Below, in pieces: positions 1 through 64,000 of a stretch of 64,000 bases of DNA. The DNA comes from Cyanidioschyzon merolae (taxonomy: Eukaryota). The position numbers and the translations under genes were made by a program. The DNA lies in the NCBI GenBank assembly GCA_000091205.1, contig AP006495.2, one strand, 5' to 3'. Numbering within the stretch: the first letter of the stretch is position 1; each line of letters opens with the position of its first letter. Below the pieces are notes generated by a model. The model saw only the letters and a list, made by a program, of their open reading frames with translations, did not search any database and was not told the DNA's origin.

Positions 1-17
1 ACCCGCCCGGCAAGAGC

Positions 18-1538
18 ATGCAGTTTGACATTGCCGCCTACGAGGCTTGGAAAGCTAGCGACCCTGAGCTGCTGCAACCTTGGATCGAAGCGACCAAGGA
101 GCCACTGCTCGCGCAGCACCAGCAGCACCAGCATCCAGTTGACGGGGGAGTTGCGACTGGGACGCCACCCTCCGAAGGCACCTCGTTGTGCGCACCTTCG
201 ACACACGCTGTGGCCACAGTGGGAGTCAGGTCACCAGCTGTCGCCGACGAGAACGATAACGACGACCTGAAACCGTATCCAATGCCGGCTGATGAACTCG
301 CGATTGATCCTCATTCGGAGCCGCGGGAAGACGGTACTGGATCATGCGCTCAGGAGACACTTGGGCTACCGCAAACATTCGAGACGCTTTATCGAGCGCT
401 GGCCGCGGAGGTGCGGCACGAACCTTTCGGTGCCGAGGCAGCACTCCGGGGGCCTAGCTCCACAACACCCCAGGATTCAACGCCCACGTCGACGAGCATA
501 CCCACGCAGCGTGTGCTGTGTCAACTCGAACAACTTATCGAACGCGACGTTGCAGGTCTTGAATATTGGGCGATGCCTATGCTTCAGCTGCTGCACCGAC
601 TGGGCACCGGCTCCTCGTCCACATCGATCGCACGCGACTGCGCTGCACTTTGCAGAACAATCGCAGTCCATGCATTCTCTTCCATTGCAGTACCTGTAGC
701 AAAACTCGTCTTCAGTCAGAATATGACGCTGACAGAGCGAAGCGAGTGGCTCGAGATCCTCGCGAACAGCGTCGAAACCCTTCTGAACACCCAATACACC
801 GCACGAAAGCCAACACAGCGAGGCGCAGCGGAAGCAACCTCGCCGACACCCGAAGGCCATCAAGACCACCAGATATGCAGCCGCGTCAGGCGCGTTTCGG
901 TGCGCTCGCTGCATCAAACAAAAGCACGGCAAAGCGAGTCTTTCGCGATGTCTCAGCGTGCGGTATTCACTGCAGCTGCAGGCGCTTGCGACGCGTCTGG
1001 GCAAACGTCACTTCACACCCAGCCGGCACTCCACTTCCATGCCATGGTGCAGGCGTTCTTTGAATTACTCGCTGGGGCGGACACCGAGGAGCCCTGGCTC
1101 GATCTCTGGCGACGGGATCAAATGCTTCTGGCGCAACTGGTACAGACATGTGCTCTGGTACTGCACTGTGCGCAAGGGCCGGGCTCTCTTTGTATAGGTG
1201 CGGTGACTCGTCTCGCCAGCATGGGACAAGCGCTAGCGCAACTGGCATACACAGCGCGAACTTGCTCGGATGCTGCAGTGCATCGGGCGTGTGTACTCGC
1301 ATTCAACGCTGTTTACGAGATTCTTTTGCGAATTCGTGAAGCGTACGGTATTCAAAGTTTCCGGCAATTGGAGCACTGGTGGAGATCGAACCAAAGCAGC
1401 TCCAATGTATCGCTAGAGCATATCGCGCAACTCCTTGAACGCTGGTCCAGTGATGCGCAGGACAGCGCAACACGAGAGCTCGCTCAAGCACTCCTACCCT
1501 GTTTCCATGATGACGGACGGGCGCAACGAATCGCGTGA
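18..1538 (+). CDS. Hypothetical protein (506 aa), no recognisable domain; Ala/Ser/Thr-rich
   Basis: Uninterrupted 1.5-kb ORF with no comparable ORF on the opposite strand; no motif match. Confidence 0.5.
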   Translation: MQFDIAAYEAWKASDPELLQPWIEATKEPLLAQHQQHQHPVDGGVATGTPPSEGTSLCAPSTHAVATVGVRSPAVADENDNDDLKPYPMPADELAIDPHSEPREDGTGSCAQETLGLPQTFETLYRALAAEVRHEPFGAEAALRGPSSTTPQDSTPTSTSIPTQRVLCQLEQLIERDVAGLEYWAMPMLQLLHRLGTGSSSTSIARDCAALCRTIAVHAFSSIAVPVAKLVFSQNMTLTERSEWLEILANSVETLLNTQYTARKPTQRGAAEATSPTPEGHQDHQICSRVRRVSVRSLHQTKARQSESFAMSQRAVFTAAAGACDASGQTSLHTQPALHFHAMVQAFFELLAGADTEEPWLDLWRRDQMLLAQLVQTCALVLHCAQGPGSLCIGAVTRLASMGQALAQLAYTARTCSDAAVHRACVLAFNAVYEILLRIREAYGIQSFRQLEHWWRSNQSSSNVSLEHIAQLLERWSSDAQDSATRELAQALLPCFHDDGRAQRIA

Positions 1539-1584
1539 CAAAGTTTTTTTCGGATACGACAACATGCCCGACTGCGACAACAAC

Positions 1585-1950
1585 ATCTGGCCTTTGCATG
1601 CTAGTCGCCAGCTCACCGTGAATGCAAACCCGACCCCGATGCTCCATACATATGCAATCTGTTCCGAAAAGAAGACCATCTGGCCTTTGCGTGCTAGTCG
1701 CCAGCTCACCGTGAATGCAAACCCGACCCCAATGCTCCGTACATATGCAATCTGTTCCGAAAAGAAGACCATCTGGCCTTTGCGTGCTAGTCGCCAGCTC
1801 ACCGTGAATGCAAACCCGACCCCAATGCTCCTTACATATGCAATCTGTTCCGAAAAGAAGACCATCTGGCCTTTGCGTGCTAGTCGCCAGCTCACCGTGA
1901 ATGCAAACCCGACCCCAATGCTCCTTACATATGCAATCTGTTCCGAAAAG
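1585..1950. repeat. 93-bp minisatellite, about 3.9 tandem copies, just 3' of the 18..1538 ORF
   Basis: Unit ATCTGGCCTTTGC(G/A)TGCTAGTCGCCAGCTCACCGTGAATGCAAACCCGACCCC(A/G)ATGCTCC(T/A)TACATATGCAATCTGTTCCGAAAAGAAGACC starts at 1585, 1678, 1771 and 1864. A period of 93 = 31 codons explains the artefactual ORFs open in several frames on both strands. Confidence 0.9.
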
Positions 1951-2780
1951 AGTACCGTGCACGGATTGGATCTTCCGGTGCTTCCGACGCTGTCTCTGTT
2001 TGTTTGTTTGTTTTCTGTATGTGACAGGCTTGGAGTTGCTCCGGCACCAGGCAGCGCCGAGCAGGGCACTGTTCCACGCCCTCGCGTCGAATGCAGCATA
2101 TCACCGTAAATCGTCGATAAGCATTGGTAGCGTCAATGCCCGAGGACGTGTCCACGACATCGCGTTGTACCAAAGCGTATCCCCGGAATGGCGTGGTGAA
2201 CAATACGGATCGCCTGCTTCGCTGACGATGTTTTTATTGTGCGGTGCGCGAGACGCGGAACGCGAAAAGACGCCTAGACGCGTAACACCTCGCTGAAAGG
2301 CAAAGCGCGAGCATCTCGTCACCAAGTCGTCACGAATACTTTCAACTCCGGAAACCAATGCAATCGTACTGAACGCCAACGTAATCTGCATTTTTATGGA
2401 CACTGTGAGACCCGACTCGATGCGGATTGCAACAAGCATAAAAGCACTTGTTACGATCCATAACGATGATGATGATTCCTATGATGCACCCCAGTGCCCG
2501 GGAGTTTCACCTGCAGTGGCGGATTCGATGTCGGCGTGCGGAGGTGGTGCTTCCAGAGAGCATCCGCTCAGCTCAAAAGTGGCTCAGAGACGGCGACGCA
2601 GACGGCGTTGTCAGTGCAAACGCACTGTTGCGGACGTCGCGCTGGTTTGGTCTACAGGCAAGTTGCAGCGGCAGCTGCAGCTGTACTGGCTGCAGGCGTC
2701 GATCCCCATTGCCTAGAGACCTGCTCGGTTTCCAGTCGCTCGGTCCAGTTCGCAAACGGTTCAAGCAAGATGCACAGCAC

Positions 2781-4655
2781 TCAGAAATACTCCGCAAATT
2801 CATTGCGCAAGCGCTCAGCGCTCTGTGACTTGCGCAGTTTTGCTAGCGCCGCAAACGATATCTGACGCACACGCTCTTTCGAAACGTTCAAAATCGCTGC
2901 TACCTGTTGCAGCGTTTTCGGTTCATCGTCGTCCAGTCCAAATCGCAATCTCAGGACAAACACCTCTCGATCATTCAACACAGATCGCAGCAAGCGTAAA
3001 ACTGCATCCTTCATGAAAGAGTCCACGAGATCCTCTTCGTCCCGAGGGTCTGCAATGGACTCAAGAAAGCTGCCGCTGTCGGGATCAGGGTCCTCAGTCG
3101 TATCCATACCGCGATCAAAGGAGAGCACCTGGCGGTTCACTTGTTCGAAGACAAAGCGCACCTTGTCGGGCGCCATGCCCGCGCGCTCTGCGAGTTCATC
3201 CTCGGTGGGTTCCCGACCCAGCTCTGCAGTGAGCAATCGCCGCAGCTTGCGTAGGCGCTGGTACGCATCGGTGACACGCGACGGTAGCCGAATAATCCTC
3301 GACGCTTCATCAAGCGTTCTAAAAATGGACGCACGGATCCACCACGAGGCGAATGTGCTAAAGCGGTACCCGCGGGATCCATCGAAACGCTCGGCTGCTC
3401 GAATGAGTCCTATCGAGCCTTCCTGCATCAGATCGCTCATGGTGACACCAATCGCCTCTGCACGCCGGCTGAATCGATTGACAATTGCATTCACCAGACG
3501 CAAGTTGCTGGTTACGAGACGATTCCGGGCCTGGTGTCCGCGAGCAAGCGCCTCCTGCAGCTCCGCAGCAGACTTCATGTTCAGCGCCCGTGCCCACTCC
3601 TGAGATGTCGGTGGTCGATGGAGCATCTTCTCTAGATCTTGTCGTTTCTCTTCGATTCTATTCAAGTGCTGCACTTCGCGCGCGAGCGCTACTTCCTCCT
3701 CATGCTCGATAAGTTGATAGCGACGAATTTCATCCAAATAATCGAAAAGCGAGTCGCGGTTCTGGCGTTCACCAGCGCTACTGCTGCTGCTGCTGCTGGT
3801 GTTCACGCTATCATCCGTGGCAAGCGACGGCTCTGCCATTGCATCCAAGGTCAACGAGCGCTCCCCTAGCTGCATTGCTTCGTCGTCGTCGTCCTCGTCG
3901 TTGTCGTCGTCTGTTTCGACAGGTCCATCGTACTTAGAGCTGCGACCTCGTTCCCGAAGCACGTCATCACTTTGGCCTTCGCGCTGCGCAGCCGCTGCTC
4001 GTTCTCGCTGCTCTCGTTCCATCTGCTGCACTTCAAGTCGCTTACGTTGTTCTTCTCGCAAACGCTCTTTCGCCAACTCGGTGAGCGCTTCCAGCTTCTC
4101 TTTACGTGGTTTGCGCCCACCCTTCTTCGCCGAATTGTCTTCGGTTTCCTTTCGTGCTGGTAGAGACGCCTCAGCGGAGGCTTGCTCCAGCGACCGCTTG
4201 CGTGGCTGGTCCGGCTCCGCATACGTCTTAACAGACTTTGACGCGGAGCTGTCTTTCTCAGACTTGCTCCTGGAGCGCGGCGCCCGTGCACGTTTCGACC
4301 TGCGGCCGCTGGGGCCCTCGGTCCGGGCCGAGGGCCGCTCGGCTTCACTGGGGCTCTGCATTCGCGGCTTGCTTGTCGGTATGCCGTCGAGCGCTATACT
4401 GCGCACTGCTGGCACCCGTCGCTGTACAGATAGGTCCACGAGTTGTGACGGTTGAATCCCTCGTCGCCTGAACCAGGACCGAGTACGCCCGGTGAAGAGC
4501 GCCACGGTGAAACCCACCCGCATAGAAGTTCTCCCCGATCCAGAGCGCTGGATCATAACCGCATCAGTGTCAATGTGCCGATACCTTCCCCTAGATTCTG
4601 AAACTGTAAGTGTTTCAGGTCTCAGAACAGCGGCGCGTGCACTATTCTTCCGCAA
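2781..4655 (-). CDS. Sigma-70 family RNA polymerase sigma factor (group-1/2-like). It is nuclear-encoded, so the plastid is the expected destination. A roughly 330-aa acidic/Ser/Lys-rich N-terminal extension precedes conserved regions 2, 3 and 4
   Basis: Region 2 DLMQEGSIGLIRAAERFD, region 1.2/2.1-like NLRLVNAIVNRF, and region 4.2 TLQQVAAILNVSKERVRQISFAALAKLRK. The N-terminus is Arg/Ser/Thr-rich, resembling a transit peptide. Confidence 0.85.
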   Translation of the reverse strand: MRKNSARAAVLRPETLTVSESRGRYRHIDTDAVMIQRSGSGRTSMRVGFTVALFTGRTRSWFRRRGIQPSQLVDLSVQRRVPAVRSIALDGIPTSKPRMQSPSEAERPSARTEGPSGRRSKRARAPRSRSKSEKDSSASKSVKTYAEPDQPRKRSLEQASAEASLPARKETEDNSAKKGGRKPRKEKLEALTELAKERLREEQRKRLEVQQMEREQRERAAAAQREGQSDDVLRERGRSSKYDGPVETDDDNDEDDDDEAMQLGERSLTLDAMAEPSLATDDSVNTSSSSSSSAGERQNRDSLFDYLDEIRRYQLIEHEEEVALAREVQHLNRIEEKRQDLEKMLHRPPTSQEWARALNMKSAAELQEALARGHQARNRLVTSNLRLVNAIVNRFSRRAEAIGVTMSDLMQEGSIGLIRAAERFDGSRGYRFSTFASWWIRASIFRTLDEASRIIRLPSRVTDAYQRLRKLRRLLTAELGREPTEDELAERAGMAPDKVRFVFEQVNRQVLSFDRGMDTTEDPDPDSGSFLESIADPRDEEDLVDSFMKDAVLRLLRSVLNDREVFVLRLRFGLDDDEPKTLQQVAAILNVSKERVRQISFAALAKLRKSQSAERLRNEFAEYF

Positions 4656-7446
4656 TAAAACGCTAAAGAAACATGCAAATGAAGAATGAGCGTTAAAAGG
4701 AGGCTCTTTGAGATCAACGGCTTCATCAGGGCGATGCGGATGTGAACGGGACAGATTGCGCGCCGCAAACGCGTGGCGGGCGTACGATGCAGGAGGAGGC
4801 GATGCGCGCTGTGGTAGCGCCTTCGACGAACGATGAGCGCTCGGGTAATTGGATGGGTACCCCGTTATTTGAGAGGACGTTTGCGTGGATCAGGGATCCG
4901 AGGTCCCCGGAGGGATAGTGGCACTCGGGTAGGCTTCGATCACGCTGTACCCGAGATTCAAGTTCCGTGACCTATACTTTTCTCGAACGTACTGGTTATT
5001 TCGCACGTTCTATCGTTTGCCAAGTGCCTGCCTTGCTGCACCCGCTCTAGCACCTGTTCCGCTGGTGTGGTTGCGTCACGGAGACAGAGCGGACATCGCA
5101 TAGCGTTGGGGGCATCGGTTCGAGGTACGGTTCACTGGTCCCAGATTCGGGACGCACTGGCTTTATGGGAGCGTGGGAACTGCCCAGGCAGACGCACGGC
5201 CTGCGAGAGCGCAAGGCGACCTGCTGGGAGACCACTGCAAGCAAAACGACGCCCAGACGCATCGCAACCGCTCCTAGTCTCAGGATGGACTGCGTTCCGG
5301 GCGAGCTGCTGAGGTCTCGCCTCTGCACCCGGCAGTACAACGGTGCACAGAGTGCAAGCCCGGTAGACTCGTCCTGGTCGTGGGGCCTTCCGCTTAGAAG
5401 GCAAACTTTCACAACAAACGAGAGAACTTCCACCTTTCAACGCGTAACGTGAATCTGGAAAGAAACTGTTGCCGAGTTGGTCGTTCGTTGTTCGTTTCTG
5501 GGCTTTATCGTTGCTGCGGTTTGACGCGCAACCGGCATGGGATAGCTGCGATGGTGCAGTTGCAGGTGCGGTGCACTCGCCCGACACCCTAGGCAAGTGA
5601 ACGCGTAGCATTGTGAGGATCTCTCCGTCCAAGCCTTGAGATTTGTTTTCGAATATTTGTTAGATGTATATTACTGACATTATGAGTGCGGTGAGAAGAG
5701 CTTATGGATTCATGCGTAGTTTAAGGACTCTGGATCGTGGTTTCGGAGTGGATGTCTCAGCTCGGTGCCGTTGGAATGCTTCCTAGAACCGGAATCAACA
5801 TGATTCATGACGGAAACGAAAAAGGGCCCCTACATAATCGATATGAGTATCCATTTCATATAGACAAGGCTTGGCGCTTCTCCTTTTGCTCGTGTGTAGC
5901 ATGCTCAAGTTACGCTGGCTTCGCACTTCCCATTTTTCTATGTCAGAGCGACTCGTGGGCGTAGCGATTCGCGCTCTTGGGCTAATATGGAACAAAACCA
6001 GAAGGCTTCGGTGGACGGCTCGTTCCAAAGCTCATGCCGATCGTCTACTCAGCTCGCGACGTCAAATAATCGATTTCCCTCGGAAAAACATATCCTTATC
6101 TCTTGGTGGCCATTGTTAGAATCGAATTCGTTACCAGCGTGATAATTTTCGCGGGATGTGCGCCTAGAGGTTCCGGCCTCTTCTGTTTGTATGGAAAAGC
6201 GTCTCGGGTTTGGTCGACAGTTATCTGAGCGCTCGCGTCCGGGAGAGAGCGCTTCACCACTTTGCACGAATGGGGCAAAGACGACTCGAAAGTTCTCGAC
6301 TTTTCCCGGACTGTAGTTTTCTTCAGGTACTTTTTTTGATTATGGACAACATCGCGTTCAAGAAAATTTCCCACCAAATAGGGCAACCTGCGCTTGCAGC
6401 GGATGGCGTACTCTTCAGGCGAATCGCTCAGAAGAAGCCCATCATCATAGGAACGGCACCGGGCACGGAATCGGAGCGCAGCATCGAGGTGAGGCTTCTA
6501 CACCTGTCAAGCGTGAGCACCGAGCAATGAAGCGAGCGTTCACGCGTCAAAGGCCGACTCTCGGAGAACGAGGAGGTGCAATGGACACGTGAGAACACCC
6601 GATCGAAGTTACGTGTCGCCGCCACGAATGGTGTACCGAGGCTTTATACCAGGTGGATGATGATTGCAAGGGAAACGTTGATCACGGCTTCTGTCCGTGC
6701 ATGAAATGCGTGACCAATAGCACGAGGTAGCGAACTCGGGACTTGAACGCTTCGACTGCTGCCAACGGTACCCTAGAGAACGTATACACCAGTGTACTGA
6801 ATGTCTTGATAAGGGAAAGAAAGAGGAAACAGTCACAAATAAAGCCCGCAAACCCCGGAGTTCATGACAGTGCAAAGAGTCCCAAACATTGTCCTGTGTG
6901 TGTGAGTGTGCCCGAGCTCGAGGGCTCTTTTCGTTTTATTCTCGCTTGGATGCAATTCGCATTGCTGTCACAACGGTGGCGCATGCGTGACGCCTACGTG
7001 TCCATAGCAATGCGTGCTGGTGCATGGACCCGTGCCACGCACGCACTCGATCTGTGCGTGCACATGCGGCGCACTGAAGCGCAAGACTTGCTGAGCGATC
7101 ATTCGCGCTGCCCGATGCACTGCACTGCACTGCACTTCACTACATGATGCATTCGCGTTTGGCGCGGGACCAGCATCGACTGGTGCTTCACATGACGCAC
7201 GTGTCCATTCAACAGCGTAGACGCGTTGCTGCTGTTACGACTGCTTCTGCAGAGCCGTCGGGGTTATGGATCGCTCGCTGGCGGCGTCGCCGGAAGCAGC
7301 GCGCTGTGATCGCCGGGCGATACACGGCGCCAGCCGCGTGCGTACGATGGACGCGCGTTCCCGCTCATGCGGTTCCTGCGCAGGCCATGCAGCTGTACGT
7401 ATAGCACCTCTTCTCCCAAAGTACCTGGAGTTCGGCGTCAACCTTC

Positions 7447-8991
7447 ATGGATGCAACTGCTCATATAGGCAGTGCGTTTGATCTCCGGGGGAATATCGGC
7501 GAAGAAAGCCCTCTCTCAGTGGAGAACGAGGCACCACCAAACGCTTTTCAGGGCACGCGGGGCTCGGACACGGAAAATGATAGCCGACTCTCGCTCGGTG
7601 CGCTTTCGTCCTATGCGCCGTTGCTTGTGGAAGTTGCTTGCCAGCTAAGCAAGTTACGAGATCGACTAAACGACTTGGAGCATCAATCGAGAAAATCGAG
7701 CTGTGTCCAAGACCAGCTGGGTGCACTTGCCAATCAGGTAGCCGTATTAGAGGAGCGCTTGCGCCAGCACGTGCTGGCTCGCGAGCACTGGTGCGCTGCT
7801 GAATCCGTTCCCGAACGGAAATCCCTCCTCGAAAGCGAGGATGCATCGGACGCTGTGGACAAACTCGCCGAGGAGTTCAGAGACCAATTTTTAGACATCA
7901 GAGCGTTCGAGCTCCGCCTCACTCAAGCGGTCAACGCGCGCTTTCTGGAACTCTATCGCTGGACGGAGTCCCAATTGACCCGTCTCGAGGAAAGACTTGC
8001 CAGCATCGACGTGGACGGCTCTCTGAAGCGCGAGATGGCCACGCATGCAGAGCAAATAGGTCAAAAACTGGAACACCTTGAATCGGGCATGCGTTCGTGC
8101 ATTTCACGCGAGGAGTGGTCACGTGAGCGTGACGCCCTTGAAAAGCACCTTCGCCATGATCTCGGCGAGTGCGCGAATCGCAACGCGTCGTCGAAACCGT
8201 CGGCACCCACAGAGCAGGGCACAACCTCAACCTCAGTTGCGCTGGATGCGATGCGTAGTGTCATGCACCTCCAGAGCACCGTCGAGGGGAATGCTCGCGC
8301 TGTCGAGGACGCCCTCACAGCAGTACGCACGAGCTGCCAAGCGCTCAACCAACGTCTGCAAAGAATAGAACACCAGTTAACAACGGATGAATTCGTCGGC
8401 GGCGCTGGCATGCGACAGGTCGCGCCACCACCAGACTGGAACCAGATCCAGCAAACCGTCCGAAAACTCGAAAGCCAGCTGCAGAAACTATCTTCCCGGT
8501 TACCGGATCCCGAAGAAATACACACCGCCGTAACACAGACCAAGGAACTAACTGGCCGGAACGATCAACTCGAACGAAGAGTAGAGCGCTTGCACGTCCA
8601 AATGGAAAGCGAGCGGAACCAGCGCAGCGAGCTGGAGCACAAGGTAACCCGCCTGGAGGACTTTACCAGCACTTTACAATCACTACCCGCCGAGTTGACG
8701 AGTCTCACCAAGTCCATGACCCAAGGCGATGAAGTTCTACAAGAGTGGGTGCGCGGCCAGCTCCAACGACTCGATGCGCGACTCCATGAACACGAATCTT
8801 CACTACACGAGCTTCGTGCGGAGACGGCGCACCTCTACGAACAGTATGCGGAAGTAGCAGCTCTGATCCTGTTGATGACTCCAGCCGACAACCGGGCCAC
8901 AGTGGAGCGACGAATTCGACAACTATTGCCGGGCCTTGGAGCGCTGAAATTGCCCGCATCACGCGCTGGCACCTCCGAGGACACCCGCTGA
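7447..8991 (+). CDS. Coiled-coil protein (514 aa) of unknown function
   Basis: Long ORF with heptad-like Leu/Glu/Arg/Gln-rich segments (LEERLRQH, LESQLQKLSSRL, RLEDFTSTLQS). Confidence 0.5.
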   Translation: MDATAHIGSAFDLRGNIGEESPLSVENEAPPNAFQGTRGSDTENDSRLSLGALSSYAPLLVEVACQLSKLRDRLNDLEHQSRKSSCVQDQLGALANQVAVLEERLRQHVLAREHWCAAESVPERKSLLESEDASDAVDKLAEEFRDQFLDIRAFELRLTQAVNARFLELYRWTESQLTRLEERLASIDVDGSLKREMATHAEQIGQKLEHLESGMRSCISREEWSRERDALEKHLRHDLGECANRNASSKPSAPTEQGTTSTSVALDAMRSVMHLQSTVEGNARAVEDALTAVRTSCQALNQRLQRIEHQLTTDEFVGGAGMRQVAPPPDWNQIQQTVRKLESQLQKLSSRLPDPEEIHTAVTQTKELTGRNDQLERRVERLHVQMESERNQRSELEHKVTRLEDFTSTLQSLPAELTSLTKSMTQGDEVLQEWVRGQLQRLDARLHEHESSLHELRAETAHLYEQYAEVAALILLMTPADNRATVERRIRQLLPGLGALKLPASRAGTSEDTR

Positions 8992-9356
8992 ATGCACGCG
9001 AACAAACCTGCGCGCAACGATAAACCTAGCGCCTGCAGCTCAAACGAAACGTCCCGCCATCGACAGCAATTGCAGCACGCAGCGCAGGTTTACGGACGCG
9101 AGCATGCACGGCACTAGAAGCGATTCGGCATCCGTGCCGCCCCGTGCCTACCCTACATGCGCGTCGGCGACAGGGTGAACGCGCGAGCACGTGCCGTACC
9201 CCAGCCGTTAGCAACGAATCAGCGCCGGCGCCGCGCTCATTCGCGCGCATCGTCGGGCGCAGCACCTGCATGCGTGCGCGCACGTGCATCGCATGGAGCT
9301 GCGGCCACGTACAACGTGCCACGTGTCCATGCATCGTGCACGTAGCCGGGCGCTAC

Positions 9357-9425
9357 GTGCTGCTGCTGCTGCGGCGGCGGCAGCGGCGGCAGCGGCGGCA
9401 GCGGCAGCGGCAGCGGCAGCGGGCA
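9357..9425. repeat. GC-rich tri/hexanucleotide microsatellite, (GCT)n then (GGC/GCA)n, in the convergent 3' intergenic region
   Basis: gctgctgctgctgcggcggcggcagcggcggcagcggcggcagcggcagcggcagcggcagcggg. Confidence 0.7.
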
Positions 9426-9670
9426 CCCCGGGATCATCAGGTGCCGGCGGCAGCGTACCGCAGACCCGTGGGCATCGACGGCACATCCGACGCGCCACGC
9501 CTCTAGGTGGCATCGAGCGTTCGCGACTGCCGCCGCCGCCACGCAGTGTCCTGGTGCCGGTGTGCACGCACCGACGGCGGCTGCCAGGAGCGTCTGCCGC
9601 GTCGTCTGCGACGTGCCGGTTGCGGTTGCCGGCTCGTTGACGGTAGGCGCGCCGCTGGCGCCAGCCCGAG

Positions 9671-12600
9671 TCAGGGCGCGGCACGCTGTAGCGCATCCGC
9701 GCGCAGCACCAGGCCGTACACGTACGGGCCGCGCACTCCGCCGTGTGCGTGTCGATCCCACTCGCCGGTGACCTCCAGGTTCAGTATTTTGCTGAAAAAT
9801 TGTTTGATTCGGTAAATTCTGAGCGGCTCCCGATGAGCGGCACCTTGACCAGCCCGTGGTGGTGCACTGTATCGATTGAAGTGGTCTTTGAGATTCCGTA
9901 AACGTACGAAATCCGTGCTCTTGGGGTTTCGGCGCACATTCTCTGTGATATCGTAGTGCTGGAGAAGGAAACCCGCGAATCGGGCGTACGCGTTATCGCT
10001 CCGGTGGATGCGCTCCAGCAGTTCGAGTCGTTCGCTCCGGGTCTGGGGCGGCTCGACGTCTCCCAGACCCTCAAGGGTGATCGGTGCTGTGCGGTCGCTC
10101 GAGGCCGACGAAGAGCGCACGTCGAGACTTTCGCCACTGGCGCCTTGCTCGAGCCAGCGGCTTCCAGCGGGGGCACGCGTTGCGTCATGGTGCAAGGCGC
10201 TGGATCCGGGAGCAGGAGCCTCATTCGGGGCGGATCCATCGCGCGTTCGCTGCTGGGCCGGTGCTTGCGGTGCGGCTGCAGCACCGGACGCTCTTCGCTT
10301 GGTTTTCGCTGCAGATGATACGCTGCCCGCTGTATCATGTTCTAAGCGCTGCGTAACTCGCGCGGCAGCCACCGCGGGGAACCTCTCTGGCATCGTCAAG
10401 TCAGGGTTGGTGCAAACGCCTTCGTCAGCTAGTGCACGTTTCCGTCCAGCTCTGTCCTCTAGATACCGCGCAGCTTCGCCATTATCGTACCGAGTCGAGG
10501 TCGATGCCGGCATCGCGCCGGGTCGCCGGTGCACGCTCGCATCCTCAGCTGCCGACAACGACGGACGCTCATTGATAAGCGCCCACGAGGCAGGTGCGGA
10601 AACGCTGGTTTCGGGTCCCAGCGAATGACCCGGTGCTGGGCGAGGCATGGCGCCCGGTTCTCCGGACTCGAACGCAAAAACAGACCCGGGCAGGTTGGCG
10701 TTCAGCATCGATCGAGTACCCATCGGCTGCGACTGTGACCCCGGTAACGTGGCGGTGCCTCGTGAACTGCCTCGACCGTGGCCCGCCCCACCAGTATGGT
10801 GCAGCAACAGCGGCGATGCGCTCGTGGTACCTGGATCAACCGCCGCGTTGGGCGTGCGCATCATCTGGCCGGGTGACAGGGCTGCCGCCGCTCCACCAGC
10901 CGTCACAAGCGATCGGCTTCCCGACGTCGACACATGCACCGCGGACGACGGATGACTGGCGTTTGGCGCTACAATGCCGCTCAGGCTACTGAGATGCTCC
11001 GTCGGAGGCGCGCGCATAAAGTCAGGATTTGTTCCCGGGACTCGTCCAGTGGGCTCCATGATCGAGCCGCGTGCAAGTGGCGTGGTTGCACCAGCAGACA
11101 AGAGTGCATGAAACGAATCGACGCGGTGCAGTTTCTCGGTGTAGGAATCTTCATCCACGCTACTTGGAGCTCCCACGACGACCTCGGGTATGCTGCGGTC
11201 GGAGCCGCCGCCGCCGCCGCCGCCGCCACCACCAACGCCGCTGCTGCCCATGCCCATGCCGCTCGAAACAAGCGCCATTTGTTGGTTCCCAAATGTGCCC
11301 GCACTCACACCGTACATCAAAGAGGAGCCTCCGTTTCCGCCACCTGGTCCCTGAGCGTAACCGTTACTGCCGCCAAGACCCGGGGAAGGCCCCGCCAGCT
11401 GCGCGCCATTCGCCCCGCTCGCACTGCCGCCCAGATCAAAAACGTTGTGCAGCGGATCGTCTTGGCTCATGGACCAGACCCGTGGGAGCAGTCCAACATG
11501 ATCGCCTCCGATCGAATCACCAGCTATTTCCTGATCATCGATGCTGGCGTCGCTATCTCGCATGGGACGCTCAGGCTGCCTTCCGCTAGGTAGTTCGTGA
11601 CCAAGATCGCTCAGCCCGAAGAGGTCTTCCTGTTTAGAATCCAACACGTTGTAGACCTCATCAATGGGCCAATCGCTCATGAGTTCCTGAGTCCCCTTCA
11701 GCGATAGCGTATTCGGGACCCGCACACCGTAGCCGCGCTTGTTCAGCACAACTTGGCGAAGGTATCGAAGCGCGTCCCGGGCTCGGCGACGTGCTACCCG
11801 ATTCTCGACAACCGGTCGCGGATAGGTGACACCCAGTTCAACCCTAGCCTGATGCAGAATCGTCGGAGGGCATTTCCACACCGCATGGATGTAGCTACTG
11901 GGGATCTGTTGCAACTCTGGACACCAGGTACGCACGTACTCACCCTCGGGGTCTACGCGCATGCCCATCACGACTGGGTTCACGAGGCAATTCAAGGGGA
12001 AAACGTCGTAGTTGCAGCCCGTCACCCACTGCCAGCAGATCGCGTTGCTCGCCAGATCGCCATCGATGAATAGTTTGAAGAGGCAACGAGCCCCGATCTG
12101 CCACGGCAGGAGAAGGTACTTGGTAAAAAAAGAAGCTACAAGAAACCGCAGATTCGAATGCAACCAGCCGGTGTGGTGCAGTTCCCGCATTGCCGCATCA
12201 ACGAGTGGGTAGCCCGTGCGTCCCGAGAGCCACACCTCGAGGAGACGGCCCACATCTTCCTTGGTGCATGGAAAATGATCAAATTCTGGCACCAGTGGTC
12301 TATCCAGGATCGATGGTCGGTAAAATAGCATATGATAAGCGTACTCGCGGAGGCAGAGGTTTCTCAGGAGCGTTCGAGCAGCCCGAATTATTGCATCTGA
12401 TGGCTCAGACTGCAGTACAGACGCCCGAACAGCGTGGTAGAGGCGCCGCGGTGACAATTCTCCGAACCGTAGGTACGGCGAAAGCCGTGATGTCCCGTTT
12501 CGGAGACGCTGTCGTCTTCGAGCGTCCCCATACGTCGGAAAGACACTCGTCAAGAAGTCTTGCAGGCGCTCTGCTACACAATCCACGCCGGGGCGCCAGT

Positions 12601-13348
12601 ACTCCTCAAGGCTGCCTAAGTTGTGTATCTGGTTCCACCAAATTCCCATTTCAGTGTCGGTATCCTCGCCGCCGGGCGACTGCAGCACATCCGACGGTTG
12701 CATCGTGGACTCGGGCACAGCGAACAGAGGCCCCTGATCTCCCGACTGGGAGGCAATGAGCGGCTCTATTCGCTTAGGTGCAGGCAACGGCTCTGGGGGT
12801 GGTGGCATAGCCATCCACGCTGACATGAACTCGTGGAAGGTGTCGAGCGGACGGTCCCCAAAGCTCGCGGGCCTGCTCTCTGTTGCACAAACCTCCCACG
12901 GCTCGACCAGGAGCTCCGCCTTGAAGGACTCAACAGCCAGGCGGTGGTGCTTCGACCATCGCCGCCGCACTTCCTCATCTCTGCGTAACACAACAGGGTC
13001 GTAGACCCGATTCCAGTACACAGCCTCGGCACCGCAGCGTTTCACGACCTCCAGAAGCGTCGTCTCGACGCCGCCGCCGCCGCCGCTTTCCGACTTCGCA
13101 CGCCTCAGAATTAACCCGGTTTCGCAACCTAGCTCCCGAAGTCGTCGGTCAAGTGCAACAATGGAACGACTCAACCACCAACGTGCCGGTCGGCCGAGAC
13201 ACCACATACCGTCCTCTTCGGGTGCCCAGATGAACACCGGCACCACCGGGCCTCCGCGCTGCACGGCAGCAAGCAACGCTGGCATGTCCTCAACACGGAG
13301 GTCGTGGCCGCGGTACCACACAACCGAAGGTCGTCTCGACGACGACAT
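9671..13348 (-). CDS. Cryptochrome/photolyase family protein (1225 aa). The N-terminal roughly 600-aa photolyase-homology region is followed by a roughly 600-aa Gly/Ser/Ala-rich low-complexity C-terminal extension
   Basis: N-terminal alpha/beta domain VVWYRGHDLRVEDMPALL...PVFIW. FAD-binding domain TSRLSPYLRFGELSPRRLY, GYPLVDAAMRELHHTGWLHSNLRFLVASFF, NAICWQWVTGCNYD, DPEGEYVRTWCPELQQIP (plant-CRY / class III CPD-like WQW motif). Confidence 0.85.
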   Translation of the reverse strand: MSSSRRPSVVWYRGHDLRVEDMPALLAAVQRGGPVVPVFIWAPEEDGMWCLGRPARWWLSRSIVALDRRLRELGCETGLILRRAKSESGGGGGVETTLLEVVKRCGAEAVYWNRVYDPVVLRRDEEVRRRWSKHHRLAVESFKAELLVEPWEVCATESRPASFGDRPLDTFHEFMSAWMAMPPPPEPLPAPKRIEPLIASQSGDQGPLFAVPESTMQPSDVLQSPGGEDTDTEMGIWWNQIHNLGSLEEYWRPGVDCVAERLQDFLTSVFPTYGDARRRQRLRNGTSRLSPYLRFGELSPRRLYHAVRASVLQSEPSDAIIRAARTLLRNLCLREYAYHMLFYRPSILDRPLVPEFDHFPCTKEDVGRLLEVWLSGRTGYPLVDAAMRELHHTGWLHSNLRFLVASFFTKYLLLPWQIGARCLFKLFIDGDLASNAICWQWVTGCNYDVFPLNCLVNPVVMGMRVDPEGEYVRTWCPELQQIPSSYIHAVWKCPPTILHQARVELGVTYPRPVVENRVARRRARDALRYLRQVVLNKRGYGVRVPNTLSLKGTQELMSDWPIDEVYNVLDSKQEDLFGLSDLGHELPSGRQPERPMRDSDASIDDQEIAGDSIGGDHVGLLPRVWSMSQDDPLHNVFDLGGSASGANGAQLAGPSPGLGGSNGYAQGPGGGNGGSSLMYGVSAGTFGNQQMALVSSGMGMGSSGVGGGGGGGGGGSDRSIPEVVVGAPSSVDEDSYTEKLHRVDSFHALLSAGATTPLARGSIMEPTGRVPGTNPDFMRAPPTEHLSSLSGIVAPNASHPSSAVHVSTSGSRSLVTAGGAAAALSPGQMMRTPNAAVDPGTTSASPLLLHHTGGAGHGRGSSRGTATLPGSQSQPMGTRSMLNANLPGSVFAFESGEPGAMPRPAPGHSLGPETSVSAPASWALINERPSLSAAEDASVHRRPGAMPASTSTRYDNGEAARYLEDRAGRKRALADEGVCTNPDLTMPERFPAVAAARVTQRLEHDTAGSVSSAAKTKRRASGAAAAPQAPAQQRTRDGSAPNEAPAPGSSALHHDATRAPAGSRWLEQGASGESLDVRSSSASSDRTAPITLEGLGDVEPPQTRSERLELLERIHRSDNAYARFAGFLLQHYDITENVRRNPKSTDFVRLRNLKDHFNRYSAPPRAGQGAAHREPLRIYRIKQFFSKILNLEVTGEWDRHAHGGVRGPYVYGLVLRADALQRAAP

Positions 13349-16014
13349 GCAATACTAGAGGCAAAATTTAGCGCCTTGCGCCGCCTCCACGGCGACGCGT
13401 GCAACAAGTTACCCCCTGTGGTGGTCCAGTGAAAGCACGAATAACCTGGAGGCGTTTTCGTGTTTGGGTACAATCATCCGCGCGGCGACCGTGTGCGCCT
13501 CATGATCGACGCCGTCGTCGGCGCCATCGCCGGTGCCGCGCCCCCAGGCGATGATGCGCGTGCGCGCCTGGCCCTGCAGTGGCGCGGGAGGCGTTCTGTC
13601 GAGGCCGCTGCCCCGATGCCCTCCGACTGAGCGGCAGCGCGAGCGCAGGCGCAGCGCGAATCGTACGCGACGTCGATGCTGGATATGCGTGGATGAGCGC
13701 TCCAGTTGTTCGGATGTGTACATCGTAAAGTTCGGGTCTTTTCTAGACATCTTCAACAACGGCAGTGTTTCAGGGATTTTACGACCACCGATTTCTTTCA
13801 TTCTCTTTTATTTCTGGATTTACAGGAATTGCACGTTCCTGTTTATCCTGCTTCTTTGCGCATCGTTGCAGGATGGTGATGGCAGCACGCACGACCCGAT
13901 TGGGCGGCTTCCGGGTGTTGTTCACGCATTCCATGGAACGGACGGTGGATGCGCTGTACTCGCCGCCTGCCGTGTTCATCTTCTTTGTGTGCAGCCTCGG
14001 TACGCATTTTACTTCTGTGATACTTTGCTGCGGTCAGGTGTAACCGTATACCTATTGCAAAATCGGATTCGAGGACCGCCCTGCGGTGCGTAAACGACTG
14101 TTTCATTGCTCGGCGCATGCTTCTGGTGGATACAGTAGCTGTGCTCGATACCCATCACCGCTTCCGTGCCAGGTGCCGTACCCGCAGGATCACGGGCTGC
14201 TTCTGGGCGATTACCTCCGCGAGCAGTTTATCAGCTGCACACGCAAGCGCGTGCTATTTCATTGGATAGGGGATTTTTGGAAAGTGATTTGTCGTAGGGT
14301 GAAACGAGTGCCAGAAGGGGAGTCCGGGCTGAAGAACAAGTCGAGCGACTTATCCGTTTAGGCTCCATTCGAGCCAACTGATGACGTATTCGTCATGGGA
14401 ACAGGTCGCCGCGTTGACTCATGTCGGAGTCCAAGACCCTCTTCTGTCTAAACGGAAGAGACGGGAGTGCATGGAGTTTATGCTTTGGGAGGCGTTGAAC
14501 TGGCGCAGAATGCCGCTTGCCTTCCAATGACGTTGTGAGGAGGATTTGCCTTTCGAACGGAATAGATTGTCTAACATAAAAAATGCAGTGAAGCTTCAAC
14601 ATGGGCTTGTGAACAAGTTGTCGGGAGACGACGTCGAGCCCTATTCCTCGTCAAATCAGCGGCGCGAATTCCTGCGCCCACGAGTTGCCGTGAAACACGA
14701 CAATCGAACACTTGGACAGTGCACGATAGCTGCATAAAACAGGTATAGAATCGAGAAGCGTAGAGACTTGTATGTATGAGTTGGGACATGATTTCGGCTA
14801 TTTTTCATGCATGTATTCGATTGCGTCGTAAGAGTCACTCCAGAAACTCGAACGAGAATCCCAAAACTGCATATGCATCCATAAGCCCTTGTTGTTGAAC
14901 CTTACGCATTCAGGCTGCACATCAAAAAAAATTTCGAGCGCAATCGAACCGCATGAACAGAGCGAGCAGTTCAGTTTTCAGTTTTCATCTGACTCGGATG
15001 TAGGAGGCTCGTTCACCGCAACCCCCGAAACTGTGGCCGAGTGCCTTCTAGGCGCTGTTTTTCGGTGATCATGGTCAAGTGCAGAAGCCGTTCGTCAGCA
15101 ACTGCGGCGAGCCGAAGCGCGCGTTGTCTCTAGATCGCCCGGGCGATATTCCCATGGCCGAAAAACTCGACACGAAAAGGCAGGCGGGTGCAGCGCCTGC
15201 CCCAGCAGGACAGCGTCACGCAAAACAACAACCGCAGGAGTTTGGTACTCGAGAATCGAACATATGGCGATGTATTCCAGTCTGGAGCATTTGGAAAGGA
15301 CACCCTTCGGTGACGCTTCGCTGCAGGCAATCGAGGTGCCGCTGCCTTGAACGACACCTACTCAGGCCTTTTCATATGAATATGAGGATCTGATGCCAGT
15401 GTGGTGCGACTCAGGCGATCCACGGTCTCCGAGGCGACCGCGTGACATCGCAAACAGCAGCAGCAGCAGCAGCAGACAGCTTGTATTGCACGCTCACCCT
15501 TCTGGTACAAAGTGGAAGTATTGGAACCACAGTCCGCTTTTGTGGATTACCCAAAGACAATTGGCTCAATGCCTATAAGCTTACGCTCTACAGCACAGCA
15601 GCAGTAGCAGCAGTAACATGTCAGAGACTGGTCGTTGCATGGGTATAGCAGTACTCGGGCGCAGCGCGCGCATGTCGAGGTCATGAACAGGAGTTGGCGC
15701 ACGAAACACCACGATGCATTCTTATACAGTTTTGTCACAAAAGATCTATTAACGCGGTGCCGCCGTACGTTGCGATCGCTACGCAGGCGCCGTCGCGGGC
15801 AACACGTCGCCGCGCTCGCTGTCCACAGCAGCAGCGCACCGACGGCGTAGCGCGTCGACGACGAGTCCGATGCATCGGATGCGGTGTACGCGCCGCCTCT
15901 ACCCCCGATGCTACCTTCTAGCAACGGGTAGAGGCCGCGAAACGCTTGTAGCGACCTGTCGTCCGCTACAGCCTGAAGCGTAACACCTGAGCTCTGAGAA
16001 ACACGAGGAGGCTT

Positions 16015-16959
16015 GTGTGCGGTATTCTGAGGTGGCGAGGATCAGCGTTTGAGTGTGTTGGAAAGTGTTTGCGGACGATGACGAGCAACGCCTCTGTAAC
16101 AGGGCCACACCCGGAGAACGGGACGGTGCAACCCGGCGCGGTTCCTGTTCAAGACGCCATGCTGACCGTAACCAACGAGCACGAGTTTGCAGATTCTTCC
16201 GGGAACGTTGCTGTTGGGGAGCAGGCGGCCAGTCTTATGTCAGGGCAAGTGTCGGACACTGCACCGGCATCGCCGCGACGACCCGTACGGACTTCGAAGC
16301 TGGACCCGAACGCACCCCCGGCAGGCCCCGGGTCCGAAGGTGGTGCGCTACCCTCGCGCCGCGTCTACGTTGGCAACCTCGCCTGGAGTGTTTCTTGGCA
16401 AGCTCTGAAAGATCATATGCGCAAGGCTGGCGAGGTGGTTTTCGCGGAAGTGTTCACGGAACGGGACGGTCGCTCGCGCGGTTGCGGGGTGGTGGAGTAC
16501 GCCACGGAGGCCGATTCCGCGAACGCCATTGCCACGCTGAACGACACCGAGCTTCAGGGGAGGCTGATATTTGTGCGCGAGGATCGCGAACCGAACCAGC
16601 CTCTGCGGCGAAACAAGACGTCAGCGTCAGGGTTTCACGGGGCGAACGCCACTACCGGAAATCGCCACCACGAAGCTCGGGGACGTAACCAACCGCCGTC
16701 TTTTCCATCGGATAAGGGTCGCAAGATCATCGTCTGGAACTTGCCATATTCTTATACCTGGCAGGACCTAAAGGACGAATTTCGAGCCTGTGGGAACATT
16801 ATCCGCGCGGACATCTTAATAGACCAGGAAGGGCGCAGTCGCGGCGCCGGCACGATTGTCTTCGAATCAGAGGAGGACGCACAGCGAGCGATCCAGATGA
16901 TGGACCGTGCTGAACTGGCCGGAAGAATCGTGGATGTACGCCTCGACAAGTATGCATAA
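16015..16959 (+). CDS. RNA-binding protein with two RRM (RNP-type) domains. The true start is probably the internal Met near 16078, because the ORF track also translates GTG starts as M
   Basis: RNP motifs in RRM1 (VYVGNLAWSVSWQALKDHMRKAGEVVFAEV...RGCGVVEY) and RRM2 (KIIVWNLPYSYTWQDLKDEF...RGAGTIVFES). Confidence 0.8.
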   Translation: MCGILRWRGSAFECVGKCLRTMTSNASVTGPHPENGTVQPGAVPVQDAMLTVTNEHEFADSSGNVAVGEQAASLMSGQVSDTAPASPRRPVRTSKLDPNAPPAGPGSEGGALPSRRVYVGNLAWSVSWQALKDHMRKAGEVVFAEVFTERDGRSRGCGVVEYATEADSANAIATLNDTELQGRLIFVREDREPNQPLRRNKTSASGFHGANATTGNRHHEARGRNQPPSFPSDKGRKIIVWNLPYSYTWQDLKDEFRACGNIIRADILIDQEGRSRGAGTIVFESEEDAQRAIQMMDRAELAGRIVDVRLDKYA

Positions 16960-17457
16960 GGACAGTTCCTTGGTTTGGGGAGACAGAGACCGACACACCA
17001 TTTTGCGAAGCACCGCAGTAGCTGGAGCGCATTCCTGGAATCGTATTTGACTTGGGCCGCCATCGTGATTGCACTGCACACACCACGCATTCGAGACCCA
17101 GTACCCGATTTTGCCGTGCCAGTCCCATTGGGGAGCTTTTCTTCGAGCTCCCCGCCTGCTAAATCCTTCCAGCTACTCTCATGACACGTCGTTCGAGAGA
17201 GGGCTCGCGCGCAAACGAAATCTTTAGCAGCATCTTGCAATCGGGGACCACCAAGGCATATCTACGGATGCGCTGCTCGGCCAAGTTGCAGTACAAGTTT
17301 GCATGTACACTAGCACTTGATTCAGGCCGAACTTCGACGTACGGGGCACTGTCGCCAACAACCTCATGAATAATTGCGCCGAGTCGTTTTCGAACCGAAT
17401 CTGGAATTGAACGCTCTGACTATGAGGCCTTGGTGCGGGGCGTGCATTTGCGCTGCA

Positions 17458-18308
17458 TCAGCCGCATACGGATGCGTCTTCGACGGCGCAGTCCAGGACC
17501 CGAACTCCTGGTTTGTGTGCTTCGTGGTACATGTAATCATCACGGTTTGTTGAGTAGGGGAAGAGGGGCAGGATTGCCTCGTCATGAATTTCGTTCGTGA
17601 AGTCGGCGAAGCCTACGTAGAACGCAAGCGACCCGGCAATGATCGCGCGTGTTGCTGCCGGGTACTTGACACCACTCGCAAACGTTGTAATGGCCAGCAT
17701 GAGGTATATTAGACCGACGAAAAAGACGGTAAGACTCAAAGCGTACTTCGTTCTCAGTGCCTGGGCACAGAGCATTGGGAAACGACGCAGTAAATTACGC
17801 AGTAAATGAAGGTACCTGCTCTATCGGTTGCGGGGGAGCGACTCGGATTGAGCAGCTCCACCAGAAGCTGTATGTCACGAGCGCCCCAGAATACGCTGTA
17901 GATCGAAAACGCGGTTGCGCAGAACAGGTTATCATATCGGAAACACCACATACCGGCAATGAACTGATCAAGATCGCCAGTGATGAGCGCAACCGCGAAC
18001 AGGTTCTTCGCGGTGGTCCCGTGTAAGTCCACGTCCACGAGAAGCGTCGCGATACCGAACGACCGGAGACCACGTGGCGCCGGATTCGCCGCAGCACTCA
18101 CGTGCTCGACCACGGAAGAGTGCTGCTTGAGCGCGTCAACCAACGGGGACTCGCGAGCCGCTGCGTCACTGTTTGCCGATGAAAAACCTCCGCTTCGTTG
18201 CGCAGCGGCATATGCAGCGAACTTTACGCCCTGATCCAGGCTAGGGACTTCCGTACTGGACCGAAGGGCGTGCGAGAGGGATTCACCAAGTGATTGAAGC
18301 GCAGCCAC
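17458..18308 (-). pseudogene. GPR1/FUN34/YaaH (acetate uptake transporter) family paralogue with an apparent 1-nt frameshift near 17775-17790 and substitutions in conserved motifs. It is either a pseudogene or a sequencing frameshift
   Basis: ORF 17754..18308 (NPAPRGLRSFGIATLL...AGMWCFRYDN...) and ORF 17458..17775 (..AQALRTKYALSLTVFFVGLIYLMLAITTF..) together align colinearly to the neighbouring intact paralogue. They sit in different frames and overlap by about 20 nt. Signature NP(A/T)PLGL is changed to NPAPRGL. Confidence 0.55.
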
Positions 18309-18654
18309 TTGCTACTCGAGCTGCTGAGCCTCTGAACGCAGGTTTTCATTTTCCGTTGCCAGTTTATTCCAATAACTCGCCCGTGCACTACGAAGGACCT
18401 ATTACAGGTTCGCGCCACGCGTAAACTACAATACAAAAACTATGGTACGCAGATTATGTTTCCCGAAAGATACATGCATGCCGTATCTGCAGTCGATCGC
18501 ACGGTCGGTGTTGAACGAGATCAATGTGTCCCGGGTACACGACGAAAAGCGTCCTGCTGCTCTTGGCGTGCAGCAGGACGTCCGGGCGTCGAAATGGTAT
18601 CCCATCCGGAACCGAACGCGCCCTCAACTTGGACGCATCGAAATCGTTTTCCCC

Positions 18655-18878
18655 AGTGAACTGCGACTTCGCGTGTCCGCTGCGGAGGCGGAACGTGGGT
18701 TCAGTCCAATACCTTCCATTTCTGTTCTTCTAGGGAGAAAAGTGGCATCTTGGACTTACATCCAGTGAACTGCGACTTCGCGTGTCCGCTGCGGAGGCGG
18801 AACGAGGGTTCGGTCCAATACCTTCCATTTCTGTTCTTCTAGGGAGAAAAGTGGCATCTTGGACTTACATCCCAGCGC
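18655..18878. repeat. Perfect-ish tandem duplication, 2 x 112 bp, in the intergenic region upstream of the frameshifted paralogue
   Basis: agtgaactgcgacttcgcgtgtccgctgcggaggcggaacg(t/a)gggttc(a/g)gtccaataccttccatttctgttcttctagggagaaaagtggcatcttggacttacatcc occurs twice back to back. Confidence 0.8.
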
Positions 18879-18946
18879 GATTTGCGTTCGTGCACCCCTG
18901 CGATGGTGTATACGGACCCAGGTGCGCAGCGAAATGCTGGCCCTAA

Positions 18947-19867
18947 TCAAACAGGCGGGATATCGACGGCGCTCTTATGAGCATGCGGCCGAGGTACGTA
19001 CCGCTTGCCTTCTTCGTAGTCGCGAGCGTGTCGCGGATGTGGAAACAAAGGAATCAGCGGTTTCTCATATATTTCGTTGGTAAAGTCTGCTAGACCCACG
19101 TAGAAAGCGAGCGATCCGGCGATGATCGCACAAGTCGCTGCAACGTACTTGACGCCCTCCACGTATGCAGTAATTGCTAGGAAAATGTACACGAGGGCGA
19201 CAAAGAATACCGTCGCGCTCAAGGCGTAATTCATTCGCAGTGCTTGAACTAATAGAATCAAGGTCAGGATGCAAAATATCACATAAAAAATACAGGTTCC
19301 CGCGCGATCAGCGGACGGGAAAAGTCCCGGATGGAGCAGCTCCACTAACAGCTGCACGCCACGCGCACCCCAGTATGATCCGAACAGGGAAAAAGCCGTT
19401 GCGCCGAACGTATTGTTCCGCCGGAAACACCACATACCCGCGAGAATTTGTGCCAAACCCCCAATAATGAGCGCCACAGAAAAAGTGTTTTTAGCAGTCG
19501 CACCGTACAGATCAGCACCGGCTAGCAGCGTCGTCACTCCAAAGGCAAACAGACCAAGTGGCGTCGGGTTCGCCACCATACTAGCCAGGGAGATCACCTG
19601 GGACTGTTGCTGTAGCGCGTCCAAGATCTGCATACTGTCTCGATGATGAATTTGCTCCTCTAGAGAAAGGCTCATATTTCGATCGTTTTGCGAATCGAAA
19701 CGCGCAGCCAGGCACTTGTGAGCAGCGCAAGCCTCGAACTCGCGTGCCGCGGCAGCCGCACCCGCCGCTACCTTTTGTTGGAGCGCGGTCACGCGCTCTT
19801 CCAAGAGGCTGATCCTCTCAAGCAAGGAAAGATTTCCCAAGTCCGCGTCGGTCATCAGGAAACGCAA
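18947..19867 (-). CDS. GPR1/FUN34/YaaH family putative acetate/succinate transporter (306 aa) with an N-terminal coiled-coil-like extension
   Basis: NPTPLGLFAFGVTTLLAGADLYG...FSVALIIGGLAQILAGMWCF...ATAFSLFGSYWGA, with six predicted TM helices. Confidence 0.8.
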   Translation of the reverse strand: MRFLMTDADLGNLSLLERISLLEERVTALQQKVAAGAAAAAREFEACAAHKCLAARFDSQNDRNMSLSLEEQIHHRDSMQILDALQQQSQVISLASMVANPTPLGLFAFGVTTLLAGADLYGATAKNTFSVALIIGGLAQILAGMWCFRRNNTFGATAFSLFGSYWGARGVQLLVELLHPGLFPSADRAGTCIFYVIFCILTLILLVQALRMNYALSATVFFVALVYIFLAITAYVEGVKYVAATCAIIAGSLAFYVGLADFTNEIYEKPLIPLFPHPRHARDYEEGKRYVPRPHAHKSAVDIPPV

Positions 19868-20984
19868 CCCTGTCTCTGGTAGGTACTACCTGTCTGCGGG
19901 TAAGTCGGGACGCAGGCTGCCGCCTGGGAAACGCTCGGGGAATGCTCTGCCCCAATGCCTCAGGGCATTGCTGGCGCGTCGCGCGATCGCGCCGCTTCTC
20001 TTCGGGTGCTGCTGCATCCTTGAATCTGATTAGGGGATATCCACGTTCGCCACTGTTACTGGCGATTGGGAGGGCGTTTATCAATCCTAATAGAACACTG
20101 AAACTCAAAAAGCCACCAGCATACTCTTCTCTTCGATTATGAATCAGTCGGTTGATCCTCTGGATGCCGAGACCTCCACGAGGCCGCGTGCTTGCGCCCC
20201 AGGACGCGGGCCAGTTGCCCAGTGCAACGCACGTCGCAACCTGTCGGCTGCCGGTTGTGCTCCCGCACCAGAATTCTGTTCGAAAATATCGCCCTGCCAA
20301 AAGAATCAATCAAGGCTTGACCAACGATATTGGTCGGTGCGCGGTCAATCACGTATTGATCCCCGTCGGAGAAGGCTGTATCCCAGACAACGACTCGCCG
20401 ACCTCGTGCCGCTCGCCCCGGTGCCGACGCTTTCCTAAATGCACGTGGCGCTCGCACTGACATCAAGTCTCGAGTCGCGGAAGCGCGTCCACGAATCGTG
20501 CGCCCATGGAAACACGGATCCTGCAAAAGTCGCTCCATCGGCGTTTTCAAACAAAAAAATCCAAATATGGATGCCACAGCATCTCCTCCATCGCCCAGAA
20601 CACGCAAAGCGTACCACAATGTCCCATGCAGTATGAACCTTGTCACCACTCGGTGCGTCGTCATCGTCAGCGCTTACACCAAATTTGGCGGTATGTGCAG
20701 CGTCGGCGCTTGTTTCTCGTTCAGCGTTCAGTGGCGTGCGACAGGCGCCGCCGATCGCGCATCCGCGAAACATGCGCTGCTCGATCCGCTGGGCCCGCGT
20801 CTATGCGAACACGATATCATGTCGAACGAGAAACCTACAAAGGCCCGTACAGCGTGCATTACACCGGAAAGTCATCGACGATTACCGGTATTCGCAGTTG
20901 GCATTGTTCTTCTCTCCATCGCAGAGACGAGCATATCTCGGTTCGTCAGAGAAGTTACCGACTGTGCCTTGATCATTTATTCGA

Positions 20985-21662
20985 GTGGACAGCATGCAGA
21001 AATCTAGTTTTATATGGGCGTTGATTTTCGGTGTGTTCGCACTATGGCTCCAAGTGCCTAGTGTCCAGGCTTGGTCGTACACCATGACACCGTTGTACGA
21101 GTTCACGCCTACGTGCACGCCGACGCCAATGTGTACGCCCACACCCACTTGTACGCCGACGCCGACCTGCACACCCGTCTTCGAGCCAAAGCACTATCAC
21201 GAGTACGTGCTCTGTGGCGACTATACCCAGACTGGAGACATTGAAAAATGTGAAAAATACGGATGTCGCTGGATTCCGACCAATTACTGCGGACTGGAAA
21301 ACGAATGGGCCCAGTACAAAGGCGTCTGCGTGGTGATCCCGAACAAGGCCCCCGAATGCCAGAATATTCCATACTTCAAGCGCATCAACTGCGGATACGA
21401 TGGAATCACGCCGCATGAGTGCGCCGAGCGCGGTTGCTGCTGGGAAGGCGGCCCGAATCGTTACAACTGGTGCTACTACCCTCGCAAGTGCCGCGATGTC
21501 TGCGTCGAGGAGGTCACAGCCGAGGGAGAAGTCTGTGTGGAATGGACCAAGCCCAAAGGTTACGGCAAGCAGGAAGAGAAACCGGTCTGCATCAAGTGGA
21601 AGCCCAAGACCAAGTGCCTCAAATACGTCAAAGAATGCAGTGACGAGTGCTACAAACCCTAG
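20985..21662 (+). CDS. Secreted Cys-rich protein with a Thr/Pro linker repeat and a trefoil (P-type) domain, preceded by a degenerate P-like module
   Basis: Signal peptide MQKSSFIWALIFGVFALWLQVPSVQA. (TPTC/TPTPMC) x5 repeat. KRINCGYDGITPHECAERGCCWEGG fits the trefoil signature R-x2-C-x-[FY]-x3-T-x3-C-x4-C-C-W. Confidence 0.7.
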   Translation: MDSMQKSSFIWALIFGVFALWLQVPSVQAWSYTMTPLYEFTPTCTPTPMCTPTPTCTPTPTCTPVFEPKHYHEYVLCGDYTQTGDIEKCEKYGCRWIPTNYCGLENEWAQYKGVCVVIPNKAPECQNIPYFKRINCGYDGITPHECAERGCCWEGGPNRYNWCYYPRKCRDVCVEEVTAEGEVCVEWTKPKGYGKQEEKPVCIKWKPKTKCLKYVKECSDECYKP

Positions 21663-21920
21663 ACAGGACCGAATGGGATGACGACCAGCACCAAGGCCTC
21701 GTGGCTTCCACGACCAAAGTGTATCCAACGGAATTCAATCAGTCAGTCAATCAATCTTACATCATGGATCGATTCGGAACGATGCAAGGAACGATCGCAC
21801 GACGACGACGTCGCCGCCTAGCGCAGCGATGCCTGCACGCATCGCGTCAGTATCGATCACCGGGTGAAGCGGGTGCGTGCGTGCGCGCGCGCCTAACGTC
21901 CGCCAGGAATGGACACGCGG

Positions 21921-21955
21921 CGTGCGTGCGTGCGTGCATGCGTGCGTGCGTGCAC
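21921..21955. repeat. (GCGT)n/(TGCG)n alternating purine-pyrimidine microsatellite in the 460-bp spacer upstream of the oxidoreductase gene
   Basis: gcgtgcgtgcgtgcatgcgtgcgtgcgtgcacgg. Confidence 0.6.
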
Positions 21956-22122
21956 GGATCACCTGGAACAGATGCGTGCTCGTGCAAAGAGAAAAAAGAC
22001 AAGGAATGCCTGATATAAAGGAAGCGTGAATGACTGCTCTCTTATGAACCAGTTGCTTCTTGTGACTGCGTCCCAATACCTTAGCAACCCAAGCGCTTGA
22101 GACACTGCACCCACTTCAAATA

Positions 22123-23634
22123 ATGTCAGAGCGTCCGCGAGTACTGGTAATTGGTGCGGGCGCTGCCGGTTGTGCAGCTGCTTGGAGCCTGGCTCGCTCC
22201 GGCGACGCAGTGGCTGTTGAAGTCTGGGAGAAGGCTGCTGTGGCGGGAGGTGTCGCATCAACGCAGCGATGGAAAGGGTACTGGTTCAACGATGGTGTCC
22301 AGGGCGGTGCACCGTGCTACGCAAACACGTTTCGCTTGCACGCTGCGGCGGGCTTCGAACCGCGTCCGGTTCACATGACGATCAACTTCGGGAAAGGTCC
22401 AACCTGGTGGAATAATTACGGCGAGAAGCTGGAAACTGATCTCGTGCGCCAGTTGCGCCCGGAAATTCGACGTTTCGGGCAGCTACTGGAACGAGTGAAC
22501 CGCCTTCCCTGGTTGTATATCTGGGTTCCAATAGCGAGATTGCTGCGCTGGCACGGTTTCTCGAAATCGTTCATCAATTTAATGGTTCTTCCGCTGACTG
22601 CGCTTTTCTTCGGGACCGGGAATCAGACTCCAAAAGTGTCAGCGGTGATTGTTGCCCGCGTTTTTCTCGACCCGCACATGCGACTCTTTGCCTACGATCC
22701 GGATCGATTGCTCTCGACACAGCCGCTCATGTTTGCCTTCGATGCCCTGGAAAGCATCTACACTGCAATGCTGAAGCATCCTGGCATCGAGCGCGTGTGC
22801 TACGAACGCGAGGCGTGCCGTCTTGAGGCGCTGCCAGATGGCGTCTGGGTGACCGACCACAACCAACGACGTGAGCGCTTTTCGCAGGTCATTCTGGCGA
22901 CCGATGCGCAGACTGCCTTGAAGTTACTGGGATCGGGAGCTACCTTCATGGAACGTAACGTGCTCGGACGGGTCCGCTATTTCCATGACGTCACCGTCAC
23001 GCATACCGACGAGGCATACATGGACCGATACTACCAAATGGACCCCGATCGGCGCACAGATATGTACTTTGTAAGAACAGACCCAGTGGATCCGTCCTGC
23101 ATTGATATGAGTTTTCTGCTCTCCGCATACCAGGAGCAATTGCGGGATGCGCACGGCGAGCCGCTGCCGCTCTTTCAGACGATATTTCTGAACAAAGAGG
23201 AGCGGCATCGCTGGACCATGGATGAAATTCGCCGCGATCAGATCGTACTTGTGCGCTGGTGGAAGCAAATGTCGCATGAATGGAGGCATTTCGTGCAAGT
23301 TGTTCCGTTTGTGCGGTTCATTCAAGGTGGGCGTCACGGAAACCTCTGGTACGCCGGCTCCTGGACCCTGATGAATATTCACGAGGTGGCGATCTGCTCC
23401 GGGCTAGCAGCCGCAGAAGCTTGCGGCTGGGCGCTGTCGAAGCAGACGGGTAAATCCCCGATCGGTGCGTATCCGTTCGAACGCGACGCCGATGCAAGCC
23501 GCTTCTACACCATGTATGCGAAGACCGCCTACGGAAGTCGATTCCGAGAGCGGTTGCGAAATGCGCGCAGGGCATCCGCGGCAACCGTGGAACCACTGCA
23601 GCCTTCGGCGCCAGGCACCCCCATGGAGTCGTAG
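22123..23634 (+). CDS. FAD/NAD(P)-binding oxidoreductase (amine-oxidase-like Rossmann fold), 503 aa
   Basis: N-terminal dinucleotide-binding motif VLVIGAGAAGCAAAWSLARSG...VWEKAAVAGG. The C-terminal GSWTLMNIHEVAICSGLAAAEA resembles bacterial NAD/FAD oxidoreductases of the amine-oxidase clan. Confidence 0.7.
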   Translation: MSERPRVLVIGAGAAGCAAAWSLARSGDAVAVEVWEKAAVAGGVASTQRWKGYWFNDGVQGGAPCYANTFRLHAAAGFEPRPVHMTINFGKGPTWWNNYGEKLETDLVRQLRPEIRRFGQLLERVNRLPWLYIWVPIARLLRWHGFSKSFINLMVLPLTALFFGTGNQTPKVSAVIVARVFLDPHMRLFAYDPDRLLSTQPLMFAFDALESIYTAMLKHPGIERVCYEREACRLEALPDGVWVTDHNQRRERFSQVILATDAQTALKLLGSGATFMERNVLGRVRYFHDVTVTHTDEAYMDRYYQMDPDRRTDMYFVRTDPVDPSCIDMSFLLSAYQEQLRDAHGEPLPLFQTIFLNKEERHRWTMDEIRRDQIVLVRWWKQMSHEWRHFVQVVPFVRFIQGGRHGNLWYAGSWTLMNIHEVAICSGLAAAEACGWALSKQTGKSPIGAYPFERDADASRFYTMYAKTAYGSRFRERLRNARRASAATVEPLQPSAPGTPMES

Positions 23635-24961
23635 CGGGTACATAGCGTGCAGCACACGCTCGGCTGATGACGATGGTTGCCACCCGCTGCCTGATCGACG
23701 AGGCGCGGCAGTTCGGTGACGCAAGTTGCCGATGCGTGGCCCCGGCTTGCCCGAACTGGACACCAAGTCTATATCAGTCGAACATGGAGTCGGCGCTGGT
23801 CAGTTCCCGGATGACGAAATACGAGACGCACGCTGCTTGTGTGTGGAATGCGTCGGCCTATGCGTTGCACTACCCGAAAGTGGCCTAGACGCCTCACGTC
23901 CGACAATGTTCATGGAGGTGCGCGTAGCAACCCTGGATGCTGCGCGATGCAACCCTATGATTCAGGTTACCGTGTTTGATCCAGCAGCCGTCGAGTTCAG
24001 AACACTGGTCGCACACTATTCGGTGAGACGGCTTTCACGTCCGGCACCAAACACGCCCGCTTCCGTACACTGGCCTGGGCGTGACCTCGGCATGTGCGTC
24101 GCGCAGATAACCAGCGTCCTGGGTTCGTGTTACCGTTCGCTGCGCCTTCGTCGTGCCAAAGTGTCTGCAGCGATATCACCGAAGCGTCTTGGATACGTGC
24201 AGTGCGATTGGCGTGCAACGCTCGTACACCCAGGGAATGCCGCTTCGAGCTTCGCGGCTCGCGGGCGACGTGTAGACAGCATGAGCGAGCGCCCTGGTAG
24301 CGCGTTCGGAGCGCGCCACGCACGAACCCCAGACGCTCGCTGACGCCGGCGCTCTGACTCAGCGTCCACCCATTTGTGTGCAGTCTGAAAGTGCTTCTTG
24401 GACCAGCGATCAATCGACAGGCTTTTTACGGGGGCCTCCGCACCGACCCGATGACAAGGGCAACAACGACCAGCAGCGCAATCGCATTTACATTCGTCCA
24501 CTCGATGGGCGAGTTTTTTACTTAAGAATAAAGGCGGACCCCGTGTGATTCGAAGAGAATCCACATCCATACGCGCCTGGACACCACTGTTATCGTGGTG
24601 CAGCATAGGACCCTCATACCGATATTTCGAGCGTTCAACATGCATACCGGGACAAGGAATCGAAGAAATGTGGTCCCTTTGATCAAGTGATCGATCGAGC
24701 GGATGACGCAGTCGCTCGGTGCGTTTGCAGCGTCGCCTGGGAGGTTCGTCGGACGGCGAGAAGCCCGCAGCGGACCCCACACGTCACCTCCGCGTAACCC
24801 CGAGTTGCTTCAAGTCAACAGCGGATATCGCCAGCGGCGCACCGTGTGCATCGTGAGCCTTATCACGAACGTTCGCAATTTCACGATCACTACCGTTCCA
24901 GGGCGAAATGCGATCAAGTCGCTTTATATAACGTAATGCCTCGTAAGCGTAGAGCTTATGC

Positions 24962-27901
24962 TTAGCACACACCTTGCCAGGTTGTCACATCGCCGCTTAC
25001 GCTGAGCGTTGGCTTCCGCACGACAACGCGTTCACCAGCATGCAAATAGAACACGAAACGCTCTAGCGGAACGTGCGCACAGCGAGACAAGTTGGACGGC
25101 GGCGGGAGTGCATCCAGCGCCTGCAACGTCAGCCTCAGTTGCAGCGACGTCGATCCATTGGCAAGTCGCTGTCCCATTGCTGCGATTCGCCAGAAACAAT
25201 AATCGCCTCGTTGGTAACCGTAAGAAAGACCGTCATCCAAATAGAGCATGCCACGGGCTTGGAATCCAGCATCCAAGGCAACGTGCAGAGTCAGCGGATC
25301 CCCGAGCATCAGGCTGCTTGAGCGACGCTGTCGCTCCCAGCGCGGTATGATCGAGCCACCGCGTTGGAACACATACATCGATGAGAGTGCTGGTTTTGGA
25401 TAAACTAGGGTATCTTGCCCCCGATGGACAAGATGCTCGCCAGAGAAAAGTCGTCGTGTGCGCGGCAGTACTGGATACCAGCAGAGCGAAGCTGGTCCCG
25501 GCAGTGTGATGCGATGCGTTGACGGGGCTGCTTCCAGTACTGGAGCAACCAGCAAGGCGTCGCCCAAGAGCCAGCTAGACTGAACTCCCGCCAGCGACGA
25601 TTCATCAGGAAACACGTAAAAAAGCGGCCGAATGACAGGTAGCGTGCGTTCGGCCGCGAAGAGCACGTACCAGTACGGTAGCAATGCGTAGCGCTCTTGA
25701 ATCGCCTCTCGAATGAGGCTCGTATACGGTTCACCGAATAACCACGGCTCCCGTCGCTTGGTGTCCAAGTGCGCGTGACCACGGAAAAACGGCTGATAGG
25801 CGGCTGCTTGATACCAACGCGTCAGCAGGTCGGCTTGCGGGTTCCCGAAAAAGCCCCCAACATCCGCCCCGACAAACGCGATGCCCGCCACGCTGATCGA
25901 GAGCAGCATCGGCACCGAGGCTGCCAGGTGTGACCACTGGGCAGCGTTGTCGCCTGTCCAGACTGCCCCGAATCGCTGGCTTCCCGTGAAAAAACTGCGG
26001 GAAAGAACGAAGGGTCTCAGGTTCCCTTGCCGGCCGCGATAAAGGCCCTCAAAGGTCGCTCGGTGCACCATGTGTCCGTAGATGTTGTGGATATCGGAAT
26101 GTTCTAAAGCGCCCAGCCGATGGCGGACGTTTTTCGGAAAGGTGCCTTCGGGTCCATTGAACACTGAAGGCTCGTTCATATCAACCCAAATGTGGAGGTG
26201 CTCTGTCATGCCATGGTAGAACGACGGAACGAAACACGAGCTCCAGCCGGTCTGTACGCGCGGATCCATAAAGTCTGGGTAGTGACTCTTTCCTGGCCAG
26301 CACCAGCCCTCGTAGATAGAGACGCCGTCACCAGAGCGAACGTACCAGTCCTCCTTCAGGGCTCGTTCGTGCAGCGAGTAATTCGGTTCCGCCTTGATAT
26401 GCGGATCCACGATGGTGACCAGCTTCCGTTTGGCCTTCTCGAAAAGCGTTTGCTGCAGGCGAGCGGGGTCAGGAAATTTCGCTCCGTCCCAGGTGAAGTA
26501 CTTCTTGTTGTCTGTGTGCTCGATATCCAGCCACAGCACATCGTACGGAATGTCATTCGCATCAAACTGACCATCCACATGGAGGGCGTCCGCCTCATCA
26601 CGATAATTCCAGCGCGACTGGTGATAGCCCAGTGCAAACACTGGAGGCAGTGGTGCATGTCCCGTCAGTAGGGCCAGCTGTTGCGAGACCTCCACCGGAG
26701 ACGGGCCCGCAAACACGAACATCTCCGGGATACCTCGTTCAGAAATGAAGTGCGCATGTGGCATCGCGGTTCCGCGCTCCTGGTCTAACAACGGACACAA
26801 GTCTACGTAGGTTTCGCTTGCCGGCATCCAGAGCGCTCCAACGGTATGCGCGGATCCATTGAGAGCCAGGATGAAGGGTATCGATCCGTAGAGACCCAGC
26901 TCGCTATTCAGTTCGTATTCGAAGACGTCCAGGTTGTAGAGACGAAGAGGCTCTCTCGTACAGGTCGTGGGTAAGCGCAGATCCAGCGCATGTTCCGGAA
27001 GGCCGTACAACCCAATAGCACGAGGAAAGGCAACATCTGCCGCAACGGAACCAGCTGCTGTGGTATTTGCGTCCAGCGGGATCCAAGCGAGGAGCTCCGC
27101 TGCGTTCCAAACCAGTGAAGGACGGGTAGTGGTGGCAGTGGAATTCTGCAGCAAGGCACACCAGTCCGCAACGTTGTTGAAGAGCGCTATCCGACATGGT
27201 TCGTGTTGGACCCGCAGTACGTTATAGACGGGTTCTGTTGAGGCGTGGCTTGTACTTGCAGTAACGATAACGGTTTCCGTGTCCGACGAAAGCCATGCTG
27301 CGGACGACACGTACGGACAGGAGGTTGCTGTACTCGCAGCGAGTCGCTCCAACTGCAACCACGGTTCCCGATACATCATAACGTCTTCGACTGGTGAGTA
27401 GCGTTCATACTTTGAGACGGATGCGTGCTGCTTCCTTCGTCGCAGGAGCCCAAGCTGAATCGTGTCGCTGGGTGGAGGCTCACGTACTCGAATCGAGAAG
27501 ATCGAGTGCGTAACAGCTCCTACTTCGAGTTGGAGCTGAGACAACGTCCCCGAATCATTTGCTTCCCGCTGCAACAGCTCAAAAATGAGAACCGATGATG
27601 ATGTTTTCTGCAAGCGAAACGGCTCCGGCTCTCTGAGTCGGCATCGAGTACCTGGAGCCGTAGCGTTTGCCGCTAGTTCCTGTTGCGAGGTCTGTTGCTC
27701 TCGACGCTGTCTGTGGTAGGCACAGAAACTTTGCGTCGAACAGCGGGCGTATTTGCCTCGTTCTGCAGCCTGAACGCCTGCCAGTTCCCAGATCAGAAAG
27801 CATAAAACGAAGATGAAGCCAACGGTGCTCCACAGGGGATACTGCGACCCTGCTCGGAACCTAGCGCGCTGCATGACTTGTTCCAGCGCATGTACGGACA
27901 C
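24962..27901 (-). CDS. Glycoside hydrolase family 31 alpha-glucosidase (glucosidase II alpha / neutral alpha-glucosidase-like), 979 aa, with an N-terminal signal anchor
   Basis: GH31 catalytic region HIWVDMNEPSVF, GDNAAQWSHL, WYQAAAYQPFFRGHAHLDTKRREPW. Hydrophobic N-terminus VGFIFVLCFLIWELAGV. Confidence 0.9.
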   Translation of the reverse strand: MSVHALEQVMQRARFRAGSQYPLWSTVGFIFVLCFLIWELAGVQAAERGKYARCSTQSFCAYHRQRREQQTSQQELAANATAPGTRCRLREPEPFRLQKTSSSVLIFELLQREANDSGTLSQLQLEVGAVTHSIFSIRVREPPPSDTIQLGLLRRRKQHASVSKYERYSPVEDVMMYREPWLQLERLAASTATSCPYVSSAAWLSSDTETVIVTASTSHASTEPVYNVLRVQHEPCRIALFNNVADWCALLQNSTATTTRPSLVWNAAELLAWIPLDANTTAAGSVAADVAFPRAIGLYGLPEHALDLRLPTTCTREPLRLYNLDVFEYELNSELGLYGSIPFILALNGSAHTVGALWMPASETYVDLCPLLDQERGTAMPHAHFISERGIPEMFVFAGPSPVEVSQQLALLTGHAPLPPVFALGYHQSRWNYRDEADALHVDGQFDANDIPYDVLWLDIEHTDNKKYFTWDGAKFPDPARLQQTLFEKAKRKLVTIVDPHIKAEPNYSLHERALKEDWYVRSGDGVSIYEGWCWPGKSHYPDFMDPRVQTGWSSCFVPSFYHGMTEHLHIWVDMNEPSVFNGPEGTFPKNVRHRLGALEHSDIHNIYGHMVHRATFEGLYRGRQGNLRPFVLSRSFFTGSQRFGAVWTGDNAAQWSHLAASVPMLLSISVAGIAFVGADVGGFFGNPQADLLTRWYQAAAYQPFFRGHAHLDTKRREPWLFGEPYTSLIREAIQERYALLPYWYVLFAAERTLPVIRPLFYVFPDESSLAGVQSSWLLGDALLVAPVLEAAPSTHRITLPGPASLCWYPVLPRTRRLFSGEHLVHRGQDTLVYPKPALSSMYVFQRGGSIIPRWERQRRSSSLMLGDPLTLHVALDAGFQARGMLYLDDGLSYGYQRGDYCFWRIAAMGQRLANGSTSLQLRLTLQALDALPPPSNLSRCAHVPLERFVFYLHAGERVVVRKPTLSVSGDVTTWQGVC

Positions 27902-28599
27902 AACGACAGTTACCGACTGGACCTCAAACGCCGTCGCCTACACAGAACAGACCGCGTGCAACTGAGCGACCCCTAAACCTATCGCCTGCCTAGGCACGCT
28001 GCGTCTACTAAGAAACGACGCTGAGGACGATTTGGCTGGAGCCGCGGCGACGACACTGCGCAGCAGTGCCTTTTGAACGATCCATAGACGAGTGTGGATC
28101 GCTGGGGAACTGGGTACTCCTCGATCCTTGGATACCTAGAACGCTGCATCGTAAGCTGGCTGTCTAGTTGTTTGGTTCGTTAACTCTAAAGAGCTCCCAG
28201 TGATGTTTGCTATGTCATACCGATGCGTTTGAACAGCATCACTGGGAGTGCACCGGCGATGCTGGCATCTAGGCGAGAGACGATTATGCTGCTCCCGATA
28301 TGTTGACATTGGCACGACCCAACGCGCTGTTCCAAGCGCTGGAGCACTACGCTGTGTCTTGAATCTGAATATTTTCGCGGCTAATGTGAGGCTTCTGTTT
28401 CACCAGTCGGTTGCGTTTGTTCATCCGGTGAAGGCTTGCTTGCGTTGAACGTTCCGTCGACGTCGAAGGCATCAATGATCCATGCGTAGCGAAGCTGGTT
28501 ATGTCCAACGCGCCGCCCTGAGGCATGAACCATCATGTGTGCACTTTTCGCTTCATACGAATGCTGTTGTGGTTGCGGATGGATAGGGGATCTGCTGGG

Positions 28600-31176
28600 C
28601 AAACACTCGAGCATCGATGCAGTGTCTGAATAGCTCCGTTATACACAGTGCACCGGTGTCTAGACCACGTGCGTCAGCATGCTGTTTATGATTTTCTGTG
28701 TTCCTCTGGCAGGTGTTTAACAGAAAGCATGTGTCCTGTTGCTTGGAGAGAGACAGAGGTGGCAGAATGACGTTATGTTGTCATTGACGCTTTGCGAAAA
28801 AACAACCTTACTTGTACGAGAGAATTACTCCGCAGTCAGCGGATGGATGATGCACGCTTCTCGCATACCTTATGCTGAAAGCGCATCAAACGCGGAATCT
28901 GTCGAGCTGTATCATCAGGACGTTCTGCTCGTAGATCCATTCCACGGTGTGCATTGCATTCGATATACTGTCATAGAAGGTACAGGATGTGAAGTTTCCG
29001 TACCATTGATACGAAAGATAATGACGCGAGGCGGATGAGCGAGAAAGAAGCTCGCCCTCGTAGGAGACCAGTGCTCGTCTGCAACACACACGATGGATGT
29101 CGAACGGAGACGGGAACGCTTATGATAGGAGCGGTGGGTTTTCGTTTCACACGATGAGAATTCATGGTCGACAAATGGTAGAGTTATATGTTGCCCGTCA
29201 TAATGGGGCGAATCGGTGTTCGTAACGAAGAGACAAGCGAGCGTGACGGCGGGATTAACACGAGCGACGATGCGATTGTGGTATCACCTGTAAACCGCCT
29301 ATCCGACAGGATCACCCATGAGCTGATCCTCCGTGGAAACACTTTGTGGCCTCTCGTTCGTAAATTCATCTGTGCTGTTGTGAGACAACGTCAGTATCCG
29401 TCCCTCGTACTGGGTCAAGGAGCACGCAGCTGGGCACGGTGCTGGACTGCTCGTGGTGCCTGCCTATTCTCGTTGATTCGATCCCGTCGAAGACGTCGTC
29501 TACGTTGGCAAACGCTGTGAGGCGCTGACGGAGCAATAGACGAGTTTTTTGTATCTGTGGCATCGTTCTTGAGCGAGTCGTTCACTAGCTTCACGAACCC
29601 TGAATTGCGCAGTTGCTTCTTCATGTGAGCGGAGGAAGGAGCGGAAACGCGCGCGACTGTTGGCGGTCGTGCTCGCGACGCAGACGAGGACGAAAACATA
29701 CGAAAGAAAGCGTATATACATGTATAGAAGAGGAGTGTCTGCGTACTGCATTCCATCCAGTGCGTCTGCATGTCGGGGAAAGCGACCGGATACGGGGCAC
29801 AGCGCCAGCATTCATGTCACTCCAACCACAGAAAGGCTAACGAGCAGAAACCCATCTGACAGAGAAGGACAAGACGCTTTCGAGAAAAGGACGTCAAGGG
29901 ACAGGAAGGCGAAGCTGCTGGAGCGGAACCATACGTCTGAGACGGTGGCTAGGCCTCGCTCCAAAAGAAAAACCCAACAAGCGAGAGCATTTCCTCGAAC
30001 GTGCGGTGCAGGCGCCATTGGGGATCACGTAGCCTCTGATTCGAAGAAGACTCCGCCCCGCTTGCCTTGCCTTGATGGACCCTGGCGAGGAACGGCTCAC
30101 AGGGGTTCCGGATCCAGGACTGCCTGCTGTCCACGACACTCCGGAAGGTTTCCATCAACTCTTCGTGTGACAACAAAACTGATCCGTCGGGCAGATGACG
30201 CCGCACGACCTGCTTGTAGAGTAAGAAGCTTACACGCCCGCTTCTTAGAGAACGTTGAGGCGTCTCCGCACCACTCCGGCGATCGGAACATCAACAGCAC
30301 AGGTTTCCAGAAAAGACGAAACCAAACCCCAAACGCAAATGCAGGTGCATATCAAGTGCTTCGTGAGGCAGCGCCCTGCAAGCCTTGTCTCCGGTGTGTC
30401 CGATGTACCAGGTGTGCGGTAACCTGCACGGCCCCGTCGAGTGGTGCTCATTGAAGGGGTGCTCTGCCTCAGATCGGATACGGGAACGTGGAAGTCTCGT
30501 GCGAACGATTTTGAACAGGAGTTGGCGAGCGTGCGCTGCATCCGGCAACAATGTCGGTTGCACGGAGGCAAGAACCGTCCATTCGTGACTTTTGCCCATG
30601 AGACGGAAGGGCGAATGACGGACAACTCGCGTCACTTAGTGCTGGGCTGCAGTTCTAGACGTCGTGCAGCGCGCAGAGGCTGCAGTCGTGCTCCATCGAC
30701 GGGAGCGTTTCCCGTGGGCTAGCGTGGATGCTCTACGATTCCCATGGATGCGTTCACGACAATACACGCGCATCATGAGCAAAGGTACGCTCTGAGACAC
30801 ATCGAGAAGGAGCGTGTGAAACAGATACGGATGCGCGAGATGCGCTACGGGCAGCGGACCGAACCTTCGATGACGAGACAATGGAGAGCGAGAAGCGTGC
30901 CTGGTGTGACACCACCAGCAACATTGCGGACACGCACTTGCTGCACTACGACATGAATATCTCGATGAGCACAGCGAAAAAATGTGTTTCCAAGGCGCCC
31001 TGCAGCTTTATGTCGTGCGAGAGTTATATTTTTTGAAAGAATCGTCTTGTACTCATTGTAGGCAGTGTACTGCAACGCCGGAACCTTGTGCTGAAAACCG
31101 AATCAGAGGCCAGGAGAGAGAGCGCCTTGGCGTTCCGCCTCGTGCACTGCACTAGCATGGGCTGCTTCAAAAACCA
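28600..31176. repeat. Inverted repeat copy A, about 2.5 kb. The inner boundary is sharp at 31176. The outer boundary decays gradually between 28480 and 28650
   Basis: Reverse-complement match to 47465-50040 at about 97% identity in the outer part and about 99% in the inner 1 kb. The ORF track shows mirrored near-identical ORFs (for example 30744..30956 + is identical to 47685..47897 -). Confidence 0.9.
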
Positions 31177-31179
31177 TAC

Positions 31180-31870
31180 ATTTCAGTCGATCGTAAAAAC
31201 GTTCGGCGATCATAGAATGCAGATGAACACACACCCGCAGCCGCCTCCCAGCCTTTTGTGACCGGCTGACTGCTATCGGTTCCAGTTTCTCCCTGCACTC
31301 TTCGAGCCTGAGAGGCTGCTACACCAAGTTAAATCGCGTCAGCTTCTTGAGACTTGTTTTCAGCACCACATATCTTCTGATATTAATGGCAGCATTGAAG
31401 TCGTTGTTTACGAAATCCAATCGTTTCATGCCTCTGAATAAACGCACCAATGCAAGGAGTGCAAGAACTCGTGCGCTCGTTGCCACTAGAGTCTCGCGAT
31501 TGTACCGTCAGAAAAGCACCTTTTCTCGCCTATCTGCTTTCCTGTCGTTCTTCGTCAGTTGCTCTTCTTCGCTTGATGGTCGACGAGATCAGGATTGTAT
31601 TCGTTTTGTATCCGGTACCCGGCACTGACAGCCGGCCAGAATCCGAGTCTTCCATTTCCATACTTTTCACTTGGATTTTGTAGTTCTGCAGTTGGACGCA
31701 CTCGGAGCGCATCTGCTATAACCTGCGAAAAAGCATTTCGTGATACGCACCTGACGGCGGAATACCATTGCGGTGAAAGACAAGAAGGTAGACACGTCGG
31801 TTGTTCATCGCCACATCGCCCGATGATACGCAGCGTCTGCGCATCGCATCGTCCTATTTTGTCCATTTAC
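31180..31870 (-). mobile_element. Copy (a) of a dispersed degenerate element family with a decayed ORF. It starts within about 15 bp of the inner end of inverted repeat copy A
   Basis: Nucleotide homology of about 70-75% to 42370-42875 (opposite orientation) and 60192-61012. Minus-strand translation ..ARVLALLALVRLFRGMKRLDFVNNDFNAAINIRRYVVLKTSLKKLTRFNLV* is colinear with the ORF relics in the other copies. Confidence 0.6.
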
Positions 31871-32253
31871 GTATACGATTGTTCCTAGTCGCCATGTAGA
31901 CACGTTGTCCACATGCATCCCATCTTATACAACAACTTCCACGTGCCCTGGATCCCTAGTGTCTCTCGATCCCGGCGAGCGTACGCCTCCGCGGGCGCAT
32001 TGACAGCAAGATTCCCGCGCATCCTCCAATTCGAGCTATCCGTACGAGGCTTCTTCGGCGTATGCCGCGTGATTAGCGTATGGACGAGAACGCGTTGAGA
32101 CTCACCGAGCTTGCGCCATGAAAAGACTTACTGTTGCACGATCGCGGCTGCTACAGCGCAACGCAGGAATGTGCGCTTGCGAGCGTGCACGTCCGCGAAC
32201 GCTGAGCGTAGCACGCGCTGGCACCTAAGGCCTCAGTTTTCGAGAACGCTCGC

Positions 32254-35200
32254 TCAGCGGAAACAGATATGCTTTTCTGCGGCCGTCACTGTACCTTGGG
32301 CTTGCTCTGGAAAAACGGTTACGATGCCGCAACCGCATGCCACGAGCGCAGAGCAAGTTGGCACGAGCGTGAGCAGCGCGGGATCACCGACGCCCACCAG
32401 TAAACTACGTGTTGTCGTCACCGATGCACTGATCACACCACGTTCCGCAGTTAGCTCGAGCCGTAACTCGTGACAGCGGAGCCAACGGTCAGTAGACCAC
32501 GTCCACAGCTCCGCGTATAGATGAAAGAGCTCGTCAGCAGCGTGAACTAGCTGAACGCGACGGAGCTGCACGCCCACGAGTGCGCCGCTATGACGTCCGA
32601 TGCGCTCACTACTCCAATGGCAAGCCTGGTTCGCCAGATTGCATAGATGAAACCGGAAGTGCTGATCATCGCCACCGGCAACCAAGAGTAACCAGTCATG
32701 AGACTGGAGTCGGAACCAGTGGCCGTCCACTGCGTTCACCGCTGCGGCAAGGAAAGCCGACTGCTCCCAGCACGGTTCGAACGTCGCTGGATCCGCGAGT
32801 GGAGCGTTCCCAGCGTCGAGCGTGCCGCGTCTCGCTCTGAGTTCAGCTGTGTGCCAGTCATGCGGCCAGACGTATAGTGCAACACTGCCACCAGTGTCGC
32901 CGGCGAAAACGTACGCCGTACCTCGGATGCTACAGAGCGCTCGCGGGTAGGCGTAGGCTTGGCGTGGACGCACGGCTACCAGCGTCATCGTCGTGTACCA
33001 GTTTCGATCGGGGGAGCGTTGCTCAAACCGCTCTGTTTTGGCCCTAATGCCCGCAGGATGCCTGGCGTCGACATGCGGCTGGACCTGCAGTCGGTAAAGC
33101 GAGAGCGTACCATCGCTACGACCACAAAGCAACCAAGCCGTGAGCAGCTTGGGCTCGGTACGCTGCTCCGCAACTGCCAGTGTCGTCTGCGTCGCGTCCA
33201 GATGAGCGCCGTGCTGTCTATCGGTAGAAGACGCAGCTCCGAGCACCACAGCAGTCACGCGCGCTAACGACTCATCACTCGGTCGACATAGACTCGCGGC
33301 AAACGGTGCTCGACTGCGGGAGCGAATATACCGTGCAAGATGATTCAGGCCAGCAGCGGAAACCCGCCAGATGGCGAGGGTATCGCTACCACCACCACTG
33401 ACCAGCAGATACGCTTCAGCGTCCTGTACTGCGTCCATGGGAGTAGCAAGCGCTGCTCGGTCAGCTTCGAAATGGGGCCAAGGCAATGCGGCCAGCGTCA
33501 GTACCCCCGAAAAGTGGACCGCACTCCCTGAAGCGACGCGTTCCCAACTCGCTGCGGAGAACAGGCCTCCTTTGCTGAGACGCTGCACCTGCCACTGATA
33601 GAGATCCAGATTGGTATCCTCGGAGGCGGTTGCTATCCAGTACATGAGAGTTTCCCCTGCATGAGAGGCATATTCCCGGGTCGCTCGTGAGTGTTGCGGT
33701 ACACCCGCGACCTGTTCTCGTTGTTGTTGTGGCTGCTGCTGCTGCTGCTGCTGCTGCTGCCTTTGTTCCTTTTGTTCCAGTCGCTTTTGCCAATGCTGCG
33801 ATACCCGACTACCAGTTTCAGGTTCAAGCATCCGAGCATCCACATCGAGAGCGCACTGGCCGGACACCCGCAACACCACGAGGCCTTGGATGCGCATGCC
33901 GCTTCCTTGGAGACGTAGCCGCTGCGGCAGATACCAATAACAACGACAACAACCACCATCAGGTGACTGGAGGATGCGCTCGTACAGGTAAACGCTGCCC
34001 GCTTTCCAAAAGCCAAAACCAATCACGCGTCCGACTGCAGGTACATTGCGTTCGTAGAGCGTATGCGGTCGACGCCAACCTCCACACGGCACAAGAAACA
34101 ACGGCTGTGCGGTATCTAGGCGCCATATCCCGGCATACTGGCCCCGAAATCCCGACGCAAACAGCATCCGGGGACTTGCTGGCACCCGTGGATCACCGGG
34201 TTCCGCACACTCTGCCAGCTCCCAGAGGCAATCGCCCTGTTCGCATTCGGATGGACATTTTTCACGACTGCACTGGACAAGGCGAAGCCTAGAAGCGTCC
34301 GTTCCATATTCCAGCGCAAAGCGCGTAAAGGTCCCATCCATTGAAAGCAGACAGAGCATCGATGCGAGCGCCTGTGGCTTGCTGGAGCGAGCGCCATCGC
34401 CCGCTACCCCAGTTGGTGCGATGCTAGAGACGCGGTCGTCATGTGGTCGCACCAGTTGAATACACCCAAGTTCTGCACATGCTTCTGCACTTGACGACAA
34501 CCCGGGATGTAGGCGCACGTGACCGGAGCGATGACCTATCAGCAGGGCGATCACTGCTGCCGGTGAATGCAGTGCTGCGTCCTTTGGCGTGTTGCACGCT
34601 GCCCCTGTCAAGTTCGCAAAAAAATGGATACAAGACGGTTGCTGGACAATACCACGTGGTGCCGGAACCCGCGCAATAACGTGTGGTGCTGTTGGTGCCC
34701 GTTCGCGAGGCAGCAGCCGCTGCTCCAGCAACGACGCGATATCGAATACCAGCACGAGTCCGTCCGCAAAGGCGGCACCGAGGAGGCGATCCTGCCAGAG
34801 CTCCACCAGGGTTACGGGATGTGCCTCAGGGCGTGCGTTCCAGCATACCTGGTGCTGCAGCAGATGCCCAGATCTCGCATCCGAAGCGTTCATATGATCC
34901 AAATCCAGGCACAACGCTAAAATGGTGCTCTGGCGATGACTTGATCCCAGGAAGAGCCAGGGCCGACTCTTGGCCGCTGCGATACAGGCTGGCATGAAGT
35001 CCACGCTGTGGTCTCCGTGGAGCACCTCCGTCCACTTGAGTGCTTCCAGTTGCAGGGCGAGTACCCTTCTGGCGCTGGTGCTGATGCAGAGTAGTTGCGG
35101 GTTTGCCAAAACTGCCATAGCGCGAGCGTGCTCACGAACAGAGGGTCGTGCTGCTGCGCTGAGCGGCGGTAGCGGTGGTGCAGCAACCAAACCCTCCGGC

Positions 35201-36924
35201 CAAAAATGGAGCTGTTGACGAACCGATGCCTCCGCAGTCGTCGAGGTCAAGTTCGCCTCAGCGCTCCCGCGACCTGGGCATGCAGGATTTTCTGCAGCTG
35301 CGCGCTGCACGATTGTGGCCGGAAGTGCCGCTTCTCGCGGCCAGGGCACGGTATGGATGCTCACGGATCCATCTGCGCCGCCACTATAGAGCTTGAGCAA
35401 AGGCCATGGTCCAGCGACCGCATTTCGTGTCGAGAGAGCGGCTAGTGCGAGGTCCAGGCACCAGCAGTTGCGTTGTCGATGCCCTCGCCAGCAGTGCAGA
35501 CAGCAGTTGCGCTGCGCATCCCAGAGTCGCACAGTATCGTCTTCACCGACGCTGGCGACCATTAAATGGAGCTTTGGTGGCGACGCTTCCGACGCTGGAC
35601 AGGTGTAGGCTCGCACTGCCCAGGGACGGGCCTGGTGCCCCCGAAGGAGTGCGATTCGTTCGAGCCCAGCCACTTGGACTGCTTCAGGTGTCGAGCTGGC
35701 ACCGCATTCGCCTACACCAATGAACACAGGATCGACTGCTTGTACCGGGGTGCACGTTGTGCTCCCTGACAGGCCATTTGTAGCAACATCACACTGGACG
35801 CGAAAGCACTGTACGGTACGATCATCGCCACATGAGCACAACCAGAGCGTGTTGAGCGCTTCCGGACCAGTCCCGTTGGATAGGGAACCAGCGGGGATGC
35901 TGTCCCTGCGAATTGTGCCATTCGAAGCGGTAAGGAATGGTCTTGCCCAAACAACGCCGTAGATCGGCCCTCGATGTGCCTGATAACGTCGGCAGGATAG
36001 CGAGGATCGCTTCGGCTCGAAAACAGGCACGCTGAAGGAAGCCTCTCGCGTCAGAAACGTCGGGTTCTGCTGTGATGCCAGCGCTTGCACCAGAATAGAG
36101 CCATCCGCCGTACCGAACGCTACCAATGACGCAGTCGGTGAAAAGGCAGCAGACCAGTAACAAGCTCGCTCGAGACTACAGCAAGTCCTGATGTGGTGAA
36201 TCCGAGCGTCATTTGAACACGTTGTCGCCCTTAGGGCTAGGACACGTCCGTCCGCAAGCGCCAGGTAGAGTCGCAGACTGGCGGTATCGTTGGACTCTCG
36301 CTTCTCAGCAACGCGATGATGATGTGTTGCGTTTCTGTCCACGCTCGCAGGACAACCTGCTCCCGCAGCGGGTTCTCGTGTTCGTGATACGGACGAGGCG
36401 GAACGTGGCGACGCCTCTGCCGCCAAAGCAGGCTCTTCAACGACCCCACCTGGAGCGCTCCAGAGCTGTGGTTCGGAGACTGCGAGGATCCAAGCGTCAG
36501 CGGCATAGGTGATGCAGCGAACGGGCAGCTGTGCGTCATCGCATGGCCAGTGACACAGACAGAGGTGCCGTCCTCCAAATACCACAAGCCACTGGGACGC
36601 AGCAGTACCAGCTGCTGGTGGTGCTGGATCTAGTGATGAAGTCTCGATGCCGTGGATGAATTGACCTGCGGGCAGACAAGCAACGGTGCCCAGTAGACAC
36701 AATGGATCCTCGCGCCAAAGCTCCAGTAGGTGTCCAACGCCGACTCCAAGAATCCACTCCGTTTCTGTCGAGGTTCCTAAGCCGCACCTATTCAACCGTT
36801 TGAGTGCCGTAACAGGCCCTAGCTGTTGTTGTTGTTGCTGCTGCTGCTGCTGCTGCTGAGGTGCCATAGTCACCAGCAAAGGCCGCACTGCCGTCGTAAA
36901 GCTTCTCGCATCCCTGCTTGCCAC
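32254..36924 (-). CDS. Large WD40-repeat protein (1556 aa) with two polyglutamine tracts
   Basis: WD-like repeats (GHQARPWAVRAY...GEDDTVRLWD; SGGADGSVSIH; GSADGTLSLY). N-terminal Q12 tract and an internal Q-rich tract encoded by (CAG)n. Confidence 0.75.
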   Translation of the reverse strand: MASRDARSFTTAVRPLLVTMAPQQQQQQQQQQQQLGPVTALKRLNRCGLGTSTETEWILGVGVGHLLELWREDPLCLLGTVACLPAGQFIHGIETSSLDPAPPAAGTAASQWLVVFGGRHLCLCHWPCDDAQLPVRCITYAADAWILAVSEPQLWSAPGGVVEEPALAAEASPRSASSVSRTREPAAGAGCPASVDRNATHHHRVAEKRESNDTASLRLYLALADGRVLALRATTCSNDARIHHIRTCCSLERACYWSAAFSPTASLVAFGTADGSILVQALASQQNPTFLTREASFSVPVFEPKRSSLSCRRYQAHRGPIYGVVWARPFLTASNGTIRRDSIPAGSLSNGTGPEALNTLWLCSCGDDRTVQCFRVQCDVATNGLSGSTTCTPVQAVDPVFIGVGECGASSTPEAVQVAGLERIALLRGHQARPWAVRAYTCPASEASPPKLHLMVASVGEDDTVRLWDAQRNCCLHCWRGHRQRNCWCLDLALAALSTRNAVAGPWPLLKLYSGGADGSVSIHTVPWPREAALPATIVQRAAAENPACPGRGSAEANLTSTTAEASVRQQLHFWPEGLVAAPPLPPLSAAARPSVREHARAMAVLANPQLLCISTSARRVLALQLEALKWTEVLHGDHSVDFMPACIAAAKSRPWLFLGSSHRQSTILALCLDLDHMNASDARSGHLLQHQVCWNARPEAHPVTLVELWQDRLLGAAFADGLVLVFDIASLLEQRLLPRERAPTAPHVIARVPAPRGIVQQPSCIHFFANLTGAACNTPKDAALHSPAAVIALLIGHRSGHVRLHPGLSSSAEACAELGCIQLVRPHDDRVSSIAPTGVAGDGARSSKPQALASMLCLLSMDGTFTRFALEYGTDASRLRLVQCSREKCPSECEQGDCLWELAECAEPGDPRVPASPRMLFASGFRGQYAGIWRLDTAQPLFLVPCGGWRRPHTLYERNVPAVGRVIGFGFWKAGSVYLYERILQSPDGGCCRCYWYLPQRLRLQGSGMRIQGLVVLRVSGQCALDVDARMLEPETGSRVSQHWQKRLEQKEQRQQQQQQQQQPQQQREQVAGVPQHSRATREYASHAGETLMYWIATASEDTNLDLYQWQVQRLSKGGLFSAASWERVASGSAVHFSGVLTLAALPWPHFEADRAALATPMDAVQDAEAYLLVSGGGSDTLAIWRVSAAGLNHLARYIRSRSRAPFAASLCRPSDESLARVTAVVLGAASSTDRQHGAHLDATQTTLAVAEQRTEPKLLTAWLLCGRSDGTLSLYRLQVQPHVDARHPAGIRAKTERFEQRSPDRNWYTTMTLVAVRPRQAYAYPRALCSIRGTAYVFAGDTGGSVALYVWPHDWHTAELRARRGTLDAGNAPLADPATFEPCWEQSAFLAAAVNAVDGHWFRLQSHDWLLLVAGGDDQHFRFHLCNLANQACHWSSERIGRHSGALVGVQLRRVQLVHAADELFHLYAELWTWSTDRWLRCHELRLELTAERGVISASVTTTRSLLVGVGDPALLTLVPTCSALVACGCGIVTVFPEQAQGTVTAAEKHICFR

Positions 36925-37106
36925 CGGATCAAGGAAGCACGGGACTTATAAAATGGAGCCACCGATCGTTCCGAAAGCTGTTTTCAAGCGTGCTCTCCAG
37001 TCCTATAACGTACACCTTGTTCTGAGGCGAGCGCAAGCCCTCACTAGTCTACAACCGTACACCCATCTCCGAAACGAAATCTTCTCGATGAGGCGCTACC
37101 GATGAT

Positions 37107-37122
37107 CCCCCCCCCCCCCCCC
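37107..37122. repeat. Poly(C)16 homopolymer in the spacer between the WD40 gene start and the SWIB gene end
   Basis: gatgatcccccccccccccccccagatacc. Confidence 0.8.
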
Positions 37123-37438
37123 AGATACCAGAGGTTCCCTGCGTCCTCTTTATGGCTGGTAGCACTACTCATGTACCACACTGCCACCGATAGAGCACTT
37201 CTTGCGGTACCTGTCGCTTCCTTGCATGATCCTGGATGCTTCCGCATAACCTCTACGGATACCATTTCGTGTTCATAGACGCATATGATCCGAGTGGCGC
37301 TCGAGCATGCGGCTACCAATCCTCGACATAGTCTCAGTGCATGAGCAGGTTTTAGCGGATAATGGTTTAAGGCGCGTGCCATAACCAAGAGCGACGACAA
37401 CATACTATTCAAGACTCGGTAAAGCGGCCCGAGCGGCC

Positions 37439-38644
37439 TCAACTTTCCGAGTCCAGTTCCGACTGAGAACCCCTACCGACCTCATCGTTGCGTTGAAGAG
37501 GTTGCAGATGTTTCCCCAGAAAGCGGTTCATCCCAAAAGCGGTGACTCGCGTCTCACCGTCGAAGACTCGCTGAAGTTTGGCATCGCATTGGATAACCTT
37601 GCGATCATTGGGATCCTGCAACTGCTGCTTCTTGATGTACTCCCAGAGGAGGCGCACCACTTCGCACCGGCTGAGGATGCGCGCGCCTCCACAGATGTCG
37701 CTCAGCGCCTCTGAGACCTGCAGCGGTTGCGCCAGTCCCGATGCTTTCCTCTTTCCCGTTGAGGGCGTCGACGAGCGGTGGCTATCCTGCGTCGACTGGG
37801 AACCACCACTCAATGGCGAAAATGATGCTCCCAGCGCTTTCTCTTTGAGATGCTGACGTCCAGCACGAACGCGTGCTCGTTTGGCTGGGATTTTCCGTCG
37901 CTGGGTGAGTCCCTTGGCTTCCCATTCCTGACGCCAGGCTTGGATTCGAGCTTGCTCCTCTGGTGCGCATTGACTTTCTTTTCGGATGTGCTGCTCGAGC
38001 AGTTTGTTCATTTCAAAGAATGATACCGAGTCGCGATCGGGAAAGAGCTTGGCAAGCGCCGCATCCGGACGAAAGCGCATCCCCTGGCTTGGATCTCGCA
38101 GTTCGTGTTCGCGAACATAAGCATGTAGCTGTTTTGCGATCCAGGGCCGCGGAAGAATATCCTGTCCGCCGCAGACTGCCGCGAGTTCGGGAGCAAGCAT
38201 GACCGGGGCCATGAGTCCAGTAAAGCGCAGCGGCGACTCGCGATAAGTGGCAGTGTCGTCGTCGTTCTCTTGCGAGCGCTTCGCTTTGTTTGATCGTCGT
38301 TTCCTGGTCGCGGACTCGATAACGCCTGGTGGACCTTCTGGGTCTGCGGTACGGTTCACCGAGGCGTTCGGCGCTGTAGCGTTGCCTCCACTGATAGGCT
38401 GCTCGCCGCTTGCGCCGCTCGCCGTTTGCATGCGCTCGCGCAGACACCGAAGAACGTGTTCTTTTATCCAGTTTTTTCGTGACGAAAAGTCGTAGCCACC
38501 GAACTTGAACGACAAATCCTGCAGTATGGAGCGCAGAGAGGCCTGCTTTATATCGGCGTGCCGCACCATCCATTCTAGCACTGGAAGCACAGCCTCGTTG
38601 GACGGACTCGCGTCGACGTGACGTTGTCCTGGAGAAGCACTCAT
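37439..38644 (-). CDS. DEK C-terminal domain plus two SWIB/MDM2 domains (UAF30/BAF60-related chromatin protein), 401 aa
   Basis: DEK-C-like N-terminus (AVLPVLEWMVRHADIKQASLRSILQDLSFKFGGYDF). SWIB 1 is LAAVCGGQDILPRPWIAKQLHAYVREHELRDPSQGMRFRPDAALAKLF. SWIB 2 is LSDICGGARILSRCEVVRLLWEYIKKQQLQDPNDRKVIQCDAKLQRVF. Confidence 0.8.
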   Translation of the reverse strand: MSASPGQRHVDASPSNEAVLPVLEWMVRHADIKQASLRSILQDLSFKFGGYDFSSRKNWIKEHVLRCLRERMQTASGASGEQPISGGNATAPNASVNRTADPEGPPGVIESATRKRRSNKAKRSQENDDDTATYRESPLRFTGLMAPVMLAPELAAVCGGQDILPRPWIAKQLHAYVREHELRDPSQGMRFRPDAALAKLFPDRDSVSFFEMNKLLEQHIRKESQCAPEEQARIQAWRQEWEAKGLTQRRKIPAKRARVRAGRQHLKEKALGASFSPLSGGSQSTQDSHRSSTPSTGKRKASGLAQPLQVSEALSDICGGARILSRCEVVRLLWEYIKKQQLQDPNDRKVIQCDAKLQRVFDGETRVTAFGMNRFLGKHLQPLQRNDEVGRGSQSELDSES

Positions 38645-39077
38645 GAGCAGAACGTGTTCAAGGGATTAGAGCGCCACAGCTCTGTGAGTCTGTGAAAGCT
38701 TCGGCTGCACTGGCGTGTGCCGTTCGTGCGCCAACAAAGCTCGTAGCTCGTCGTGCGCACCACAACCAGGTAGCGTTTTACTCGCTTCCCCGGGCAGCGC
38801 GTAGAGCACTGCTAGTCGCCAGACCAACAGACGCCTCACAAACCCTGAGCACTGGCAGTGCCTTGGCACACACAGTGCTGCTGTCGGAAGTTGAGGCAGC
38901 AAAAGAACCCACAAAGCAGGCGGTATGAACGAAACGGCCAGTTGCGTTTAGCGCGCGCTAGCTAGGGCTCAGCCCAGCCCAGGCCAAGCCAGGCCAGCTC
39001 CAGGAATGCCTGTTTTTGGCCATCTGGCATCCGCTGCGCTGCGCAATCCGAAACGGCTACGCATGATCGATACGACT

Positions 39078-39370
39078 GCCCGGGGCAAGTATACAAAGAG
39101 GTATTCGCGCTGGAGGGAATGCTCTCTCTCTCTCTCTACATATATATAACGGTTCCGAGTAAGCGTGATGCGCTCGGAAACAGTGTAGGCTCGGATTGTT
39201 TTGGGGCGATACGATCGTTGATGCGCATGAAGATGTGCAAGACTGGTTTATCGATCGATACCACTGCCTGGGGCAAGTACGAAGAGGTATTCGCGCTGGA
39301 GGGAATGCACTCTCTGTCTCTCTCCATATATTTATACATAAAACGTTTCCGAGTGGGCGCGATGCGCTTA
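39078..39370. repeat. Two copies of a ~105-bp motif spaced about 185 bp apart, each with (CT)n and (AT)n microsatellite cores
   Basis: gcctggggcaagta(t/c)(a/g)aagaggtattcgcgctggagggaatgc(ac)tctct(c/g)tctctctc...atatat...aacg(g/t)ttccgagt occurs at about 39078 and about 39262. Confidence 0.7.
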
Positions 39371-40200
39371 CTTGAATCGCACACGTGCGACGCTCCCGCA
39401 GGCTCTTCGATAAATGCACGGCACATCTTATGGTGTTGTTCGTGTACAGTTCAGACGCAGGGGTAGCTAAGAGGCTTACCCTGCTCACTCGCTCTATCTA
39501 CATTCGTGACTTTGACCTAGTCGACAGAACTAGCGGTGGAACGTGCGGCTTGAAACGTCTCCTGTCGTGGCAAGAGTACCAGCCAGGTTACCCGCGCACC
39601 ATAAGCGGAAACAGAGCACACCGTTCTCTATCCATTGTATGGAATGCAAGGGCGTTTTTACCGGCATTCCGGCGCAGAGGGATGCCGTCGAAACAACCGC
39701 ATGAAGAATCTTTCAAAACTATGGCGGTATGGCTGCGGAATCCCTACCAATTCGTAGTGACATGGTCTCATGCGATTCGCGACATGATCCCAGAGACACC
39801 GCACGGGAAAACTCAGCCATACAGGTGAAGGTTTGACTTTAGCATACGGTATGTATCTGGTCGAGAGATTGGTTGTTTCCATACCTAATTGTAAAACATA
39901 TAACATGCCGCCCGGTTCAGCGATGTGCTGCAAAGCGTACCCAAGTCATCGGGTCACAATTCATTCCAGGTTCCTTATCCTCCGTCAGAACACTGGAAAG
40001 CGCTCCAACAATGGATTCCATATCCGAACATGTTGTTCTCGGGAGAATGTCAGAAATTTGTATGCTCGTTTGCTCCCGTACACGGAAAAACCCGCCTTCC
40101 ATTCTCAAGTGCGGAGTGTCTCTCAAAAAAGCTCCGCTTCCGGGACGCGATCGATACGACGCAGCCGAGAGGCTGTCGCTTCGCATGCTGAGCATCGCAT

Positions 40201-41097
40201 TCATCTGATATCTTTGAAGGCTGCTTGTGGGCTGAGTAACTCCCATGGATACACAATCCATTCCGAACCAGCAACCTCTTTCCCGTAGAAATCAGGTGCT
40301 TCGCCCGAGCCAAAACGATTATTTTCCGGTTTGTAATGAAGGACTGCCACATGTGCGAGCGCTGCTCTCGCTCGTTCACATCGCAAGCGAACCGCTCGTG
40401 CCGTTCGACCCGAGTCGAAAACGTCGTCCACAATCAGGACCCGTTTTCCTTCGATGAGTTTCATGTCGGGAAACATGAGCGCCCGCGGTTCCTGCAGTCC
40501 GTAAAAGCGTTCTCCCGAGTCATCATAGAAAATAACAGTTGCAGTCAAAATGTTTCGATGCTCGAAGCGTTGTGCTAACAAGGTACAGGGAATGAGTCCA
40601 CCGCGTGTAATTCCAAGCAGCAGGTCGTAACAGACTCTTCCCCGACCGGGATGTGTGCTCAAGTTTTCCCCGCCAGTCGGTACTGACTTTTCCATCACTC
40701 GTGTCGCAAGGGCGTTCGCCAGCTCCTCAACTTCTGCCCAGGTCACAATCGTATACTTTCCCCGAAAGTTCGCCATTCCCGCTGCCGTATCACCGTGCGC
40801 AGGGCCCGATGCAGGTCTCACGCACGCAAAGACACCACGAAGCACTTTTCGTTCCGCATCGCTCCAAAAACTCCGCCTCCAGAAAGATCTTTCTGAGATA
40901 CATCTTTGAGCCGGCACCGGATACCGGACTCGGTGACCCGCTGCAGGTCGCCTGTCGTACCCGTGGACGCCCTTTCCGCGTGCCACAGCAGCACGAGCAT
41001 GCCAGCACAATGATGCACAGTCAGCAGTGACCGAAGCGAAAGCAGCAGCCGGAGAAACCTTCCCTCTCAAGACTGCCAAAAGCTGATCCGACGCAGT

Positions 41098-41128
<31 letters not shown>

Positions 41129-41229
41129 AAGTCGGGAACCTTCCGCTCCATAACATTGGCGTACCGGTTGCCTACCCGTGTGCCGCGTCTACAGTCCACA
41201 GACGCGCACATCTTTCGCTGTGCGTGCAC
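40201..41229 (-). CDS. Type I phosphoribosyltransferase, xanthine-guanine PRT (gpt)-like, with an N-terminal extension that contains a Q11 tract
   Basis: PRPP-binding motif KRVLIVDDVFDSGRTARAV and C-terminal WIVYPWELL (compare the gpt WIEQPW motif). (CAG)n at 41096-41130. Confidence 0.7.
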
Positions 41230-42369
41230 GGCGCTTCGAGTGCTTCTACAAAGTACAATATATAAAAGTTTCTAGTGATAACCTAACCGGTATACTCGAG
41301 AGATGCGTCGACACACCAACGACTTTGGCGCGGGCGGCACGACACAAGCGCTTCAGACTGGAGCATTCTTCGATGACGCCGCCAACACCACCGTCGCAGA
41401 GCTTGCGTTGGTTACTTGACAGGAACAAGAGCTGTTGCAAGAGTCACTCCAGTGACTATTGCTATGGATTGGGGGAAATATAAGTTCCTGTGAAAGGGTT
41501 CATATTTGTGCGTTGCTAAGCGGCGGCGTTTATCCAACGAGTCCGGTTAGGTGCACCGAACCATCAACGTGAAGCGGGCGGGACGATCTTTCAAGCAACG
41601 CTCATGTTGCGGCACTGCCTGAAGAACCGAGTCCGCTTCTGCACCGGCGCTTCGTGCGATGAAAGGCATCGGGTAATTTCTTGATTGCCGGATCACAAGC
41701 TCAAAGTGAAACGCTCATAACGCCTAACGCCACCCTATTAGGCTCAGTTCACCGGTATCAGCTCCCGAGCGCGATGTACAGCAACGAACTTCTGTGTTGC
41801 GCTCGGCTTGCGAGCGAGTGCGCACCGAGAGCCTCGTGCTCGTCATCGCCGTTGACATGAGCGTCATCAAGCCACCAGTACTGCAACTATCCTTCCGAGG
41901 AGAATCGCATGGATCACATAGCGCTCCGCAGACAGTGTATGAAATAAGATGAAGGAACAAGCGCATCCGCAGGCAGTGTGCGTCGTCCGCTGCCGTACCG
42001 AGTAGCATGCACGCGCTCCAGTAATGCCCAGTACGATGGCAGTGAACTGAACAGTCCCCATGTTTGGCGTCTGCATCGAGCACTTCATGACAGCGTCGAA
42101 GCACACGAACTTGACCTGCCGATTATTCAAGGCTCCGCTGAAACCAGAAGCCACTTCCACGCGCAACGAAGACGCACCAACGTCGAGCGCAAAAACAACC
42201 GCCTGCGATACATGTCTGGCCTTGCATGTGAACACTCAGTGCGGAGAGACTTGTTCTCATGAGGACTTTCACCTCAATTGTTTTGCATTATCGGGTGCAT
42301 GTCATCAAATGCTCTTTCGCGGTTCATAGCAGATGCGTTCAACTTGCGTTCATTTGAAGAAACAAAAGT

Positions 42370-42875
42370 CCTAGGCTGAGGTATGGACATGGAGGTCGGG
42401 GATCCTGCAGGGCTGGTGTCCCCGGATGTTTGCGAAAAAACGACAGAAAAAATCCTCTTCCCTCCGGCCGTCGACAGAAGACGAGCAAGTGGCGACGACG
42501 AAGAAGAACAGGGCAGATGGGCGAAAAATGGTGTTTGCCCCACGAGACGATGCCGCAACTGTATTGGAAAAGAGGGCAGGAGTTCGAGGACTCCTTGCAT
42601 GGGTGCGCTCCACCAGATGCAATACATGCAAGGAGTTCCTGAACCGGGCCTTCAGCGCCGCCATCAATATCAGATGATGTGTGGTGCTGAAGACGAGACC
42701 CGAGGGGCTGAAGCGATCCAACTTTGTAGTGCAGTCTCTGATGCTCGAAGCGTACAAAGAGAAGCTGGAATCGATAGTAGACGCCCTGTCGACAAAGACT
42801 GGGACGTGTCTCCGGGTGGGTATTCATTTACCCCACATGTTCGTTGGGCAGTTTTTGTTTCACTGATCAGGTGTA
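42370..42875 (+). mobile_element. Copy (b) of the dispersed element family, truncated, with an in-frame TGA inside the ORF relic. Its end overlaps the stop codon of the 42867..45515 gene
   Basis: ..CKEFLNRAFSAAINIR*CVVLKTRPEGLKRSNFVVQSLMLEAYKEKLESIV is homologous to copies (a) and (c). The terminal roughly 120 bp aligns to the starts of (a) and (c). Confidence 0.6.
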
Positions 42876-45515
42876 AGAAGACGGCTCTATATGGACAAGG
42901 TTTTTCTGACGCATTCGTTTTCGCGCAAGTCTTACTTCCAGCTTGGATACGGTCTCTCCCAGTTTCGTGATCACGTTTTGGTAGTCCCGTTGCTGACGTC
43001 GCATGTCGCGGCGGAGATTTTCTTCGTGCTCGCGCTGTTGGGCAAGTTCTACTTTGGTTTCTATCAGTTCCTGCAGGAGCGCGTGTTCATCAAACGACAA
43101 CGGGAGCACGTCAGCATTCACGGCATACGCTGTGACGCCGTGCGTACCAGAGGCTGCTTGTCCAGCGACCGCCGCTTTCTCGCCAATCTGGTTCAGCGTT
43201 GACTGCTGCGCCTGGATGGTGCAGCTGCTGGCCTTCACGTGAGCGAGACTGGCCACGACTGACGCCCACCATTGCTGCCACTGATCGATTGCTTTCGTAC
43301 AAGTGCTTTTCAGGAGCAAAAGCTCTGTTTTGAGCCTAAGGACTTGGTGACGGGGTCGCTGCATCCGGATCGAAATCCGTTCGGGAAGCGCTTCAGCGGG
43401 TGAAAACGATGCGGCATTTTGCTGCACGAACACATGCTGTGCCTTGTTTCGCTGAAGAGCGTGGTGCAGCTCCTGAAACCCTTGAAGCATGTCCTTTTCG
43501 AAGGCTTCCCACTGCAAGCGCCAGGCAAAGAGATGTGCTCGGCAGTCGCTGGTTTCTTTGGAGAGCTTCCGCGCGAGTGTCGTCTGCCTTTGAGTCACCC
43601 GCGCTAGACGACCTTCGACGCTCACGCGGCCGCGTTGCAACCGTTCGCATGCCTCTTGCGCTTGTTGCTGCATCTCGCCTTGAAACATATGCATCTTTTT
43701 TCGCAGATGTTTCAGCTCTACTTTCGCCTGCCTCAGGGTGGAGCAAATGGAATCGTTCTCGAGTCTGGGGTCTCGCTCAGATGGAACACACGCCATCGGC
43801 CGTGTTACAGACATAGAACGATGCCGTCGCAGGCGCTCCAGCAATCCTGCAATCTGAGAAGCTGTCAAATCGAAGCAATGCTCAACGTGCTGGTACAGCG
43901 CGGGCAGCTCTGTCCCGGATAAGCGCTGCAAGACAATTACCACTTTTCTCAGCTGGTGGCTGTATCGCTTCTGGAGAATCTGATCCCGCACTAGCACTGC
44001 ATCGGAGAGATCCTTGAGTTGCTTCCTCAGTGTCACCACGGAGGTAAGTGCGGGTTCCATGCCTCGGGCTAGCGGTGCTTGCGAGTTCGGGCCTTCGCCG
44101 AGGTCGCTCCTGGTCGGTTGAGACGTCCTCACAGAGCCAACTGCTCGCCCTGGAGGTTGCTGCTCGGCAAGCGCTACAGGATGTTGATGCTCGGATGCGG
44201 CCGAATGCGGTTGCAAGTGCGCCCGCATGACGGAGAGTTGATGAGAGAGTCCGCTCAGGGCAGAGACGAGTGATGCACACTTTTTCCAGGCCAGGGTCAC
44301 GGTTTCCGCCGTATCCATTTCGTCTCCGTTGATCTGTGGGGATGAGTTGGACGGGATCTCTTGTGCTACTCGCACTGTTTCATAGCCAGACTCGCTCTCT
44401 GATGCCAGAGGTGCAGTCAGCAGAGAAAGCGTACGAGCAAGCGCTGCTGCATGTGCTGCACACTGCGCAGTGGGAAGCGTGCGCTCCTCCTCTGGAGCTA
44501 TCCCGTTCGTTGTGCCGGGGGTTCTTGAGCTCGATGGTCGCGCCCCGTGGGTTCCTGTTCCTGCAAACGCGTCCTCGATGCGAACATGGCCTCCGCTGTC
44601 TTGGTCCGTCGCATATCGCGCGGATTTCTCTTGCGAGGCAGCAGTCGATGGTGACAATACCTGGGTGGCGCTGCTTGCTGATTTCCCCACGAGCGAAGCC
44701 GTCGAGATTGCCCCTTCCTTTTTCCCGAAGACTTGTTCATCTTTTCCAGGCGTCGATGGTCTCTCATCTGGACCGGAGACGGAGCTGCTCACTCGACGCT
44801 TCATCTCTGTTGCCGGGAGCGTCCCGGTCACCCCAGCATTTGCATGTCCATCAGTTGCTGAAGAGGTGGGTTCCAACACGACGGATGGCTGAACAGGCTG
44901 GGCATGCAGCTGCTCTTTACTGAGCGTCGACGCTTCGGCAGACGACTCTGAATCATCGGACCAGAGTGTCGACTCGACGCTCCACTGACTCAGCTCCGAT
45001 GGAGCATAAGAGGAGACGCTGTCACGAGATCCCGAAGGCAGCGCTGAGCCCATCCAGGACAGACAGACTCTAGCGAAGATCCGGGAACCATTGGATAGCA
45101 CGAAGACATGTTCGCGTTGAACACCACTACCGAGTTCACCCAAGAACATCACGAGGTCAAAGTGAACTTTCTCCAAAGCCTTCGACGAAAGTTCGGAACC
45201 ACGAGATGGTTGTCGTTTGCCGGGCGCTTGCCAAGTCAACAAACGCAGTTTGCAGTCCTTGGACTCAAACTTTCCGGTCTTGCGGTCTCTGTAAAGCGAG
45301 CAGATAATAGAAAGACTCTCAGCGAGCGCAACTCGTTGACCAGCAGGGTTTGTTTCGAACGGCTGACTGGTAGCCGTGCGAAGCCCGCGTTGCAGCTGCA
45401 GAACGACGGCGCGTTGACGCGGACTCCCTTGGAAGCCCACCAGCTGTACATCAAACTGAAAGGTCTGTCGCTCTTTTTGAAGTCTACTCGGGAGTTTGGA
45501 CACCCGACGGAACAT
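42867..45515 (-). CDS. Long coiled-coil protein (882 aa), function unknown
   Basis: Single long ORF. The C-terminal half is rich in heptad-like Leu/Gln/Arg/Glu segments. The N-terminal half is Ser/Ala/Thr-rich. Confidence 0.6.
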   Translation of the reverse strand: MFRRVSKLPSRLQKERQTFQFDVQLVGFQGSPRQRAVVLQLQRGLRTATSQPFETNPAGQRVALAESLSIICSLYRDRKTGKFESKDCKLRLLTWQAPGKRQPSRGSELSSKALEKVHFDLVMFLGELGSGVQREHVFVLSNGSRIFARVCLSWMGSALPSGSRDSVSSYAPSELSQWSVESTLWSDDSESSAEASTLSKEQLHAQPVQPSVVLEPTSSATDGHANAGVTGTLPATEMKRRVSSSVSGPDERPSTPGKDEQVFGKKEGAISTASLVGKSASSATQVLSPSTAASQEKSARYATDQDSGGHVRIEDAFAGTGTHGARPSSSRTPGTTNGIAPEEERTLPTAQCAAHAAALARTLSLLTAPLASESESGYETVRVAQEIPSNSSPQINGDEMDTAETVTLAWKKCASLVSALSGLSHQLSVMRAHLQPHSAASEHQHPVALAEQQPPGRAVGSVRTSQPTRSDLGEGPNSQAPLARGMEPALTSVVTLRKQLKDLSDAVLVRDQILQKRYSHQLRKVVIVLQRLSGTELPALYQHVEHCFDLTASQIAGLLERLRRHRSMSVTRPMACVPSERDPRLENDSICSTLRQAKVELKHLRKKMHMFQGEMQQQAQEACERLQRGRVSVEGRLARVTQRQTTLARKLSKETSDCRAHLFAWRLQWEAFEKDMLQGFQELHHALQRNKAQHVFVQQNAASFSPAEALPERISIRMQRPRHQVLRLKTELLLLKSTCTKAIDQWQQWWASVVASLAHVKASSCTIQAQQSTLNQIGEKAAVAGQAASGTHGVTAYAVNADVLPLSFDEHALLQELIETKVELAQQREHEENLRRDMRRQQRDYQNVITKLGETVSKLEVRLARKRMRQKNLVHIEPSSYT

Positions 45516-47464
45516 GAGGCTTTGCTGCTCTGCAGTGCACAGGTGGCTGCCCGAGTTCGCGTTCGGAACGGTCGCTGCGGCCGCGTTGCTTCGAGAACCC
45601 CAGAACGAACGGTGCTGAAGGCCCAGTGCCTGGTACAGGAACGCTGGGGTGTCCTTTTGTTCTGAGCAGCTGATCGGTGTTGCGTGATGGTACGAATGCT
45701 CAGGTAGGCTTCAAGTATGCATGTTTTGAACAAGCGTCGTTGAAGCGGCCTACAATAGTGAGCAGCGCAAGTTTCCGACGTAAAGGGCTCTTTCTGTTGG
45801 GCGGGTGCTGTTGCGAAAAGGACGTATCAGTTGGGACACTCTCAGCGTTCGGATTGTGTTGTTGCGAGGGATGTAAGGATGAAGCAGCGGTATAATGGTG
45901 TTTCGGTAGTAGTAAGGTGCTACATTCGAAGCAGGACAAAGCTAGTGAAGCCGTGTCGCGAGGAACGTCCGTTTTCACCAGGAGGATCGGTGCTCTACCC
46001 TACGAAGCGTTTGCATGAACTGTAGATCAGACGGCCACCAAAACCGAAGCATGCTGTCCGTAAAATGACGCTGAAATGATTGCAGGTCGACCACGTGGCA
46101 CGAATGGAAGCAGCACGGAATACAGAAGGACGCAACGCGTTGGATCTCTGTTCGACCTCCACAGCTGCCTCGTTGATTGTTCGTACGGTATCAACGGAAG
46201 CGACAAACAACTCGGATGACACTACACATCAGATCCGGAGGACATACCAGCACATATAGACCTGAACTTGAACGACACCTGTGCAGTGCCAACGTCAGAG
46301 ACTTGCAGCAAAAGAGGCGAGTACAAGACGCTTTGTCTCAATTGTGTATGGATATAACGAGGAAAGCGTCGACTTCCGCCGACGCATGAAATGCAAACAA
46401 CGCGTCCAGAAGCAAATGACATTGAATTGTTCTGCTGCATGAAGCACCGCACTTTTATCGTTTGCATAGCCTGCTTGTTGAGCTGCTTATGTCCGCGATA
46501 ATCACTGAGATGTAACTGTGTCAGAACCAATTCGGAAGCTTCTGCTTGGGTAACGCGGGCGTAGACGCTAGCATTTTCGGTTTCTTCATGCTGTCACCAA
46601 CAGCAGCCATGCGGGCTTTCCCCCGCGAAGCCAAGTCCGAGTCCCAGATACTTTTCCATGGAAACAGCAGGGACGGAGGCATCTGAAAGCATTTGCCGTC
46701 AGCGGTACCTTCCTGGGGTCGAATGATACTTCTTCGAATACTGCTTACAGAGTAGAATTCGGTTTTCGAATGGAATCGAATCTTGGACATGAGGTTCAGT
46801 GTATTTCGGCATGAGCTTGTGAGTAAGCCGTCAAGGGACGATATCTAGAATATTGAATGTCGACTATCCAGAGGCGTGAGCTGCTGTTTCCACCACTTAC
46901 CTCGAACAAGAAAGATCGAAAACTCGCAGATTGCGTGTTTTGAGCAGGCTACACGTAAGAAAGGAGAAGCTTGGAAGTTTCTATATTTGAGCAGGATGAT
47001 GATGTCAGTTACTTTACGAAACCCTGTTCAACGACTCTACGAATCATCTTGATTCAGGTGTCGCAACGAATTCCAGCGGCAAAACTTCGAAGGAGCCCAT
47101 TAAAAAAGACGCCCGATAATCCTGAATGTGCCTATGAATCCGTAAGCTCCCCTCTCCACTCTTCCATTGTCGATGCTGTGCAACTAAAATCTGGTCGGAA
47201 GAAAATGCATACAAGTGAAGAAAGCGAGTAGTCCAGTGTTCGGGATTAAACTGACGCCAGTGCCGTTGATGAGGCAGGCACTTACGCTGCCTATCCTCCT
47301 GTGCCTCTATATCTCTATTTATCTAACCATGCGTCTATGGACCCATCGTGAATTGAGTGCTTCGATCGATAAACAGTGCAATGGAATCGTAGAAGAACGT
47401 AACTGTTCACATATTGCCCCTGGAAAACCGCTTCCAGTCCATAGGTTTGACACTCCAGTCTCTT

Positions 47465-50040
47465 TGGTTTTTGAAGCAGACCATGCTAGTGCAGTGCACG
47501 AGGCGGAACGCCAAGGCGCTCTCTCTCCTGGCCTCTGATTCGGTTTTCAGCACAAGGTTCCGGCGTTGCAGTACACTGCCTACAATGAGTACAAGACGAT
47601 TCTTTCAAAAAATATAACTCTCGCACGAAATAAAGCCGCAGGGCGCCTTGGAAACACATTTTTTCTCTGTGCTCATCGAGATATTCATGTCGTAGTGCAG
47701 CAAGTGCGTGTTCGCAATGTTGCCGGTGGTGTCACACCAGGCACGCTTCTCGCTCTCCATTGTCTCGTCATCGAAGGTTCGGTCCGCTGCCCGTAGCGCA
47801 TCTCGCGCATCCGTATCTGTTTCACACGCTCCTTCTCGATGTGTCTCAGAGCGTACCTTTGCTCATGATGCGCGTGTATTGTCGTGAACGCATCCATGGG
47901 AATCGTCGAGCATCCACGCTAGACCACGGGAAACGCTCCCGTCGATGGAGCACGACTGCAGCCTCTGCGCGCTGCACGACGTCTAGAACTGCAGCCCAGC
48001 ACTAAGTGACGCGAGTTGTCCGTCATTCGCCCTTCCGTCTCATGGGCAAAAGTCACGAATGGACGGTTCTTGCCTCCGTACAACCGACATTGTTGCCGGA
48101 TGCAGCGCACGCTCGCCAACTCCTGTTCAAAATCGTTCGCACGAGACTTCCACGTTCCCGTATCCGATCTGAGGCAGAGCACCCCTTCAATGAGCACCAC
48201 TCGACGGGGCCGTGCAGGTTACCGCACACCTGGTACATCGGACACACCGGAGACAAGGCTTGCAGGGCGCTGCCTCACGAAGCACTTGATATGCACCTGC
48301 ATTTGCGTTTGGGGTTTGGTTTCGTCTTTTCTGGAAACCTGTGCTGTTGATGTTCCGATCGCCGGAGTGGTGCGGAGACGCCTCAACGTTCTCTAAGAAG
48401 CGGGCGTGTAAGCTTCTTACTCTACAAGCAGGTCGTGCGGCGTCATCTGCCCGACGGATCAGTTTTGTTGTCACACGAAGAGTTGATGGAAACCTTCCGG
48501 AGTGTCGTGGACAGCAGGCAGTCCTGGATCCGGAACCCCTGTGAGCCGTTCCTCGCCAAGGTCCATCAAGGCAAGGCAAGCGGGGCGGAGTCTTCTTCGA
48601 ATCAGAAGCTACGTGATCCCCAATGGCGCCTGCACCGCACGTTCGAGGAAATGCTCTCGCTTGTTGGGTTTTTCTATTGGAGCGAGGCCTAGCCACCGTC
48701 TCAGACGTATGGTTCCGCTCCAGCAGCTTCGCCTTCCTGTCCCTTGACGTCCTTTTCTCGAAAGCGTCTTGTCCTTCTCTGTCAGATGGGTTTCTGCTCG
48801 TTAGCCTTTCTGTGGTTGGAGTGACATGAATGCTGGCGCTGTGCCCCGTATCCGGTCGCTTTCCCCGACATGCAGACGCACGGGATGGAATGCAGTACGC
48901 AAACGCTCCTCTTCTATACATGTATATACGCTTTCTTTCGTATGTTTTCGTCCTCGTCTGCGTCGCGAGCACGACCGCCGACAGCCGCGCGCGTTTCCGC
49001 TCCTTCCTCCGCTCACATGAAGAAGCAACTGCGCAATTCAGGGTTCGTGAAGCTAGTGAACGACTCGCTCAAGAACGATGCCACAGATACAAAAAACTCG
49101 TCTATTGATCCGTCAGCGCCTCACAGCGTTTGCCAACGTAGAAGACGTCTTCGACGGGATCGAATCAACGAGAATAGGCAGGCACCACGAGCAGTCCAGC
49201 ACCGTGCCCAGCTGCGTGCTCCTTGACCCAGTACGAGGGACAGATACTGACGTTGTCTCACAACAGCACAGATGAATTTACGAACGAGAGGCCACAAAGT
49301 GTTTCCACGGAGGATCAGCTCATGGGTGATCCTGTCGGATAGGCGGTTTACAGGTGATACCACAATCGCATCTTCGCTTGTGTTGATCCCGCCGTCATGC
49401 TCGCTTGTCTCTTCGCTACGAACTCCGATTCGCCCCATTATGACGAGCAACATATAACTCTACCATTTGTCGACCATGAATTCTCATCGTGTGAAACGAA
49501 AACCCACCGCTCCTATCATAAGCGTTCCCGTCTCCGTTCGACATCCATCGTGTGTGTTGCAGACGAGCACTGGTCCCCTACAAGGGCGAGCTTCTTTCTC
49601 GTTCATCCGCCTCGCGTCATTATCTTTCGTATCAATGGTACGGAAACTTCACATCCTGTACCTTCTATGACAGTATATCGAATGCAATGCACACCGTGGA
49701 ATGGATCTACGAGCAGAACGTCCTGATAATACAGCTCGACAGATTCCGCTTTTGATGCGCTTTCAGCATCAGGTATGCGAGAAGCGTGCATCATCCATCC
49801 GCTGACTGCGGAGTAAATCTCTCGTACAAGTGAGGCTGTTTTTTCGCAAAGCGTCAATGACAACATAACGTCATTCTGCCACCTCTGTCTCTCTCCAAGC
49901 AACAGGACACATGCTTTCTGTTAAACACCTGCCAGAGGAACACAGAAAATCATAAACAGCATGCTGACGCACGTGTTCTGGACACAGGTGCTCCTAGGAT
50001 TACGCTGCCCCCGCATGACGCAGGAAGTGAACTCGCGATG
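47465..50040. repeat. Inverted repeat copy B (reverse complement of 28600-31176). The inner boundary is sharp at 47465
   Basis: See copy A. Mirrored ORFs run throughout with 0-7 amino-acid differences per ~100 residues. Confidence 0.9.
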
Positions 50041-50513
50041 CCGCCGCAGTTACATCGCAACGCATCATGCGTTCCCGATCATCGATCCGCATACATGGGG
50101 TCTGCCTCGTACACGCCCTGACCAGCTACGAGTTGACTGCACGAAGAACCATTCAGGTCGGTACCACAGAGCAGCCATTTTCCCAAGTTCCGCTGGAACC
50201 TCCCTTTACCGCACTCAAAATGCCGAAGCTCCTGTTTTGTCTCGCTGACGCATTGGAACGGAAAGCGCTTGTACGCATCTGGTGCATCAATCATCGTTCA
50301 TCGCGGCTGATGCTACCAAGTCACTTTCCTAAACCGGGGCTGACCGCACTCAAAAGCTACCTTACCTGTGAGATTCTGCAGAAATGCATGGAACGGGACC
50401 AGATCACGGCTCTGTTGCCGTCCCTACACATATACGATAGCTGACGCTTTGCTTGTCACTGACAAAGGTTGCGCGTCATCATCTCCCATTCCGCACTCGT
50501 CAAGCAGCGAAAA

Positions 50514-51275
50514 CTAAATATACAACAGCTGACGCTTCGCGAGTAACTGGCGAAGATTGGGCATCCTAATTTCCCAGTCCGCCCTGGTGAAGCAACCAAA
50601 ACGTTCAGCAGCCAGCAGCAACGCTTCCAGCGTCGCCGGACTAGGTCCGTCGTCATCCTCGACTGCGAGGAGTGCCAGCACCGGTATCCGCAGCCAACAA
50701 CCTGCTGCTAGCAGTGCAGCTGTGATTCCACCAATGCAACCAGTCTCTACCCAGCGTAGCTGGATACGGTTCTGCTGCGTGCCCTCATCACTCCACAGAG
50801 GGCGAAGCAACGGGTCATCGATCTGCACGAGGTCATTCGCCAGGACCAAGACTTGCGAAGCGTTTTCCACGTTTGATAGTGATGGATACGACGTACTCGT
50901 CAAAATCGCTGCTGCTTGGTGCGGTTCGATGGTTCGCAAGGCAACCACCAGGTGCTGCGGGCGTGTCGCTGCCAGCAAGGAAGTGGCCACCGTCGGAGCT
51001 CGTTCGAGTGGCAGCCTGTGAATGTTGACGACCTGCCGCTCCAGGTTCCCCGTACGCTTTACACGCAACGTTTGCGCGGCCGGTCCGTCCAACACAAAGA
51101 TCAAGCGTTGCTGAGGGTCCACGAGGTTCCAGAGAGCGGCTTCCTCCCCGCTGAGGGAAGCGGTGGCGGCTGCTGCTGCCTCCTCATCTGACTCGTACCC
51201 AGAATCCGTCACTGGGTCAGCAAAGTCCTGCGATAACTGCTCACTTGGATCAACTGACAACGTATGACGAAACAT
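50514..51275 (-). CDS. Proteasome assembly chaperone 2 (PAC2/PSMG2)-like protein, 253 aa
   Basis: The C-terminal pattern GCIGGITAALLAAGCWLRIPVLALLAVEDDDGPSPATLEALLLAAERFG...W..P.W..L resembles PSMG2 (GGGITKTLY...MAVLLKFVSEGDNIPDALGLVEYL...W.IPSSW). This is a moderate-strength match from memory. Confidence 0.5.
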   Translation of the reverse strand: MFRHTLSVDPSEQLSQDFADPVTDSGYESDEEAAAAATASLSGEEAALWNLVDPQQRLIFVLDGPAAQTLRVKRTGNLERQVVNIHRLPLERAPTVATSLLAATRPQHLVVALRTIEPHQAAAILTSTSYPSLSNVENASQVLVLANDLVQIDDPLLRPLWSDEGTQQNRIQLRWVETGCIGGITAALLAAGCWLRIPVLALLAVEDDDGPSPATLEALLLAAERFGCFTRADWEIRMPNLRQLLAKRQLLYI

Positions 51276-51580
51276 GTGCCGCTTTTGTTCTCATCTGACA
51301 ACCAGAGAGCGGTCCTGCTGGCGACGAGCACCGACTTGCAATGCAGTGCAGCCAGCAACGTGTTGAAAGAGCACGAACGCGGGCATCAAAGCATCGCAGC
51401 CCAGTCTTGAGCTGCGAGTCGCATGACGCGACGCGGATGATAGACGCCATCGAGAAGATACCAAGGAAGCGAGGGTACGAGTTGTTTCGTCGATATGTTG
51501 AGAGGCATCGCTGTCGTTCGAGGAAGACGTCCGTTCGCCATGTAGACGGTACCAATTTCAGGTATGTATAGACGCATAGC

Positions 51581-53117
51581 AGACATACATGGAACGGGCC
51601 CACAGCGCTCAATCGGGCGTACACACGAAATGCGGAGCATCTCGTATTTGTCATGAACAAATGACCCGGTAGGCCTCTTCCGACACAGCGTACTTGCTCT
51701 CGTTCGCACCTCGGGATTTTTGGACACGCCAGTCTCTCTGGACCCCGCAGTTCCACGGTCTCCCGTCGAAGGATGCTCGTGGCAGCGCCCGAGTCCCGAT
51801 CTCACAGCTGCCGGCTGTTGTCGATGCAGTTCATCCACCGGCGAGACTTGCAATCCATGCTTCGCTTGCCAGCTTCGTCTTCTTCGAATACAGCGCCGAT
51901 GCGCTTTGCGCAGCGGTCGCACTCGACTGCTGTTGTCGGGTATCCCACATGTCCAGCGCACACCCGTCACCGAGTGCAGCGCTGTGCGGCGTGAAGGACT
52001 CCTCCAGTGCTCGGTGCACGCCCCTGACGAGTACAGAAGGCGTCGCTCGATGCCGTGCTCCGTTGCCGCGCCCGGTACCGTACACTGTCGTCACGAACTT
52101 GTTCAGGGCGATCCCCTCGGCGAGTACGCTGTCCGCGGCAGACGCAAGCGAAGGCTTCTGCATTACGCAGAGGATCTGTGAAACGCGGTGCTGTCCGTGA
52201 TAGAGCACGGAGCAGACGGAAGCTTCACACTCGAGAAGTCGTCGACATACTCCGAGCCGTTTCCGATCCCTGGTTGCAAAGCGGTGACACAGGCTCCGCT
52301 GGAAGCGAGTGCCGGGAGAGCTGGTATCCGAGTCCGAGACCGAGCACCCATGGACGGGCAGGAGCCGAGCACCCGTGGACGGGCAGGAGCCGAGCACCCA
52401 TGGACGGGCAGGAGCCGAGCACCCATGGACGGGCAGGAGCCGAGCACCCGTGGACGGGCAGGAGCCGAGCACCCGTGGACGGGCAGGAGCCGAGCACCCA
52501 TGGACGGGCAGGAGCCGAGCACCCATGGACGTCCGTGCCCTGTGGGGTACCGTGCTTGCGTCGAACGCCGTCTCAGCGGTGTTAGCAAGGAGCCGGGCGA
52601 TATGTCTCCTCGGCCGAGTTCGACGCTCTGACTTGCGAAGTACGGTGAGCGATCGGCTCGAGCTTGTGAGCAAGTCGTTAACGGACGGCGTCGACGAACG
52701 TTCCGAAAGCGTCCAGGTGCTTGAGGTGGCGCGCCCACTGGGTTGCCTCGGAATAGCAAGATCGAAAACCTGAAGATTGGATACTCGGAGCGGGCTGCAA
52801 GTGAAGATAGAAGAAGAGAGGCGTCTAGCGCGTATGCATACAACGGTAGTATCGATTCGTTTACGATGCCTTGTTCGCGGGTGTCCCGAATCGTCTCGAT
52901 TCTGGTGACGTAACGAGTTGCAGCGGCACATCGTTGAACGTGTCGCTCCGCGAGAAAGAAGAACCACCGACCTAGAATCCTGAGAGTGTATACGAATCCG
53001 TAAGCATTTTATTGGTGCTCCATGAAAGTCAGCGCTTTGCATCTGAACAAGTTCAGAGGGAAATCTAAATGCAGGAACAGGGTGTGCAGTTCTTTTGTAG
53101 ACTTATATCTGACGCGG
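51581..53117. repeat. Direct repeat copy 1, about 1.54 kb, carrying an internal 25-bp VNTR (7 full plus 1 partial units)
   Basis: About 99% identical to 58614-60185 in the same orientation. Identical ORF artefacts appear in both copies (for example MTGVRWTCG...). Confidence 0.9.
52342..52537. repeat. 25-bp VNTR inside direct repeat copy 1, 7 full units plus 1 truncated unit
   Basis: Unit GAGCACCC(A/G)TGGACGGGCAGGAGCC; the pattern of the A/G variant across units is A G A A G G A A. Confidence 0.9.
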
Positions 53118-53718
53118 GTGTCTGCAACTGCCAACGCAGGCATTTACGTCCGAAGCTGTGGGTCTCAATATGGTTTTCCAGTAGCGATGACTGCCAGGGT
53201 TGGTTTGCGGTGCAAACCAAGGTTCCTGAGCTTAACTTGAATGCTTCTAGCGAGCGCACTGGTTTATTGTTGCTCTCGCGAGAGGCTGGCGCGCCTTGTA
53301 TGAACCTCAAACGCTCTATGTTTCCGACCAACGGCACTTGTCTCAGAACCTGCTGATTACCTCGGCACCGCTTCCCGTACACAAGCCTTCAAAGCACATT
53401 ATTAAAGGATTCATGATAGATGCTTTTCCAGGAAACTGTCGTGCGGTTGTCTACCCGATGTTGGAGCAATAGCTAGTGCCCCCATTGTATGAGCGTGAAG
53501 CGCGCTCAGCAGGTTCCTATGCGTTGCGCGTCACCTTTCCTTGCCTGTATGATAGCGCCGCCCCTACATATGTTCCTACGCTGGGTGCACGGAGTATTCT
53601 ATATGACCGAGCGAGCGTGGAGCCAAAGCGCAATTGGCAATCGAAGATGTTCAGCATAGCGAGTACCCGAAGTCGCCATACAGTGACCTGTCTATAGAAA
53701 ACACAACTTGAAGGACAG

Positions 53719-55335
53719 CTATCGACCACGACGTCGCCTTTCGGGACGTCGGCGACTGGTGGAGCGCTTTCTTACTTTTGGCGGCCGCTGCGTGAAGTCA
53801 TCATCATCATCGTCGTCGTCGTGGTCGTCGTGGTCGTCGTCTACATTGTTACCGTCTTCGACGTTGTCATCAGCATCGTCGTCATGGATCCTACCAGGGA
53901 CGTCTTCACTGCCTATTGCCTCGTCTTCCGCGGGTTCATTTCCATCACTGATCCTTTCTGTTGGCAACCGCAGTGAAACTGGGCGGCCTTCATGCTGCTC
54001 CGGCTCTTGAATGACGCCCTGGTCATGGAAACCAGTCTGCATGCCCGATACGGGACGCTGCTCCACTGACGCTTCGGGGCCTTCGTCGGGTCTTCCGGGA
54101 AACCACCGCCCTTCCCGCGGAACATTTTCGGGCTCCACAGAAGCACTCGTCTTTGTGAGCTGGCCGCCCTCATTTTTGCCAGAGGAAGCTCGAGGACCAG
54201 GACGCAGAGTGTCCGTTCCCGCAGAGCCGTTATCCTCATCCAGATGATTCCCTGTTGCTGCAGCATTCCTGGGGAGCTGCTCCGAGCTCTCGTTCACGGT
54301 TCGGGCGCTGGCCTGGCGGAGTCGCACTGCGGCGACGCGGGAACTTTGCCGTCCCCCACCACCCCAACATTTCTCCAGATGCTGCGCATACCGAGCGGCT
54401 GAAACAGAACTTTTGCAATGAAAACAGACGAGGACACCCTCACGGGCTGCTTGCCGAGCCTGCGTACATCCATTCAAAGGCGTTTCTACGGTATCTTCAT
54501 CCAACAGGCTAGTCATGCGAAGCGCTTCGAAGAGCGGACTGTGGATGCGTGCTCGATCATTGGTGCGTAGAATGCGCGAGAAGTACTCCTCTCGAAAAGC
54601 TTCCTCACAAGCTTCACGGAAGATCGCATCCGTCAAGAGGTTGTACACGTGCAGCACACAGGAGAGCTGCTCTAGCATGGACAGCCATGCAGGCCTATCA
54701 GGTTGTGGAGCCCGGCTTTGGTCGGCATCCGCAACACTTTCCCAAGTGCTCGCAGGTGCGTTCCCAGCACTGGCGAGGTCCTGCTTCTGCTTCTCGTCTG
54801 AATTGGTGACCAGCGGCATCGGATGCGGCTCAGTCACCTCTTCACAATCCATGATGGCAGAGCTTGTCCAGGGCTTTCGTTGTTTGCAGGCTCGGAGCAG
54901 CTGCTGCAGCAAGTGCAGGTCCTGCACGCGCTCTTTTTCAACGGAGGATACGCGCCGCGGCGACTGGTCGACGGCCTCGTCTTCACGGCGGCTACCATCT
55001 CGAGACTGTGTCGTCACACCGAGTCCACCAGGAGTGTGGTCCTCTTCGACGGAAACGCCTCCGTGCTTGTTCGTAGGATGCTGCTTGTGTCGGCGGGTGC
55101 GCCGTTCTGGCACTACCGGCGGCTCCGAGGCCGGCGTCTCGTCGGAGCGCCCGGGACTGGATGCCTCAGCGAGGACCGAGGAGGTATCTGCTGAGGGCGA
55201 AGGCGAGCGCGTCTCATCCTTGGCTGATTGAGCGCTAGCTGCGTCGCTCTCTAGCAGCAAACGGCCTCGTTTTGGGCGAACGCGAGAACCACGACTTAGG
55301 CCCGTTGCACGGGCACCCAATCTACCCCGCGGCAT
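53719..55335 (-). CDS. Sgf11/ATXN7L3-type zinc-finger protein (a SAGA deubiquitinase-module-like subunit) with acidic poly-Asp and basic terminal tails, 538 aa
   Basis: VCFHCKSSVSAARYAQHLEKCWGGGGRQSSR matches the Sgf11-type zinc finger C-x2-C-x(~11)-HLEKC-x-G (compare [29 protein letters not shown]). C-terminal tract DDDDHDDHDDDDDDDD. Confidence 0.6.
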   Translation of the reverse strand: MPRGRLGARATGLSRGSRVRPKRGRLLLESDAASAQSAKDETRSPSPSADTSSVLAEASSPGRSDETPASEPPVVPERRTRRHKQHPTNKHGGVSVEEDHTPGGLGVTTQSRDGSRREDEAVDQSPRRVSSVEKERVQDLHLLQQLLRACKQRKPWTSSAIMDCEEVTEPHPMPLVTNSDEKQKQDLASAGNAPASTWESVADADQSRAPQPDRPAWLSMLEQLSCVLHVYNLLTDAIFREACEEAFREEYFSRILRTNDRARIHSPLFEALRMTSLLDEDTVETPLNGCTQARQAAREGVLVCFHCKSSVSAARYAQHLEKCWGGGGRQSSRVAAVRLRQASARTVNESSEQLPRNAAATGNHLDEDNGSAGTDTLRPGPRASSGKNEGGQLTKTSASVEPENVPREGRWFPGRPDEGPEASVEQRPVSGMQTGFHDQGVIQEPEQHEGRPVSLRLPTERISDGNEPAEDEAIGSEDVPGRIHDDDADDNVEDGNNVDDDHDDHDDDDDDDDFTQRPPKVRKRSTSRRRPERRRRGR

Positions 55336-56035
55336 GCTCGCAGTTGTTCATAAGACAGAAGGAGTTCCCCGTATAAACGCCCCAAAACCGTTGTTCAAGA
55401 AAATACAAGAGCGTTCTTTGCGCTGAGGTAGCACGAATGTGCCTAGTCCGGCGAGAGGCGCGCTGCCTGCGGGAACCTCTGACCTCAAGCCAATAGCAGC
55501 AGCAGCAGCTGGGGCTTTACGAGACACCTGGGTCTTTCGTGTACAGGAGTGTCCAACGTCCAGATCAAAGATTCGCTTCTTATTCGTATACCGGGCGACT
55601 CGTCCGCGAACTTTCTCAAACGCAAAGCTTGAGAGTACGCGTCAAGTCGCAGGGCTAAGTGCCGGAGCGCCCGGCAGAAAGCGCTTGTACCTCGAGCCAC
55701 AGACCGGTTGCCACTCCCTTTCTTTTCGCTTGACCAGCGACTATTCCTCAGCACCGACCTGCAGATCCTGAAATCACTTATACCCAAACGCAAGGTGCGC
55801 AAGAAAAGTGCTCTCCACAGTGGAGCTGCGGTACAGCCAAAGAGCTATGGAAGCGGTATGGACGGGCGCGTCCTGCTCTGAGGCAGTCGAGCAGAGCCAC
55901 GGGCTCTACAACGTGCACCTGTCTGAACGTTGATATCCGCTTTTCCGGAGCTGTGTTGTTACTGCGTCCTTCTGGTGCCATTAAACGCTTGTAAACCAGC
56001 GAGGAGACGTTGTTCTCGCTTCGAAACTCTTTACT
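55336..56035. promoter_or_regulatory. Putative bidirectional promoter, about 700 bp, shared by the divergently transcribed Sgf11-like gene and ELP3
   Basis: Head-to-head gene arrangement with no intervening ORF. Inferred from arrangement only. Confidence 0.35.
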
Positions 56036-57784
56036 ATGAGTACAAGTCAAGTCATCGACTACATCATTCGCAAGCTCATTGAAGCCTACGAAAACGACGA
56101 GGCCGTTTCGCTGGATCGGTTAAAACTAGAAGCTGCAAAGCATTTCGGTGTTAATGGAGTACCAAAGCTCATGGACATAGTGGCTGCTGTGCCAGACGAA
56201 TACCGCGACGTACTCGTTCCACAGCTGCGCGTCAAGCCGGTACGCTCGTCGTCGGGAATCATCATCGTTGCCGTGATGTCGAAGCCGCACCGTTGCCCTC
56301 ACATCTACACGACCGGCAGCGTCTGTATTTACTGTCCAGGGGGTCCCGACTCGTCTTTCCCGTACTCTGCTCAGTCCTATACTGGGTTAGAGCCGACGAG
56401 TATGCGAGCGATTAGGGCGCGTTACGATCCCTACCTTCAGGTACGCTCTAGGATCGATCAGTTGCAATCGCTTGGTCACGCAGCTGACAAAGTGGAGTTT
56501 ATCATTCAAGGCGGTACGTTCATGAGTTTGCCTGCAGACTACCGGGATTGGTTTATTCGTAACCTTCACGACGCGCTCTCGGGACACGCGTCCATGAGTG
56601 TTGCCGAGGCGGTCCGCTACGGCGAGCAGAGCGCCAGATACAAGTGCATAGGGCTCACCATAGAGACTCGTCCAGACTTTTGCCAACGAACACATCTAGA
56701 CGCGATGCTGCAATACGGTTGCACCCGTCTAGAAATAGGGGTGCAGAGCGTCTACGAGGATATCGCGAGACTGACCAATCGGGGTCACACGGTTGAGGCC
56801 GTCATTCGCTGCTTCCAGCTCGCCAAGGATGCCGGTTACAAAGTTGTCGCCCACCTGATGCCAAACCTCCCGGATATGGATCGAGAGCGTGATGTCGAGT
56901 GCTTCCGGGAGTTCTTCGAGAACCCGGCCTTTCGCGCCGATGGTCTGAAAATATATCCGACGCTGATCCTGGCAAACACGGGCCTCTATGAGCTGTGGCG
57001 AGCGGGAAAATATCGCAGTATGCCACCTCCTGAGCTTGTTGATCACGTTGCGGAGCTCTTGTCTCTAGTACCACCATGGGTACGAGTCTACCGCGTCCAG
57101 CGTGATATTCCGATGCCGCTGGTCACCAGCGGTGTACAGTTTGGCAACCTTCGGGAACTGGTGTTAGCACGAATGCGCGACCTGGGACTACGTTGTCGAG
57201 ACGTGCGGACTCGTGAAGTTGGTATCCGGGAAATCCATGAAGCAGTTCGACCGCAATCTATTGAACTTGTTCGGCGCGATTATGTGGCGAATGGTAGCTG
57301 GGAGACCTTCTTGGCCTACGAAGATCCGGTACGGGATATTTTGGTAGCACTGCTTCGACTGCGGCGCCTCAGCAAAGAGACAACGCATCGGATGGAACTG
57401 CGTATTGAAGACACAGCTGCCGGGGATGATTCGAGCAATAGTGGCGTTGGGCAAGGCACCGGTTGCTCTGTGGTGCGCGAGCTCCACGTCTACGGGACAG
57501 TGGTGCCCGTTCACGAACGAGACCCGACTCGATTTCAGCATCGGGGCTTCGGTACGCTCCTCATGGAAGAAGCGGAGCGGATCGCTCGCGAAGAGCATCG
57601 CAGCTGCAAGCTCGCGGTTATCTCTGGCATTGGCACTCGAAACTATTATCGCAAACTGGGTTACACACTCGAAGGGCCCTATATGGTGAAGTACTTGGCA
57701 GCGGGTACTGCGAAGGTCTCGCCCAGCGGTATGTCCAGTTGTATGGGCGAACAGATACGCGCAGATATGGCTGTTTCCGTGTAG
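56036..57784 (+). CDS. ELP3: Elongator complex protein 3 (radical-SAM domain plus GNAT acetyltransferase domain), 582 aa
   Basis: Highly conserved Elp3 blocks: [15 protein letters not shown]...[40 protein letters not shown], the radical-SAM core, and the C-terminal GNAT ([20 protein letters not shown]...LGY). Confidence 0.92.
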
Positions 57785-58613
57785 GTTCCTCTATCTGCTG
57801 GCTGTGGAGCGTGGAGATAACCCCAGGCCATGCCAGACGACAGCTTCCGTTCACCAAATCAGCGTGGATGCTGGGAAGGCTCCACGCTACATCTACGGTC
57901 AAGCGGTGCACCTTGGATGCATCCAAGGTGGTATTAGACAATAGTATCCCATCATTAGCTCCGAGCATATCCAGGGAAGCTTTGAGCGCAGCATGCGAAG
58001 CCCAGCTCCTGCGTTGTAAAGGCGCTGCTCGCTAGAAACATTTTGTTTCCAGCTTCTCATGCAGATACAGGTGAAACTGGTTTTCTAAATGGTGTCATCC
58101 ATCGGCAGTGAGTGACTGAAGCACACATGACTCCTGTGCCGACTGGACGAGGTCAAGCGCTCGGTACCTATTGAGCTGGGGACGACGCATCTGCCTGGAT
58201 TCATTTTCTGCAGAACCGCGATGCTGTGATGAGGCGTTCCCATCGAGACAAGGACATCGTGCACGGCAGGCGCCTAGCTTCTTCTGCTTCCAATATAGCG
58301 CATCTCCGCACATTGCATCGCTGGAATATAAACTGCTCATCTAGAATTTATGCGGCAAAACTTGCAACGCCCAGTTCTCCGCGTCAGAACATGTACGTTT
58401 TGCGTGCCTCATCGCAACGCTCACGAAAAGTACCATGTTCAGCAGTCGCTGCAGAGGCCTGCCCGCAGTGCGCCCTCCGCCCTAGTTCGGTAAGTGGCTG
58501 CATTCGAGCGAGTCGTCATCTGTGCCGAAACCGCATGAAGGATGCGCAGACCCTACGAGAAGTTTTTCTATCCAATGGAACGCATGAAAACATGCGCCCT
58601 CGACCCCCATATC

Positions 58614-60185
58614 AGACATACATGGAACGGGCCCACAGCGCTCAATCGGGCGTACACACGAAATGCGGAGCATCTCGTATTTGTCATGAACAAATGACCC
58701 GGTAGGCCTCTTCCGACACAGCGTACTTGCTCTCGTTCGCACCTCGGGATTTTTGGACACGCCAGTCTCTCTGGACCCCGCAGTTCCACGGTCTCCCGTC
58801 GAAGGATGCTCGTGGCAGCGCCCGAGTCCCGATCTCACAGCTGCCGGCTGTTGTCGATGCAGTTCATCCACAGGCGAGACTTGCAATCCATGCTTCGCTT
58901 GCCAGCTTCGTCTTCTTCGAATACAGCGCCGATGCGCTTTGCGCAGCGGTCGCACTCGACTGCTGTTGACGGGTACGCCACATGTCCAGCGCACACCCGT
59001 CACCGAGTGCAGCGCTGTGCGGCGTGAAGGACTCCTCCAGTGCTCGGTGCACGCCCCTGACGAGTACAGAAGGCGTCGCTCGATGCCGTGCTCCGTTGCC
59101 GCGCCCGGTACCGTACACTGTCGTCACGAACTTGTTCAGGGCGATCCCCTCGGCGAGTACGCTGTCCGCGGCAGACGCAAGCGAAGGCTTCTGCATTACG
59201 CAGAGGATCTGTGAAACGCGGTGCTGTCCGTGATAGAGCACGGAGCAGACGGAAGCTTCACACTCGAGAAGTCGTCGACATACTCCGAGCCGTTTCCGAT
59301 CCCTGGTTGCAAAGCGGTGACACAGGCTCCGCTGGAAGCGAGTGCCGGGAGAGCTGGTATCCGAGTCCGAGACCGAGCACCCATGGACGGGCAGGAGCCG
59401 AGCACCCGTGGACGGGCAGGAGCCGAGCACCCGTGGACGGGCAGGAGCCGAGCACCCGTGGACGGGCAGGAGCCGAGCACCCGTGGACGGGCAGGAGCCG
59501 AGCACCCGTGGACGGGCAGGAGCCGAGCACCCATGGACGGGCAGGAGCCGAGCACCCATGGACGGGCAGGAGCCGAGCACCCCTGGACGTCCGTGCCCTG
59601 TGGGGTACCGTGCTTGCGTCGAACGCCGTCTCAGCGGTGTTAGCAAGGAGCCGGGCGATATGTCTCCTCGGCCGAGTTCGACGCTCTGACTTGCGAAGTA
59701 CGGTGAGCGATCGGCTCGAGCTTGTGAGCAAGTCGTTAACGGACGGCGTCGACGAACGTTCCGAAAGCGTCCAGGTGCTTGAGGTGGCGCGCCCACTGGG
59801 TTGCCTCGGAATAGCAAGGTCGAAAACCTGAAGATTGGATACTCGGAGCGGGCTGCAAGTGAAGATAGAAGAAGAGAGGCGTCTAGCGCGTATGCATACA
59901 ACGGTAGTATCGATTCGTTTACGATGCCTTGTTCGCGGGTGTCCCGAATCGTCTCGATTCTGGTGACGTAACGAGTTGCAGCGGCACATCGTTGAACGTG
60001 TCGCTCCGCGAGAAAGAAGAACCACCGACCTAGAATCCTGAGAGTGTATACGAATCCGTAAGCATTTTATTGGTGCTCCATGAAAGTCAGCGCTTTGCAT
60101 CTGAACAAGTTCAGAGGGAAATCTAAATGCAGGAACAGGGTGTGCAGTTCTTTTGTAGACTTATATCTGACGCGGATGCAGGACT
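58614..60185. repeat. Direct repeat copy 2, about 1.57 kb, carrying the 25-bp VNTR with 8 full plus 1 partial units
   Basis: See copy 1. Confidence 0.9.
59365..59587. repeat. 25-bp VNTR inside direct repeat copy 2, 8 full units plus 1 truncated unit (one unit more than copy 1)
   Basis: Variant pattern across units is A G G G G G A A (C). Confidence 0.9.
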
Positions 60186-60191
60186 GTGTGA

Positions 60192-61012
60192 ACACTGAGC
60201 AATACAAAAAAACGTTCAACGGCCATGGAGGGTATACAGACATCCTCCCTCGCAGACGCCGCCCAGCCTTCTTCGACTGGCTCCCCTGCTATCGGCTTCA
60301 GTTTCTCCTTGTACATTTCGTGTTGGAAAAGTTGCCCCACGAAGTTCGCACGTGTCAGCTTCCCCGGTCTCGTCTTCAGCACCACTCAACACCTGATATC
60401 CTTGACGGCGTTGAAGTCTCGGTTCACGAACTCCACGCGTTTTAGTCTCTCGTGGAGCTCATTCAGGCGAGGCTTCTTCGAACTCGCGCCCCCTGCGGCA
60501 TGTGCTGCTCTATCAGCTGTCCGAGGTTTTCCAACGCCGAACCGCTCCGTTGCCTTCTCTCAACATCAGCCTTCGGAAGTGTAAACCCCAGATCAGCCTG
60601 TGTTTTGCTCGTTCGGAACACAGCTATCGGTACCGCGACCAAACGCTGCGAGCTCTCCTTGTACGCGCGCGCCAAAAGAACCAATATTCTCCCTTTTTGG
60701 GGCAAGCAGTGCCCTGACCAGTTTCCCGCTAAAAGCTTTTGACCCTCATCCTCGTTTAAGGTGCTCAGCTATCTCAAGAAATCGACACTTGTACGCTTCT
60801 TCCTTTCGTACAAACACATACGGTGGCGGGGTGGGGGCCTGTCCGCCGATGCAGACCGCCTTCCACAGCTCGTCGGTATGAGTGTTTTGAACTTTCCTGT
60901 ACTCACGAACAGCTTCAAACTCCGCTCCTCGAAACGTGACTTTCTTCATCGCATCCCGGTACTTATTTAGTGCCGGTTGTTCAGTCGTAACTTGTTTCGA
61001 CGGCTCCGTCAT
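60192..61012 (-). mobile_element. Copy (c) of the dispersed element family, the longest copy. It starts within about 10-20 bp of the end of direct repeat copy 2. Its ORF relics are frameshifted, including an intact 88-aa ORF at 60746..61012
   Basis: Minus-strand ORFs MTEPSKQVTTEQPALNKYRDAMKKVTFRGAEFEAVREYRKV... / ..RILVLLARAYKESSQRLVAVP.. / MVLKTRPGKLTRANFVGQLFQHEMYKEKLKPI.. are colinear with (a) and (b). The 5' 150 bp aligns to the ends of (a) and (b). Confidence 0.6.
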
Positions 61013-64000
61013 ACCCGACTATCGGTAGTTTCAAGCTCGCTAGACCTCCAACGGATGCATCTCATTCTGGCGCAGGTTGTCGCCAATACTATTTTTCCAT
61101 GGACAAAACGTTTACGTAGGTCAGTGTTCTCCGATTATGCGCATTTTCCTCTCTTTTTGTGGGTTTTTCAGTGCACGCTGAAGTATCCATCAAAACGCCC
61201 TACCTCCAAGTTGCATCACCCATACTTTTTCTCGGATATTCTGGTCGTTTCACACTTTGTATCGTGTGTGCCTAGTGCCTGCGGAAAGCGACAGCAATGG
61301 CGCCTATAGCGCCGGTGCGGTCGCTGTACGGAGACAATGGCGTTGTCGTAGTACAGAGGGCGTTGGCTCCAGGGTCGCCAATGCGATCTGCCAAATATGG
61401 AGGTGCGTTTATCGAGCGTGCTGTATGGAAAAAAAGGACAGAAACGAAACACGAACTAGCAACGAGATAACAACTTCGTTCCTGCCTCTCCGGTAAACCT
61501 TAAAATGGGGAAAAGGTTTACGTATTGGCGAAAGGTCCCGCGAGCCAGACGACTCTACCGGGCTTGCGCTCCGTGCTTCTCCCAGTAACGGATGGTGTTG
61601 TGAGATCTAAGCAGCTCGTCCGAAACGGAGTTTATTCTGAGACCCGGAGCGAGCATGCTGCATCTGGGCCTCGGCCTGGTTTCGGTAAACTCTTATGAAA
61701 TCGCTTCGCGCTGTCGCGAGCAGAAGGTCTGTCTGCGCAGCTTGCAGGCTCGCAGCATAGTTATGGATCCCGATTCCATATCGTATGAAACACACCTCGA
61801 GCGGACGCCGTCTGTGGTATGGCAATGCCGCCCTGTCTCCATGAGGCATCCGCTCCAGCTGCATAGGCGCAAAGGCGGACCCTCAAAGCAGGCACTCCGC
61901 GGCCGATAGAACGTACAAAAAGACGAGTACATCCCAGAACAGTTGATGGAACTTGGATGCAGGGTGCAGCAGCATGATCGACACTTTCCCGAAAGCCAAT
62001 ATCGGTTCCGCACTCTGGGATCCATGGTCAATGGAAACGATTTGTTATTGGAAGAAAATCCGTCCCACGCTTGGGCGCAGCGATGGACATGGTATCCTTC
62101 CTCCCTGGGTCCACGCTGACGACAACGTCGTTCACCTGTACTCCATACATCGCGGGGCCCGCCTCTTTCTTTTCATGCTTCGTCATAGGCGACAGCGAAG
62201 ACAGAATAGGACGAGCCACCCTCAAGCGCCAGCAGTGAACGCACATGGATATTCCGTATCGCGTTCGATCGTTCACGTGAATGCCTTTTTCTTTCTCGTG
62301 TCGAGCCGTTCCGAAACGAGGACATTCTTTCAATACGTTTCCCGCTTTTCGCCTGTGAACTCCGTGCTGCTTACATCGGACCCGGACTTGTCTCCTTCAT
62401 GATGCCGTAAAGGACTCTGGAGTTGATGGTCCCAAAGTGTGACTTGATGTTGGATGACGCAGCGACGTCAAAGCGCTTCTCCAGAAGCGCAACCTTCCGT
62501 TTCACCGAATCTGCATCATTATTTTCAACAATATCCATATTCGTCTTGCGTTCGAGCTCTCGGTTCGAAAACACGAAACAGAGCAGAATAAGGGGATAAC
62601 ATCTTTTTTCATATCCGATGCCTTTTCTGCATGGTTGACCAGCCCCAGAACCGCGCAATGCTCTTGAATAGCTGTATGGATCACAGAATCGTCATTCGTG
62701 ATACTGTGAGACGTATCGTCGTTGACGGAATCAGTTTTGCCTTCATCCCGACGATCGTTCATGATGCCATTGATACTGGCCCATATCTCTTCTTGGGAGA
62801 GAGGCCTGGTTAGAGCGCAAAGCCGGAGCGTATCATGAAGTGTTTGAGGTTCATGGTGAATACGGTTCTTCAGATTCGTGAGGTACTTCGTCGCCCCGTG
62901 TCCGCAAATACGCGAGTCAAGCCTGTATCGAGAACCGCTGGAGCGGTATTCGACGTAATCTTCGTGGAGGCGTGTACTCCCTCATTTCTCCTCAGCGTTT
63001 CCACTGTTCAAACCATAAGGTGGCCGATAAAGGTCGAGCTGACAAAGTCTCCCGGAATATCAACTGTCTGGCTGTGCTTGACGTCGTCCAGCATCTCCTT
63101 CACCAAATGCTGTAGTCATGAAGAAATCTTTTTCATACTCGTGCAGCAGGACGCGAAACGGTTTCTGATAGCCTCCCGCAAATTTTGCATGTAGGAACCC
63201 TTGATAAGCCCATGAAGATAGACTTTCACCACCCTCTCGCCGTATTGTTGTCTTTCGAATTGCTTTTGGTGTCTGGCCTCCTGCCTCAGCTTCTTCGTCG
63301 TCTCCTGTTACTCTGGGTTCGACACTGTTTTCCGTATTTTTACGGCAGCAGGCGACACCAGGTCTCTAGGATCCTCGACTTGAACGAACATACTTTTACA
63401 TTGGATTTTTATCTCTTCAAAATCAACGCACTTCTTTATGCCCATGGATGACGAACTTCCTGGAGGGTCTAGGACTTGACGAAGGAATACATCATGTGCT
63501 CCTGGTGTATTTCGGTTTGCTGAACGCTTCAGCGATTCACCCAGTGGTGCGATCATCATGTCTCACGATAGATAACGTTCCTTCGATGTGCTGAACCATG
63601 GAGAGTACGGAGGAATGAAGCGTAGCTCTATCCCGATAGAATCGGTAACAACTCCAACGCAAGAGAAAGGTGAAATGAAAGATACCCCAATGGAAGGAGC
63701 GCTGCCAGGCTTCAGGGGAAATTCTTCAATGATTCGACGAACTATGTGCTGTTGTATGAGCCTTCTCTATGCGCGAAACTGAGACCTTCAAACGAATCCA
63801 ATGCAGCTAGAACGAATAAGCGCAAGGTTCTCTCCAGTCTCAATTTTACATACAACGGGCACCCTGCTCCGCGAATACCCATATACGCTCCGATCGTTTC
63901 GTCCGAAGTGAGTCTCATCGACTGAAAAAGCAAAATAAAGTCCCTTTGTTTCGTACTGATCGGGACGTTAACGGAACCTGTCATTCTGATTTCGGTGGAA

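Follow-up and report, generated by a model that had tools for sequence, protein, structure and literature searches.

The C-terminal tails of cryptochromes (CRYs) are commonly viewed as disordered, poorly conserved signalling appendages. To our knowledge, red algae lack phytochromes. Photosensors joined to an effector are found in the aureochromes of stramenopile algae, which combine a LOV domain with a bZIP domain and for which light-regulated DNA binding has been demonstrated. Dualchrome is a fusion of a phytochrome and a cryptochrome. In the red alga Cyanidioschyzon merolae, no plant-type photoreceptors other than cryptochromes are known (PMC8504449). Here, we describe a C. merolae cryptochrome whose tail ends in a folded domain, according to structure prediction, and this domain is kept from Cyanidiophyceae to Florideophyceae across a red-algal cryptochrome clade.

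The gene lies in a 64,000-nucleotide stretch of contig AP006495.2 (GCA_000091205.1), hereafter the window, to which all positions refer. Its complete CDS, including the stop codon, occupies 9671..13348 on the (-) strand, as do all features described below, and forms a single unbroken ORF of 1225 aa in the ORF list. An exact-sequence look-up identified the product as the C. merolae "probable cryptochrome" XP_005536993.1/BAM80957.1, for which the CZON-cutter preprint is the source of the name PHR3 (CmPHR3). The gene is already known; the part for which we found no earlier description in the searched literature is the C-terminal domain (CTD), and the same literature yielded no red-algal cryptochrome with an RFX, winged-helix, or DNA-binding domain. 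The sequence-only reading of this locus had itself raised the concern that the long extension might be a mis-joined downstream ORF, i.e. two genes fused in the annotation through a missed stop codon or intron. We rejected this explanation, whose probability we consider practically nil, as the 3675-nt frame is whole and stop-free not only in the reference but also in six of six independent environmental contigs, with all indels in frame. Moreover, the photolyase-homology region (PHR) and the CTD are also fused in every family member of at least 850 aa, and Rhodosorus transcripts labelled "complete" carry PHR, linker, and CTD on one mRNA. Introns are also nearly absent from C. merolae genes in general. 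As a side observation relevant to annotation artefacts of this kind, GC-rich DNA yields long spurious ORFs, and overlapping ORFs of 100–220 aa are seen here.

The N-terminal half had been read as a complete PHR with plant-CRY- or class III-like motifs, and both parts of this description were borne out. Pfam and PDB matches delimit a PHR at residues 1–540 (11729..13348), comprising PF00875 (residues 8–190, 12779-13327, E = 4.5e-32) and PF03441 (residues 328–527, 11768-12367, E = 2.6e-64). The PHR of AtCRY1 aligned over its full length, in agreement with membership of the cryptochrome/photolyase family (CPF), and a Pfam scan of the whole protein gave no match beyond residue 527. The quoted motifs WQWVTG and DPEGEYVRTW are present at residues 439–444 and 466–475, respectively. 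Among PDB sequences, CRY1/2 of maize and Arabidopsis matched best and PhrA of Agrobacterium came next (E values of 8e-100 for ZmCRY1, 7e-96 for AtCRY1, and 8e-77 for PhrA). Alignment to AtCRY1 and a residue table comparing 37 red-algal PHRs, 42 class III enzymes, and 4 plant CRYs revealed that the FAD-contact motifs TSRLSPYL, R401, and D429/D431 are kept; FAD binding and light-driven flavin reduction are putative functions of this PHR.

At the positions of the E. coli CPD-pocket residues E274, W277, and M345, the residue table places N330 and L333 of the stretch N330-L-C-L333 (12350..12361) and F402 (12143-12145). These replacements are typical of the red-algal family (N in 33/37, L in 33/37, and F in 32/37), whereas E/Q, W, and M are found in all 42 class III enzymes and S/G, L, and V in plant CRYs. 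CmPHR3 thus shows the loss of CPD-pocket residues expected of plant CRYs, and of the full class III pocket (E/Q274, W277, M345, N378, and W384) only the N378 and W384 equivalents are kept. The former is Asn435 (12044..12046; pairwise alignment to AtCRY1 and residue table), located at flavin N5, where AtCRY1 has the proton donor D396. Asn occupies this position in 35 of the 37 red-algal PHRs and in 42/42 class III enzymes, in contrast to the Asp of all four plant CRYs. Trp441 is found where plant CRYs carry Tyr402.

In another reading, CmPHR3 could be a DNA repair enzyme, i.e. a photolyase for some lesion that uses its winged helix for tethering to DNA or chromatin. Unlike plant CRYs, it retains a photolyase-type Asn next to flavin N5 as well as the counterpart of the stacking Trp W384. 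Scores of bacterial class III photolyases against it (about 367–410 bits) equal or exceed those of plant CRYs (about 340 bits), and other family members in C. merolae repair DNA. Metagenome annotations also read "deoxyribodipyrimidine photo-lyase", but these names are automatic and derived from Pfam domains alone. Against repair speak the changes E274→N, W277→L, and M345→F in 32–33 of the 37 family members at positions that are kept without exception in class III, and the phylogeny, which groups the family with plant CRYs and outside the class III photolyases. We therefore regard a repair function as improbable, and the pocket losses are in line with the earlier suggestion that the protein is more likely a photoreceptor than purely a repair enzyme.

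Of the Trp triad (AtCRY1 W400, W377, and W324), alignment to AtCRY1 and the residue table identified the proximal W439 (12032-12034) and the middle W416 (12101-12103) as kept, while the distal position (E. coli W306) is occupied by Cys361 (12266..12268). A Trp is present here in 33/37 family members, and Cys is found only in C. merolae and Cyanidium caldarium. Together with the photolyase-like flavin chemistry expected from Asn435, Cys361 suggests that the photocycle of CmPHR3 may differ from that of plant CRYs. Neither a DAS motif (DQxVP, acidic stretch, STAES) nor a VP motif turned up when the complete CmPHR3 sequence was scanned with regular expressions.

In an NJ tree (476 columns, 200 bootstraps, four land-plant CRYs), the red-algal family is monophyletic (100%) and forms the sister group of the plant CRYs (94.5% bootstrap) without being nested within them, and both clades arise out of a class III grade. 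Long-branch attraction between these two divergent groups is possible in this tree, but the placement agrees with a published phylogeny in which an unassigned red-algal branch adjoins PCRY (PMC9498864). The proposed likeness to plant CRYs holds for the tree position and the pocket loss, but not for Asn435, Trp441, the distal Cys361, or the missing DAS and VP motifs and, judged by its residues, CmPHR3 is not a typical plant CRY.

The C-terminal extension had been described as an unusually long, low-complexity tail of ~600 aa. By our count it comprises ~685 aa, which is indeed long by the standard of land-plant CRYs. Among its own family members, however, such a length is nothing unusual: the proteins range from 795 to 1758 aa in total and their linkers from ~100 to 1050 aa. 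The low complexity applies to residues ~538–1088, which are rich in G, S, A, and P, but not to residues 1096–1225, which are of normal composition, conserved, and predicted to be folded. The G+S+A+P content is 43.6% in residues 541–1225 and 51.9% in residues 641–1095 (48–52% in the linker segments), compared to 27.2% in the PHR. In the AlphaFold2 (AF2) model, residues 538–1088 have a pLDDT below 50, which serves here as a proxy for disorder. Among the environmental contigs, pN/pS is 0.59 in the linker (0.65 for residues 715–1095 alone) and 0.21 in the PHR, and the linker shares only 12–28% identity with Cyanidium. Low pLDDT, biased composition, and fast divergence thus agree in predicting that residues ~538–1088 form an intrinsically disordered, fast-evolving linker.

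Within this linker, Cyanidium alignment, family consensus, and AF2 delimit an acidic post-PHR segment (residues 541–640, 11429..11728, net charge -13) with two conserved islands. The first spans residues 554–577 (QELMSDWPIDEVYNVLDSKQEDLF) and includes a marginal predicted helix (562–576), and the second spans residues 611–632 (…LLPRVWSMSQDDP), the "LW.L" core of which recurs family-wide with the consensus "LWxLxxxxxP" and is supported by the Rhodosorus sequences. The acidic segment is followed by a Gly-rich low-complexity block (residues 641–714, 11207..11428, 28% G) with a G10 run at residues 706–715, recognised by composition and Cyanidium alignment. This block is an insertion specific to C. 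merolae that is absent in Cyanidium (0% identity for residues 651–700). Environmental variants have lost 2, 3, or 6 Gly of the run in frame, and none of the six contigs examined as DNA contains a frameshift in the block. The remaining linker (residues 715–1095, 10064..11206) is variable and predicted to be disordered based on a pLDDT below 50 and low identity to Cyanidium, with a single conserved island at residues 715–750. The small motifs GRKR (residues 968–971, 10436-10447), KTKRR (residues 1015–1019, 10292-10306), and RSSSASSDR (residues 1078–1086, 10091-10117) are also present in the environmental relatives P0136 and P0137 and may serve as nuclear-localisation or phosphorylation sites; a search of CmPHR3 for a bipartite nuclear-localisation motif found none.

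The sequence-only reading had envisaged the whole C-terminal half as a low-complexity disordered scaffold without any folded part. This picture captures ~550 of the 685 tail residues, which are predicted to be disordered, G/S/A/P-rich, and under relaxed constraint, but it overlooks the final domain: residues ~1099–1225 are predicted to fold with a pLDDT of 80–95 and are 36–68% identical across red-algal classes, whereas the linker is unalignable. As a complete description of the tail it is already contradicted, and we consider it very unlikely to hold.

The CTD (residues 1096–1225, 9674..10063) has a net charge of +7, contains 29% hydrophobic residues and 13 aromatics, and carries the signature K.FFSK.L.LEVTGEWDRH.HGGVRGPYVYG at residues 1182–1212 (9713-9805). 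An exhaustive phmmer search of 1.84 billion proteins with residues 1090–1225 matched the domain in 57 representatives, nearly always at the extreme C-terminus, and each CTD protein of at least 850 aa contains a PHR, the family-wide architecture being deduced from motif searches. All named carriers belong to the Rhodophyta and include Cyanidium, Cyanidiococcus, Galdieria (three proteins in two species), Rhodosorus (three paralogues), Porphyridium, Hildenbrandia, Agarophyton, and Palmaria; the search returned no protein named as non-red-algal. A word-indexed homology search with the CTD profile yielded short fragments only. In the CTD alignment, 13 columns are invariant and a further 12 nearly so, the invariant residues including R1149, K1182, R1199, and R1206. 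The basic wing region is the most conserved part of the domain, and no non-synonymous changes were found in the CTD among the environmental contigs.

AF2 modelled the CTD with a pLDDT of 88 and a pTM of 0.81, and two independent runs gave identical secondary structure. The folds closest to the model are the DNA-binding domains of RFX1 and RFX5 and the origin-binding domain of phage P4, and a viral structure library yielded weak but consistent matches to the winged helix of D5/P4-type primase-helicases. The CTD (~110–125 aa) is thus predicted to be a winged helix of the RFX/P4-origin-binding type. A Foldseek search of the CTD against the PDB gave nothing significant. Membership of the RFX family itself (PF02257), suspected from the motif FFGK.L…G.RGPYVYG, was dropped, as Pfam produced no match for 30 CTDs at E ≤ 10, a CTD profile against PDB sequences reached a best E value of 0.21 with RFX chains absent, and hhalign of the CTD against RFX1 and RFX5 gave a probability of 0.7%. 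Since these sequence-level tests failed, we propose only an RFX-like fold. The position matching RFX1 K45 is not conserved in the CTD, and a conserved loop of 20 residues separates its wing from the third helix; the RFX binding mode is therefore not transferable to it. DNA binding by the CTD seems plausible from the predicted fold, while X-box binding through the wing is an RFX feature that is putative at most for this domain.

With a conserved DNA-binding-type domain at the end of its tail, the receptor may have DNA as its direct target. We propose with roughly even confidence that CmPHR3 is a red-alga-specific cryptochrome in which a PHR sensor, a disordered tether, and a winged-helix effector are combined, and in which light would gate DNA binding. 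The proposal builds on the architecture and its conservation, the pocket residues, the tree position, and the predicted disorder and fold. Its first module would be an FAD-binding PHR related to plant CRYs as a sister group and with a lost CPD-binding pocket, its second the long, fast-evolving linker with short motifs and basic patches, enlarged in C. merolae by the Gly-rich insertion, and its third the predicted C-terminal winged helix. Blue light would photoreduce the flavin in the PHR, and the resulting change in conformation and/or oligomerisation, as in plant CRYs, could alter the availability or avidity of the tethered winged helices for nuclear DNA, so that light would act directly on DNA binding and transcription. 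Such a mechanism would entail light sensing and nuclear localisation in C. merolae as well as light control of CTD-DNA binding; in Arabidopsis, a heterologously expressed Gracilariopsis "pCRY" localised to the nucleus (PMC10853006). That the protein is a one-component receptor doubling as a DNA-binding protein, with the PHR gating an RFX-like winged helix on its disordered tether, is a tentative suggestion to which we give slightly less than an even chance.

Alternatively, CmPHR3 may be a classical cryptochrome that signals through protein-protein contacts and whose winged-helix CTD serves protein interaction or autoinhibition and does not bind DNA; in darkness the CTD might be docked on the PHR and let go upon illumination, or it might bring in a partner. 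Its two best structural matches, like the viral ones, are, however, DNA-binding winged helices in which the wing serves recognition, conservation peaks in the basic wing region, and the net charge of the domain is +7. We consider this alternative possible but rather doubtful, and protein contacts and DNA binding by the CTD are mutually compatible. If the gating model were true, CmPHR3 would be without precedent among cryptochromes in having an integral DNA-binding effector domain, and a receptor with its own DNA-binding module would offer a short, testable route for blue light to the nucleus. C. merolae is genetically tractable, and light-gated binding, if real, could make the module useful for optogenetics. 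If the CTD binds proteins instead, it would still be a new conserved signalling domain and would define a cryptochrome subfamily left unassigned by published phylogenies. In either case, the CTD family is not represented in Pfam, has no solved-structure relative by sequence, is predicted to have the shape of a DNA-binding winged helix, and is restricted to the Rhodophyta among named sequences.

Close known systems include the plant CRYs (Arabidopsis CRY1/CRY2, maize CRY1/CRY2, and Chlamydomonas pCRY), which provide the best PDB matches and the sister clade. CmPHR3 and the plant CRYs share the CPD-pocket loss, in which E274 has given way to a small or polar residue and W277 to L, and a long disordered C-terminal extension, the tail of Chlamydomonas pCRY likewise being described as long. 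In contrast to plant CRYs, CmPHR3 has Asn435 for Asp396, Trp441 for Tyr402, and Phe402 for Val363, lacks the DQxVP, STAES (DAS), and VP motifs, and its tail terminates in a predicted winged helix. With the class III CPD photolyases (Agrobacterium tumefaciens PhrA, PDB 4u63; about 40% identity) it has in common the W384 equivalent, the flavin-N5 Asn, and, apart from the distal Cys361, the Trp chain, but E/Q274, W277, and M345 are all retained in these enzymes, which measure about 480 aa and have no extension. The CTD has no significant sequence or profile similarity to RFX1 (1dp7), RFX5 (8zjr), or the phage P4/D5-primase winged helix (1ka8) and, unlike these domains, has an additional N-terminal helix and the 20-residue loop LEVTGEWDRH.HGG ahead of the wing; canonical RFX genes have been reported from unikonts only (PMC12183034). 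As in aureochromes and dualchrome, a flavin photosensor is fused to an effector domain in one polypeptide within one algal lineage. Compared with aureochromes, however, the sensor is a PHR instead of a LOV domain, the predicted effector is a winged helix instead of a bZIP, order and spacing differ, and a disordered tether of 100–1050 aa separates the modules in the red-algal family. Light-regulated DNA binding, demonstrated for aureochromes, is a hypothesis for CmPHR3, and the mechanism proposed for it would follow the same logic as that of the LOV-bZIP aureochromes, built from other parts.

The cryptochrome gene of Cyanidioschyzon merolae 10D, the source strain of the DNA, is an uninterrupted open reading frame (ORF) on the minus strand (9671-13348). 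Its 1225-aa product is identical, by exact-sequence look-up, to the recorded 'probable cryptochrome' XP_005536993.1 / BAM80957.1 and was named C. merolae PHR3 (here CmPHR3) in the CZON-cutter preprint. Both the gene and its annotation as a cryptochrome were known before, and reviews list a plant-type cryptochrome (CRY) of C. merolae; in the searchable literature, the coverage of which is incomplete, we found no account of red-algal cryptochromes ending in a conserved, folded domain. Pfam assigned two photolyase/cryptochrome domains (residues 8-190 and 328-527) and no domain past residue 527, and the photolyase/CRY motifs quoted in an earlier sequence-only reading were found at residues 439-444 and 466-475. 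That reading had allowed for the long C-terminal extension being a mis-joined downstream ORF. We reject this explanation, as the whole 3675-nt frame is stop-free in six metagenome contigs, and complete Rhodosorus transcripts combine the photolyase-homology region (PHR, residues 1-540 in CmPHR3), the linker, and the C-terminal domain (CTD, residues 1096-1225) on one molecule. Environmental variants of CmPHR3 (n = 12) share 99% protein identity, and their indels are confined to Gly runs and all in frame. In the JGI metagenome, the gene calls P0002-P0014 are labelled 'deoxyribodipyrimidine photo-lyase' and begin inside the frame, at the Val codon of residue 10 or 35, as set by prokaryote-style gene callers; the N-terminal truncation and the photo-lyase name are annotation artefacts.

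The convergent neighbour of the cryptochrome gene is a coiled-coil-like ORF of 514 aa on the plus strand (7447-8991) with only a faint NPV_P10 match. The same gene adjoins the CmPHR3 frame in metagenome contigs, its position being conserved in L004-L006. A tandem repeat, (GCGGCA)n / (GCGGCGGCA)n, at 9371-9422 in the 680-bp gap between the two genes gives rise to spurious poly-Ala and poly-Arg ORFs on both strands. A 624-aa ORF on the minus strand (2781-4655), some 5 kb away from the CmPHR3 gene, contains sigma-70 regions 1.2, 2, 3, and 4 and encodes, from the nucleus, a sigma factor of the plastid RNA polymerase.

By composition, the CmPHR3 tail, encoded throughout on the minus strand, divides into four parts: an acidic segment (residues 541-640, net charge -13), a Gly-rich block (641-714, 28% Gly, containing a G10 run), a Ser/Ala/Pro/Gly-rich linker segment (715-1095), and the CTD (1096-1225), which has an ordinary composition with 29% hydrophobic residues, 13 aromatics, and a net charge of +7. 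When residues 530-1225 were modelled with AlphaFold2, pLDDT stayed below 50 over residues 538-1088, with one marginal helix at ~562-576 as the sole exception, and reached 80-95 over residues ~1099-1225. The low-complexity, disordered tail proposed from the sequence agrees with the prediction for residues 538-1088, where composition is biased, but not with that for the last ~125 residues. Compared to the Cyanidium caldarium orthologue, the Gly block is an insertion specific to C. merolae, and three short islands are conserved (554-577, 611-632, and 715-750); identity is 12-28% over residues 751-1100 and 48-60% in the final 125 residues. The closer environmental relatives share two small basic motifs, GRKR (968-971) and KTKRR (1015-1019), and the motif RSSSASSDR (1078-1086), which may be nuclear-localisation or phosphorylation sites. 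Among the six metagenome contigs, polymorphism counts are small, yet ordered across the three parts of the protein, with 8 synonymous and 5 non-synonymous changes in the PHR (pN/pS 0.21), 6 and 10 in the linker (541-1095; pN/pS 0.59), and 1 and 0 in the CTD. Gly run lengths differ among environmental strains only by multiples of three nucleotides. The first variable run (13082-13087, minus strand; codons 88-89) belongs to the G5 run at residues 89-93 within the α/β domain of the PHR, and the second is the G10 run (11204-11233, minus strand).

Residues 1090-1225 served as the query of an exhaustive phmmer search through 1.84 billion representative proteins, which identified 57 with a CTD at E ≤ 1e-3, 33 of them at E ≤ 1e-10. 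With few exceptions, these proteins have the matching segment at their extreme C-terminus, and every match of at least 850 aa also contains a PHR; those below 850 aa, on short contigs, look like fragments. The linkers of this family are not alignable and range from ~100 to 1050 aa, placing the C. merolae length mid-range. Named carriers are red algae without exception: Cyanidium caldarium, Cyanidiococcus yangmingshanensis, Galdieria yellowstonensis (two proteins), G. phlegrea, Rhodosorus marinus (three paralogues), Porphyridium purpureum, Hildenbrandia rubra, Agarophyton chilense, and Palmaria palmata. In an alignment of 30 CTDs, 13 columns are invariant and 12 nearly so, and these cluster in the signature …K.FFSK.L.LEVTGEWDRH.HGGVRGPYVYG. 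One MMETSP transcript (P0018, 681 aa) is near-identical to the Rhodosorus protein P0017 across the PHR and early linker and stops early (…REVGQCQSLLKE) without a CTD, which may reflect an isoform, truncation or missing splicing of the transcript, or variation between strains.

Against the PDB, the PHR scored best with CRY1/CRY2 of maize and Arabidopsis (E 1e-100 to 1e-87), followed by the class III enzyme PhrA of Agrobacterium (8e-77). The nearest non-family proteins in the large database are bacterial photolyases of ~480 aa with ~40% identity, whose class III status was confirmed by a score of 515 bits to PhrA. We aligned 37 family PHRs with 42 class III sequences, four plant CRYs, and E. coli Phr, on which the numbering was checked. 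At the sites of E. coli E274, W277, and M345, the family has N (33/37), L (33/37), and F (32/37), compared to E/Q, W, and M in class III and S/G, L, and V in plant CRYs. At N378 and W384, it has N and W (35/37 each), as does class III, and plant CRYs have D and Y. In CmPHR3 the N378 site is Asn435, with which FADH• or FADH- would be expected to build up in place of a plant-type photocycle. In a neighbour-joining tree (476 columns, 200 bootstrap replicates), the red-algal family, including ~25 members without a species name, and the plant CRYs were each monophyletic (100%), and class III was paraphyletic around both. The two were sister groups with 94.5% support, placing CmPHR3 beside plant CRYs and not among the class III photolyases; this position is qualified by the use of neighbour joining, by the small number of plant sequences, and by long-branch attraction, which may be at work. 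A published tree likewise places five red algae on an unassigned branch beside plant CRY (PMC9498864). Together, the PDB matches to plant CRYs, the key-site pattern, and the tree position point to the PHR being a cryptochrome-like sensor that is related to plant CRYs and surrounds its flavin with residues of photolyase type. That CmPHR3 is instead a repair enzyme equipped with a DNA tether is improbable, given that the CPD-pocket residues (E274, W277, and M345 in E. coli) are lost. No DAS or VP motif was found in the CmPHR3 tail. The Trp triad, proposed as a check, is intact in 33 of the 37 family members, but the distal Trp is replaced by Cys in Cyanidium (P0138) and in C. merolae (Cys361, 12266-12268), suggesting a lineage-specific change of the photoreduction path. 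In the second Galdieria yellowstonensis paralogue (P0164, KAK4522534, 861 aa), the photoactive residues are degenerate, with Ser for the proximal Trp, Asn for the W384 equivalent, and Phe for the distal Trp, and the CTD signature is altered to VSDERDRH; it may be a light-insensitive derivative.

A Pfam scan of the 30 CTDs matched no family, and a search of the CTD profile against PDB chains found none (best E 0.21). The CTD model (pLDDT 88, pTM 0.81) predicts two helices, two strands, two helices, a long loop, a β-hairpin, and a last helix. We class the CTD, by modelled fold rather than by RFX family membership, as a predicted winged helix of the structural type seen in RFX and P4-origin-binding domains. 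Searched against a viral structure library, the model m770484b03f06 (residues 1100-1225) gave weak but consistent matches to the winged helix of D5/P4-type primase-helicases of giant viruses and phages, the sources including Bodo saltans virus, Hokovirus, Mimivirus-like viruses, and virophages. CmPHR3 is most likely a sensor joined by a disordered tether to a winged-helix effector. Beyond the domain architecture, each step is a proposal: photoreduction of the flavin would make the PHR change its conformation or its oligomeric form, and this change would affect the contact between nuclear DNA and the tethered winged helices, which carry a positive charge. The main rival, in which the winged helix makes contact with proteins or with the PHR, is possible if somewhat doubtful. 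Photo-oligomerisation activates plant CRYs, and RFX domains act as dimers on palindromic sites; the proposed engagement of DNA by the winged helices is consistent with both. It also agrees with the nuclear localisation of a Gracilariopsis 'pCRY' in a heterologous system (PMC10853006). Compared to the RFX and P4-origin-binding winged helices, the red-algal CTD differs by a conserved 20-residue loop ahead of the wing.

Follow-up and report, generated by a model that had tools for sequence, protein, structure and literature searches.

The 64-kb stretch of DNA analysed here (the window) comes from the nuclear genome of Cyanidioschyzon merolae 10D, and about nine of the flanking proteins are identical to accessions from this strain (BAM80956-59, 61, 62, 64, 66, 68 and 69). 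The locus comprises a gene for a predicted secreted protein with a single trefoil domain, an amine-oxidase-like gene and a gene for a GH31 enzyme (Table 1). In the ORF list, the trefoil frame extends over 20985..21662 on the plus strand and encodes 225 aa, as given in the preliminary description, with a GTG as its first codon; the in-frame ATG at 20994, which yields a protein of 222 aa ending before the stop codon at 21660-21662, is likely to be the real start, because the orthologues from metagenomes and from Cyanidium begin at the equivalent Met. The exact trefoil protein was not found in a collection of 15 billion proteins, in which all tested neighbours are present. It thus appears to be missing from the protein set of C. 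merolae 10D as represented in that collection, and the gene may be unannotated in 10D.

Table 1. Features of the trefoil-GH31 locus, in coordinates of the 64-kb window
Feature	Coordinates	Strand	Basis
Trefoil-only secreted protein, CDS (predicted)	20994..21662	+	ORF list; starts of orthologues
Predicted signal peptide, aa 1-26 (MQKSSFIWALIFGVFALWLQVPSVQA / W)	20994..21071	+	Hydropathy and n/h/c layout; cleavage site predicted
Thr/Pro/Cys-rich linker, aa 38-61 (TPTC-TPTPMC-TPTPTC-TPTPTC-TP)	21105..21176	+	18-bp tandem repeat
Upstream Cys-containing module, aa 70-115 (EYVLCGDYTQTGDIEKCEKYGCRWIPTNYCG...GVCVV)	21201..21338	+	Conserved in the Cyanidium orthologue
Canonical trefoil (P-type) domain, aa 122-163 (CQNIPYFKRINCGYDGITPHECAERGCCWEGGPNRYNWCYYP)	21357..21482	+	Pfam PF00088; PROSITE-type signature; six-Cys spacing
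C-terminal Lys/Glu/Cys-rich tail, aa 164-222, 7 Cys	21483..21659	+	Predicted beta-hairpins (low-confidence AF2 models)
FAD/NAD-binding amine-oxidase-like protein, 503 aa, BAM80961	22123..23634	+	Pfam NAD_binding_8, DAO and Amino_oxidase; exact match to BAM80961.1
Glucosidase II alpha orthologue (GH31), 970 aa, BAM80962	24962..27874	-	Pfam Gal_mutarotas_2, Glyco_hydro_31_2nd and Glyco_hydro_31_3rd

The trefoil ORF is probably a genuine nuclear gene. A single cluster of close relatives was found for its product, with orthologues only in Cyanidiales-type sequences. The one on hot-spring metagenome contigs (P0001) is 97% identical to the C. merolae protein, and the orthologue from Cyanidium caldarium (P0002, KAK4536204.1; named 'P-type domain-containing protein' in UniProt) is 51% identical across 95% of the length, a value similar to those of the neighbouring housekeeping orthologues (GH31, 49%; SWIB, 45%; amine oxidase, 63%). 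In C. caldarium, the trefoil, amine oxidase and GH31 genes follow one another in the same order, within a run of at least eight collinear genes. The C. merolae and Cyanidium trefoil proteins contain 22 and 20 Cys, respectively, and 17 of the 22 are invariant. A decaying or silent relic, that is, an unexpressed trefoil-family copy with its frame kept by chance, would fit the absence of the protein from the 10D set of the searched collection and the absence of the locus from the published K/T/H gene lists discussed below. Yet the frame is intact in all metagenome strains, where a change in repeat number also stays in frame; the architecture is kept in Cyanidium, with a divergence like that of essential neighbours; and all domain-defining residues are invariant along with the 17 Cys. 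A relic is therefore extremely unlikely.

The canonical trefoil module recognised in the preliminary description was borne out by the profile search proposed there. The protein scores 48 bits with Pfam Trefoil PF00088, for which the curated gathering cut-off is 21 (E=1.1e-12), and the match covers the entire profile (1-43/43). The spacing of the Cys residues, C122-x10-C133-x9-C143-x4-C148-C149-x10-C160, conforms exactly to C-x(9,10)-C-x9-C-x4-C-C-x(9,10)-C, and all six are invariant among the orthologues. The PROSITE P_TREFOIL signature, which we take to be [KRH]-x2-C-x-[FYPSTV]-x(3,4)-[ST]-x3-C-x4-C-C-[FYWH], matches at RINCGYDGITPHECAERGCCW, the sole such site in the six frames of the 64-kb window. 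In the PDB, the best matches to the domain are TFF2 (6.3e-14), TFF1 (2e-9) and TFF3 (9e-8); overall, E-values against TFF peptides range from 6e-14 to 4e-7, compared with 1e-3 to 0.85 against the trefoils of GH31 enzymes. The AF2 models of the protein are both of low confidence (pLDDT 52 and 59), and a Foldseek search with a low-confidence model again placed TFF2, TFF1 and TFF3 on top (E 0.02-0.12), with TFF1 aligned at a TM of 0.64 and an rmsd of 3.2 A over 44 columns. A trefoil of this type folds into three loops with 1-5, 2-4 and 3-6 disulfides. The only side chains of TFF3 that touch GlcNAc-alpha-1,4-Gal are Asp/Asn before Cys2 and Trp before Cys6 (PMC7221086). Both positions are conserved in all algal orthologues, in the motifs RI-N-CGY and YN-W-CYY in C. 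merolae (Asn132 and Trp159) and RI-D-CGY and YN-W-CYF in Cyanidium.

These results also bear on whether the protein could be a knottin-like antimicrobial peptide or a protease inhibitor instead of a lectin. Its small size, predicted secretion and dense complement of Cys, with flanking Cys modules that match no family, would suit such a defence role. However, Trefoil is the sole significant profile match, with none of the EGF, knottin, WAP, TIL and Kazal profiles scoring at E<=1 (EGF and knottin folds had been named in the preliminary description as grounds for refutation), and the sugar-contact residues of the TFF peptides are conserved. We consider the defence reading very unlikely.

The mature form of the protein would have ~196 residues, 22 of which (11%) are Cys. 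The N-terminus begins with MQKSS, continues with the hydrophobic core FIWALIFGVFALWL and ends in VQA|W, an n/h/c layout with V-Q-A at positions -3 to -1; the first 25 residues have a mean hydropathy of 1.4-1.9 and no hydrophobic stretch occurs further along. The N-termini of the orthologues are signal-peptide-like throughout, though their sequences diverge. The hydropathy and layout are thus consistent with the signal peptide initially proposed, with a predicted cleavage site. A scan of the protein sequence detected neither KDEL/HDEL nor an N-X-S/T sequon. The linker had been read as (TPTC)x5 but consists instead of one TPTC, one TPTPMC and two TPTPTC units; Tandem Repeats Finder reports a period of 18 bp and 3.3 copies (21105-21163). 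It carries four Cys spaced 5-5-5 (C-x5-C-x5-C-x5-C), and its copy number is variable, with one extra unit in P0001. The degenerate P-like module proposed upstream of the trefoil domain did not gain statistical support: neither a Pfam search (E<=10) nor BLASTP against the true trefoil gave a match for this segment, and a profile-profile comparison by hhalign gave a probability of 17% over 16 columns. The Cyanidium version of this segment yields a partial Trefoil match of 12.8 bits (E=0.12). The C-terminal tail, which shares 5 of its 7 Cys with the Cyanidium orthologue, likewise has no match in Pfam and none to trefoil by hhalign.

Vertebrate TFF1, TFF2 and TFF3 are thus the best matches in sequence and, from the low-confidence model, in fold, and share the identical six-Cys spacing; they are secreted and work in an acidic, protease-rich setting, as we propose for the algal protein. 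TFF peptides are 60-106 aa long and almost wholly composed of one or two trefoils, whereas the trefoil accounts for ~42 aa of the mature algal protein, which is not a small peptide of this kind and additionally contains unrelated Cys-rich modules and the T/P/C repeat. TFF peptides are also divalent, being dimerised by a seventh Cys or containing tandem domains, whereas the algal protein has one trefoil, and the mucin with which TFF lectins associate has no known counterpart in the alga.

The GH31 ORF spans 24962..27901 on the minus strand, with the ATG at 27874. Its product is identical to BAM80962.1, named 'alpha glucosidase 2, alpha neutral subunit' at NCBI, and its PDB matches are GANAB (5f0e; 9.6e-203), Chaetomium GII-alpha (6e-165), MGAM (2e-115) and GAA (~1e-78). 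By sequence comparison, the gene is an orthologue of the alpha subunit of glucosidase II, which trims N-glycans in the ER and the known partner of which is the beta subunit; its Pfam architecture accords with the N-terminal beta-sandwich, TIM barrel and C-terminal domains of GANAB-type enzymes. GAA, MGAM and SI form the trefoil-bearing GH31 clade, distinct from glucosidase II alpha; to our knowledge, the glucosidase II alpha clade lacks trefoil modules. In agreement with the initial impression that this enzyme lacks the module, a Pfam search of the GH31 protein returned no Trefoil match at E<=1. The close neighbourhood of the two genes stood in part: their stop codons are 3.3 kb apart, but they are separated by the amine-oxidase-like gene, with which the GH31 gene is convergent. 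The promoter of the GH31 gene lies at its opposite end, ~6.9 kb away from where the trefoil gene starts.

An unfused version of the trefoil-GH31 partnership had been suggested, in which the trefoil protein would work with the neighbouring GH31 enzyme and provide in trans the module that GAA, maltase-glucoamylase and sucrase-isomaltase carry in cis. Besides the short distance and the gene order kept in C. caldarium, this partnership would be in line with the recurrence of trefoils on alpha-glucan-active enzymes, exemplified among the profile matches by a GH31 protein with six trefoils and a CBM26 (P0191) and by a glucoamylase of family GH15 that carries two trefoils (P0262). The trefoils of GAA, maltase-glucoamylase and sucrase-isomaltase, although they belong to the same Pfam domain, are fused to the GH31 body and only weakly similar to the algal one, which is nearer to the TFF peptides, and here the trefoil and the GH31 are encoded by separate genes on opposite strands of a eukaryotic nuclear genome, with a gene in between and no common promoter. 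Furthermore, the synteny covers at least eight genes and is not particular to this pair, and the trefoil protein has no ER-retention signal or N-glycan sequon, so that it cannot itself be a substrate of glucosidase II. A further ~15 trefoil genes are dispersed over the chromosome ends of C. merolae (PMC13353863, PMC9812998), and GH31 neighbours are not mentioned for them (PMC9812998 Suppl. Dataset 5); with so many scattered genes, the presence of one close to a GH31 gene is not especially surprising. As a rough estimate, a trefoil gene two genes away from a GH31 gene is nevertheless somewhat unlikely by chance (a few per cent, for ~16 trefoil genes), which counts against mere coincidence. Given the clade of the enzyme, the TFF-like domain, the intervening gene, the wider synteny, the missing sequon and the many trefoil genes, the partnership is unsupported and we regard it as highly improbable. 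Of the original interpretation, the standalone, probably secreted trefoil protein and the GH31 enzyme without a trefoil are borne out, and the partnership finds no support.

Trefoil-factor-like genes have been known in Cyanidiales since 2007, mostly as subtelomeric kelch+trefoil genes (Nozaki 2007, PMC1955436; Cho 2023, PMC9812998; Plant Cell 2026, PMC13353863), and they include secreted T and K+T proteins whose linkers are of the Thr/Pro/Ala type (PMC1955436, PMC9812998). The protein described here resembles this KTH family in its host organisms and in pairing a P-type trefoil with a signal peptide and a Thr/Pro-rich linker. The family has T-only variants, and for at least one of them, Cyanidium CDCA10G3079, a non-subtelomeric location is reported. 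It fits the 'T' architecture of PMC9812998, but the linker contains Cys. In contrast to the KTH genes, which are characterised by subtelomeric positions and by near-identical paralogues in multiple copies, the gene is interstitial on chromosome 13, single-copy and syntenic between Cyanidioschyzon and Cyanidium, and its product lacks a kelch, has regularly spaced Cys in the linker and carries additional Cys modules flanking the trefoil on either side. No telomere repeat was found in the 64-kb window, and the flanking genes up to CMM090C/CMM093C are ordinary single-copy genes. Kelch+trefoil proteins were absent among the long proteins scanned from the 150 best profile matches. The subtelomeres of C. 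merolae chromosome 13 are listed without K/T/H genes (PMC9812998 Suppl. Dataset 5), none of the 22 C. merolae genes in the published K/T/H list (OG0000296; PMC9812998 Suppl. Dataset 5) is on this chromosome, and the Cyanidium orthologue CDCA07G2229 (Chr07_G2229) is missing from the published list of 12 Cyanidium KTH genes (PMC9812998).

The abundance of Cys in the mature protein, including the regular C-x5-C repeat of the linker, raises the possibility of an extracellular or periplasmic metal or stress buffer, with the Cys, including those of the TPTPxC repeat, binding heavy metals or buffering redox in metal-rich acid springs. Secreted Cys-rich domains are usually fully oxidised, however, and at pH 1-2 thiols bind metals weakly. 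The Cys totals are even in both species, and the six Cys of the trefoil make up the canonical disulfide set. Several C. merolae trefoil-factor genes, such as CMR001C, are induced by nickel (PMC12112623), which would accord with buffering, but these data come from other family members and not from the chromosome 13 locus. All in all, a buffer role seems unlikely.

The reading that we favour, and consider fairly probable, is a genuine C. merolae gene for a soluble, secreted, disulfide-rich, glycan-binding trefoil protein, which neighbours the GH31 gene by general synteny and not as its partner. Among the possibilities raised initially, this corresponds to the secreted or cell-wall lectin-like protein, which is the likely one. 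Haploid cells of C. merolae 10D lack a cell wall, and this counts against the favoured reading. The five parts of the protein, namely the signal peptide, the Thr/Pro/Cys repeat linker, the Cys module, the trefoil and the Cys/Lys-rich tail, suggest the following course. The protein would be translocated into the ER, where up to 11 disulfides would lock it and the Thr-rich linker would probably be O-glycosylated, and would then be delivered to the surface of the cell or to the matrix. There, the acid- and protease-resistant trefoil may bind a glycan through the cleft used by the TFF peptides. Judging from these sequence features, its role is likely to be extracellular, acid-stable and glycan-binding, and the protein would add to the extracellular layer of an alga living at pH 0.5-3. 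The majority of Cyanidiales trefoil genes are expressed chiefly in the cell-walled diploid phase (PMC13353863).

Set apart from the KTH family by its location, by the published lists and by the published descriptions, the gene appears to represent a separate lineage in the trefoil repertoire of Cyanidiales: an interstitial, single-copy and syntenically conserved trefoil-only lineage, new to the published family lists.

Ten flanking proteins (BAM80956-59, 61, 62, 64, 66 (CMM090C), 68 (CMM093C) and 69) matched C. merolae 10D entries exactly, on the 866,983-bp record, which places the window, with long intronless ORFs ~3.4 kb apart and 55% G+C, at an interstitial position on nuclear chromosome 13 of this red alga, an acidothermophile. 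Telomere repeats were found nowhere within the 64 kb, and a subtelomeric position of the trefoil gene was rejected on this ground. The trefoil ORF itself was recovered in our ORF list as previously described, yet exact look-ups of its product, whether begun at the GTG, the ATG or either of two internal Met codons, matched no C. merolae accession, and the same held for seven other ATG-started ORFs at 19.9-22.1 kb. Nor was the product found in a collection of 15 billion proteins, in which all tested neighbours were present. By accession number, a single slot (BAM80960) separates the Gpr1 gene from the amine oxidase gene. The most economical reading appears to be that the trefoil ORF lies outside the 10D protein set; if truly missing, the gene belongs in that set, and published tallies of genes resembling vertebrate trefoil factors (TFF) need revising. 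A search of the literature text for 'CMM08' gene IDs returned only unrelated papers, and the supplement of PMC12112623 has no trefoil entries.

Coordinates of features around the trefoil gene (window positions)
Feature	Position	Strand	Accession	Remark
Region compared with near-identical metagenome contigs	14001-30000			
GPR1/FUN34/YaaH gene, tandem copy	17458-18308	-		
GPR1/FUN34/YaaH gene, tandem copy	18947-19855	-		
Interval of the single accession slot	19867-22123		BAM80960	between BAM80959 and BAM80961
ORF called in metagenomes	20506-21024	+		172 aa
Trefoil ORF from GTG	20985-21662	+		
Trefoil ORF from ATG	20994-21662	+		222 aa, most likely product
Antisense ORF	21042-21728	-		228 aa
TPTPxC 18-bp repeat	21105-21176			~10100-10190 in contigs L001-L006
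Amine oxidase gene	22123-23634	+	BAM80961	503 aa, FAD amine-oxidase-like
GH31 gene	24962-27874	-	BAM80962.1	970 aa

Two further frames overlap the gene, namely an antisense ORF that spans it entirely and an ORF called by prokaryotic gene callers in metagenomes, which overlaps its start; neither has a family match on record, and both look like spurious frames driven by G+C. At lower window coordinates lie two tandem genes of the GPR1/FUN34/YaaH (acetate/succinate transporter) family. The downstream copy (BAM80959) is intact and seems misnamed by NCBI as 'unknown transcriptional regulator'. The upstream copy falls into two overlapping ORFs (105 and 184 aa) and has no accession number available to it between BAM80958 and BAM80959; it is likely to be a pseudogene with a frameshift, or else to reflect a fault in sequencing or annotation.

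The trefoil ORF opens on a GTG, three codons ahead of an ATG, and all orthologues start at the Met equivalent to the latter, which makes a product of 222 aa the most likely one. Its N-terminus, MQKSS followed by FIWALIFGVFALWL and then QVPSVQA/W, holds the sole hydrophobic stretch of the protein and is laid out as the predicted cleavable signal peptide that had been proposed; transmembrane or ER-retention signals and N-X-S/T sequons were searched for in the protein and none was found. The linker, described at first as (TPTC)x5, actually reads TPTC-TPTPMC-TPTPTC-TPTPTC, an 18-bp repeat in 3.3 copies, and its repeat count differs by one unit in near-identical metagenome strains, the protein being 228 aa long in these strains, otherwise ~99% identical to 10D, against 222 aa in 10D. 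In P0077, a Cyanidiococcus-like variant of 218 aa, both the signal peptide and the repeat differ. The number of Cys is even, 22 in C. merolae and, counted by hand, 20 in Cyanidium; an example peptide of the protein is INCGYDGITPHECAER.

The single canonical trefoil module was borne out, far beyond chance, by Pfam, Cys spacing and signature alike. Residues 122-163 give a complete match to Pfam Trefoil (48 bits, gathering cut-off 21, E=1.1e-12, profile positions 1-43/43). The six Cys follow the spacing C-x10-C-x9-C-x4-CC-x10-C, RINCGYDGITPHECAERGCCW fits the classical signature, and neither pattern occurs a second time when the whole 64 kb are translated in six frames. The best solved structures were porcine TFF2 (6.3e-14), TFF1 (2e-9) and TFF3 (9e-8 to 4e-7). 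AlphaFold models were of low confidence (pLDDT 52 for the full length with 3 sequences, 59 for the mature core with 5), and Foldseek with such a low-confidence model also placed TFF2, TFF1 and TFF3 first (TFF1 at TM 0.64, rmsd 3.2 A over 44 columns; E 0.02-0.12). The preliminary description had further seen a degenerate P-like module upstream (EYVLCGDY...EKCEKYGCRW...), for which Pfam gave no match at E<=10 and BLASTP detected no likeness to the true module; its Cyanidium version reached 12.8 bits (E=0.12, partial) against the Trefoil profile, and when its profile was compared with that of 120 diverse trefoil domains the probability was 17% over 16 columns around an EC-x4-GC(C)W motif. This segment appears to be a local resemblance to trefoil rather than a demonstrated domain. 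The alternative raised at the outset, that the Cys pattern belongs to another small disulfide fold, fared poorly, as the Trefoil profile scored and EGF, knottin, WAP and TIL folds, tried for the Cys modules, were rejected with no profile matches. A knottin-like defence or inhibitor protein, lacking a supporting profile, is accordingly very unlikely.

The relatives returned by homology search fell into only two clusters, one of proteins from hot-spring metagenomes (97% identity), among which NCBI entries for C. merolae are lacking, and one represented by Cyanidium caldarium KAK4536204.1, named 'P-type domain-containing protein' in UniProt; a metagenome scan found the orthologous locus only, and an alignment of the domain alone drew no candidates from a word-indexed database. 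Searched exhaustively with the profile, 1.84 billion representatives yielded 384 matches at E<=1e-3, and among the best 150 of these all but the gene's own cluster aligned to the trefoil region only, which points to lineage-specific flanking modules. No kelch domain was found in the long proteins scanned among these best 150 of 384, a weak hint that many animal trefoils resemble this domain more closely than do the trefoils of subtelomeric kelch-trefoil proteins. Two of the distant trefoil matches were enzymes active on alpha-glucans: P0262 (591 aa), a GH15 glucoamylase, carries one trefoil at either end, and P0191 (1303 aa), of family GH31, combines six trefoils with a CBM26 starch-binding module. 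Enzymes of this sort thus bear trefoils repeatedly outside the animal set of GAA, MGAM and SI.

At 51% identity to its Cyanidium orthologue, the trefoil protein has diverged at a housekeeping-like pace (GH31 49%, SWIB 45%, amine oxidase 63%), and 17 of its 22 Cys are invariant among orthologues, which argues for a functional gene no younger than the split between Cyanidium and Cyanidioschyzon. Given this conservation, the notion of a silent relic is extremely improbable. At the nucleotide level the locus showed no similarity to Cyanidium. JGI and ENA metagenome contigs (L001, L002, L005 and L006) are 98.9-99.2% identical to 10D over more than 15 kb, intergenic sequence included, and very close kin of 10D are abundant in environmental assemblies.

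In TFF3, the side chains touching GlcNAc-alpha-1,4-Gal are Asp20 before Cys2 and Trp47 before Cys6, the residue preceding Cys2 being Asn in TFF1 and TFF2 (PMC7221086). Both contact positions are kept in the algal proteins, as RI-N-CGY and YN-W-CYY in C. merolae and as RI-D-CGY and YN-W-CYF in Cyanidium. We infer that the protein would enter the ER and form up to 11 disulfides, that its Thr-rich linker may be O-glycosylated, and that, once secreted, its trefoil cleft could bind a glycan in the extracellular layer, where it might serve as a structural or protective lectin resistant to acid and protease. The high Cys content and the induction of paralogues by nickel would also suit a metal or redox buffer, but the Cys set is canonical for disulfides, the count is even and the milieu is acidic and oxidising, so that we regard such a buffer as improbable.

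Glucosidase II alpha is an ER N-glycan-trimming enzyme, for which we know of no trefoil module in any organism. The GH31 neighbour of the trefoil gene is identical to the NCBI entry 'alpha glucosidase 2, alpha neutral subunit' and closest in structure to glucosidase II alpha of mammals (9.6e-203) and fungi (6e-165), well ahead of MGAM (2e-115) and lysosomal GAA (~1e-78); it comprises an N-terminal beta-sandwich, a TIM barrel and C-terminal domains and, as had been supposed, lacks the trefoil module (no Trefoil match at E<=1). The GH31 enzymes that do bear trefoils are GAA, MGAM and SI (PMC12805851). The proximity of 3.3 kb stands, although the two genes are not adjacent, since the amine oxidase gene lies between them. 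By rough reckoning rather than computation, from ~4,800 genes, ~15 other trefoil genes and one or few GH31 genes, the chance of one trefoil gene falling within two genes of a GH31 is a few per cent.

The order trefoil(+)/amine oxidase(+)/GH31(-) is kept in Cyanidium caldarium, and the collinearity also takes in a sigma factor, a 514/631-aa ORF, an RRM protein, a large ORF and a SWIB protein, so the shared order looks like ordinary block synteny. The proposal of an unfused trefoil-GH31 partnership is thus unsupported: besides this synteny, the GH31 and amine oxidase genes converge, which leaves the GH31 promoter ~6.9 kb from the trefoil gene start; the TFF peptides are four to ten orders of magnitude closer to the domain than the GH31 trefoils (MGAM 1e-3, SI 8e-3, GAA 0.1-0.85); the protein, without a sequon, is not itself a glucosidase II client and has no ER-retention motif; and ~15 other trefoil genes exist. 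We consider such a partnership highly improbable; the GH31 neighbour adds nothing, and the finding should not be carried as a glycosidase-lectin system. The Cyanidium contig has a Telomere_reg-2 gene (921 aa) between the sigma factor and RRM genes, with no counterpart in the C. merolae window (compared over positions 1-39000), lacks the Gpr1 genes at this place and has its cryptochrome and RRM genes placed or oriented otherwise than in C. merolae; these differences are small rearrangements in an otherwise collinear block.

Trefoil genes are already recognised in Cyanidiales, and a secreted standalone trefoil protein is therefore no new kind of thing in this alga. 'Trefoil factor' genes were marked at C. 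merolae chromosome ends in the complete-genome paper (PMC1955436), and Cho et al. (2023) described a subtelomerically duplicated family combining kelch, trefoil and hint domains, with a signal peptide and a Thr/Pro/Ala-rich linker, trefoil-only variants and one non-subtelomeric trefoil-only gene in Cyanidium (PMC9812998). A 2026 Plant Cell paper counted 15 TFF-like genes in C. merolae, 13 of them expressed mainly in the cell-walled diploid phase, and zero in Galdieria, its authors proposing convergent evolution towards protection from low pH (PMC13353863); nickel stress induces several C. merolae trefoil genes (PMC12112623). In contrast to most of this family, the gene described here is interstitial, single-copy and synteny-conserved; it is a trefoil-only gene, and the published lists set it apart as well, as none of the 22 C. 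merolae genes (CMA001C to CMS508C) is on chromosome 13 and its orthologue Chr07_G2229 is absent from the 12 Cyanidium genes. What remains is a separate, conserved, putative trefoil-only lineage, probably unannotated in 10D, with an unusually canonical TFF-like and potentially lectin-competent domain.

To our knowledge, Cyanidiales are the only group outside animals to have drawn attention for trefoil-factor-like proteins. That the gene is the ancestral founder whose module went into the fast-evolving subtelomeric kelch-trefoil family is speculative and rather unlikely; if it were true, the canonical domain and the kept sugar-contact residues would mean that this trefoil and those of animals are genuinely homologous, by old common descent or by lateral transfer, and not convergent as the 2026 paper proposes, and would imply an acid-stable lectin of the algal surface. 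Single-copy, slowly evolving and syntenic, the gene offers a cleaner handle than ~15 near-identical subtelomeric copies: it is better suited to knockout, C. merolae being genetically tractable, to glycan-binding assays of recombinant protein at low pH and to placing the root of a trefoil-domain phylogeny. Its interest is modest, that of a clean experimental and phylogenetic entry into the unexplained trefoil domains of Cyanidiales.

Follow-up and report, generated by a model that had tools for sequence, protein, structure and literature searches.

The window analyzed here, a 64,000-nt stretch of the Cyanidioschyzon merolae genome, contains two large repeats, both of which had been proposed from the sequence alone and were confirmed by self-BLAST. 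The first is an inverted repeat (X) with 98.5% identical arms, arm A at 28650-31176 on the plus strand and arm B at 47465-49991 on the minus strand. The second is a direct repeat, whose 97.8% identical units at 51575-53120 (copy 1) and 58608-60178 (copy 2), both on the plus strand, belong to a dispersed family termed D. The right part of D also has an old relic at 46900-47262 (plus strand), which is separated from the inner end of arm B by about 200 nt. The inverted-repeat arms bracket a segment of 16.3 kb (31177-47464) that carries a short element copy (a), WD40, SWIB, and phosphoribosyltransferase genes, a second element copy (b), and an 882-aa gene with an NT-C2 domain (42867-45515, minus strand). 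A third copy (c) follows direct-repeat copy 2. The ELP3 and SWIB proteins are identical to C. merolae 10D BAM80969.1 and BAM80964.1, respectively, which identifies the window as strain 10D of this red alga.

The repeats are themselves derived from transposable elements. Each inverted-repeat arm contains the same divergent, internally deleted Fanzor1 relic; in arm A, it is made up of the N-terminal part (30176-30334) and the RuvC-II region (30516-30899). The direct-repeat units are two young D copies. The arm relic is inverted relative to a and could be aligned with a, b, and c at the protein level only; no significant DNA similarity to these copies was found. The open frame of X falls into a single 90% cluster of the protein collection, which indicates that the arms represent a low-copy duplication and not an active transposable element.

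The 16.3-kb segment between the arms is present in both orientations in contigs from wild samples; contigs spanning a 2.5-kb repeat could be mis-joined, but interleaved SNP patterns speak against simple chimeras. Contig L102 shows the order of the window. In L093, GH31-X is joined to the 47464 side, and in L096, a-X is joined to the 49992 side.

Decayed copies of a Fanzor1 element family

Copies a, b, and c had been put forward as homologous pieces with 70-75% nucleotide identity. The homology is real, but the identity measured by self-BLAST of the window is slightly lower (69-71%), with 69.3% over 570 nt between a and b, 69.6% over 289 nt between b and c, and 71.4% over 192 nt between a and c. 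We also recovered the colinear ORF relic in all three copies, reading ..FVN(R/N)(D/A)F(N/S)AA(I/V)..I(R)..VVLKT... The extents, in contrast, had to be redrawn, as c is not 820 bp long, a falls short of 31870, and b begins at about 42270 instead of 42370.

Copy a (31181-31775, minus strand; tblastn to family proteins E = 1e-14) and copy b (42270-42870, plus strand; E = 4e-16) are non-autonomous elements of the same subfamily, each about 600 bp in length. In a, the Fanzor ORF is represented by its last ~90 codons, which are followed by a 3′ non-coding tail. RuvC-I and RuvC-II are wholly missing from both copies, as is more than 80% of the protein. Both are derivatives shortened by internal deletion that share their 5′ and 3′ termini; besides the terminal bases on the 5′ side, they retain the last ~90 codons together with the 3′ end.

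Copy c, which extends on the minus strand from 60192 to 64000 and continues past the window end, is a near-full-length decayed Fanzor1 element of about 4.2 kb in total. Colinear Fanzor homology spans 60244 to 63433, and in tblastn comparisons with family proteins of 630-700 aa, residues ~31 to 690 correspond colinearly to 63433 to 60320. The E value of c against family proteins is about 1e-39. On the 5′ side, DNA similarity to other copies reaches 63976 and, in L085, about 390 nt further, past the window end. The protein identity of c to the high-copy metagenome family is only ~35-55%. The 88-aa open frame reported for c is indeed present (60746-61012, minus strand); it is no separate gene, but a remnant of the Fanzor1 ORF between RuvC-I and RuvC-II. 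It aligns with residues 270-342 of P0065 and 222-300 of P0041, and, in a related copy, the matching region corresponds to residues 837-942 of SpuFz1.

Relics of the RuvC-III motif are located at 31379-31414 in a (minus strand, FVNNDFNAAINI), 42636-42671 in b (plus strand, FLNRAFSAAINI), and 60395-60430 in c (minus strand, FVNRDFNAVKDI). In b, the motif reads NRAFSAA, with Ala in place of the catalytic Asp. In c, the RuvC-II motif upstream of RuvC-III reads IPIAVFRTS, and its catalytic Glu is gone. All three copies are pseudogenes with in-frame stops (two in a, one each in b and c) and, in addition, frame changes.

The sequence-only reading had interpreted the copies as a decaying transposable element of an uncharacterised lineage, encoding a protein of no recognisable family. 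The first part stands, but the second does not: the protein is Fanzor1, the eukaryotic homologue of TnpB. In a search of the PDB, a profile of 33 family proteins matched the solved Fanzor1 structures from Parasitella (9cf0, E = 5.7e-18), SpuFz1 (8gkh, E = 1.6e-11), and GtFz1 (9cer, E = 2.4e-5); this profile was built from full-length relatives, to which the window copies are tied by tblastn (1e-14 to 1e-39). The motif FVNRDFNAAINI of the relics is RuvC-III. From the three relics, a profile was built that matched 34 metagenome proteins, some of which continue upstream to IDEFRTS, and at the related locus L005, GADPGNTN is followed by IDEFRTS and then by NRDFNAAINI. A word index returned 274 relatives and 1506 representative clusters were obtained, many of 580-740 aa, and 318 family stretches were confirmed in metagenome contigs. 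The family consensus contains RVxGxDPGRxNI, VDEFRTT, and FVNRDLNAAxNIRRC, that is, the split D, E, and D motifs of RuvC in order, which are partly destroyed in the window copies. Pfam PF07282 (Cas12f1-like_TNB) was matched below threshold at the position expected of the TNB domain, between RuvC-II and RuvC-III (E = 0.0012-0.0023 in two full-length members, 0.17 in L005). CxxC pairs are not evident in the consensus, and the zinc-finger cysteines look degenerate in this family.

A Fanzor1 family was described in the same genome as early as 2013. This family, CMe-1A of C. merolae, has about 150 copies of ~3 kb, no terminal inverted repeats, and undetermined target-site duplications; its copies are diverged (~80% identity to the consensus), and TE-N2_CMe has the 5′ 635 bp in common with it (Bao & Jurka 2013, PMC3627910). 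The family of a, b, and c, matched to CMe-1A by published description only, is either CMe-1A itself or a sister subfamily. What had been an unknown element with an unknown protein is hereby given a precise identity and a corrected anatomy. The first reading had overlooked family material in the form of the relics in both inverted-repeat arms and a further fragment at 4877-5506 (plus strand), which corresponds by homology to an internal stretch of c (61388-62060). The window contains at least six Fanzor-family pieces.

Element termini and junctions

Copy a starts with CACCGCAATGG.., with GTCTTT just before it, as is common to b, L021, and L063, and its 3′ end reads ..CGTTTTTACGATCGACTGAAATGTA|TGG. 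A search for terminal repeats and target-site duplications around a and b found neither. In a, CACCGCAATGG.. at the 5′ end does not recur in inverted form in ..GACTGAAATGTA at the 3′ end; the same applies to the ends of b, and the flanks are not duplicated. A classification of a and b as MITEs, i.e., derivatives with terminal inverted repeats, was therefore rejected.

The stop codon is followed by a conserved non-coding tail of ~100-170 nt. Single-sequence folds show a terminal hairpin (fold z-scores of -2.0 for a, -0.6 for b, and -1.1 for c), the model of which scored no better than shuffles and equal to an alternative register. RNAalifold found no covariation in the tail, and Rfam gave no match to it. 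Non-exhaustive Pfam scans of 19 long ORFs of the window found no transposase domain. In Fanzor systems, the omega-RNA is located at the ORF 3′ end and the right end of the element, the 3′ flank serves as guide, and SpuFz1 cuts 16-21 nt from the TAM (Saito et al. 2023, PMC10432273). By analogy, the 3′ block of the window copies, which carries the Fanzor C-terminus with RuvC-III, should also hold the right end and a putative omega-RNA scaffold, with the adjacent flank as guide, and this would be the reason why the block is kept in every derivative.

Concerning the placement of the copies at repeat boundaries, the adjacency holds, but it is the 3′ ends of the elements and not their starts that are involved. 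The 3′ end of a is located at ~31181 and the inverted repeat begins at 31176-31180, which leaves a gap of 0-5 nt; the 3′ end of c is located at ~60192-60195 and direct-repeat copy 2 ends at 60178, which leaves a gap of 14-16 nt. The breakpoints coincide with element 3′ ends. The overlap of the b terminus with a stop codon was likewise found as described, the TGA of the convergent 882-aa gene (42867-42869, minus strand) lying within the terminal CACTGATCAG motif of b. The chance of at least two of the eight repeat ends lying within 20 nt of three termini in 64 kb is roughly 1e-4, an estimate that assumes uniform placement and overstates significance if insertions cluster. The same junctions are present in independent metagenome assemblies at 98.6-99.7% identity, among them that of b and the stop codon in L091, L093, and L096, and that of direct-repeat copy 2 and c in L085-L090. 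In L035/L036/L042, two Fanzor 3′ ends face each other tail to tail at a distance of ~16-20 nt.

Origin of the junctions

We consider it likely that a, b, and c stem from a Fanzor1 transposon and are now dead, that the repeat boundaries are junctions of pieces derived from transposable elements, and that the arms bracket a segment found both ways. The inverted duplication would predate the divergence of the sampled strains, with one breakpoint at, or no more than 5 nt from, the 3′ terminus of a. The 16.3-kb inversion may later have been permitted by the two arms, or it may have been born together with them. The junctions may have been created by breaks or insertions at element 3′ ends, whether by transposase or nuclease action or by end-specific insertion.

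It is possible, if on the unlikely side, that a transposon of an uncharacterised lineage inserts at a preferred target that also nucleates duplication breakpoints. The copies are transposable elements, a GTCTTT-like motif is found directly 5′ of the first conserved base in family copies, and the tail-to-tail pair of 3′ ends also fits. Outside arm B, the sequence reads GTCTCTT|TGGTTTTTG, so that this outer site resembles an empty target for a. However, the match at arm B requires a 1-nt indel, the motif is indistinguishable from the first bases of the element itself, and homology between the sequence 5′ of a and that outside arm B does not go past those ~7 nt. Furthermore, no such motif is present for c at direct repeat 1, and the lineage is Fanzor1 (PMC3627910).

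Chance adjacency appears unlikely. It would presuppose that this part of a compact genome is TE-rich and selectively tolerant and that insertions gather at the few harmless sites, including gene 3′ ends. Consistent with this, the region from 28 to 64 kb contains at least seven TE-derived pieces of three kinds, and a, b, and c are all intergenic and located at gene 3′ ends; the two nucleotide-level coincidences, improbable under uniform placement, and the stop codon inside the last bases of b argue against it.

Inverted duplications around an invertible segment are an expected trace of staggered breaks or aberrant transposition, as for maize Ac/Ds and Drosophila inversion breakpoints. Here, breaks at or near the element right end could have made the junctions, with repair then picking up or duplicating kilobase segments and turning the interval around, an explanation that we regard as quite unlikely. 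The breaks might stem from a family transposase acting at the 3′ terminus or from Fanzor and omega-RNA cutting 16-21 nt into a flank-like target. The ends of two young kilobase repeats at 0-5 and 14-16 nt from 3′ termini are in line with this, as are the ~16-20 nt separating one Fanzor 3′ end from a second in L036 and the cut position and 3′-flank guide of SpuFz1 (PMC10432273). On the other hand, since a, b, and c are dead, the activity would have to be supplied in trans by an active copy; the flank at the donor site is preceded by the right end instead of a TAM, and self-cleavage is normally avoided. Moreover, the two distances are unequal, with n = 2-3.

Ectopic homologous recombination between element copies, which the sequence-only reading had proposed as a source of the inverted and direct repeats, is highly improbable. 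Three of the four repeat units do have Fanzor-family sequence within them or at their border, but the junction at a coincides with its terminal nucleotide(s) and that at c lies 14-16 nt beyond the element; neither is in aligned bodies. An identity of ~70% is too low for efficient homologous recombination, and a, b, and c are only this similar to each other; the arm relic aligns with them merely as protein, in inverted orientation relative to a. Recombination of the 98.5% identical arms accounts for the orientation flip but does not explain how the arms came about. The repeats may have arisen by template switching at the termini.

Finally, a conserved host gene family under purifying selection can practically be dismissed: the 88-aa frame in c is open and identical in 12 contigs, but these represent the orthologous locus in wild strains, most of the protein is absent from a and b, no copy has intact frames, and we judge all three to be decaying because of the stops or frameshifts in each and the catalytic losses in b (RuvC-III Asp) and c (RuvC-II Glu).

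Two features of the locus are still of interest: three element 3′ termini meet rearrangement junctions or a gene stop codon at the nucleotide level, and a 16.3-kb segment with at least four genes lies between 98.5% identical arms in both orientations in wild C. merolae-like samples. One might speculate, at long odds in our opinion, that Fanzor1 right ends are break hot spots in C. merolae that seed kilobase duplications, capture of TE copies, and a still-segregating inversion, with cuts by a transposase at the terminus or by Fanzor/omega-RNA 16-21 nt into flank-matching DNA. If true, this would represent a case from nature in which eukaryotic chromosome structure is shaped by a nuclease that is RNA-guided or acts at transposon ends. 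The genome of C. merolae is small, completely sequenced, and genetically tractable, and some Fanzor1 copies are reported to be intact, which makes it a good place to ask whether Fanzor elements cause structural variation in their host.

Comparison with known systems

Known types of inversions with inverted duplications comprise those explained by the staggered-break model, flip-flop inversions mediated by inverted repeats, and the alternative transposition of Ac/Ds. The locus resembles them in having a 2.5-kb inverted duplication around a 16.3-kb segment of two orientations and one breakpoint at a transposon terminus. It differs in that no ancestral single-copy arrangement was recovered and the transposon at the breakpoint is not itself duplicated.

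With bacterial IS200/IS605 TnpB elements and PATEs, their short non-autonomous derivatives, the copies share asymmetric ends lacking terminal inverted repeats and target-site duplications, a nuclease of the TnpB type, and short forms in which the ends are preserved. In contrast to IS200/IS605, no TnpA-like transposase was seen here, the host is eukaryotic and the location nuclear, and the counterpart of the subterminal hairpin consists of single-sequence folds without covariation. The likeness to SpuFz1 (8gkh), Parasitella Fz1 (9cf0), and GtFz1 (9cer) is a significant profile similarity that spans RuvC-I, RuvC-II, and RuvC-III. As for characterised Fanzor1 nucleases (PMC10432273), the omega-RNA would be expected at the right end, where the ORF terminates, and its guide in the flank. 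In contrast to these nucleases, the window copies are pseudogenes.

Another close counterpart, compared by published description only, is CMe-1A/TE-N2_CMe (PMC3627910). What TE-N2_CMe shares with CMe-1A is the 5′ 635 bp; in a and b, it is chiefly the ~500 bp at the 3′ end that survive, together with a short 5′ terminal stretch, and CMe-1A measures ~3 kb compared to ~4.2 kb for c, whose length is due to extra internal segments. Both sets of elements reside in the same genome, encode a Fanzor1 ORF, occur in many diverged copies without terminal inverted repeats or recognisable target-site duplications, and have short non-autonomous relatives that share a terminal part.

Copies a, b and c are dead Fanzor1 transposon copies

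Self-BLAST of the window bears out the sequence-only reading in that three dispersed segments are homologous, namely copy a (31181-31775, minus strand), copy b (42270-42870, plus strand) and copy c (60192 to beyond 64000, minus strand). Identities are 69.3% over 570 nt between a and b, 69.6% over 289 nt between b and c, and 71.4% over 192 nt between a and c. The colinear ORF relic described for all three was found, with in-frame stops in each, as was the 88-aa frame in copy c, open at 60746-61012. The relic peptide FVN(R/N)DFNAAINIRRC is similar to RuvC-III as found in TnpB and Fanzor proteins. Pfam and NCBIfam scans of the relic translations by themselves gave no match. Searching with a profile built from the three relics yielded 34 short metagenome proteins, some of which reach upstream to IDEFRTS, the RuvC-II motif. 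On the metagenome contig L005, GADPGNTN (RuvC-I), a stretch homologous to the 88-aa frame of copy c, IDEFRTS, and NRDFNAAINI follow each other in this order, interrupted by frameshifts. With the reconstructed C-terminal half of 304 aa as query, we found 274 relatives (the longest of 516 aa), and an exhaustive profile search yielded 1506 representative clusters, many of them of 580-740 aa.

The consensus of a 33-sequence alignment reads RVxGxDPGRxNI ... VDEFRTT ... FVNRDLNAAxNIRRC. Against the PDB, its profile matched Fz1 of Parasitella parasitica (9cf0, E=5.7e-18), of Spizellomyces punctatus (8gkh, 1.6e-11) and of Guillardia theta (9cer, 2.4e-5), with no noteworthy match beyond Fanzor1 structures. 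Among the queries run, this diverse 33-sequence set alone gave significant matches: phmmer with the 304-aa half placed SpuFz1 at the top of the PDB matches but at E=0.28, and a profile of 18 close relatives matched nothing there. In tblastn, family proteins matched copies c, b and a at ~1e-39, 4e-16 and 1e-14, respectively. These data show that copies a, b and c are dead Fanzor1 transposon copies, and by profile similarity the element family as a whole is assigned to Fanzor1. The earlier view of a protein of no recognisable family, from an uncharacterised lineage, is thereby superseded, since the profile matches solved Fanzor1 structures and the element family is already known, a Fanzor1 family of this genome having been published in 2013.

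A long element and its internally deleted derivatives

Copy c had been taken for an 820-bp fragment. Full-length family proteins, however, align colinearly along it on the minus strand from residue ~31 (63433) to residue 690 (60320), and DNA similarity with other copies runs on to 63976. In L085, a wild contig that is 99% identical, this similarity extends ~390 nt beyond the window end and reaches a shared 5' terminus, TCTT(T/C)CA(A/G)C.., which makes copy c a decayed element of ~4.2 kb. Its RuvC-II motif reads IPIAVFRTS, in which the Glu is lost, a stop lies within ..DIRC*VVLK.., and several frame changes are present. Within copy c, the 88-aa frame represents an internal stretch of the Fanzor ORF that has survived.

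Copies a and b measure ~600 bp each. In both of them, as well as in two independent copies on other contigs (L021 and L063), similarity ends at a common 5' point, CACC(G/T)CAAT.., which is preceded by GTCTTT, GACTTT, GTCATG or GTCCTT. Since this point is shared, the first ~130 nt of a and b are homologous to 63317-63435 of copy c, and the remainder corresponds to the last ~90 Fanzor codons plus the 3' tail, a and b are internally deleted short derivatives that retain both termini, rather than products of random truncation at the 5' end. All copies have a common 3' end, ..CGTTTTT followed by 8-12 nt, a CTGA-like motif and 3-6 further nt; no TIRs or TSDs are visible at the copies. Derivatives of ~1.5 kb in L005 (13529-15010 and 8118-~9400), in which a ~1-kb 5' part is fused directly to a ~500-bp 3' part, show that the family has a graded series of internal deletions. 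Additionally, a ~650-bp internal segment of long elements (window 61388-62060 and 4877-5506; ~1300-2070 in many loci) differs in orientation relative to the Fanzor ORF between copies; it may be a module that can invert or was inserted independently.

What the copies all have in common is the 3' block, at the end of which a conserved non-coding tail is present. The guide of the Fanzor omega-RNA is 3'-terminal flanking sequence (PMC10432273). The short derivatives may keep the 3' block because it would contain the right end and the omega-RNA scaffold. In the high-copy subfamily, single-sequence folds of the tail gave a terminal hairpin of 11-12 bp. RNAalifold detected no covariation in the tail, the terminal-hairpin model scored no better than shuffles, with an alternative register scoring equally, and Rfam returned no match.

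Repeats at the 3' ends and an inversion between the arms

Self-BLAST also confirmed the large repeats of the sequence-only reading, an inverted repeat (arm A, 28650-31176; arm B, 49991-47465; 98.5% identity) and a direct repeat (51575-53120 and 58608-60178; 97.8% identity). Copies a and c had been described as starting near repeat boundaries, and copy b as having a terminus that overlaps a gene stop codon. The adjacency holds, while the ends involved are the 3' ends. Copy a ends in ..GACTGAAATGTA and the next bases, TGGTTTTTGAAG, open the inverted repeat, leaving a gap of 0-5 nt, according to where exactly copy a terminates; copy c ends in ..GCTCAGTGT, with the boundary of the second direct repeat 14-16 nt further; and the TGA (42867-42869) of the convergent 882-aa gene, which encodes an NT-C2 domain, lies inside the terminal CACTGATCAG of copy b. 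Independent assemblies span each of these junctions (six at copy c and the direct repeat, L091, L093 and L096 at copy b and the stop codon, L096 and L102 at copy a and the arm), so they are not assembly artefacts. For two or more of the eight repeat ends to lie no more than 20 nt from the three termini, the probability under uniform placement is ~1e-4, a figure that exaggerates the significance if insertions cluster. The placement, observed in three cases within one window, is real and not obviously due to chance. Additional weak 3'-end copies were sought near 53121 and in 47262-47465, and none was found. In three other loci, two Fanzor-family elements belonging to different subfamilies are arranged tail-to-tail, leaving ~16-20 nt between their 3' termini (L035 ~4480-4570, L036 ~4425-4515, L042 ~500-600).

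The direct repeat is best read, from its sequence relationships, as a pair of young copies from another repeat family, D, because old colinear relics are dispersed in the window (5944-6568, 13864-14275 and 46900-47262) and at eight or more loci elsewhere (L005, L034, L040, L051, L053, L057, L059 and L060), and because family-level similarity ends exactly at the repeat boundary, 53120. One young D copy adjoins the 3' end of copy c, and ~200 nt separate an old relic from arm B at its inner end. Three of the four D right ends in the window are near Fanzor-family sequence. D spans ~1.55 kb without a Pfam domain; its two young copies differ by 25 bp in length and both contain ~100-bp tandem repeats (52340-52531 and 59373-59589; self-BLAST offsets of 50 and 100 nt). 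The 403-aa frame of the direct repeat is unlikely to be a host gene, being Arg/Ser-rich, devoid of Pfam hits and related to pieces at many loci on both strands.

The arms, termed X, hold a further and much more divergent Fanzor1 relic with the RuvC-II motif IPMDAFTT. It is internally deleted, as family residues ~125-177 and ~515-641 map to 30176-30334 and 30516-30899, and it is oriented toward the inner arm boundary, which places it tail-to-tail with copy a, the layout also seen in L035, L036 and L042. A continuation of this relic beyond the arm-B boundary to a canonical 3' end was not significant in nhmmer or in Smith-Waterman comparisons with shuffles, and relatives in L017 and L062 gave no help on this point. 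The open frame of X falls into a single 90% cluster in the protein collection, and X is therefore a low-copy duplicated segment; in L093 and L102 its outer boundary continues directly into the GH31 flank, and an active transposable element was rejected. Exact-protein look-ups gave no match for this frame, the 403-aa frame, a 103-aa frame in copy a, a 253-aa frame to the right of arm B, and a GTG-started WD40 ORF.

The window, at ~55% G+C, carries eukaryotic nuclear genes whose long ORFs are uninterrupted. Their products include a plastid-type sigma factor, a photolyase, a GH31 glycosidase, ELP3 (56036-57784, identical in sequence to BAM80969.1 of C. merolae strain 10D), Sgf11, and a SWIB protein (37439-38644, identical to BAM80964.1 of the same strain). 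The two identities place the window in the nuclear genome of 10D. Near-perfect tandem repeats (97-98% identity) occur at 1584-1951 (period ~93 bp, at least three copies) and at 18653-18872 (period ~109 bp, two copies). Direct paralogous segments that have diverged to 66% identity (17582-18090 and 19065-19574), the right-hand one inside a GPR1/FUN34/YaaH-domain ORF (18947-19867), suggest a tandem gene pair.

On contigs that are 98.6-99.3% identical to the window, the four arm junctions occur in two combinations. L102 (ENA) has the order GH31, X, copy a, WD40, as in 10D, whereas L093 (JGI) reads GH31, X, the spacer on the 47464 side, 882-aa gene, and L096 (JGI) runs from the 882-aa gene to WD40, copy a, X and the 49992 side. 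As these contigs join the arms to opposite segment ends, the 16.3-kb inter-arm segment (31177-47464), with its WD40, SWIB, phosphoribosyltransferase and 882-aa genes, is present in both orientations in wild samples, either as a natural inversion polymorphism or as a flip-flop between the 98.5%-identical 2.5-kb arms. At the 39 sites distinguishing the 10D arms, the wild copies alternate many times between A-type and B-type alleles, a pattern that a single chimeric join would not be expected to give. Copies next to a (10D arm A, L096) and those next to the spacer (arm B, L093) group by neighbour at 12 sites and are discordant at 4, indicating that the X duplication predates the divergence of the sampled strains and that the junction of a and X is old. 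Among the wild-sample contigs, none with just one X copy was recovered. L096 leaves the window at ~46976 (L096 ~1660), inside a D relic, with identity falling from ~99% to ~70%, and for the first 1.5 kb of L096 the window has no match. This constitutes another rearrangement between strains, possibly by recombination between D copies. Overall, that a 16-kb segment with genes, flanked by transposon-containing inverted arms, is polymorphic in orientation is a by-product of modest interest.

Origin of the junctions and relation to known Fanzor1 elements

Just outside arm B (47455-47485, compared with 31155-31181), we observed GTCTCTT together with TGGTTTTTGAAGCAGACCAT. GTCTCTT resembles the GTCTTT-like motif 5' of family copies, and the 20 nt after it match the 3' flank of copy a at 19 positions. 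Judged by sequence, the site looks like a TAM plus target for a putative omega-RNA from copy a, with a motif match that requires a 1-nt indel. SpuFz1 cleaves 16-21 nt from its TAM (PMC10432273).

Three origins of the junctions are possible. Copy a may have inserted in the ordinary way at a GTCT(C)TT-like target within X, the other flank being lost later. X and D copies may instead have been inserted, or copied by templated repair, at breaks made at element right ends. Alternatively, one staggered-break or aberrant-transposition event may have inverted the interval and duplicated X, with flip-flop recombination between the arms thereafter. Ectopic recombination among a, b and c themselves, by which the repeats arise in one of the two models of the sequence-only reading, is not supported, as the junctions are terminal, the three copies share only ~70% identity, and their DNA shows no significant similarity to the arm relic.

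A Fanzor1 family, CMe-1A, was described from the same genome by Bao & Jurka (2013), with ~150 copies at ~80% identity to a roughly 3-kb consensus, no TIRs, TSDs that could not be determined, and a classification given as unknown; TE-N2_CMe is a related short element from the same study (PMC3627910). Likened to CMe-1A by this published description, the window copies would be either CMe-1A proper or a sister subfamily, and the absence of visible TIRs and TSDs at them agrees with that account.

Follow-up and report, generated by a model that had tools for sequence, protein, structure and literature searches.

Young copies of a dispersed non-coding module flank the Sgf11-like and ELP3 genes of Cyanidioschyzon merolae and probably evolve in concert by gene conversion

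Kilobase-scale direct repeats of more than 99% identity that flank unique genes have been described in humans as DP-LCRs, which undergo non-allelic gene conversion and NAHR (PMC3759717). Their paralogues are closer within a genome than their orthologues are between genomes, their haplotypes are mosaic, and the intervening segment is potentially deleted or duplicated (PMC3759717). In all these respects they resemble a pair of repeats, here termed module R, found in the window analysed in this study, a 64-kb stretch of chromosome 13 of Cyanidioschyzon merolae 10D. The R pair differs in size, its repeats measuring only 1.5 kb with 5.5 kb between them, and in belonging to a haploid genome of 16.5 Mb. 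Its unit is not an arbitrary block but a whole member of an old dispersed family, and no deletion or duplication allele has been observed. As a low-copy repeat pair, it is of a known kind.

A second parallel is found in C. merolae itself, in which homologous recombination is highly efficient and engineered pop-out cassettes for marker recycling are excised via direct-repeat recombination, the intrachromosomal homologous recombination between the repeats having been shown experimentally (PMC13353863). Direct repeats flank a segment in both cases and in the same organism, but the R pair is natural, flanks the Sgf11-like and ELP3 genes, and its recombination is read from sequence patterns; its excision products would probably be lost because two host genes are flanked.

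The “novel interspersed repetitive element” of C. merolae (Nozaki et al. 2007, PMC1955436), named “WSV repeat” in PMC5405695, averages about 3.2 kb, is dispersed on all chromosomes and is transcribed (PMC1955436). It is defined by a truncated ORF weakly similar to WSV486 of WSSV, with published BLASTX E-values of 1e-5 to 4e-2 (PMC1955436), a level that would not be significant in the 5.8 billion-sequence database used here for the 403-aa ORF of R. By description, R is likewise C. merolae-specific, intergenic, truncated or non-functional as coding sequence and without an established mode of transposition, and the ~3.4 kb made up by R together with modules S and T beside copy 2 comes near the reported 3.2-kb average. 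R alone, however, measures 1.35 kb, and five copies of R occur per 64 kb versus about one expected from 253 WSV repeats per genome. Given this difference in size and density, R may be a separate, unnamed family, for example an “unknown” EDTA element, the comparison with the WSV repeat being one by description. Finally, LTR retrotransposons and solo-LTR pairs share with the R pair LTR-length direct repeats around a few kilobases, but the R pair bears none of their hallmarks and encloses ancestral host genes.

The repeat pair and the family of module R

Alignment of the window against itself by blastn paired 51575-53120 with 58608-60178 in direct orientation, with 9 mismatches and one 25-bp gap, amounting to an aligned-base identity of 1537/1546 (99.4%). 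The direct repeats of ~99% identity noticed in a preliminary description of this DNA are real, the coordinates given there (51581-53117 and 58614-60185) being 3-7 bp off. Copy 1 occupies the intergenic spacer that separates CMM091C from the Sgf11-like gene, and copy 2 starts 823 bp after the ELP3 stop codon.

51575..53120, plus strand: R copy 1, 1,546 bp (self-blastn and family HMM)
58608..60178, plus strand: R copy 2, 1,571 bp (self-blastn)
13676..15000, plus strand: ancient full-length R copy (nhmmer E 2.5e-39 and 5e-21; family HMM; terminus alignment)
5585..6946, minus strand: ancient full-length R copy, inverted (nhmmer E 6.5e-45 and 3.2e-20; family HMM; terminus alignment)
46627..47262, plus strand: ancient half copy of R (nhmmer E 1.7e-33; family HMM; terminus alignment)
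60197..60497, plus strand: module S, a separate dispersed module, starting 19 bp after copy 2
31192-31482 (plus) and 42868-42570 (minus): other copies of module S (nhmmer E 1.2e-34 and 1.1e-29)

All four repeat/unique junctions were found again in metagenome contigs of close relatives, which are independent assemblies from many samples (both junctions of copy 1 in L006, L015 and L017; those of copy 2 in L003, L006 and L014), and the pair is therefore not an assembly artefact. A false duplication of a reference segment, for which nothing speaks beyond the general risk that repeats bring, has a practically negligible probability against these junctions and against the frequent breaking of short-read contigs inside R, as expected of a true repeat.

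R is a discrete, non-coding dispersed module of ~1.35 kb without its minisatellite, of which the pair represents two young copies. The family HMM located five copies in the 64-kb window, in intergenic spacers. Neither ancient full-length copy carries the minisatellite, the one at 13676-15000 having a single proto-unit only, and the half copy corresponds to the right-hand portion of R, which begins at the minisatellite site and runs to the right terminus. This terminus, ...CTGAC(G/T)CGGRTG, is present in 5/5 copies and similarity ends there, while the left ends agree to ~10 bp; as both ends are common to the copies, the high-identity tract is exactly one family unit. The supposition that the unit may occur only here was wrong, given the three ancient copies with the same terminus within the window, and on the question of whether other copies occur as pairs, these three turned out to be singletons. 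The old copies are ~55% identical overall, with no intermediates between them and the young pair. A 23-mer scan of metagenome DNA for other young copies, a weak test, returned four contigs, each of which belongs to one or other of these two sites. Within the window and this small scan, the pair comprises the only young copies seen of what is a Cyanidioschyzon-lineage module. Highly compact though this eukaryotic genome is, its intergenic spacers consist largely of decayed repeat modules.

On sequence criteria, R appears as a non-coding module. Its ORFs contain no Pfam domain, the protein homologues of the 403-aa ORF come only from the same locus (self clusters), substitutions show no codon periodicity, and the reading frame shifts with the minisatellite count. 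No tRNA was found in R, nor any Rfam family at threshold, the sole match reaching 22.9 bits where the gathering score is 64.5. The minus strand has fewer stops than most shuffles, the observed ORF length being reached in 7/500 of them, and may hold a decayed ORF; the old copies are full of stops (11-19 per frame).

Each young copy carries a 25-bp minisatellite of seven or eight full units plus a partial one, as had been noted before and is borne out by TRF and the unit strings.

52342..52530, plus strand: minisatellite of copy 1, 7 full units and a 14-bp partial unit
59375..59588, plus strand: minisatellite of copy 2, 8 full units and a 14-bp partial unit

TRF delimited the arrays as 52340-52531 (7.7 copies) and 59373-59589 (8.7 copies). 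The order of unit variants is AGAAGGA in copy 1 (partial unit A) and AGGGGGAA in copy 2 (partial unit C). Exact 25-bp units number 15 in the window, 15/15 of them inside the two arrays, where chance expectation is 0. Judging by the old copies and the strain differences, the minisatellite would have been born inside R, where “CCCATGGAC” motifs already recurred at a spacing of 25 bp, and its length may shift rapidly via slippage or unequal exchange.

Enclosed genes and the transposon readings

The interior between the repeats, 53121-58607 (5,487 bp), holds only two genes, and ORF coordinates and Pfam uphold the earlier reading of a divergent pair transcribed from a 700-bp spacer.

53719..55335, minus strand: Sgf11-domain protein CMM093C (BAM80968; exact protein look-up, Pfam PF08209)
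56036..57784, plus strand: ELP3 (BAM80969; PF23613/PF04055/PF16199, exact look-up, Cyanidiococcus synteny)
55336..56035, no strand: divergent spacer of 700 bp between the Sgf11 and ELP3 start codons (ORF coordinates), whose ORFs have no Pfam match

The order Pribosyltran-CMM090C-CMM091C-Sgf11-ELP3-357aa-AsnRS is kept in Cyanidiococcus yangmingshanensis, which has an ortholog of CMM093C in syntenic position, and gene order and orientation are also kept in a related lineage, again without a detectable repeat. The spacers measure 1,341 and 1,019 bp in Cyanidiococcus versus 2,443 and ~6,700 bp in 10D; spacers here are 2-6 times longer. Searching the Cyanidiococcus loci with the family profile at E<=10 detected no R. 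As gene order is kept there without R, the Sgf11-like and ELP3 genes are, to judge from synteny, ancestral host genes rather than captured ones. The proposal of a captured-gene composite element is refuted by the same order, short spacers and absence of a detectable repeat in C. yangmingshanensis; a composite or gene-capturing mobile element was rejected likewise, the enclosed genes not having been relocated with the repeats. In the empty-site comparison with Cyanidiococcus, intergenic DNA was not alignable and R was undetected, so that insertion boundaries or target-site duplications are not definable by this route.

The layout of ~1.5-kb direct repeats around 5.5 kb is indeed LTR-like and would suit an LTR retrotransposon or a composite element of LTR type with Sgf11 and ELP3 as captured genes. 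The repeats start with CATAG and finish with GGGTG/GGATG (CA...TG on the reverse strand), not TG...CA. The outer flanks of the pair read ...TAGACG on the left and CAGGAC... on the right, and no target-site duplication was found, the left flank ...GTATAGACG having no match in the right flank CAGGACTGT... There is no primer-binding site after copy 1, where TCTGCAACTGCCAACGC contains no TGG tRNA complement, and no polypurine tract before copy 2, where AAACATGCGCCCTCGACCCC is not purine-rich. Interior ORFs contain no gag or pol remnants (RT, IN, PR), only Sgf11 and ELP3, and ten spacer ORFs have no Pfam match at E<=0.1. Every LTR hallmark that the preliminary description had proposed to check (TG..CA termini, primer-binding or polypurine tract, target-site duplication, RT/IN) is hence absent, and its doubt about the LTR layout, given the intact host genes inside, is supported. 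With the genes at their ancestral syntenic position and no LTR retrotransposon found in the complete C. merolae genome (PMC1955436), an LTR origin is scarcely credible; termini, missing hallmarks and synteny already refute it. Two further classes were also rejected: a TIR DNA transposon (e.g. Mutator, CACTA), as R has neither terminal inverted repeats (8-nt seed) nor a target-site duplication, and a Helitron, as TC...CTRR ends occur on neither strand and the flanking bases are G/T and C/C.

Probable exchange between the two copies

Contigs L006-L009 of environmental relatives carry both copies at the same junctions as 10D, which shows the two-copy arrangement to be older than the split of 10D from these ~1% diverged relatives. 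When 10D was compared with L006 outside the minisatellite, the two copies of 10D were found to agree with each other while differing from the two agreeing copies of L006 at 12 sites, some of which are junction-anchored, 83 bp from the right end. Copy-specific across strains are just two positions, 51579 and 53118, each at most 5 bp from an end. Paralogues differ at 7 sites in 10D and 3 in L006 (0.2-0.5%), orthologues between the two at 15 sites (1.1%); that is, paralogues are closer within a genome than orthologues are between genomes, the duplication itself being shared. Mosaic patterns were seen as well: the TTC/ACG haplotype at 51936-51944 sits in copy 2 in 10D and in copy 1 in L010 and L015, and all four gametes occur at sites 51896 and 51936, a four-gamete violation. 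The number of minisatellite units ranges from 1+1 in some strains to 7+1/8+1 in 10D, and its length co-varies between the two copies of one genome.

The strain-specific sites in both copies and the co-varying minisatellite therefore argue for concerted evolution by gene conversion and contradict the claim that the copies have evolved independently since duplication. As the relatives are represented by metagenome assemblies, in which near-identical repeats may collapse or mix and minisatellites shorten, the argument is firmest on the finished 10D sequence and the junction-anchored sites. Since the split, the copies would have traded sequence by ectopic (non-allelic) gene conversion, as the site patterns suggest, and such conversion may have kept them ~99.4% identical while other family members decayed to ~55%. 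The pair is thus probably best regarded as young copies of the non-coding dispersed module R that flank the ancestral Sgf11/ELP3 genes and evolve in concert by gene conversion, one nearby R pair thereby avoiding decay. The second copy may stem either from transposition of R or from a copying event based on recombination.

Two independent recent insertions of an active R transposon would explain the identity by youth, with no need for conversion. The discrete termini common to dispersed copies would suit this explanation, as would the EDTA re-annotation of C. merolae, with 1,755 TE-like elements of which 40% are unclassified (bioRxiv 10.1101/2022.10.24.513474). It is nevertheless unlikely: both copies already stand at identical junctions in the ~1% diverged strains, paralogues differ less than orthologues and share the 12 strain-specific sites, neither a target-site duplication nor a terminal inverted repeat is present, the metagenome scan gave no further young copy, and the remaining family members stand at ~55% without intermediates. 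Still less probable is R as a functional gene, a long non-coding RNA or fast-evolving protein whose copies are kept alike by selection rather than conversion, although the gap in locus tags at CMM092, flanked by CMM091C and CMM093C, suggests an annotated non-protein feature in copy 1, C. merolae repeat elements are transcribed (Nozaki 2007, PMC1955436), and stop codons are few on the minus strand. R lacks an Rfam family at threshold, a Pfam match and a protein homologue, stops abound in the old copies, and purifying selection would not give strain-specific substitutions common to both copies. A literature search on locus tags CMM092 to CMM095 found no mention of them. The simple local duplication considered earlier would be a single segmental event that doubled anonymous intergenic DNA, its breakpoints arbitrary and its copies now drifting independently. 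It would accord with there being just two young copies known and no target-site duplications, yet it is very improbable: the duplicated tract starts and stops just where members of an older dispersed family do, the site patterns reveal exchange between the copies, and nhmmer E-values of 1e-20 to 1e-45 disfavour chance similarity as the source of the old copies.

Recombination potential of the locus

Among the alternatives originally put forward, that of a repeat pair with the capacity to recombine fits best. By its homology, the R pair may allow a 7-kb unit to be deleted or duplicated; deletion in a haploid would lose two genes and would presumably be selected against. Recombinant junctions, whether of deletion or duplication, were absent among ~30 contigs. 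Beyond window position 57997, contig L024 runs into meaningless A-rich sequence, which does not represent an alternative junction. The 7,019-bp MEGAHIT contig L023 has a 141-bp end overlap that gives a closed path of R plus interior, which is compatible with a circle or tandem but equally with the artefact that direct repeats give in assembly. There is only a slim chance that the pair acts as a natural recombination cassette, its 7-kb unit of R, Sgf11 and ELP3 being excised as a circle or amplified in tandem, or alternatively that R is an unclassified mobile-element type without target-site duplications or terminal inverted repeats. Were the cassette true, copy-number variation of two chromatin/translation regulators would be expected in hot-spring populations. 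The findings leave the current understanding of repeats and of the Sgf11 and ELP3 genes unchanged.

In practical terms, genetic engineering of C. merolae works through homologous recombination. With 1.5 kb of 99.4%-identical sequence present twice at a distance of 5.5 kb, targeting constructs could go astray, or pop-out deletions could arise, in the neighbourhood of CMM091C, Sgf11 and ELP3. Strains could be told apart by the minisatellite, whose size varies between them from 1+1 to 8+1 units.

The repeat pair and the genes it encloses

The direct repeats are a real but ordinary low-copy pair within a dispersed repeat family (module R), apparently homogenised by gene conversion and carrying what looks to be a fast-evolving minisatellite; in this verdict, both the LTR and the gene-capture readings are rejected.

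51575-53120, R copy 1
52340-52531, its 25-bp minisatellite array, 7.7 copies (Tandem Repeats Finder)
53719-55335, minus, Sgf11-domain ORF (PF08209), between the copies
56036-57784, plus, ELP3, between the copies
58608-60178, R copy 2
59373-59589, its 25-bp minisatellite array, 8.7 copies (Tandem Repeats Finder)
42867-45515, minus, CMM090C (exact protein look-up)
50514-51275, minus, CMM091C (exact protein look-up)

Alignment of the window against itself with blastn places the two copies in direct orientation with 9 mismatches and one 25-bp gap (99.4% identity, 1537/1546 aligned bases), separated by 5,487 bp in which the Sgf11-type gene (CMM093C) and ELP3 (BAM80969; both exact protein look-ups, C. 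merolae 10D chromosome 13) diverge from a 700-bp spacer. The minisatellite units read AGAAGGA in copy 1 and AGGGGGAA in copy 2, each followed by a partial unit, and the 25-bp unit is confined to these two arrays within the window (15 matches vs 0 expected). The preliminary description of the repeat pair, its minisatellite and the two enclosed genes was right within a few bases by blastn, Tandem Repeats Finder and ORF/Pfam analysis. Protein accessions run on without a break over the tag gap at CMM092, and the copy 1 annotation is therefore not a protein. Other tandem repeats lie at 1584-1951 (93-bp unit, 4.0 copies, 98% matching), overlapping a 224-aa ORF at 1435-2109(+), and at 18653-18872 (109-bp unit, 2.0 copies, 98% matching), directly preceding a 306-aa minus-strand ORF (18947-19867) and flanked by a ~510-bp direct repeat of 66% identity (17582-18090 and 19065-19574).

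An assembly artefact was rejected because all four repeat/unique junctions recur in ~30 metagenome contigs of hot-spring relatives at 98.9-99.7% identity; many short-read contigs end within R, as a true repeat would predict. One relative's contig, L024, departs at 6261-6532 from the reference at window position 57997, 213 bp past the ELP3 stop codon, into A-rich low-complexity sequence, and is probably chimeric or cDNA-derived there.

A discrete dispersed module

Using copy 2 as the query, nhmmer recovered three older copies in the window, with E-values of 1e-20 to 1e-45.

13666-15006, plus, ancient full-length R copy
6939-5613, minus, ancient full-length R copy
46667-47264, plus, half copy of R

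A profile built from the family returned the same five copies in the window and no others. The old copies share ~55% identity with the young pair overall (68-70% in the cores) and hold a single proto-unit at the minisatellite site, without which R measures ~1.35 kb. Since the right terminus ...CTGAC(G/T)CGGRTG is common to all five, with no similarity beyond, and the left ends coincide within ~10 bp, the 99.4% tract corresponds exactly to a single unit of a dispersed module with discrete ends. A 23-mer scan of the metagenome contigs matched four, all from the copy 1 or copy 2 sites, a weak indication that other young copies are absent. The second copy may have originated via transposition or via recombination. 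C. merolae harbours a 'WSV repeat' family of 253 copies averaging 3.2 kb (PMC1955436, PMC5405695), and in a subsequent EDTA annotation (bioRxiv 10.1101/2022.10.24.513474) 1,755 TE-like elements are recorded, 40% unclassified, among which R probably falls.

The LTR-like layout that had been remarked upon was rejected as an LTR element on termini, flanks, primer-binding site, purine tract and interior ORF content. The proposed check for TG...CA termini found none, the ends being CATAG...GG(G/A)TG, and there is no target-site duplication because the outer flanks of the pair mismatch. Neither a TGG primer-binding site after copy 1, a purine tract before copy 2, nor terminal inverted repeats of R were found, and Pfam matched none of ten ORFs from the three spacers between the repeats. 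The finished C. merolae genome was reported without any LTR retrotransposons (PMC1955436).

R itself looks non-coding. Its substitutions display no codon periodicity, its ORFs have no Pfam match or protein homologue found beyond this locus, and the frame of its long minus-strand ORF shifts with the minisatellite unit count. In copy 1, this 403-aa ORF (51831-53042(-); 423 codons stop to stop) is longer than in 500/500 dinucleotide shuffles; once the minisatellite is removed, the longest remaining ORF has 254 codons, a length reached by 7/500. The minus strand shows a modest stop-codon deficit (4 per frame in two frames vs 11-19 in the old copies), which, like the ORF, may be a compositional effect or an ORF remnant.

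Probable exchange between the copies

The relatives' contigs L006-L009, ~1% diverged from 10D, carry both copies at identical junctions. Counted outside the minisatellite, 12 sites agree between the copies within 10D and within L006 and differ between the strains, while only 51579 and 53118, 5 and 3 bp from the R ends, are copy-specific across strains; paralogs differ at 7 sites (10D) and 3 sites (L006), and orthologs at 15. At 51936-51944 the three-base haplotype of 10D reads TTC in copy 1 but ACG in copy 2, and ACG turns up in copy 1 of L010 and L015 as well; sites 51896 and 51936 display all four allele combinations. Minisatellite length co-varies between the copies.

Minisatellite units in 10D and relatives
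10D: 7+1 and 8+1
L006-L010: a single variant unit and a partial one, in every copy present
L016: 3+1
L015: about 5+1

The simplest reading of these sequence patterns is repeated non-allelic gene conversion. The main caveat, on the relatives' sequences, is that metagenome assemblers can merge near-identical repeats; collapse alone would not, however, give the finished 10D copies 12 common states unlike the relatives', and some informative sites are also anchored by unique flanks only 70-83 bp away. Homologous recombination is very efficient in C. merolae and excision between direct repeats has been demonstrated there (PMC13353863), in keeping with gene conversion.

None of the ~30 contigs showed a deletion or duplication junction. 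L023 (ENA ERZ27247235 k141_279964, 7,019 bp) runs from R position 1322 via the interior and copy 2 to R position 1462, its two ends sharing 141 bp, equal to the k-mer size, to give a closed path of R plus interior. Most probably the loop is a cycle in the assembly graph, as a de Bruijn assembler yields from direct repeats, and it proves nothing on DNA circles.

Ancestry of the gene pair and neighbouring modules

Cyanidiococcus yangmingshanensis, whose ELP3 is 88% identical, and a related lineage share the order Pribosyltran-CMM090C-CMM091C-Sgf11-ELP3-357aa-AsnRS and its orientations, and in their syntenic loci R was undetected, also with the family profile. The gene-capture element envisaged earlier is thereby refuted, and the Sgf11-like gene and ELP3 are ancestral. 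The CMM091C-Sgf11 spacer is 1,341 bp in Cyanidiococcus vs 2,443 bp in C. merolae, and that from ELP3 to the next gene 1,019 bp vs about 6.7 kb; spacers 45516-50513, 51276-53718 and 57785-64000+ are 2-6 times as long as their orthologues in C. yangmingshanensis, the excess being largely repeat modules. Given the conserved order, the shorter spacers and the lack of R in Cyanidiococcus, repeat modules have therefore inflated the C. merolae spacers.

60197-60497, module S
31192-31779, module S (nhmmer match 31192-31482)
42868-42266, module S (nhmmer match 42868-42570)
61528-62039 and 4878-5393, module T, inverted, 66% identical
28650-31176 and 47465-49991, second young pair, inverted, 2,527 bp

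Module S, its copies ~70% identical to one another, begins 19 bp past R copy 2 (nhmmer); its left end follows R copy 2 and the arm 28650-31176 at a distance of 16-19 bp, and in the third case comes directly after the CMM090C stop codon, a placement that suggests a nested or end-to-end arrangement of modules. At both its sites T lies to the right of an R copy, copy 2 in one case and the old 5585-6946 copy in the other, so the two modules may originally have belonged to a single larger element. The inverted pair (98.5% identical, 39 mismatches, arms 16.3 kb apart) encloses four minus-strand genes, CMM090C among them, and has no convincing ORF or Pfam match. The ortholog of arm 47465-49991 in the relatives' contig L017 has 23 mismatches to 10D arm 28650-31176, fewer than between the 10D arms, which hints at sequence exchange between these arms also.
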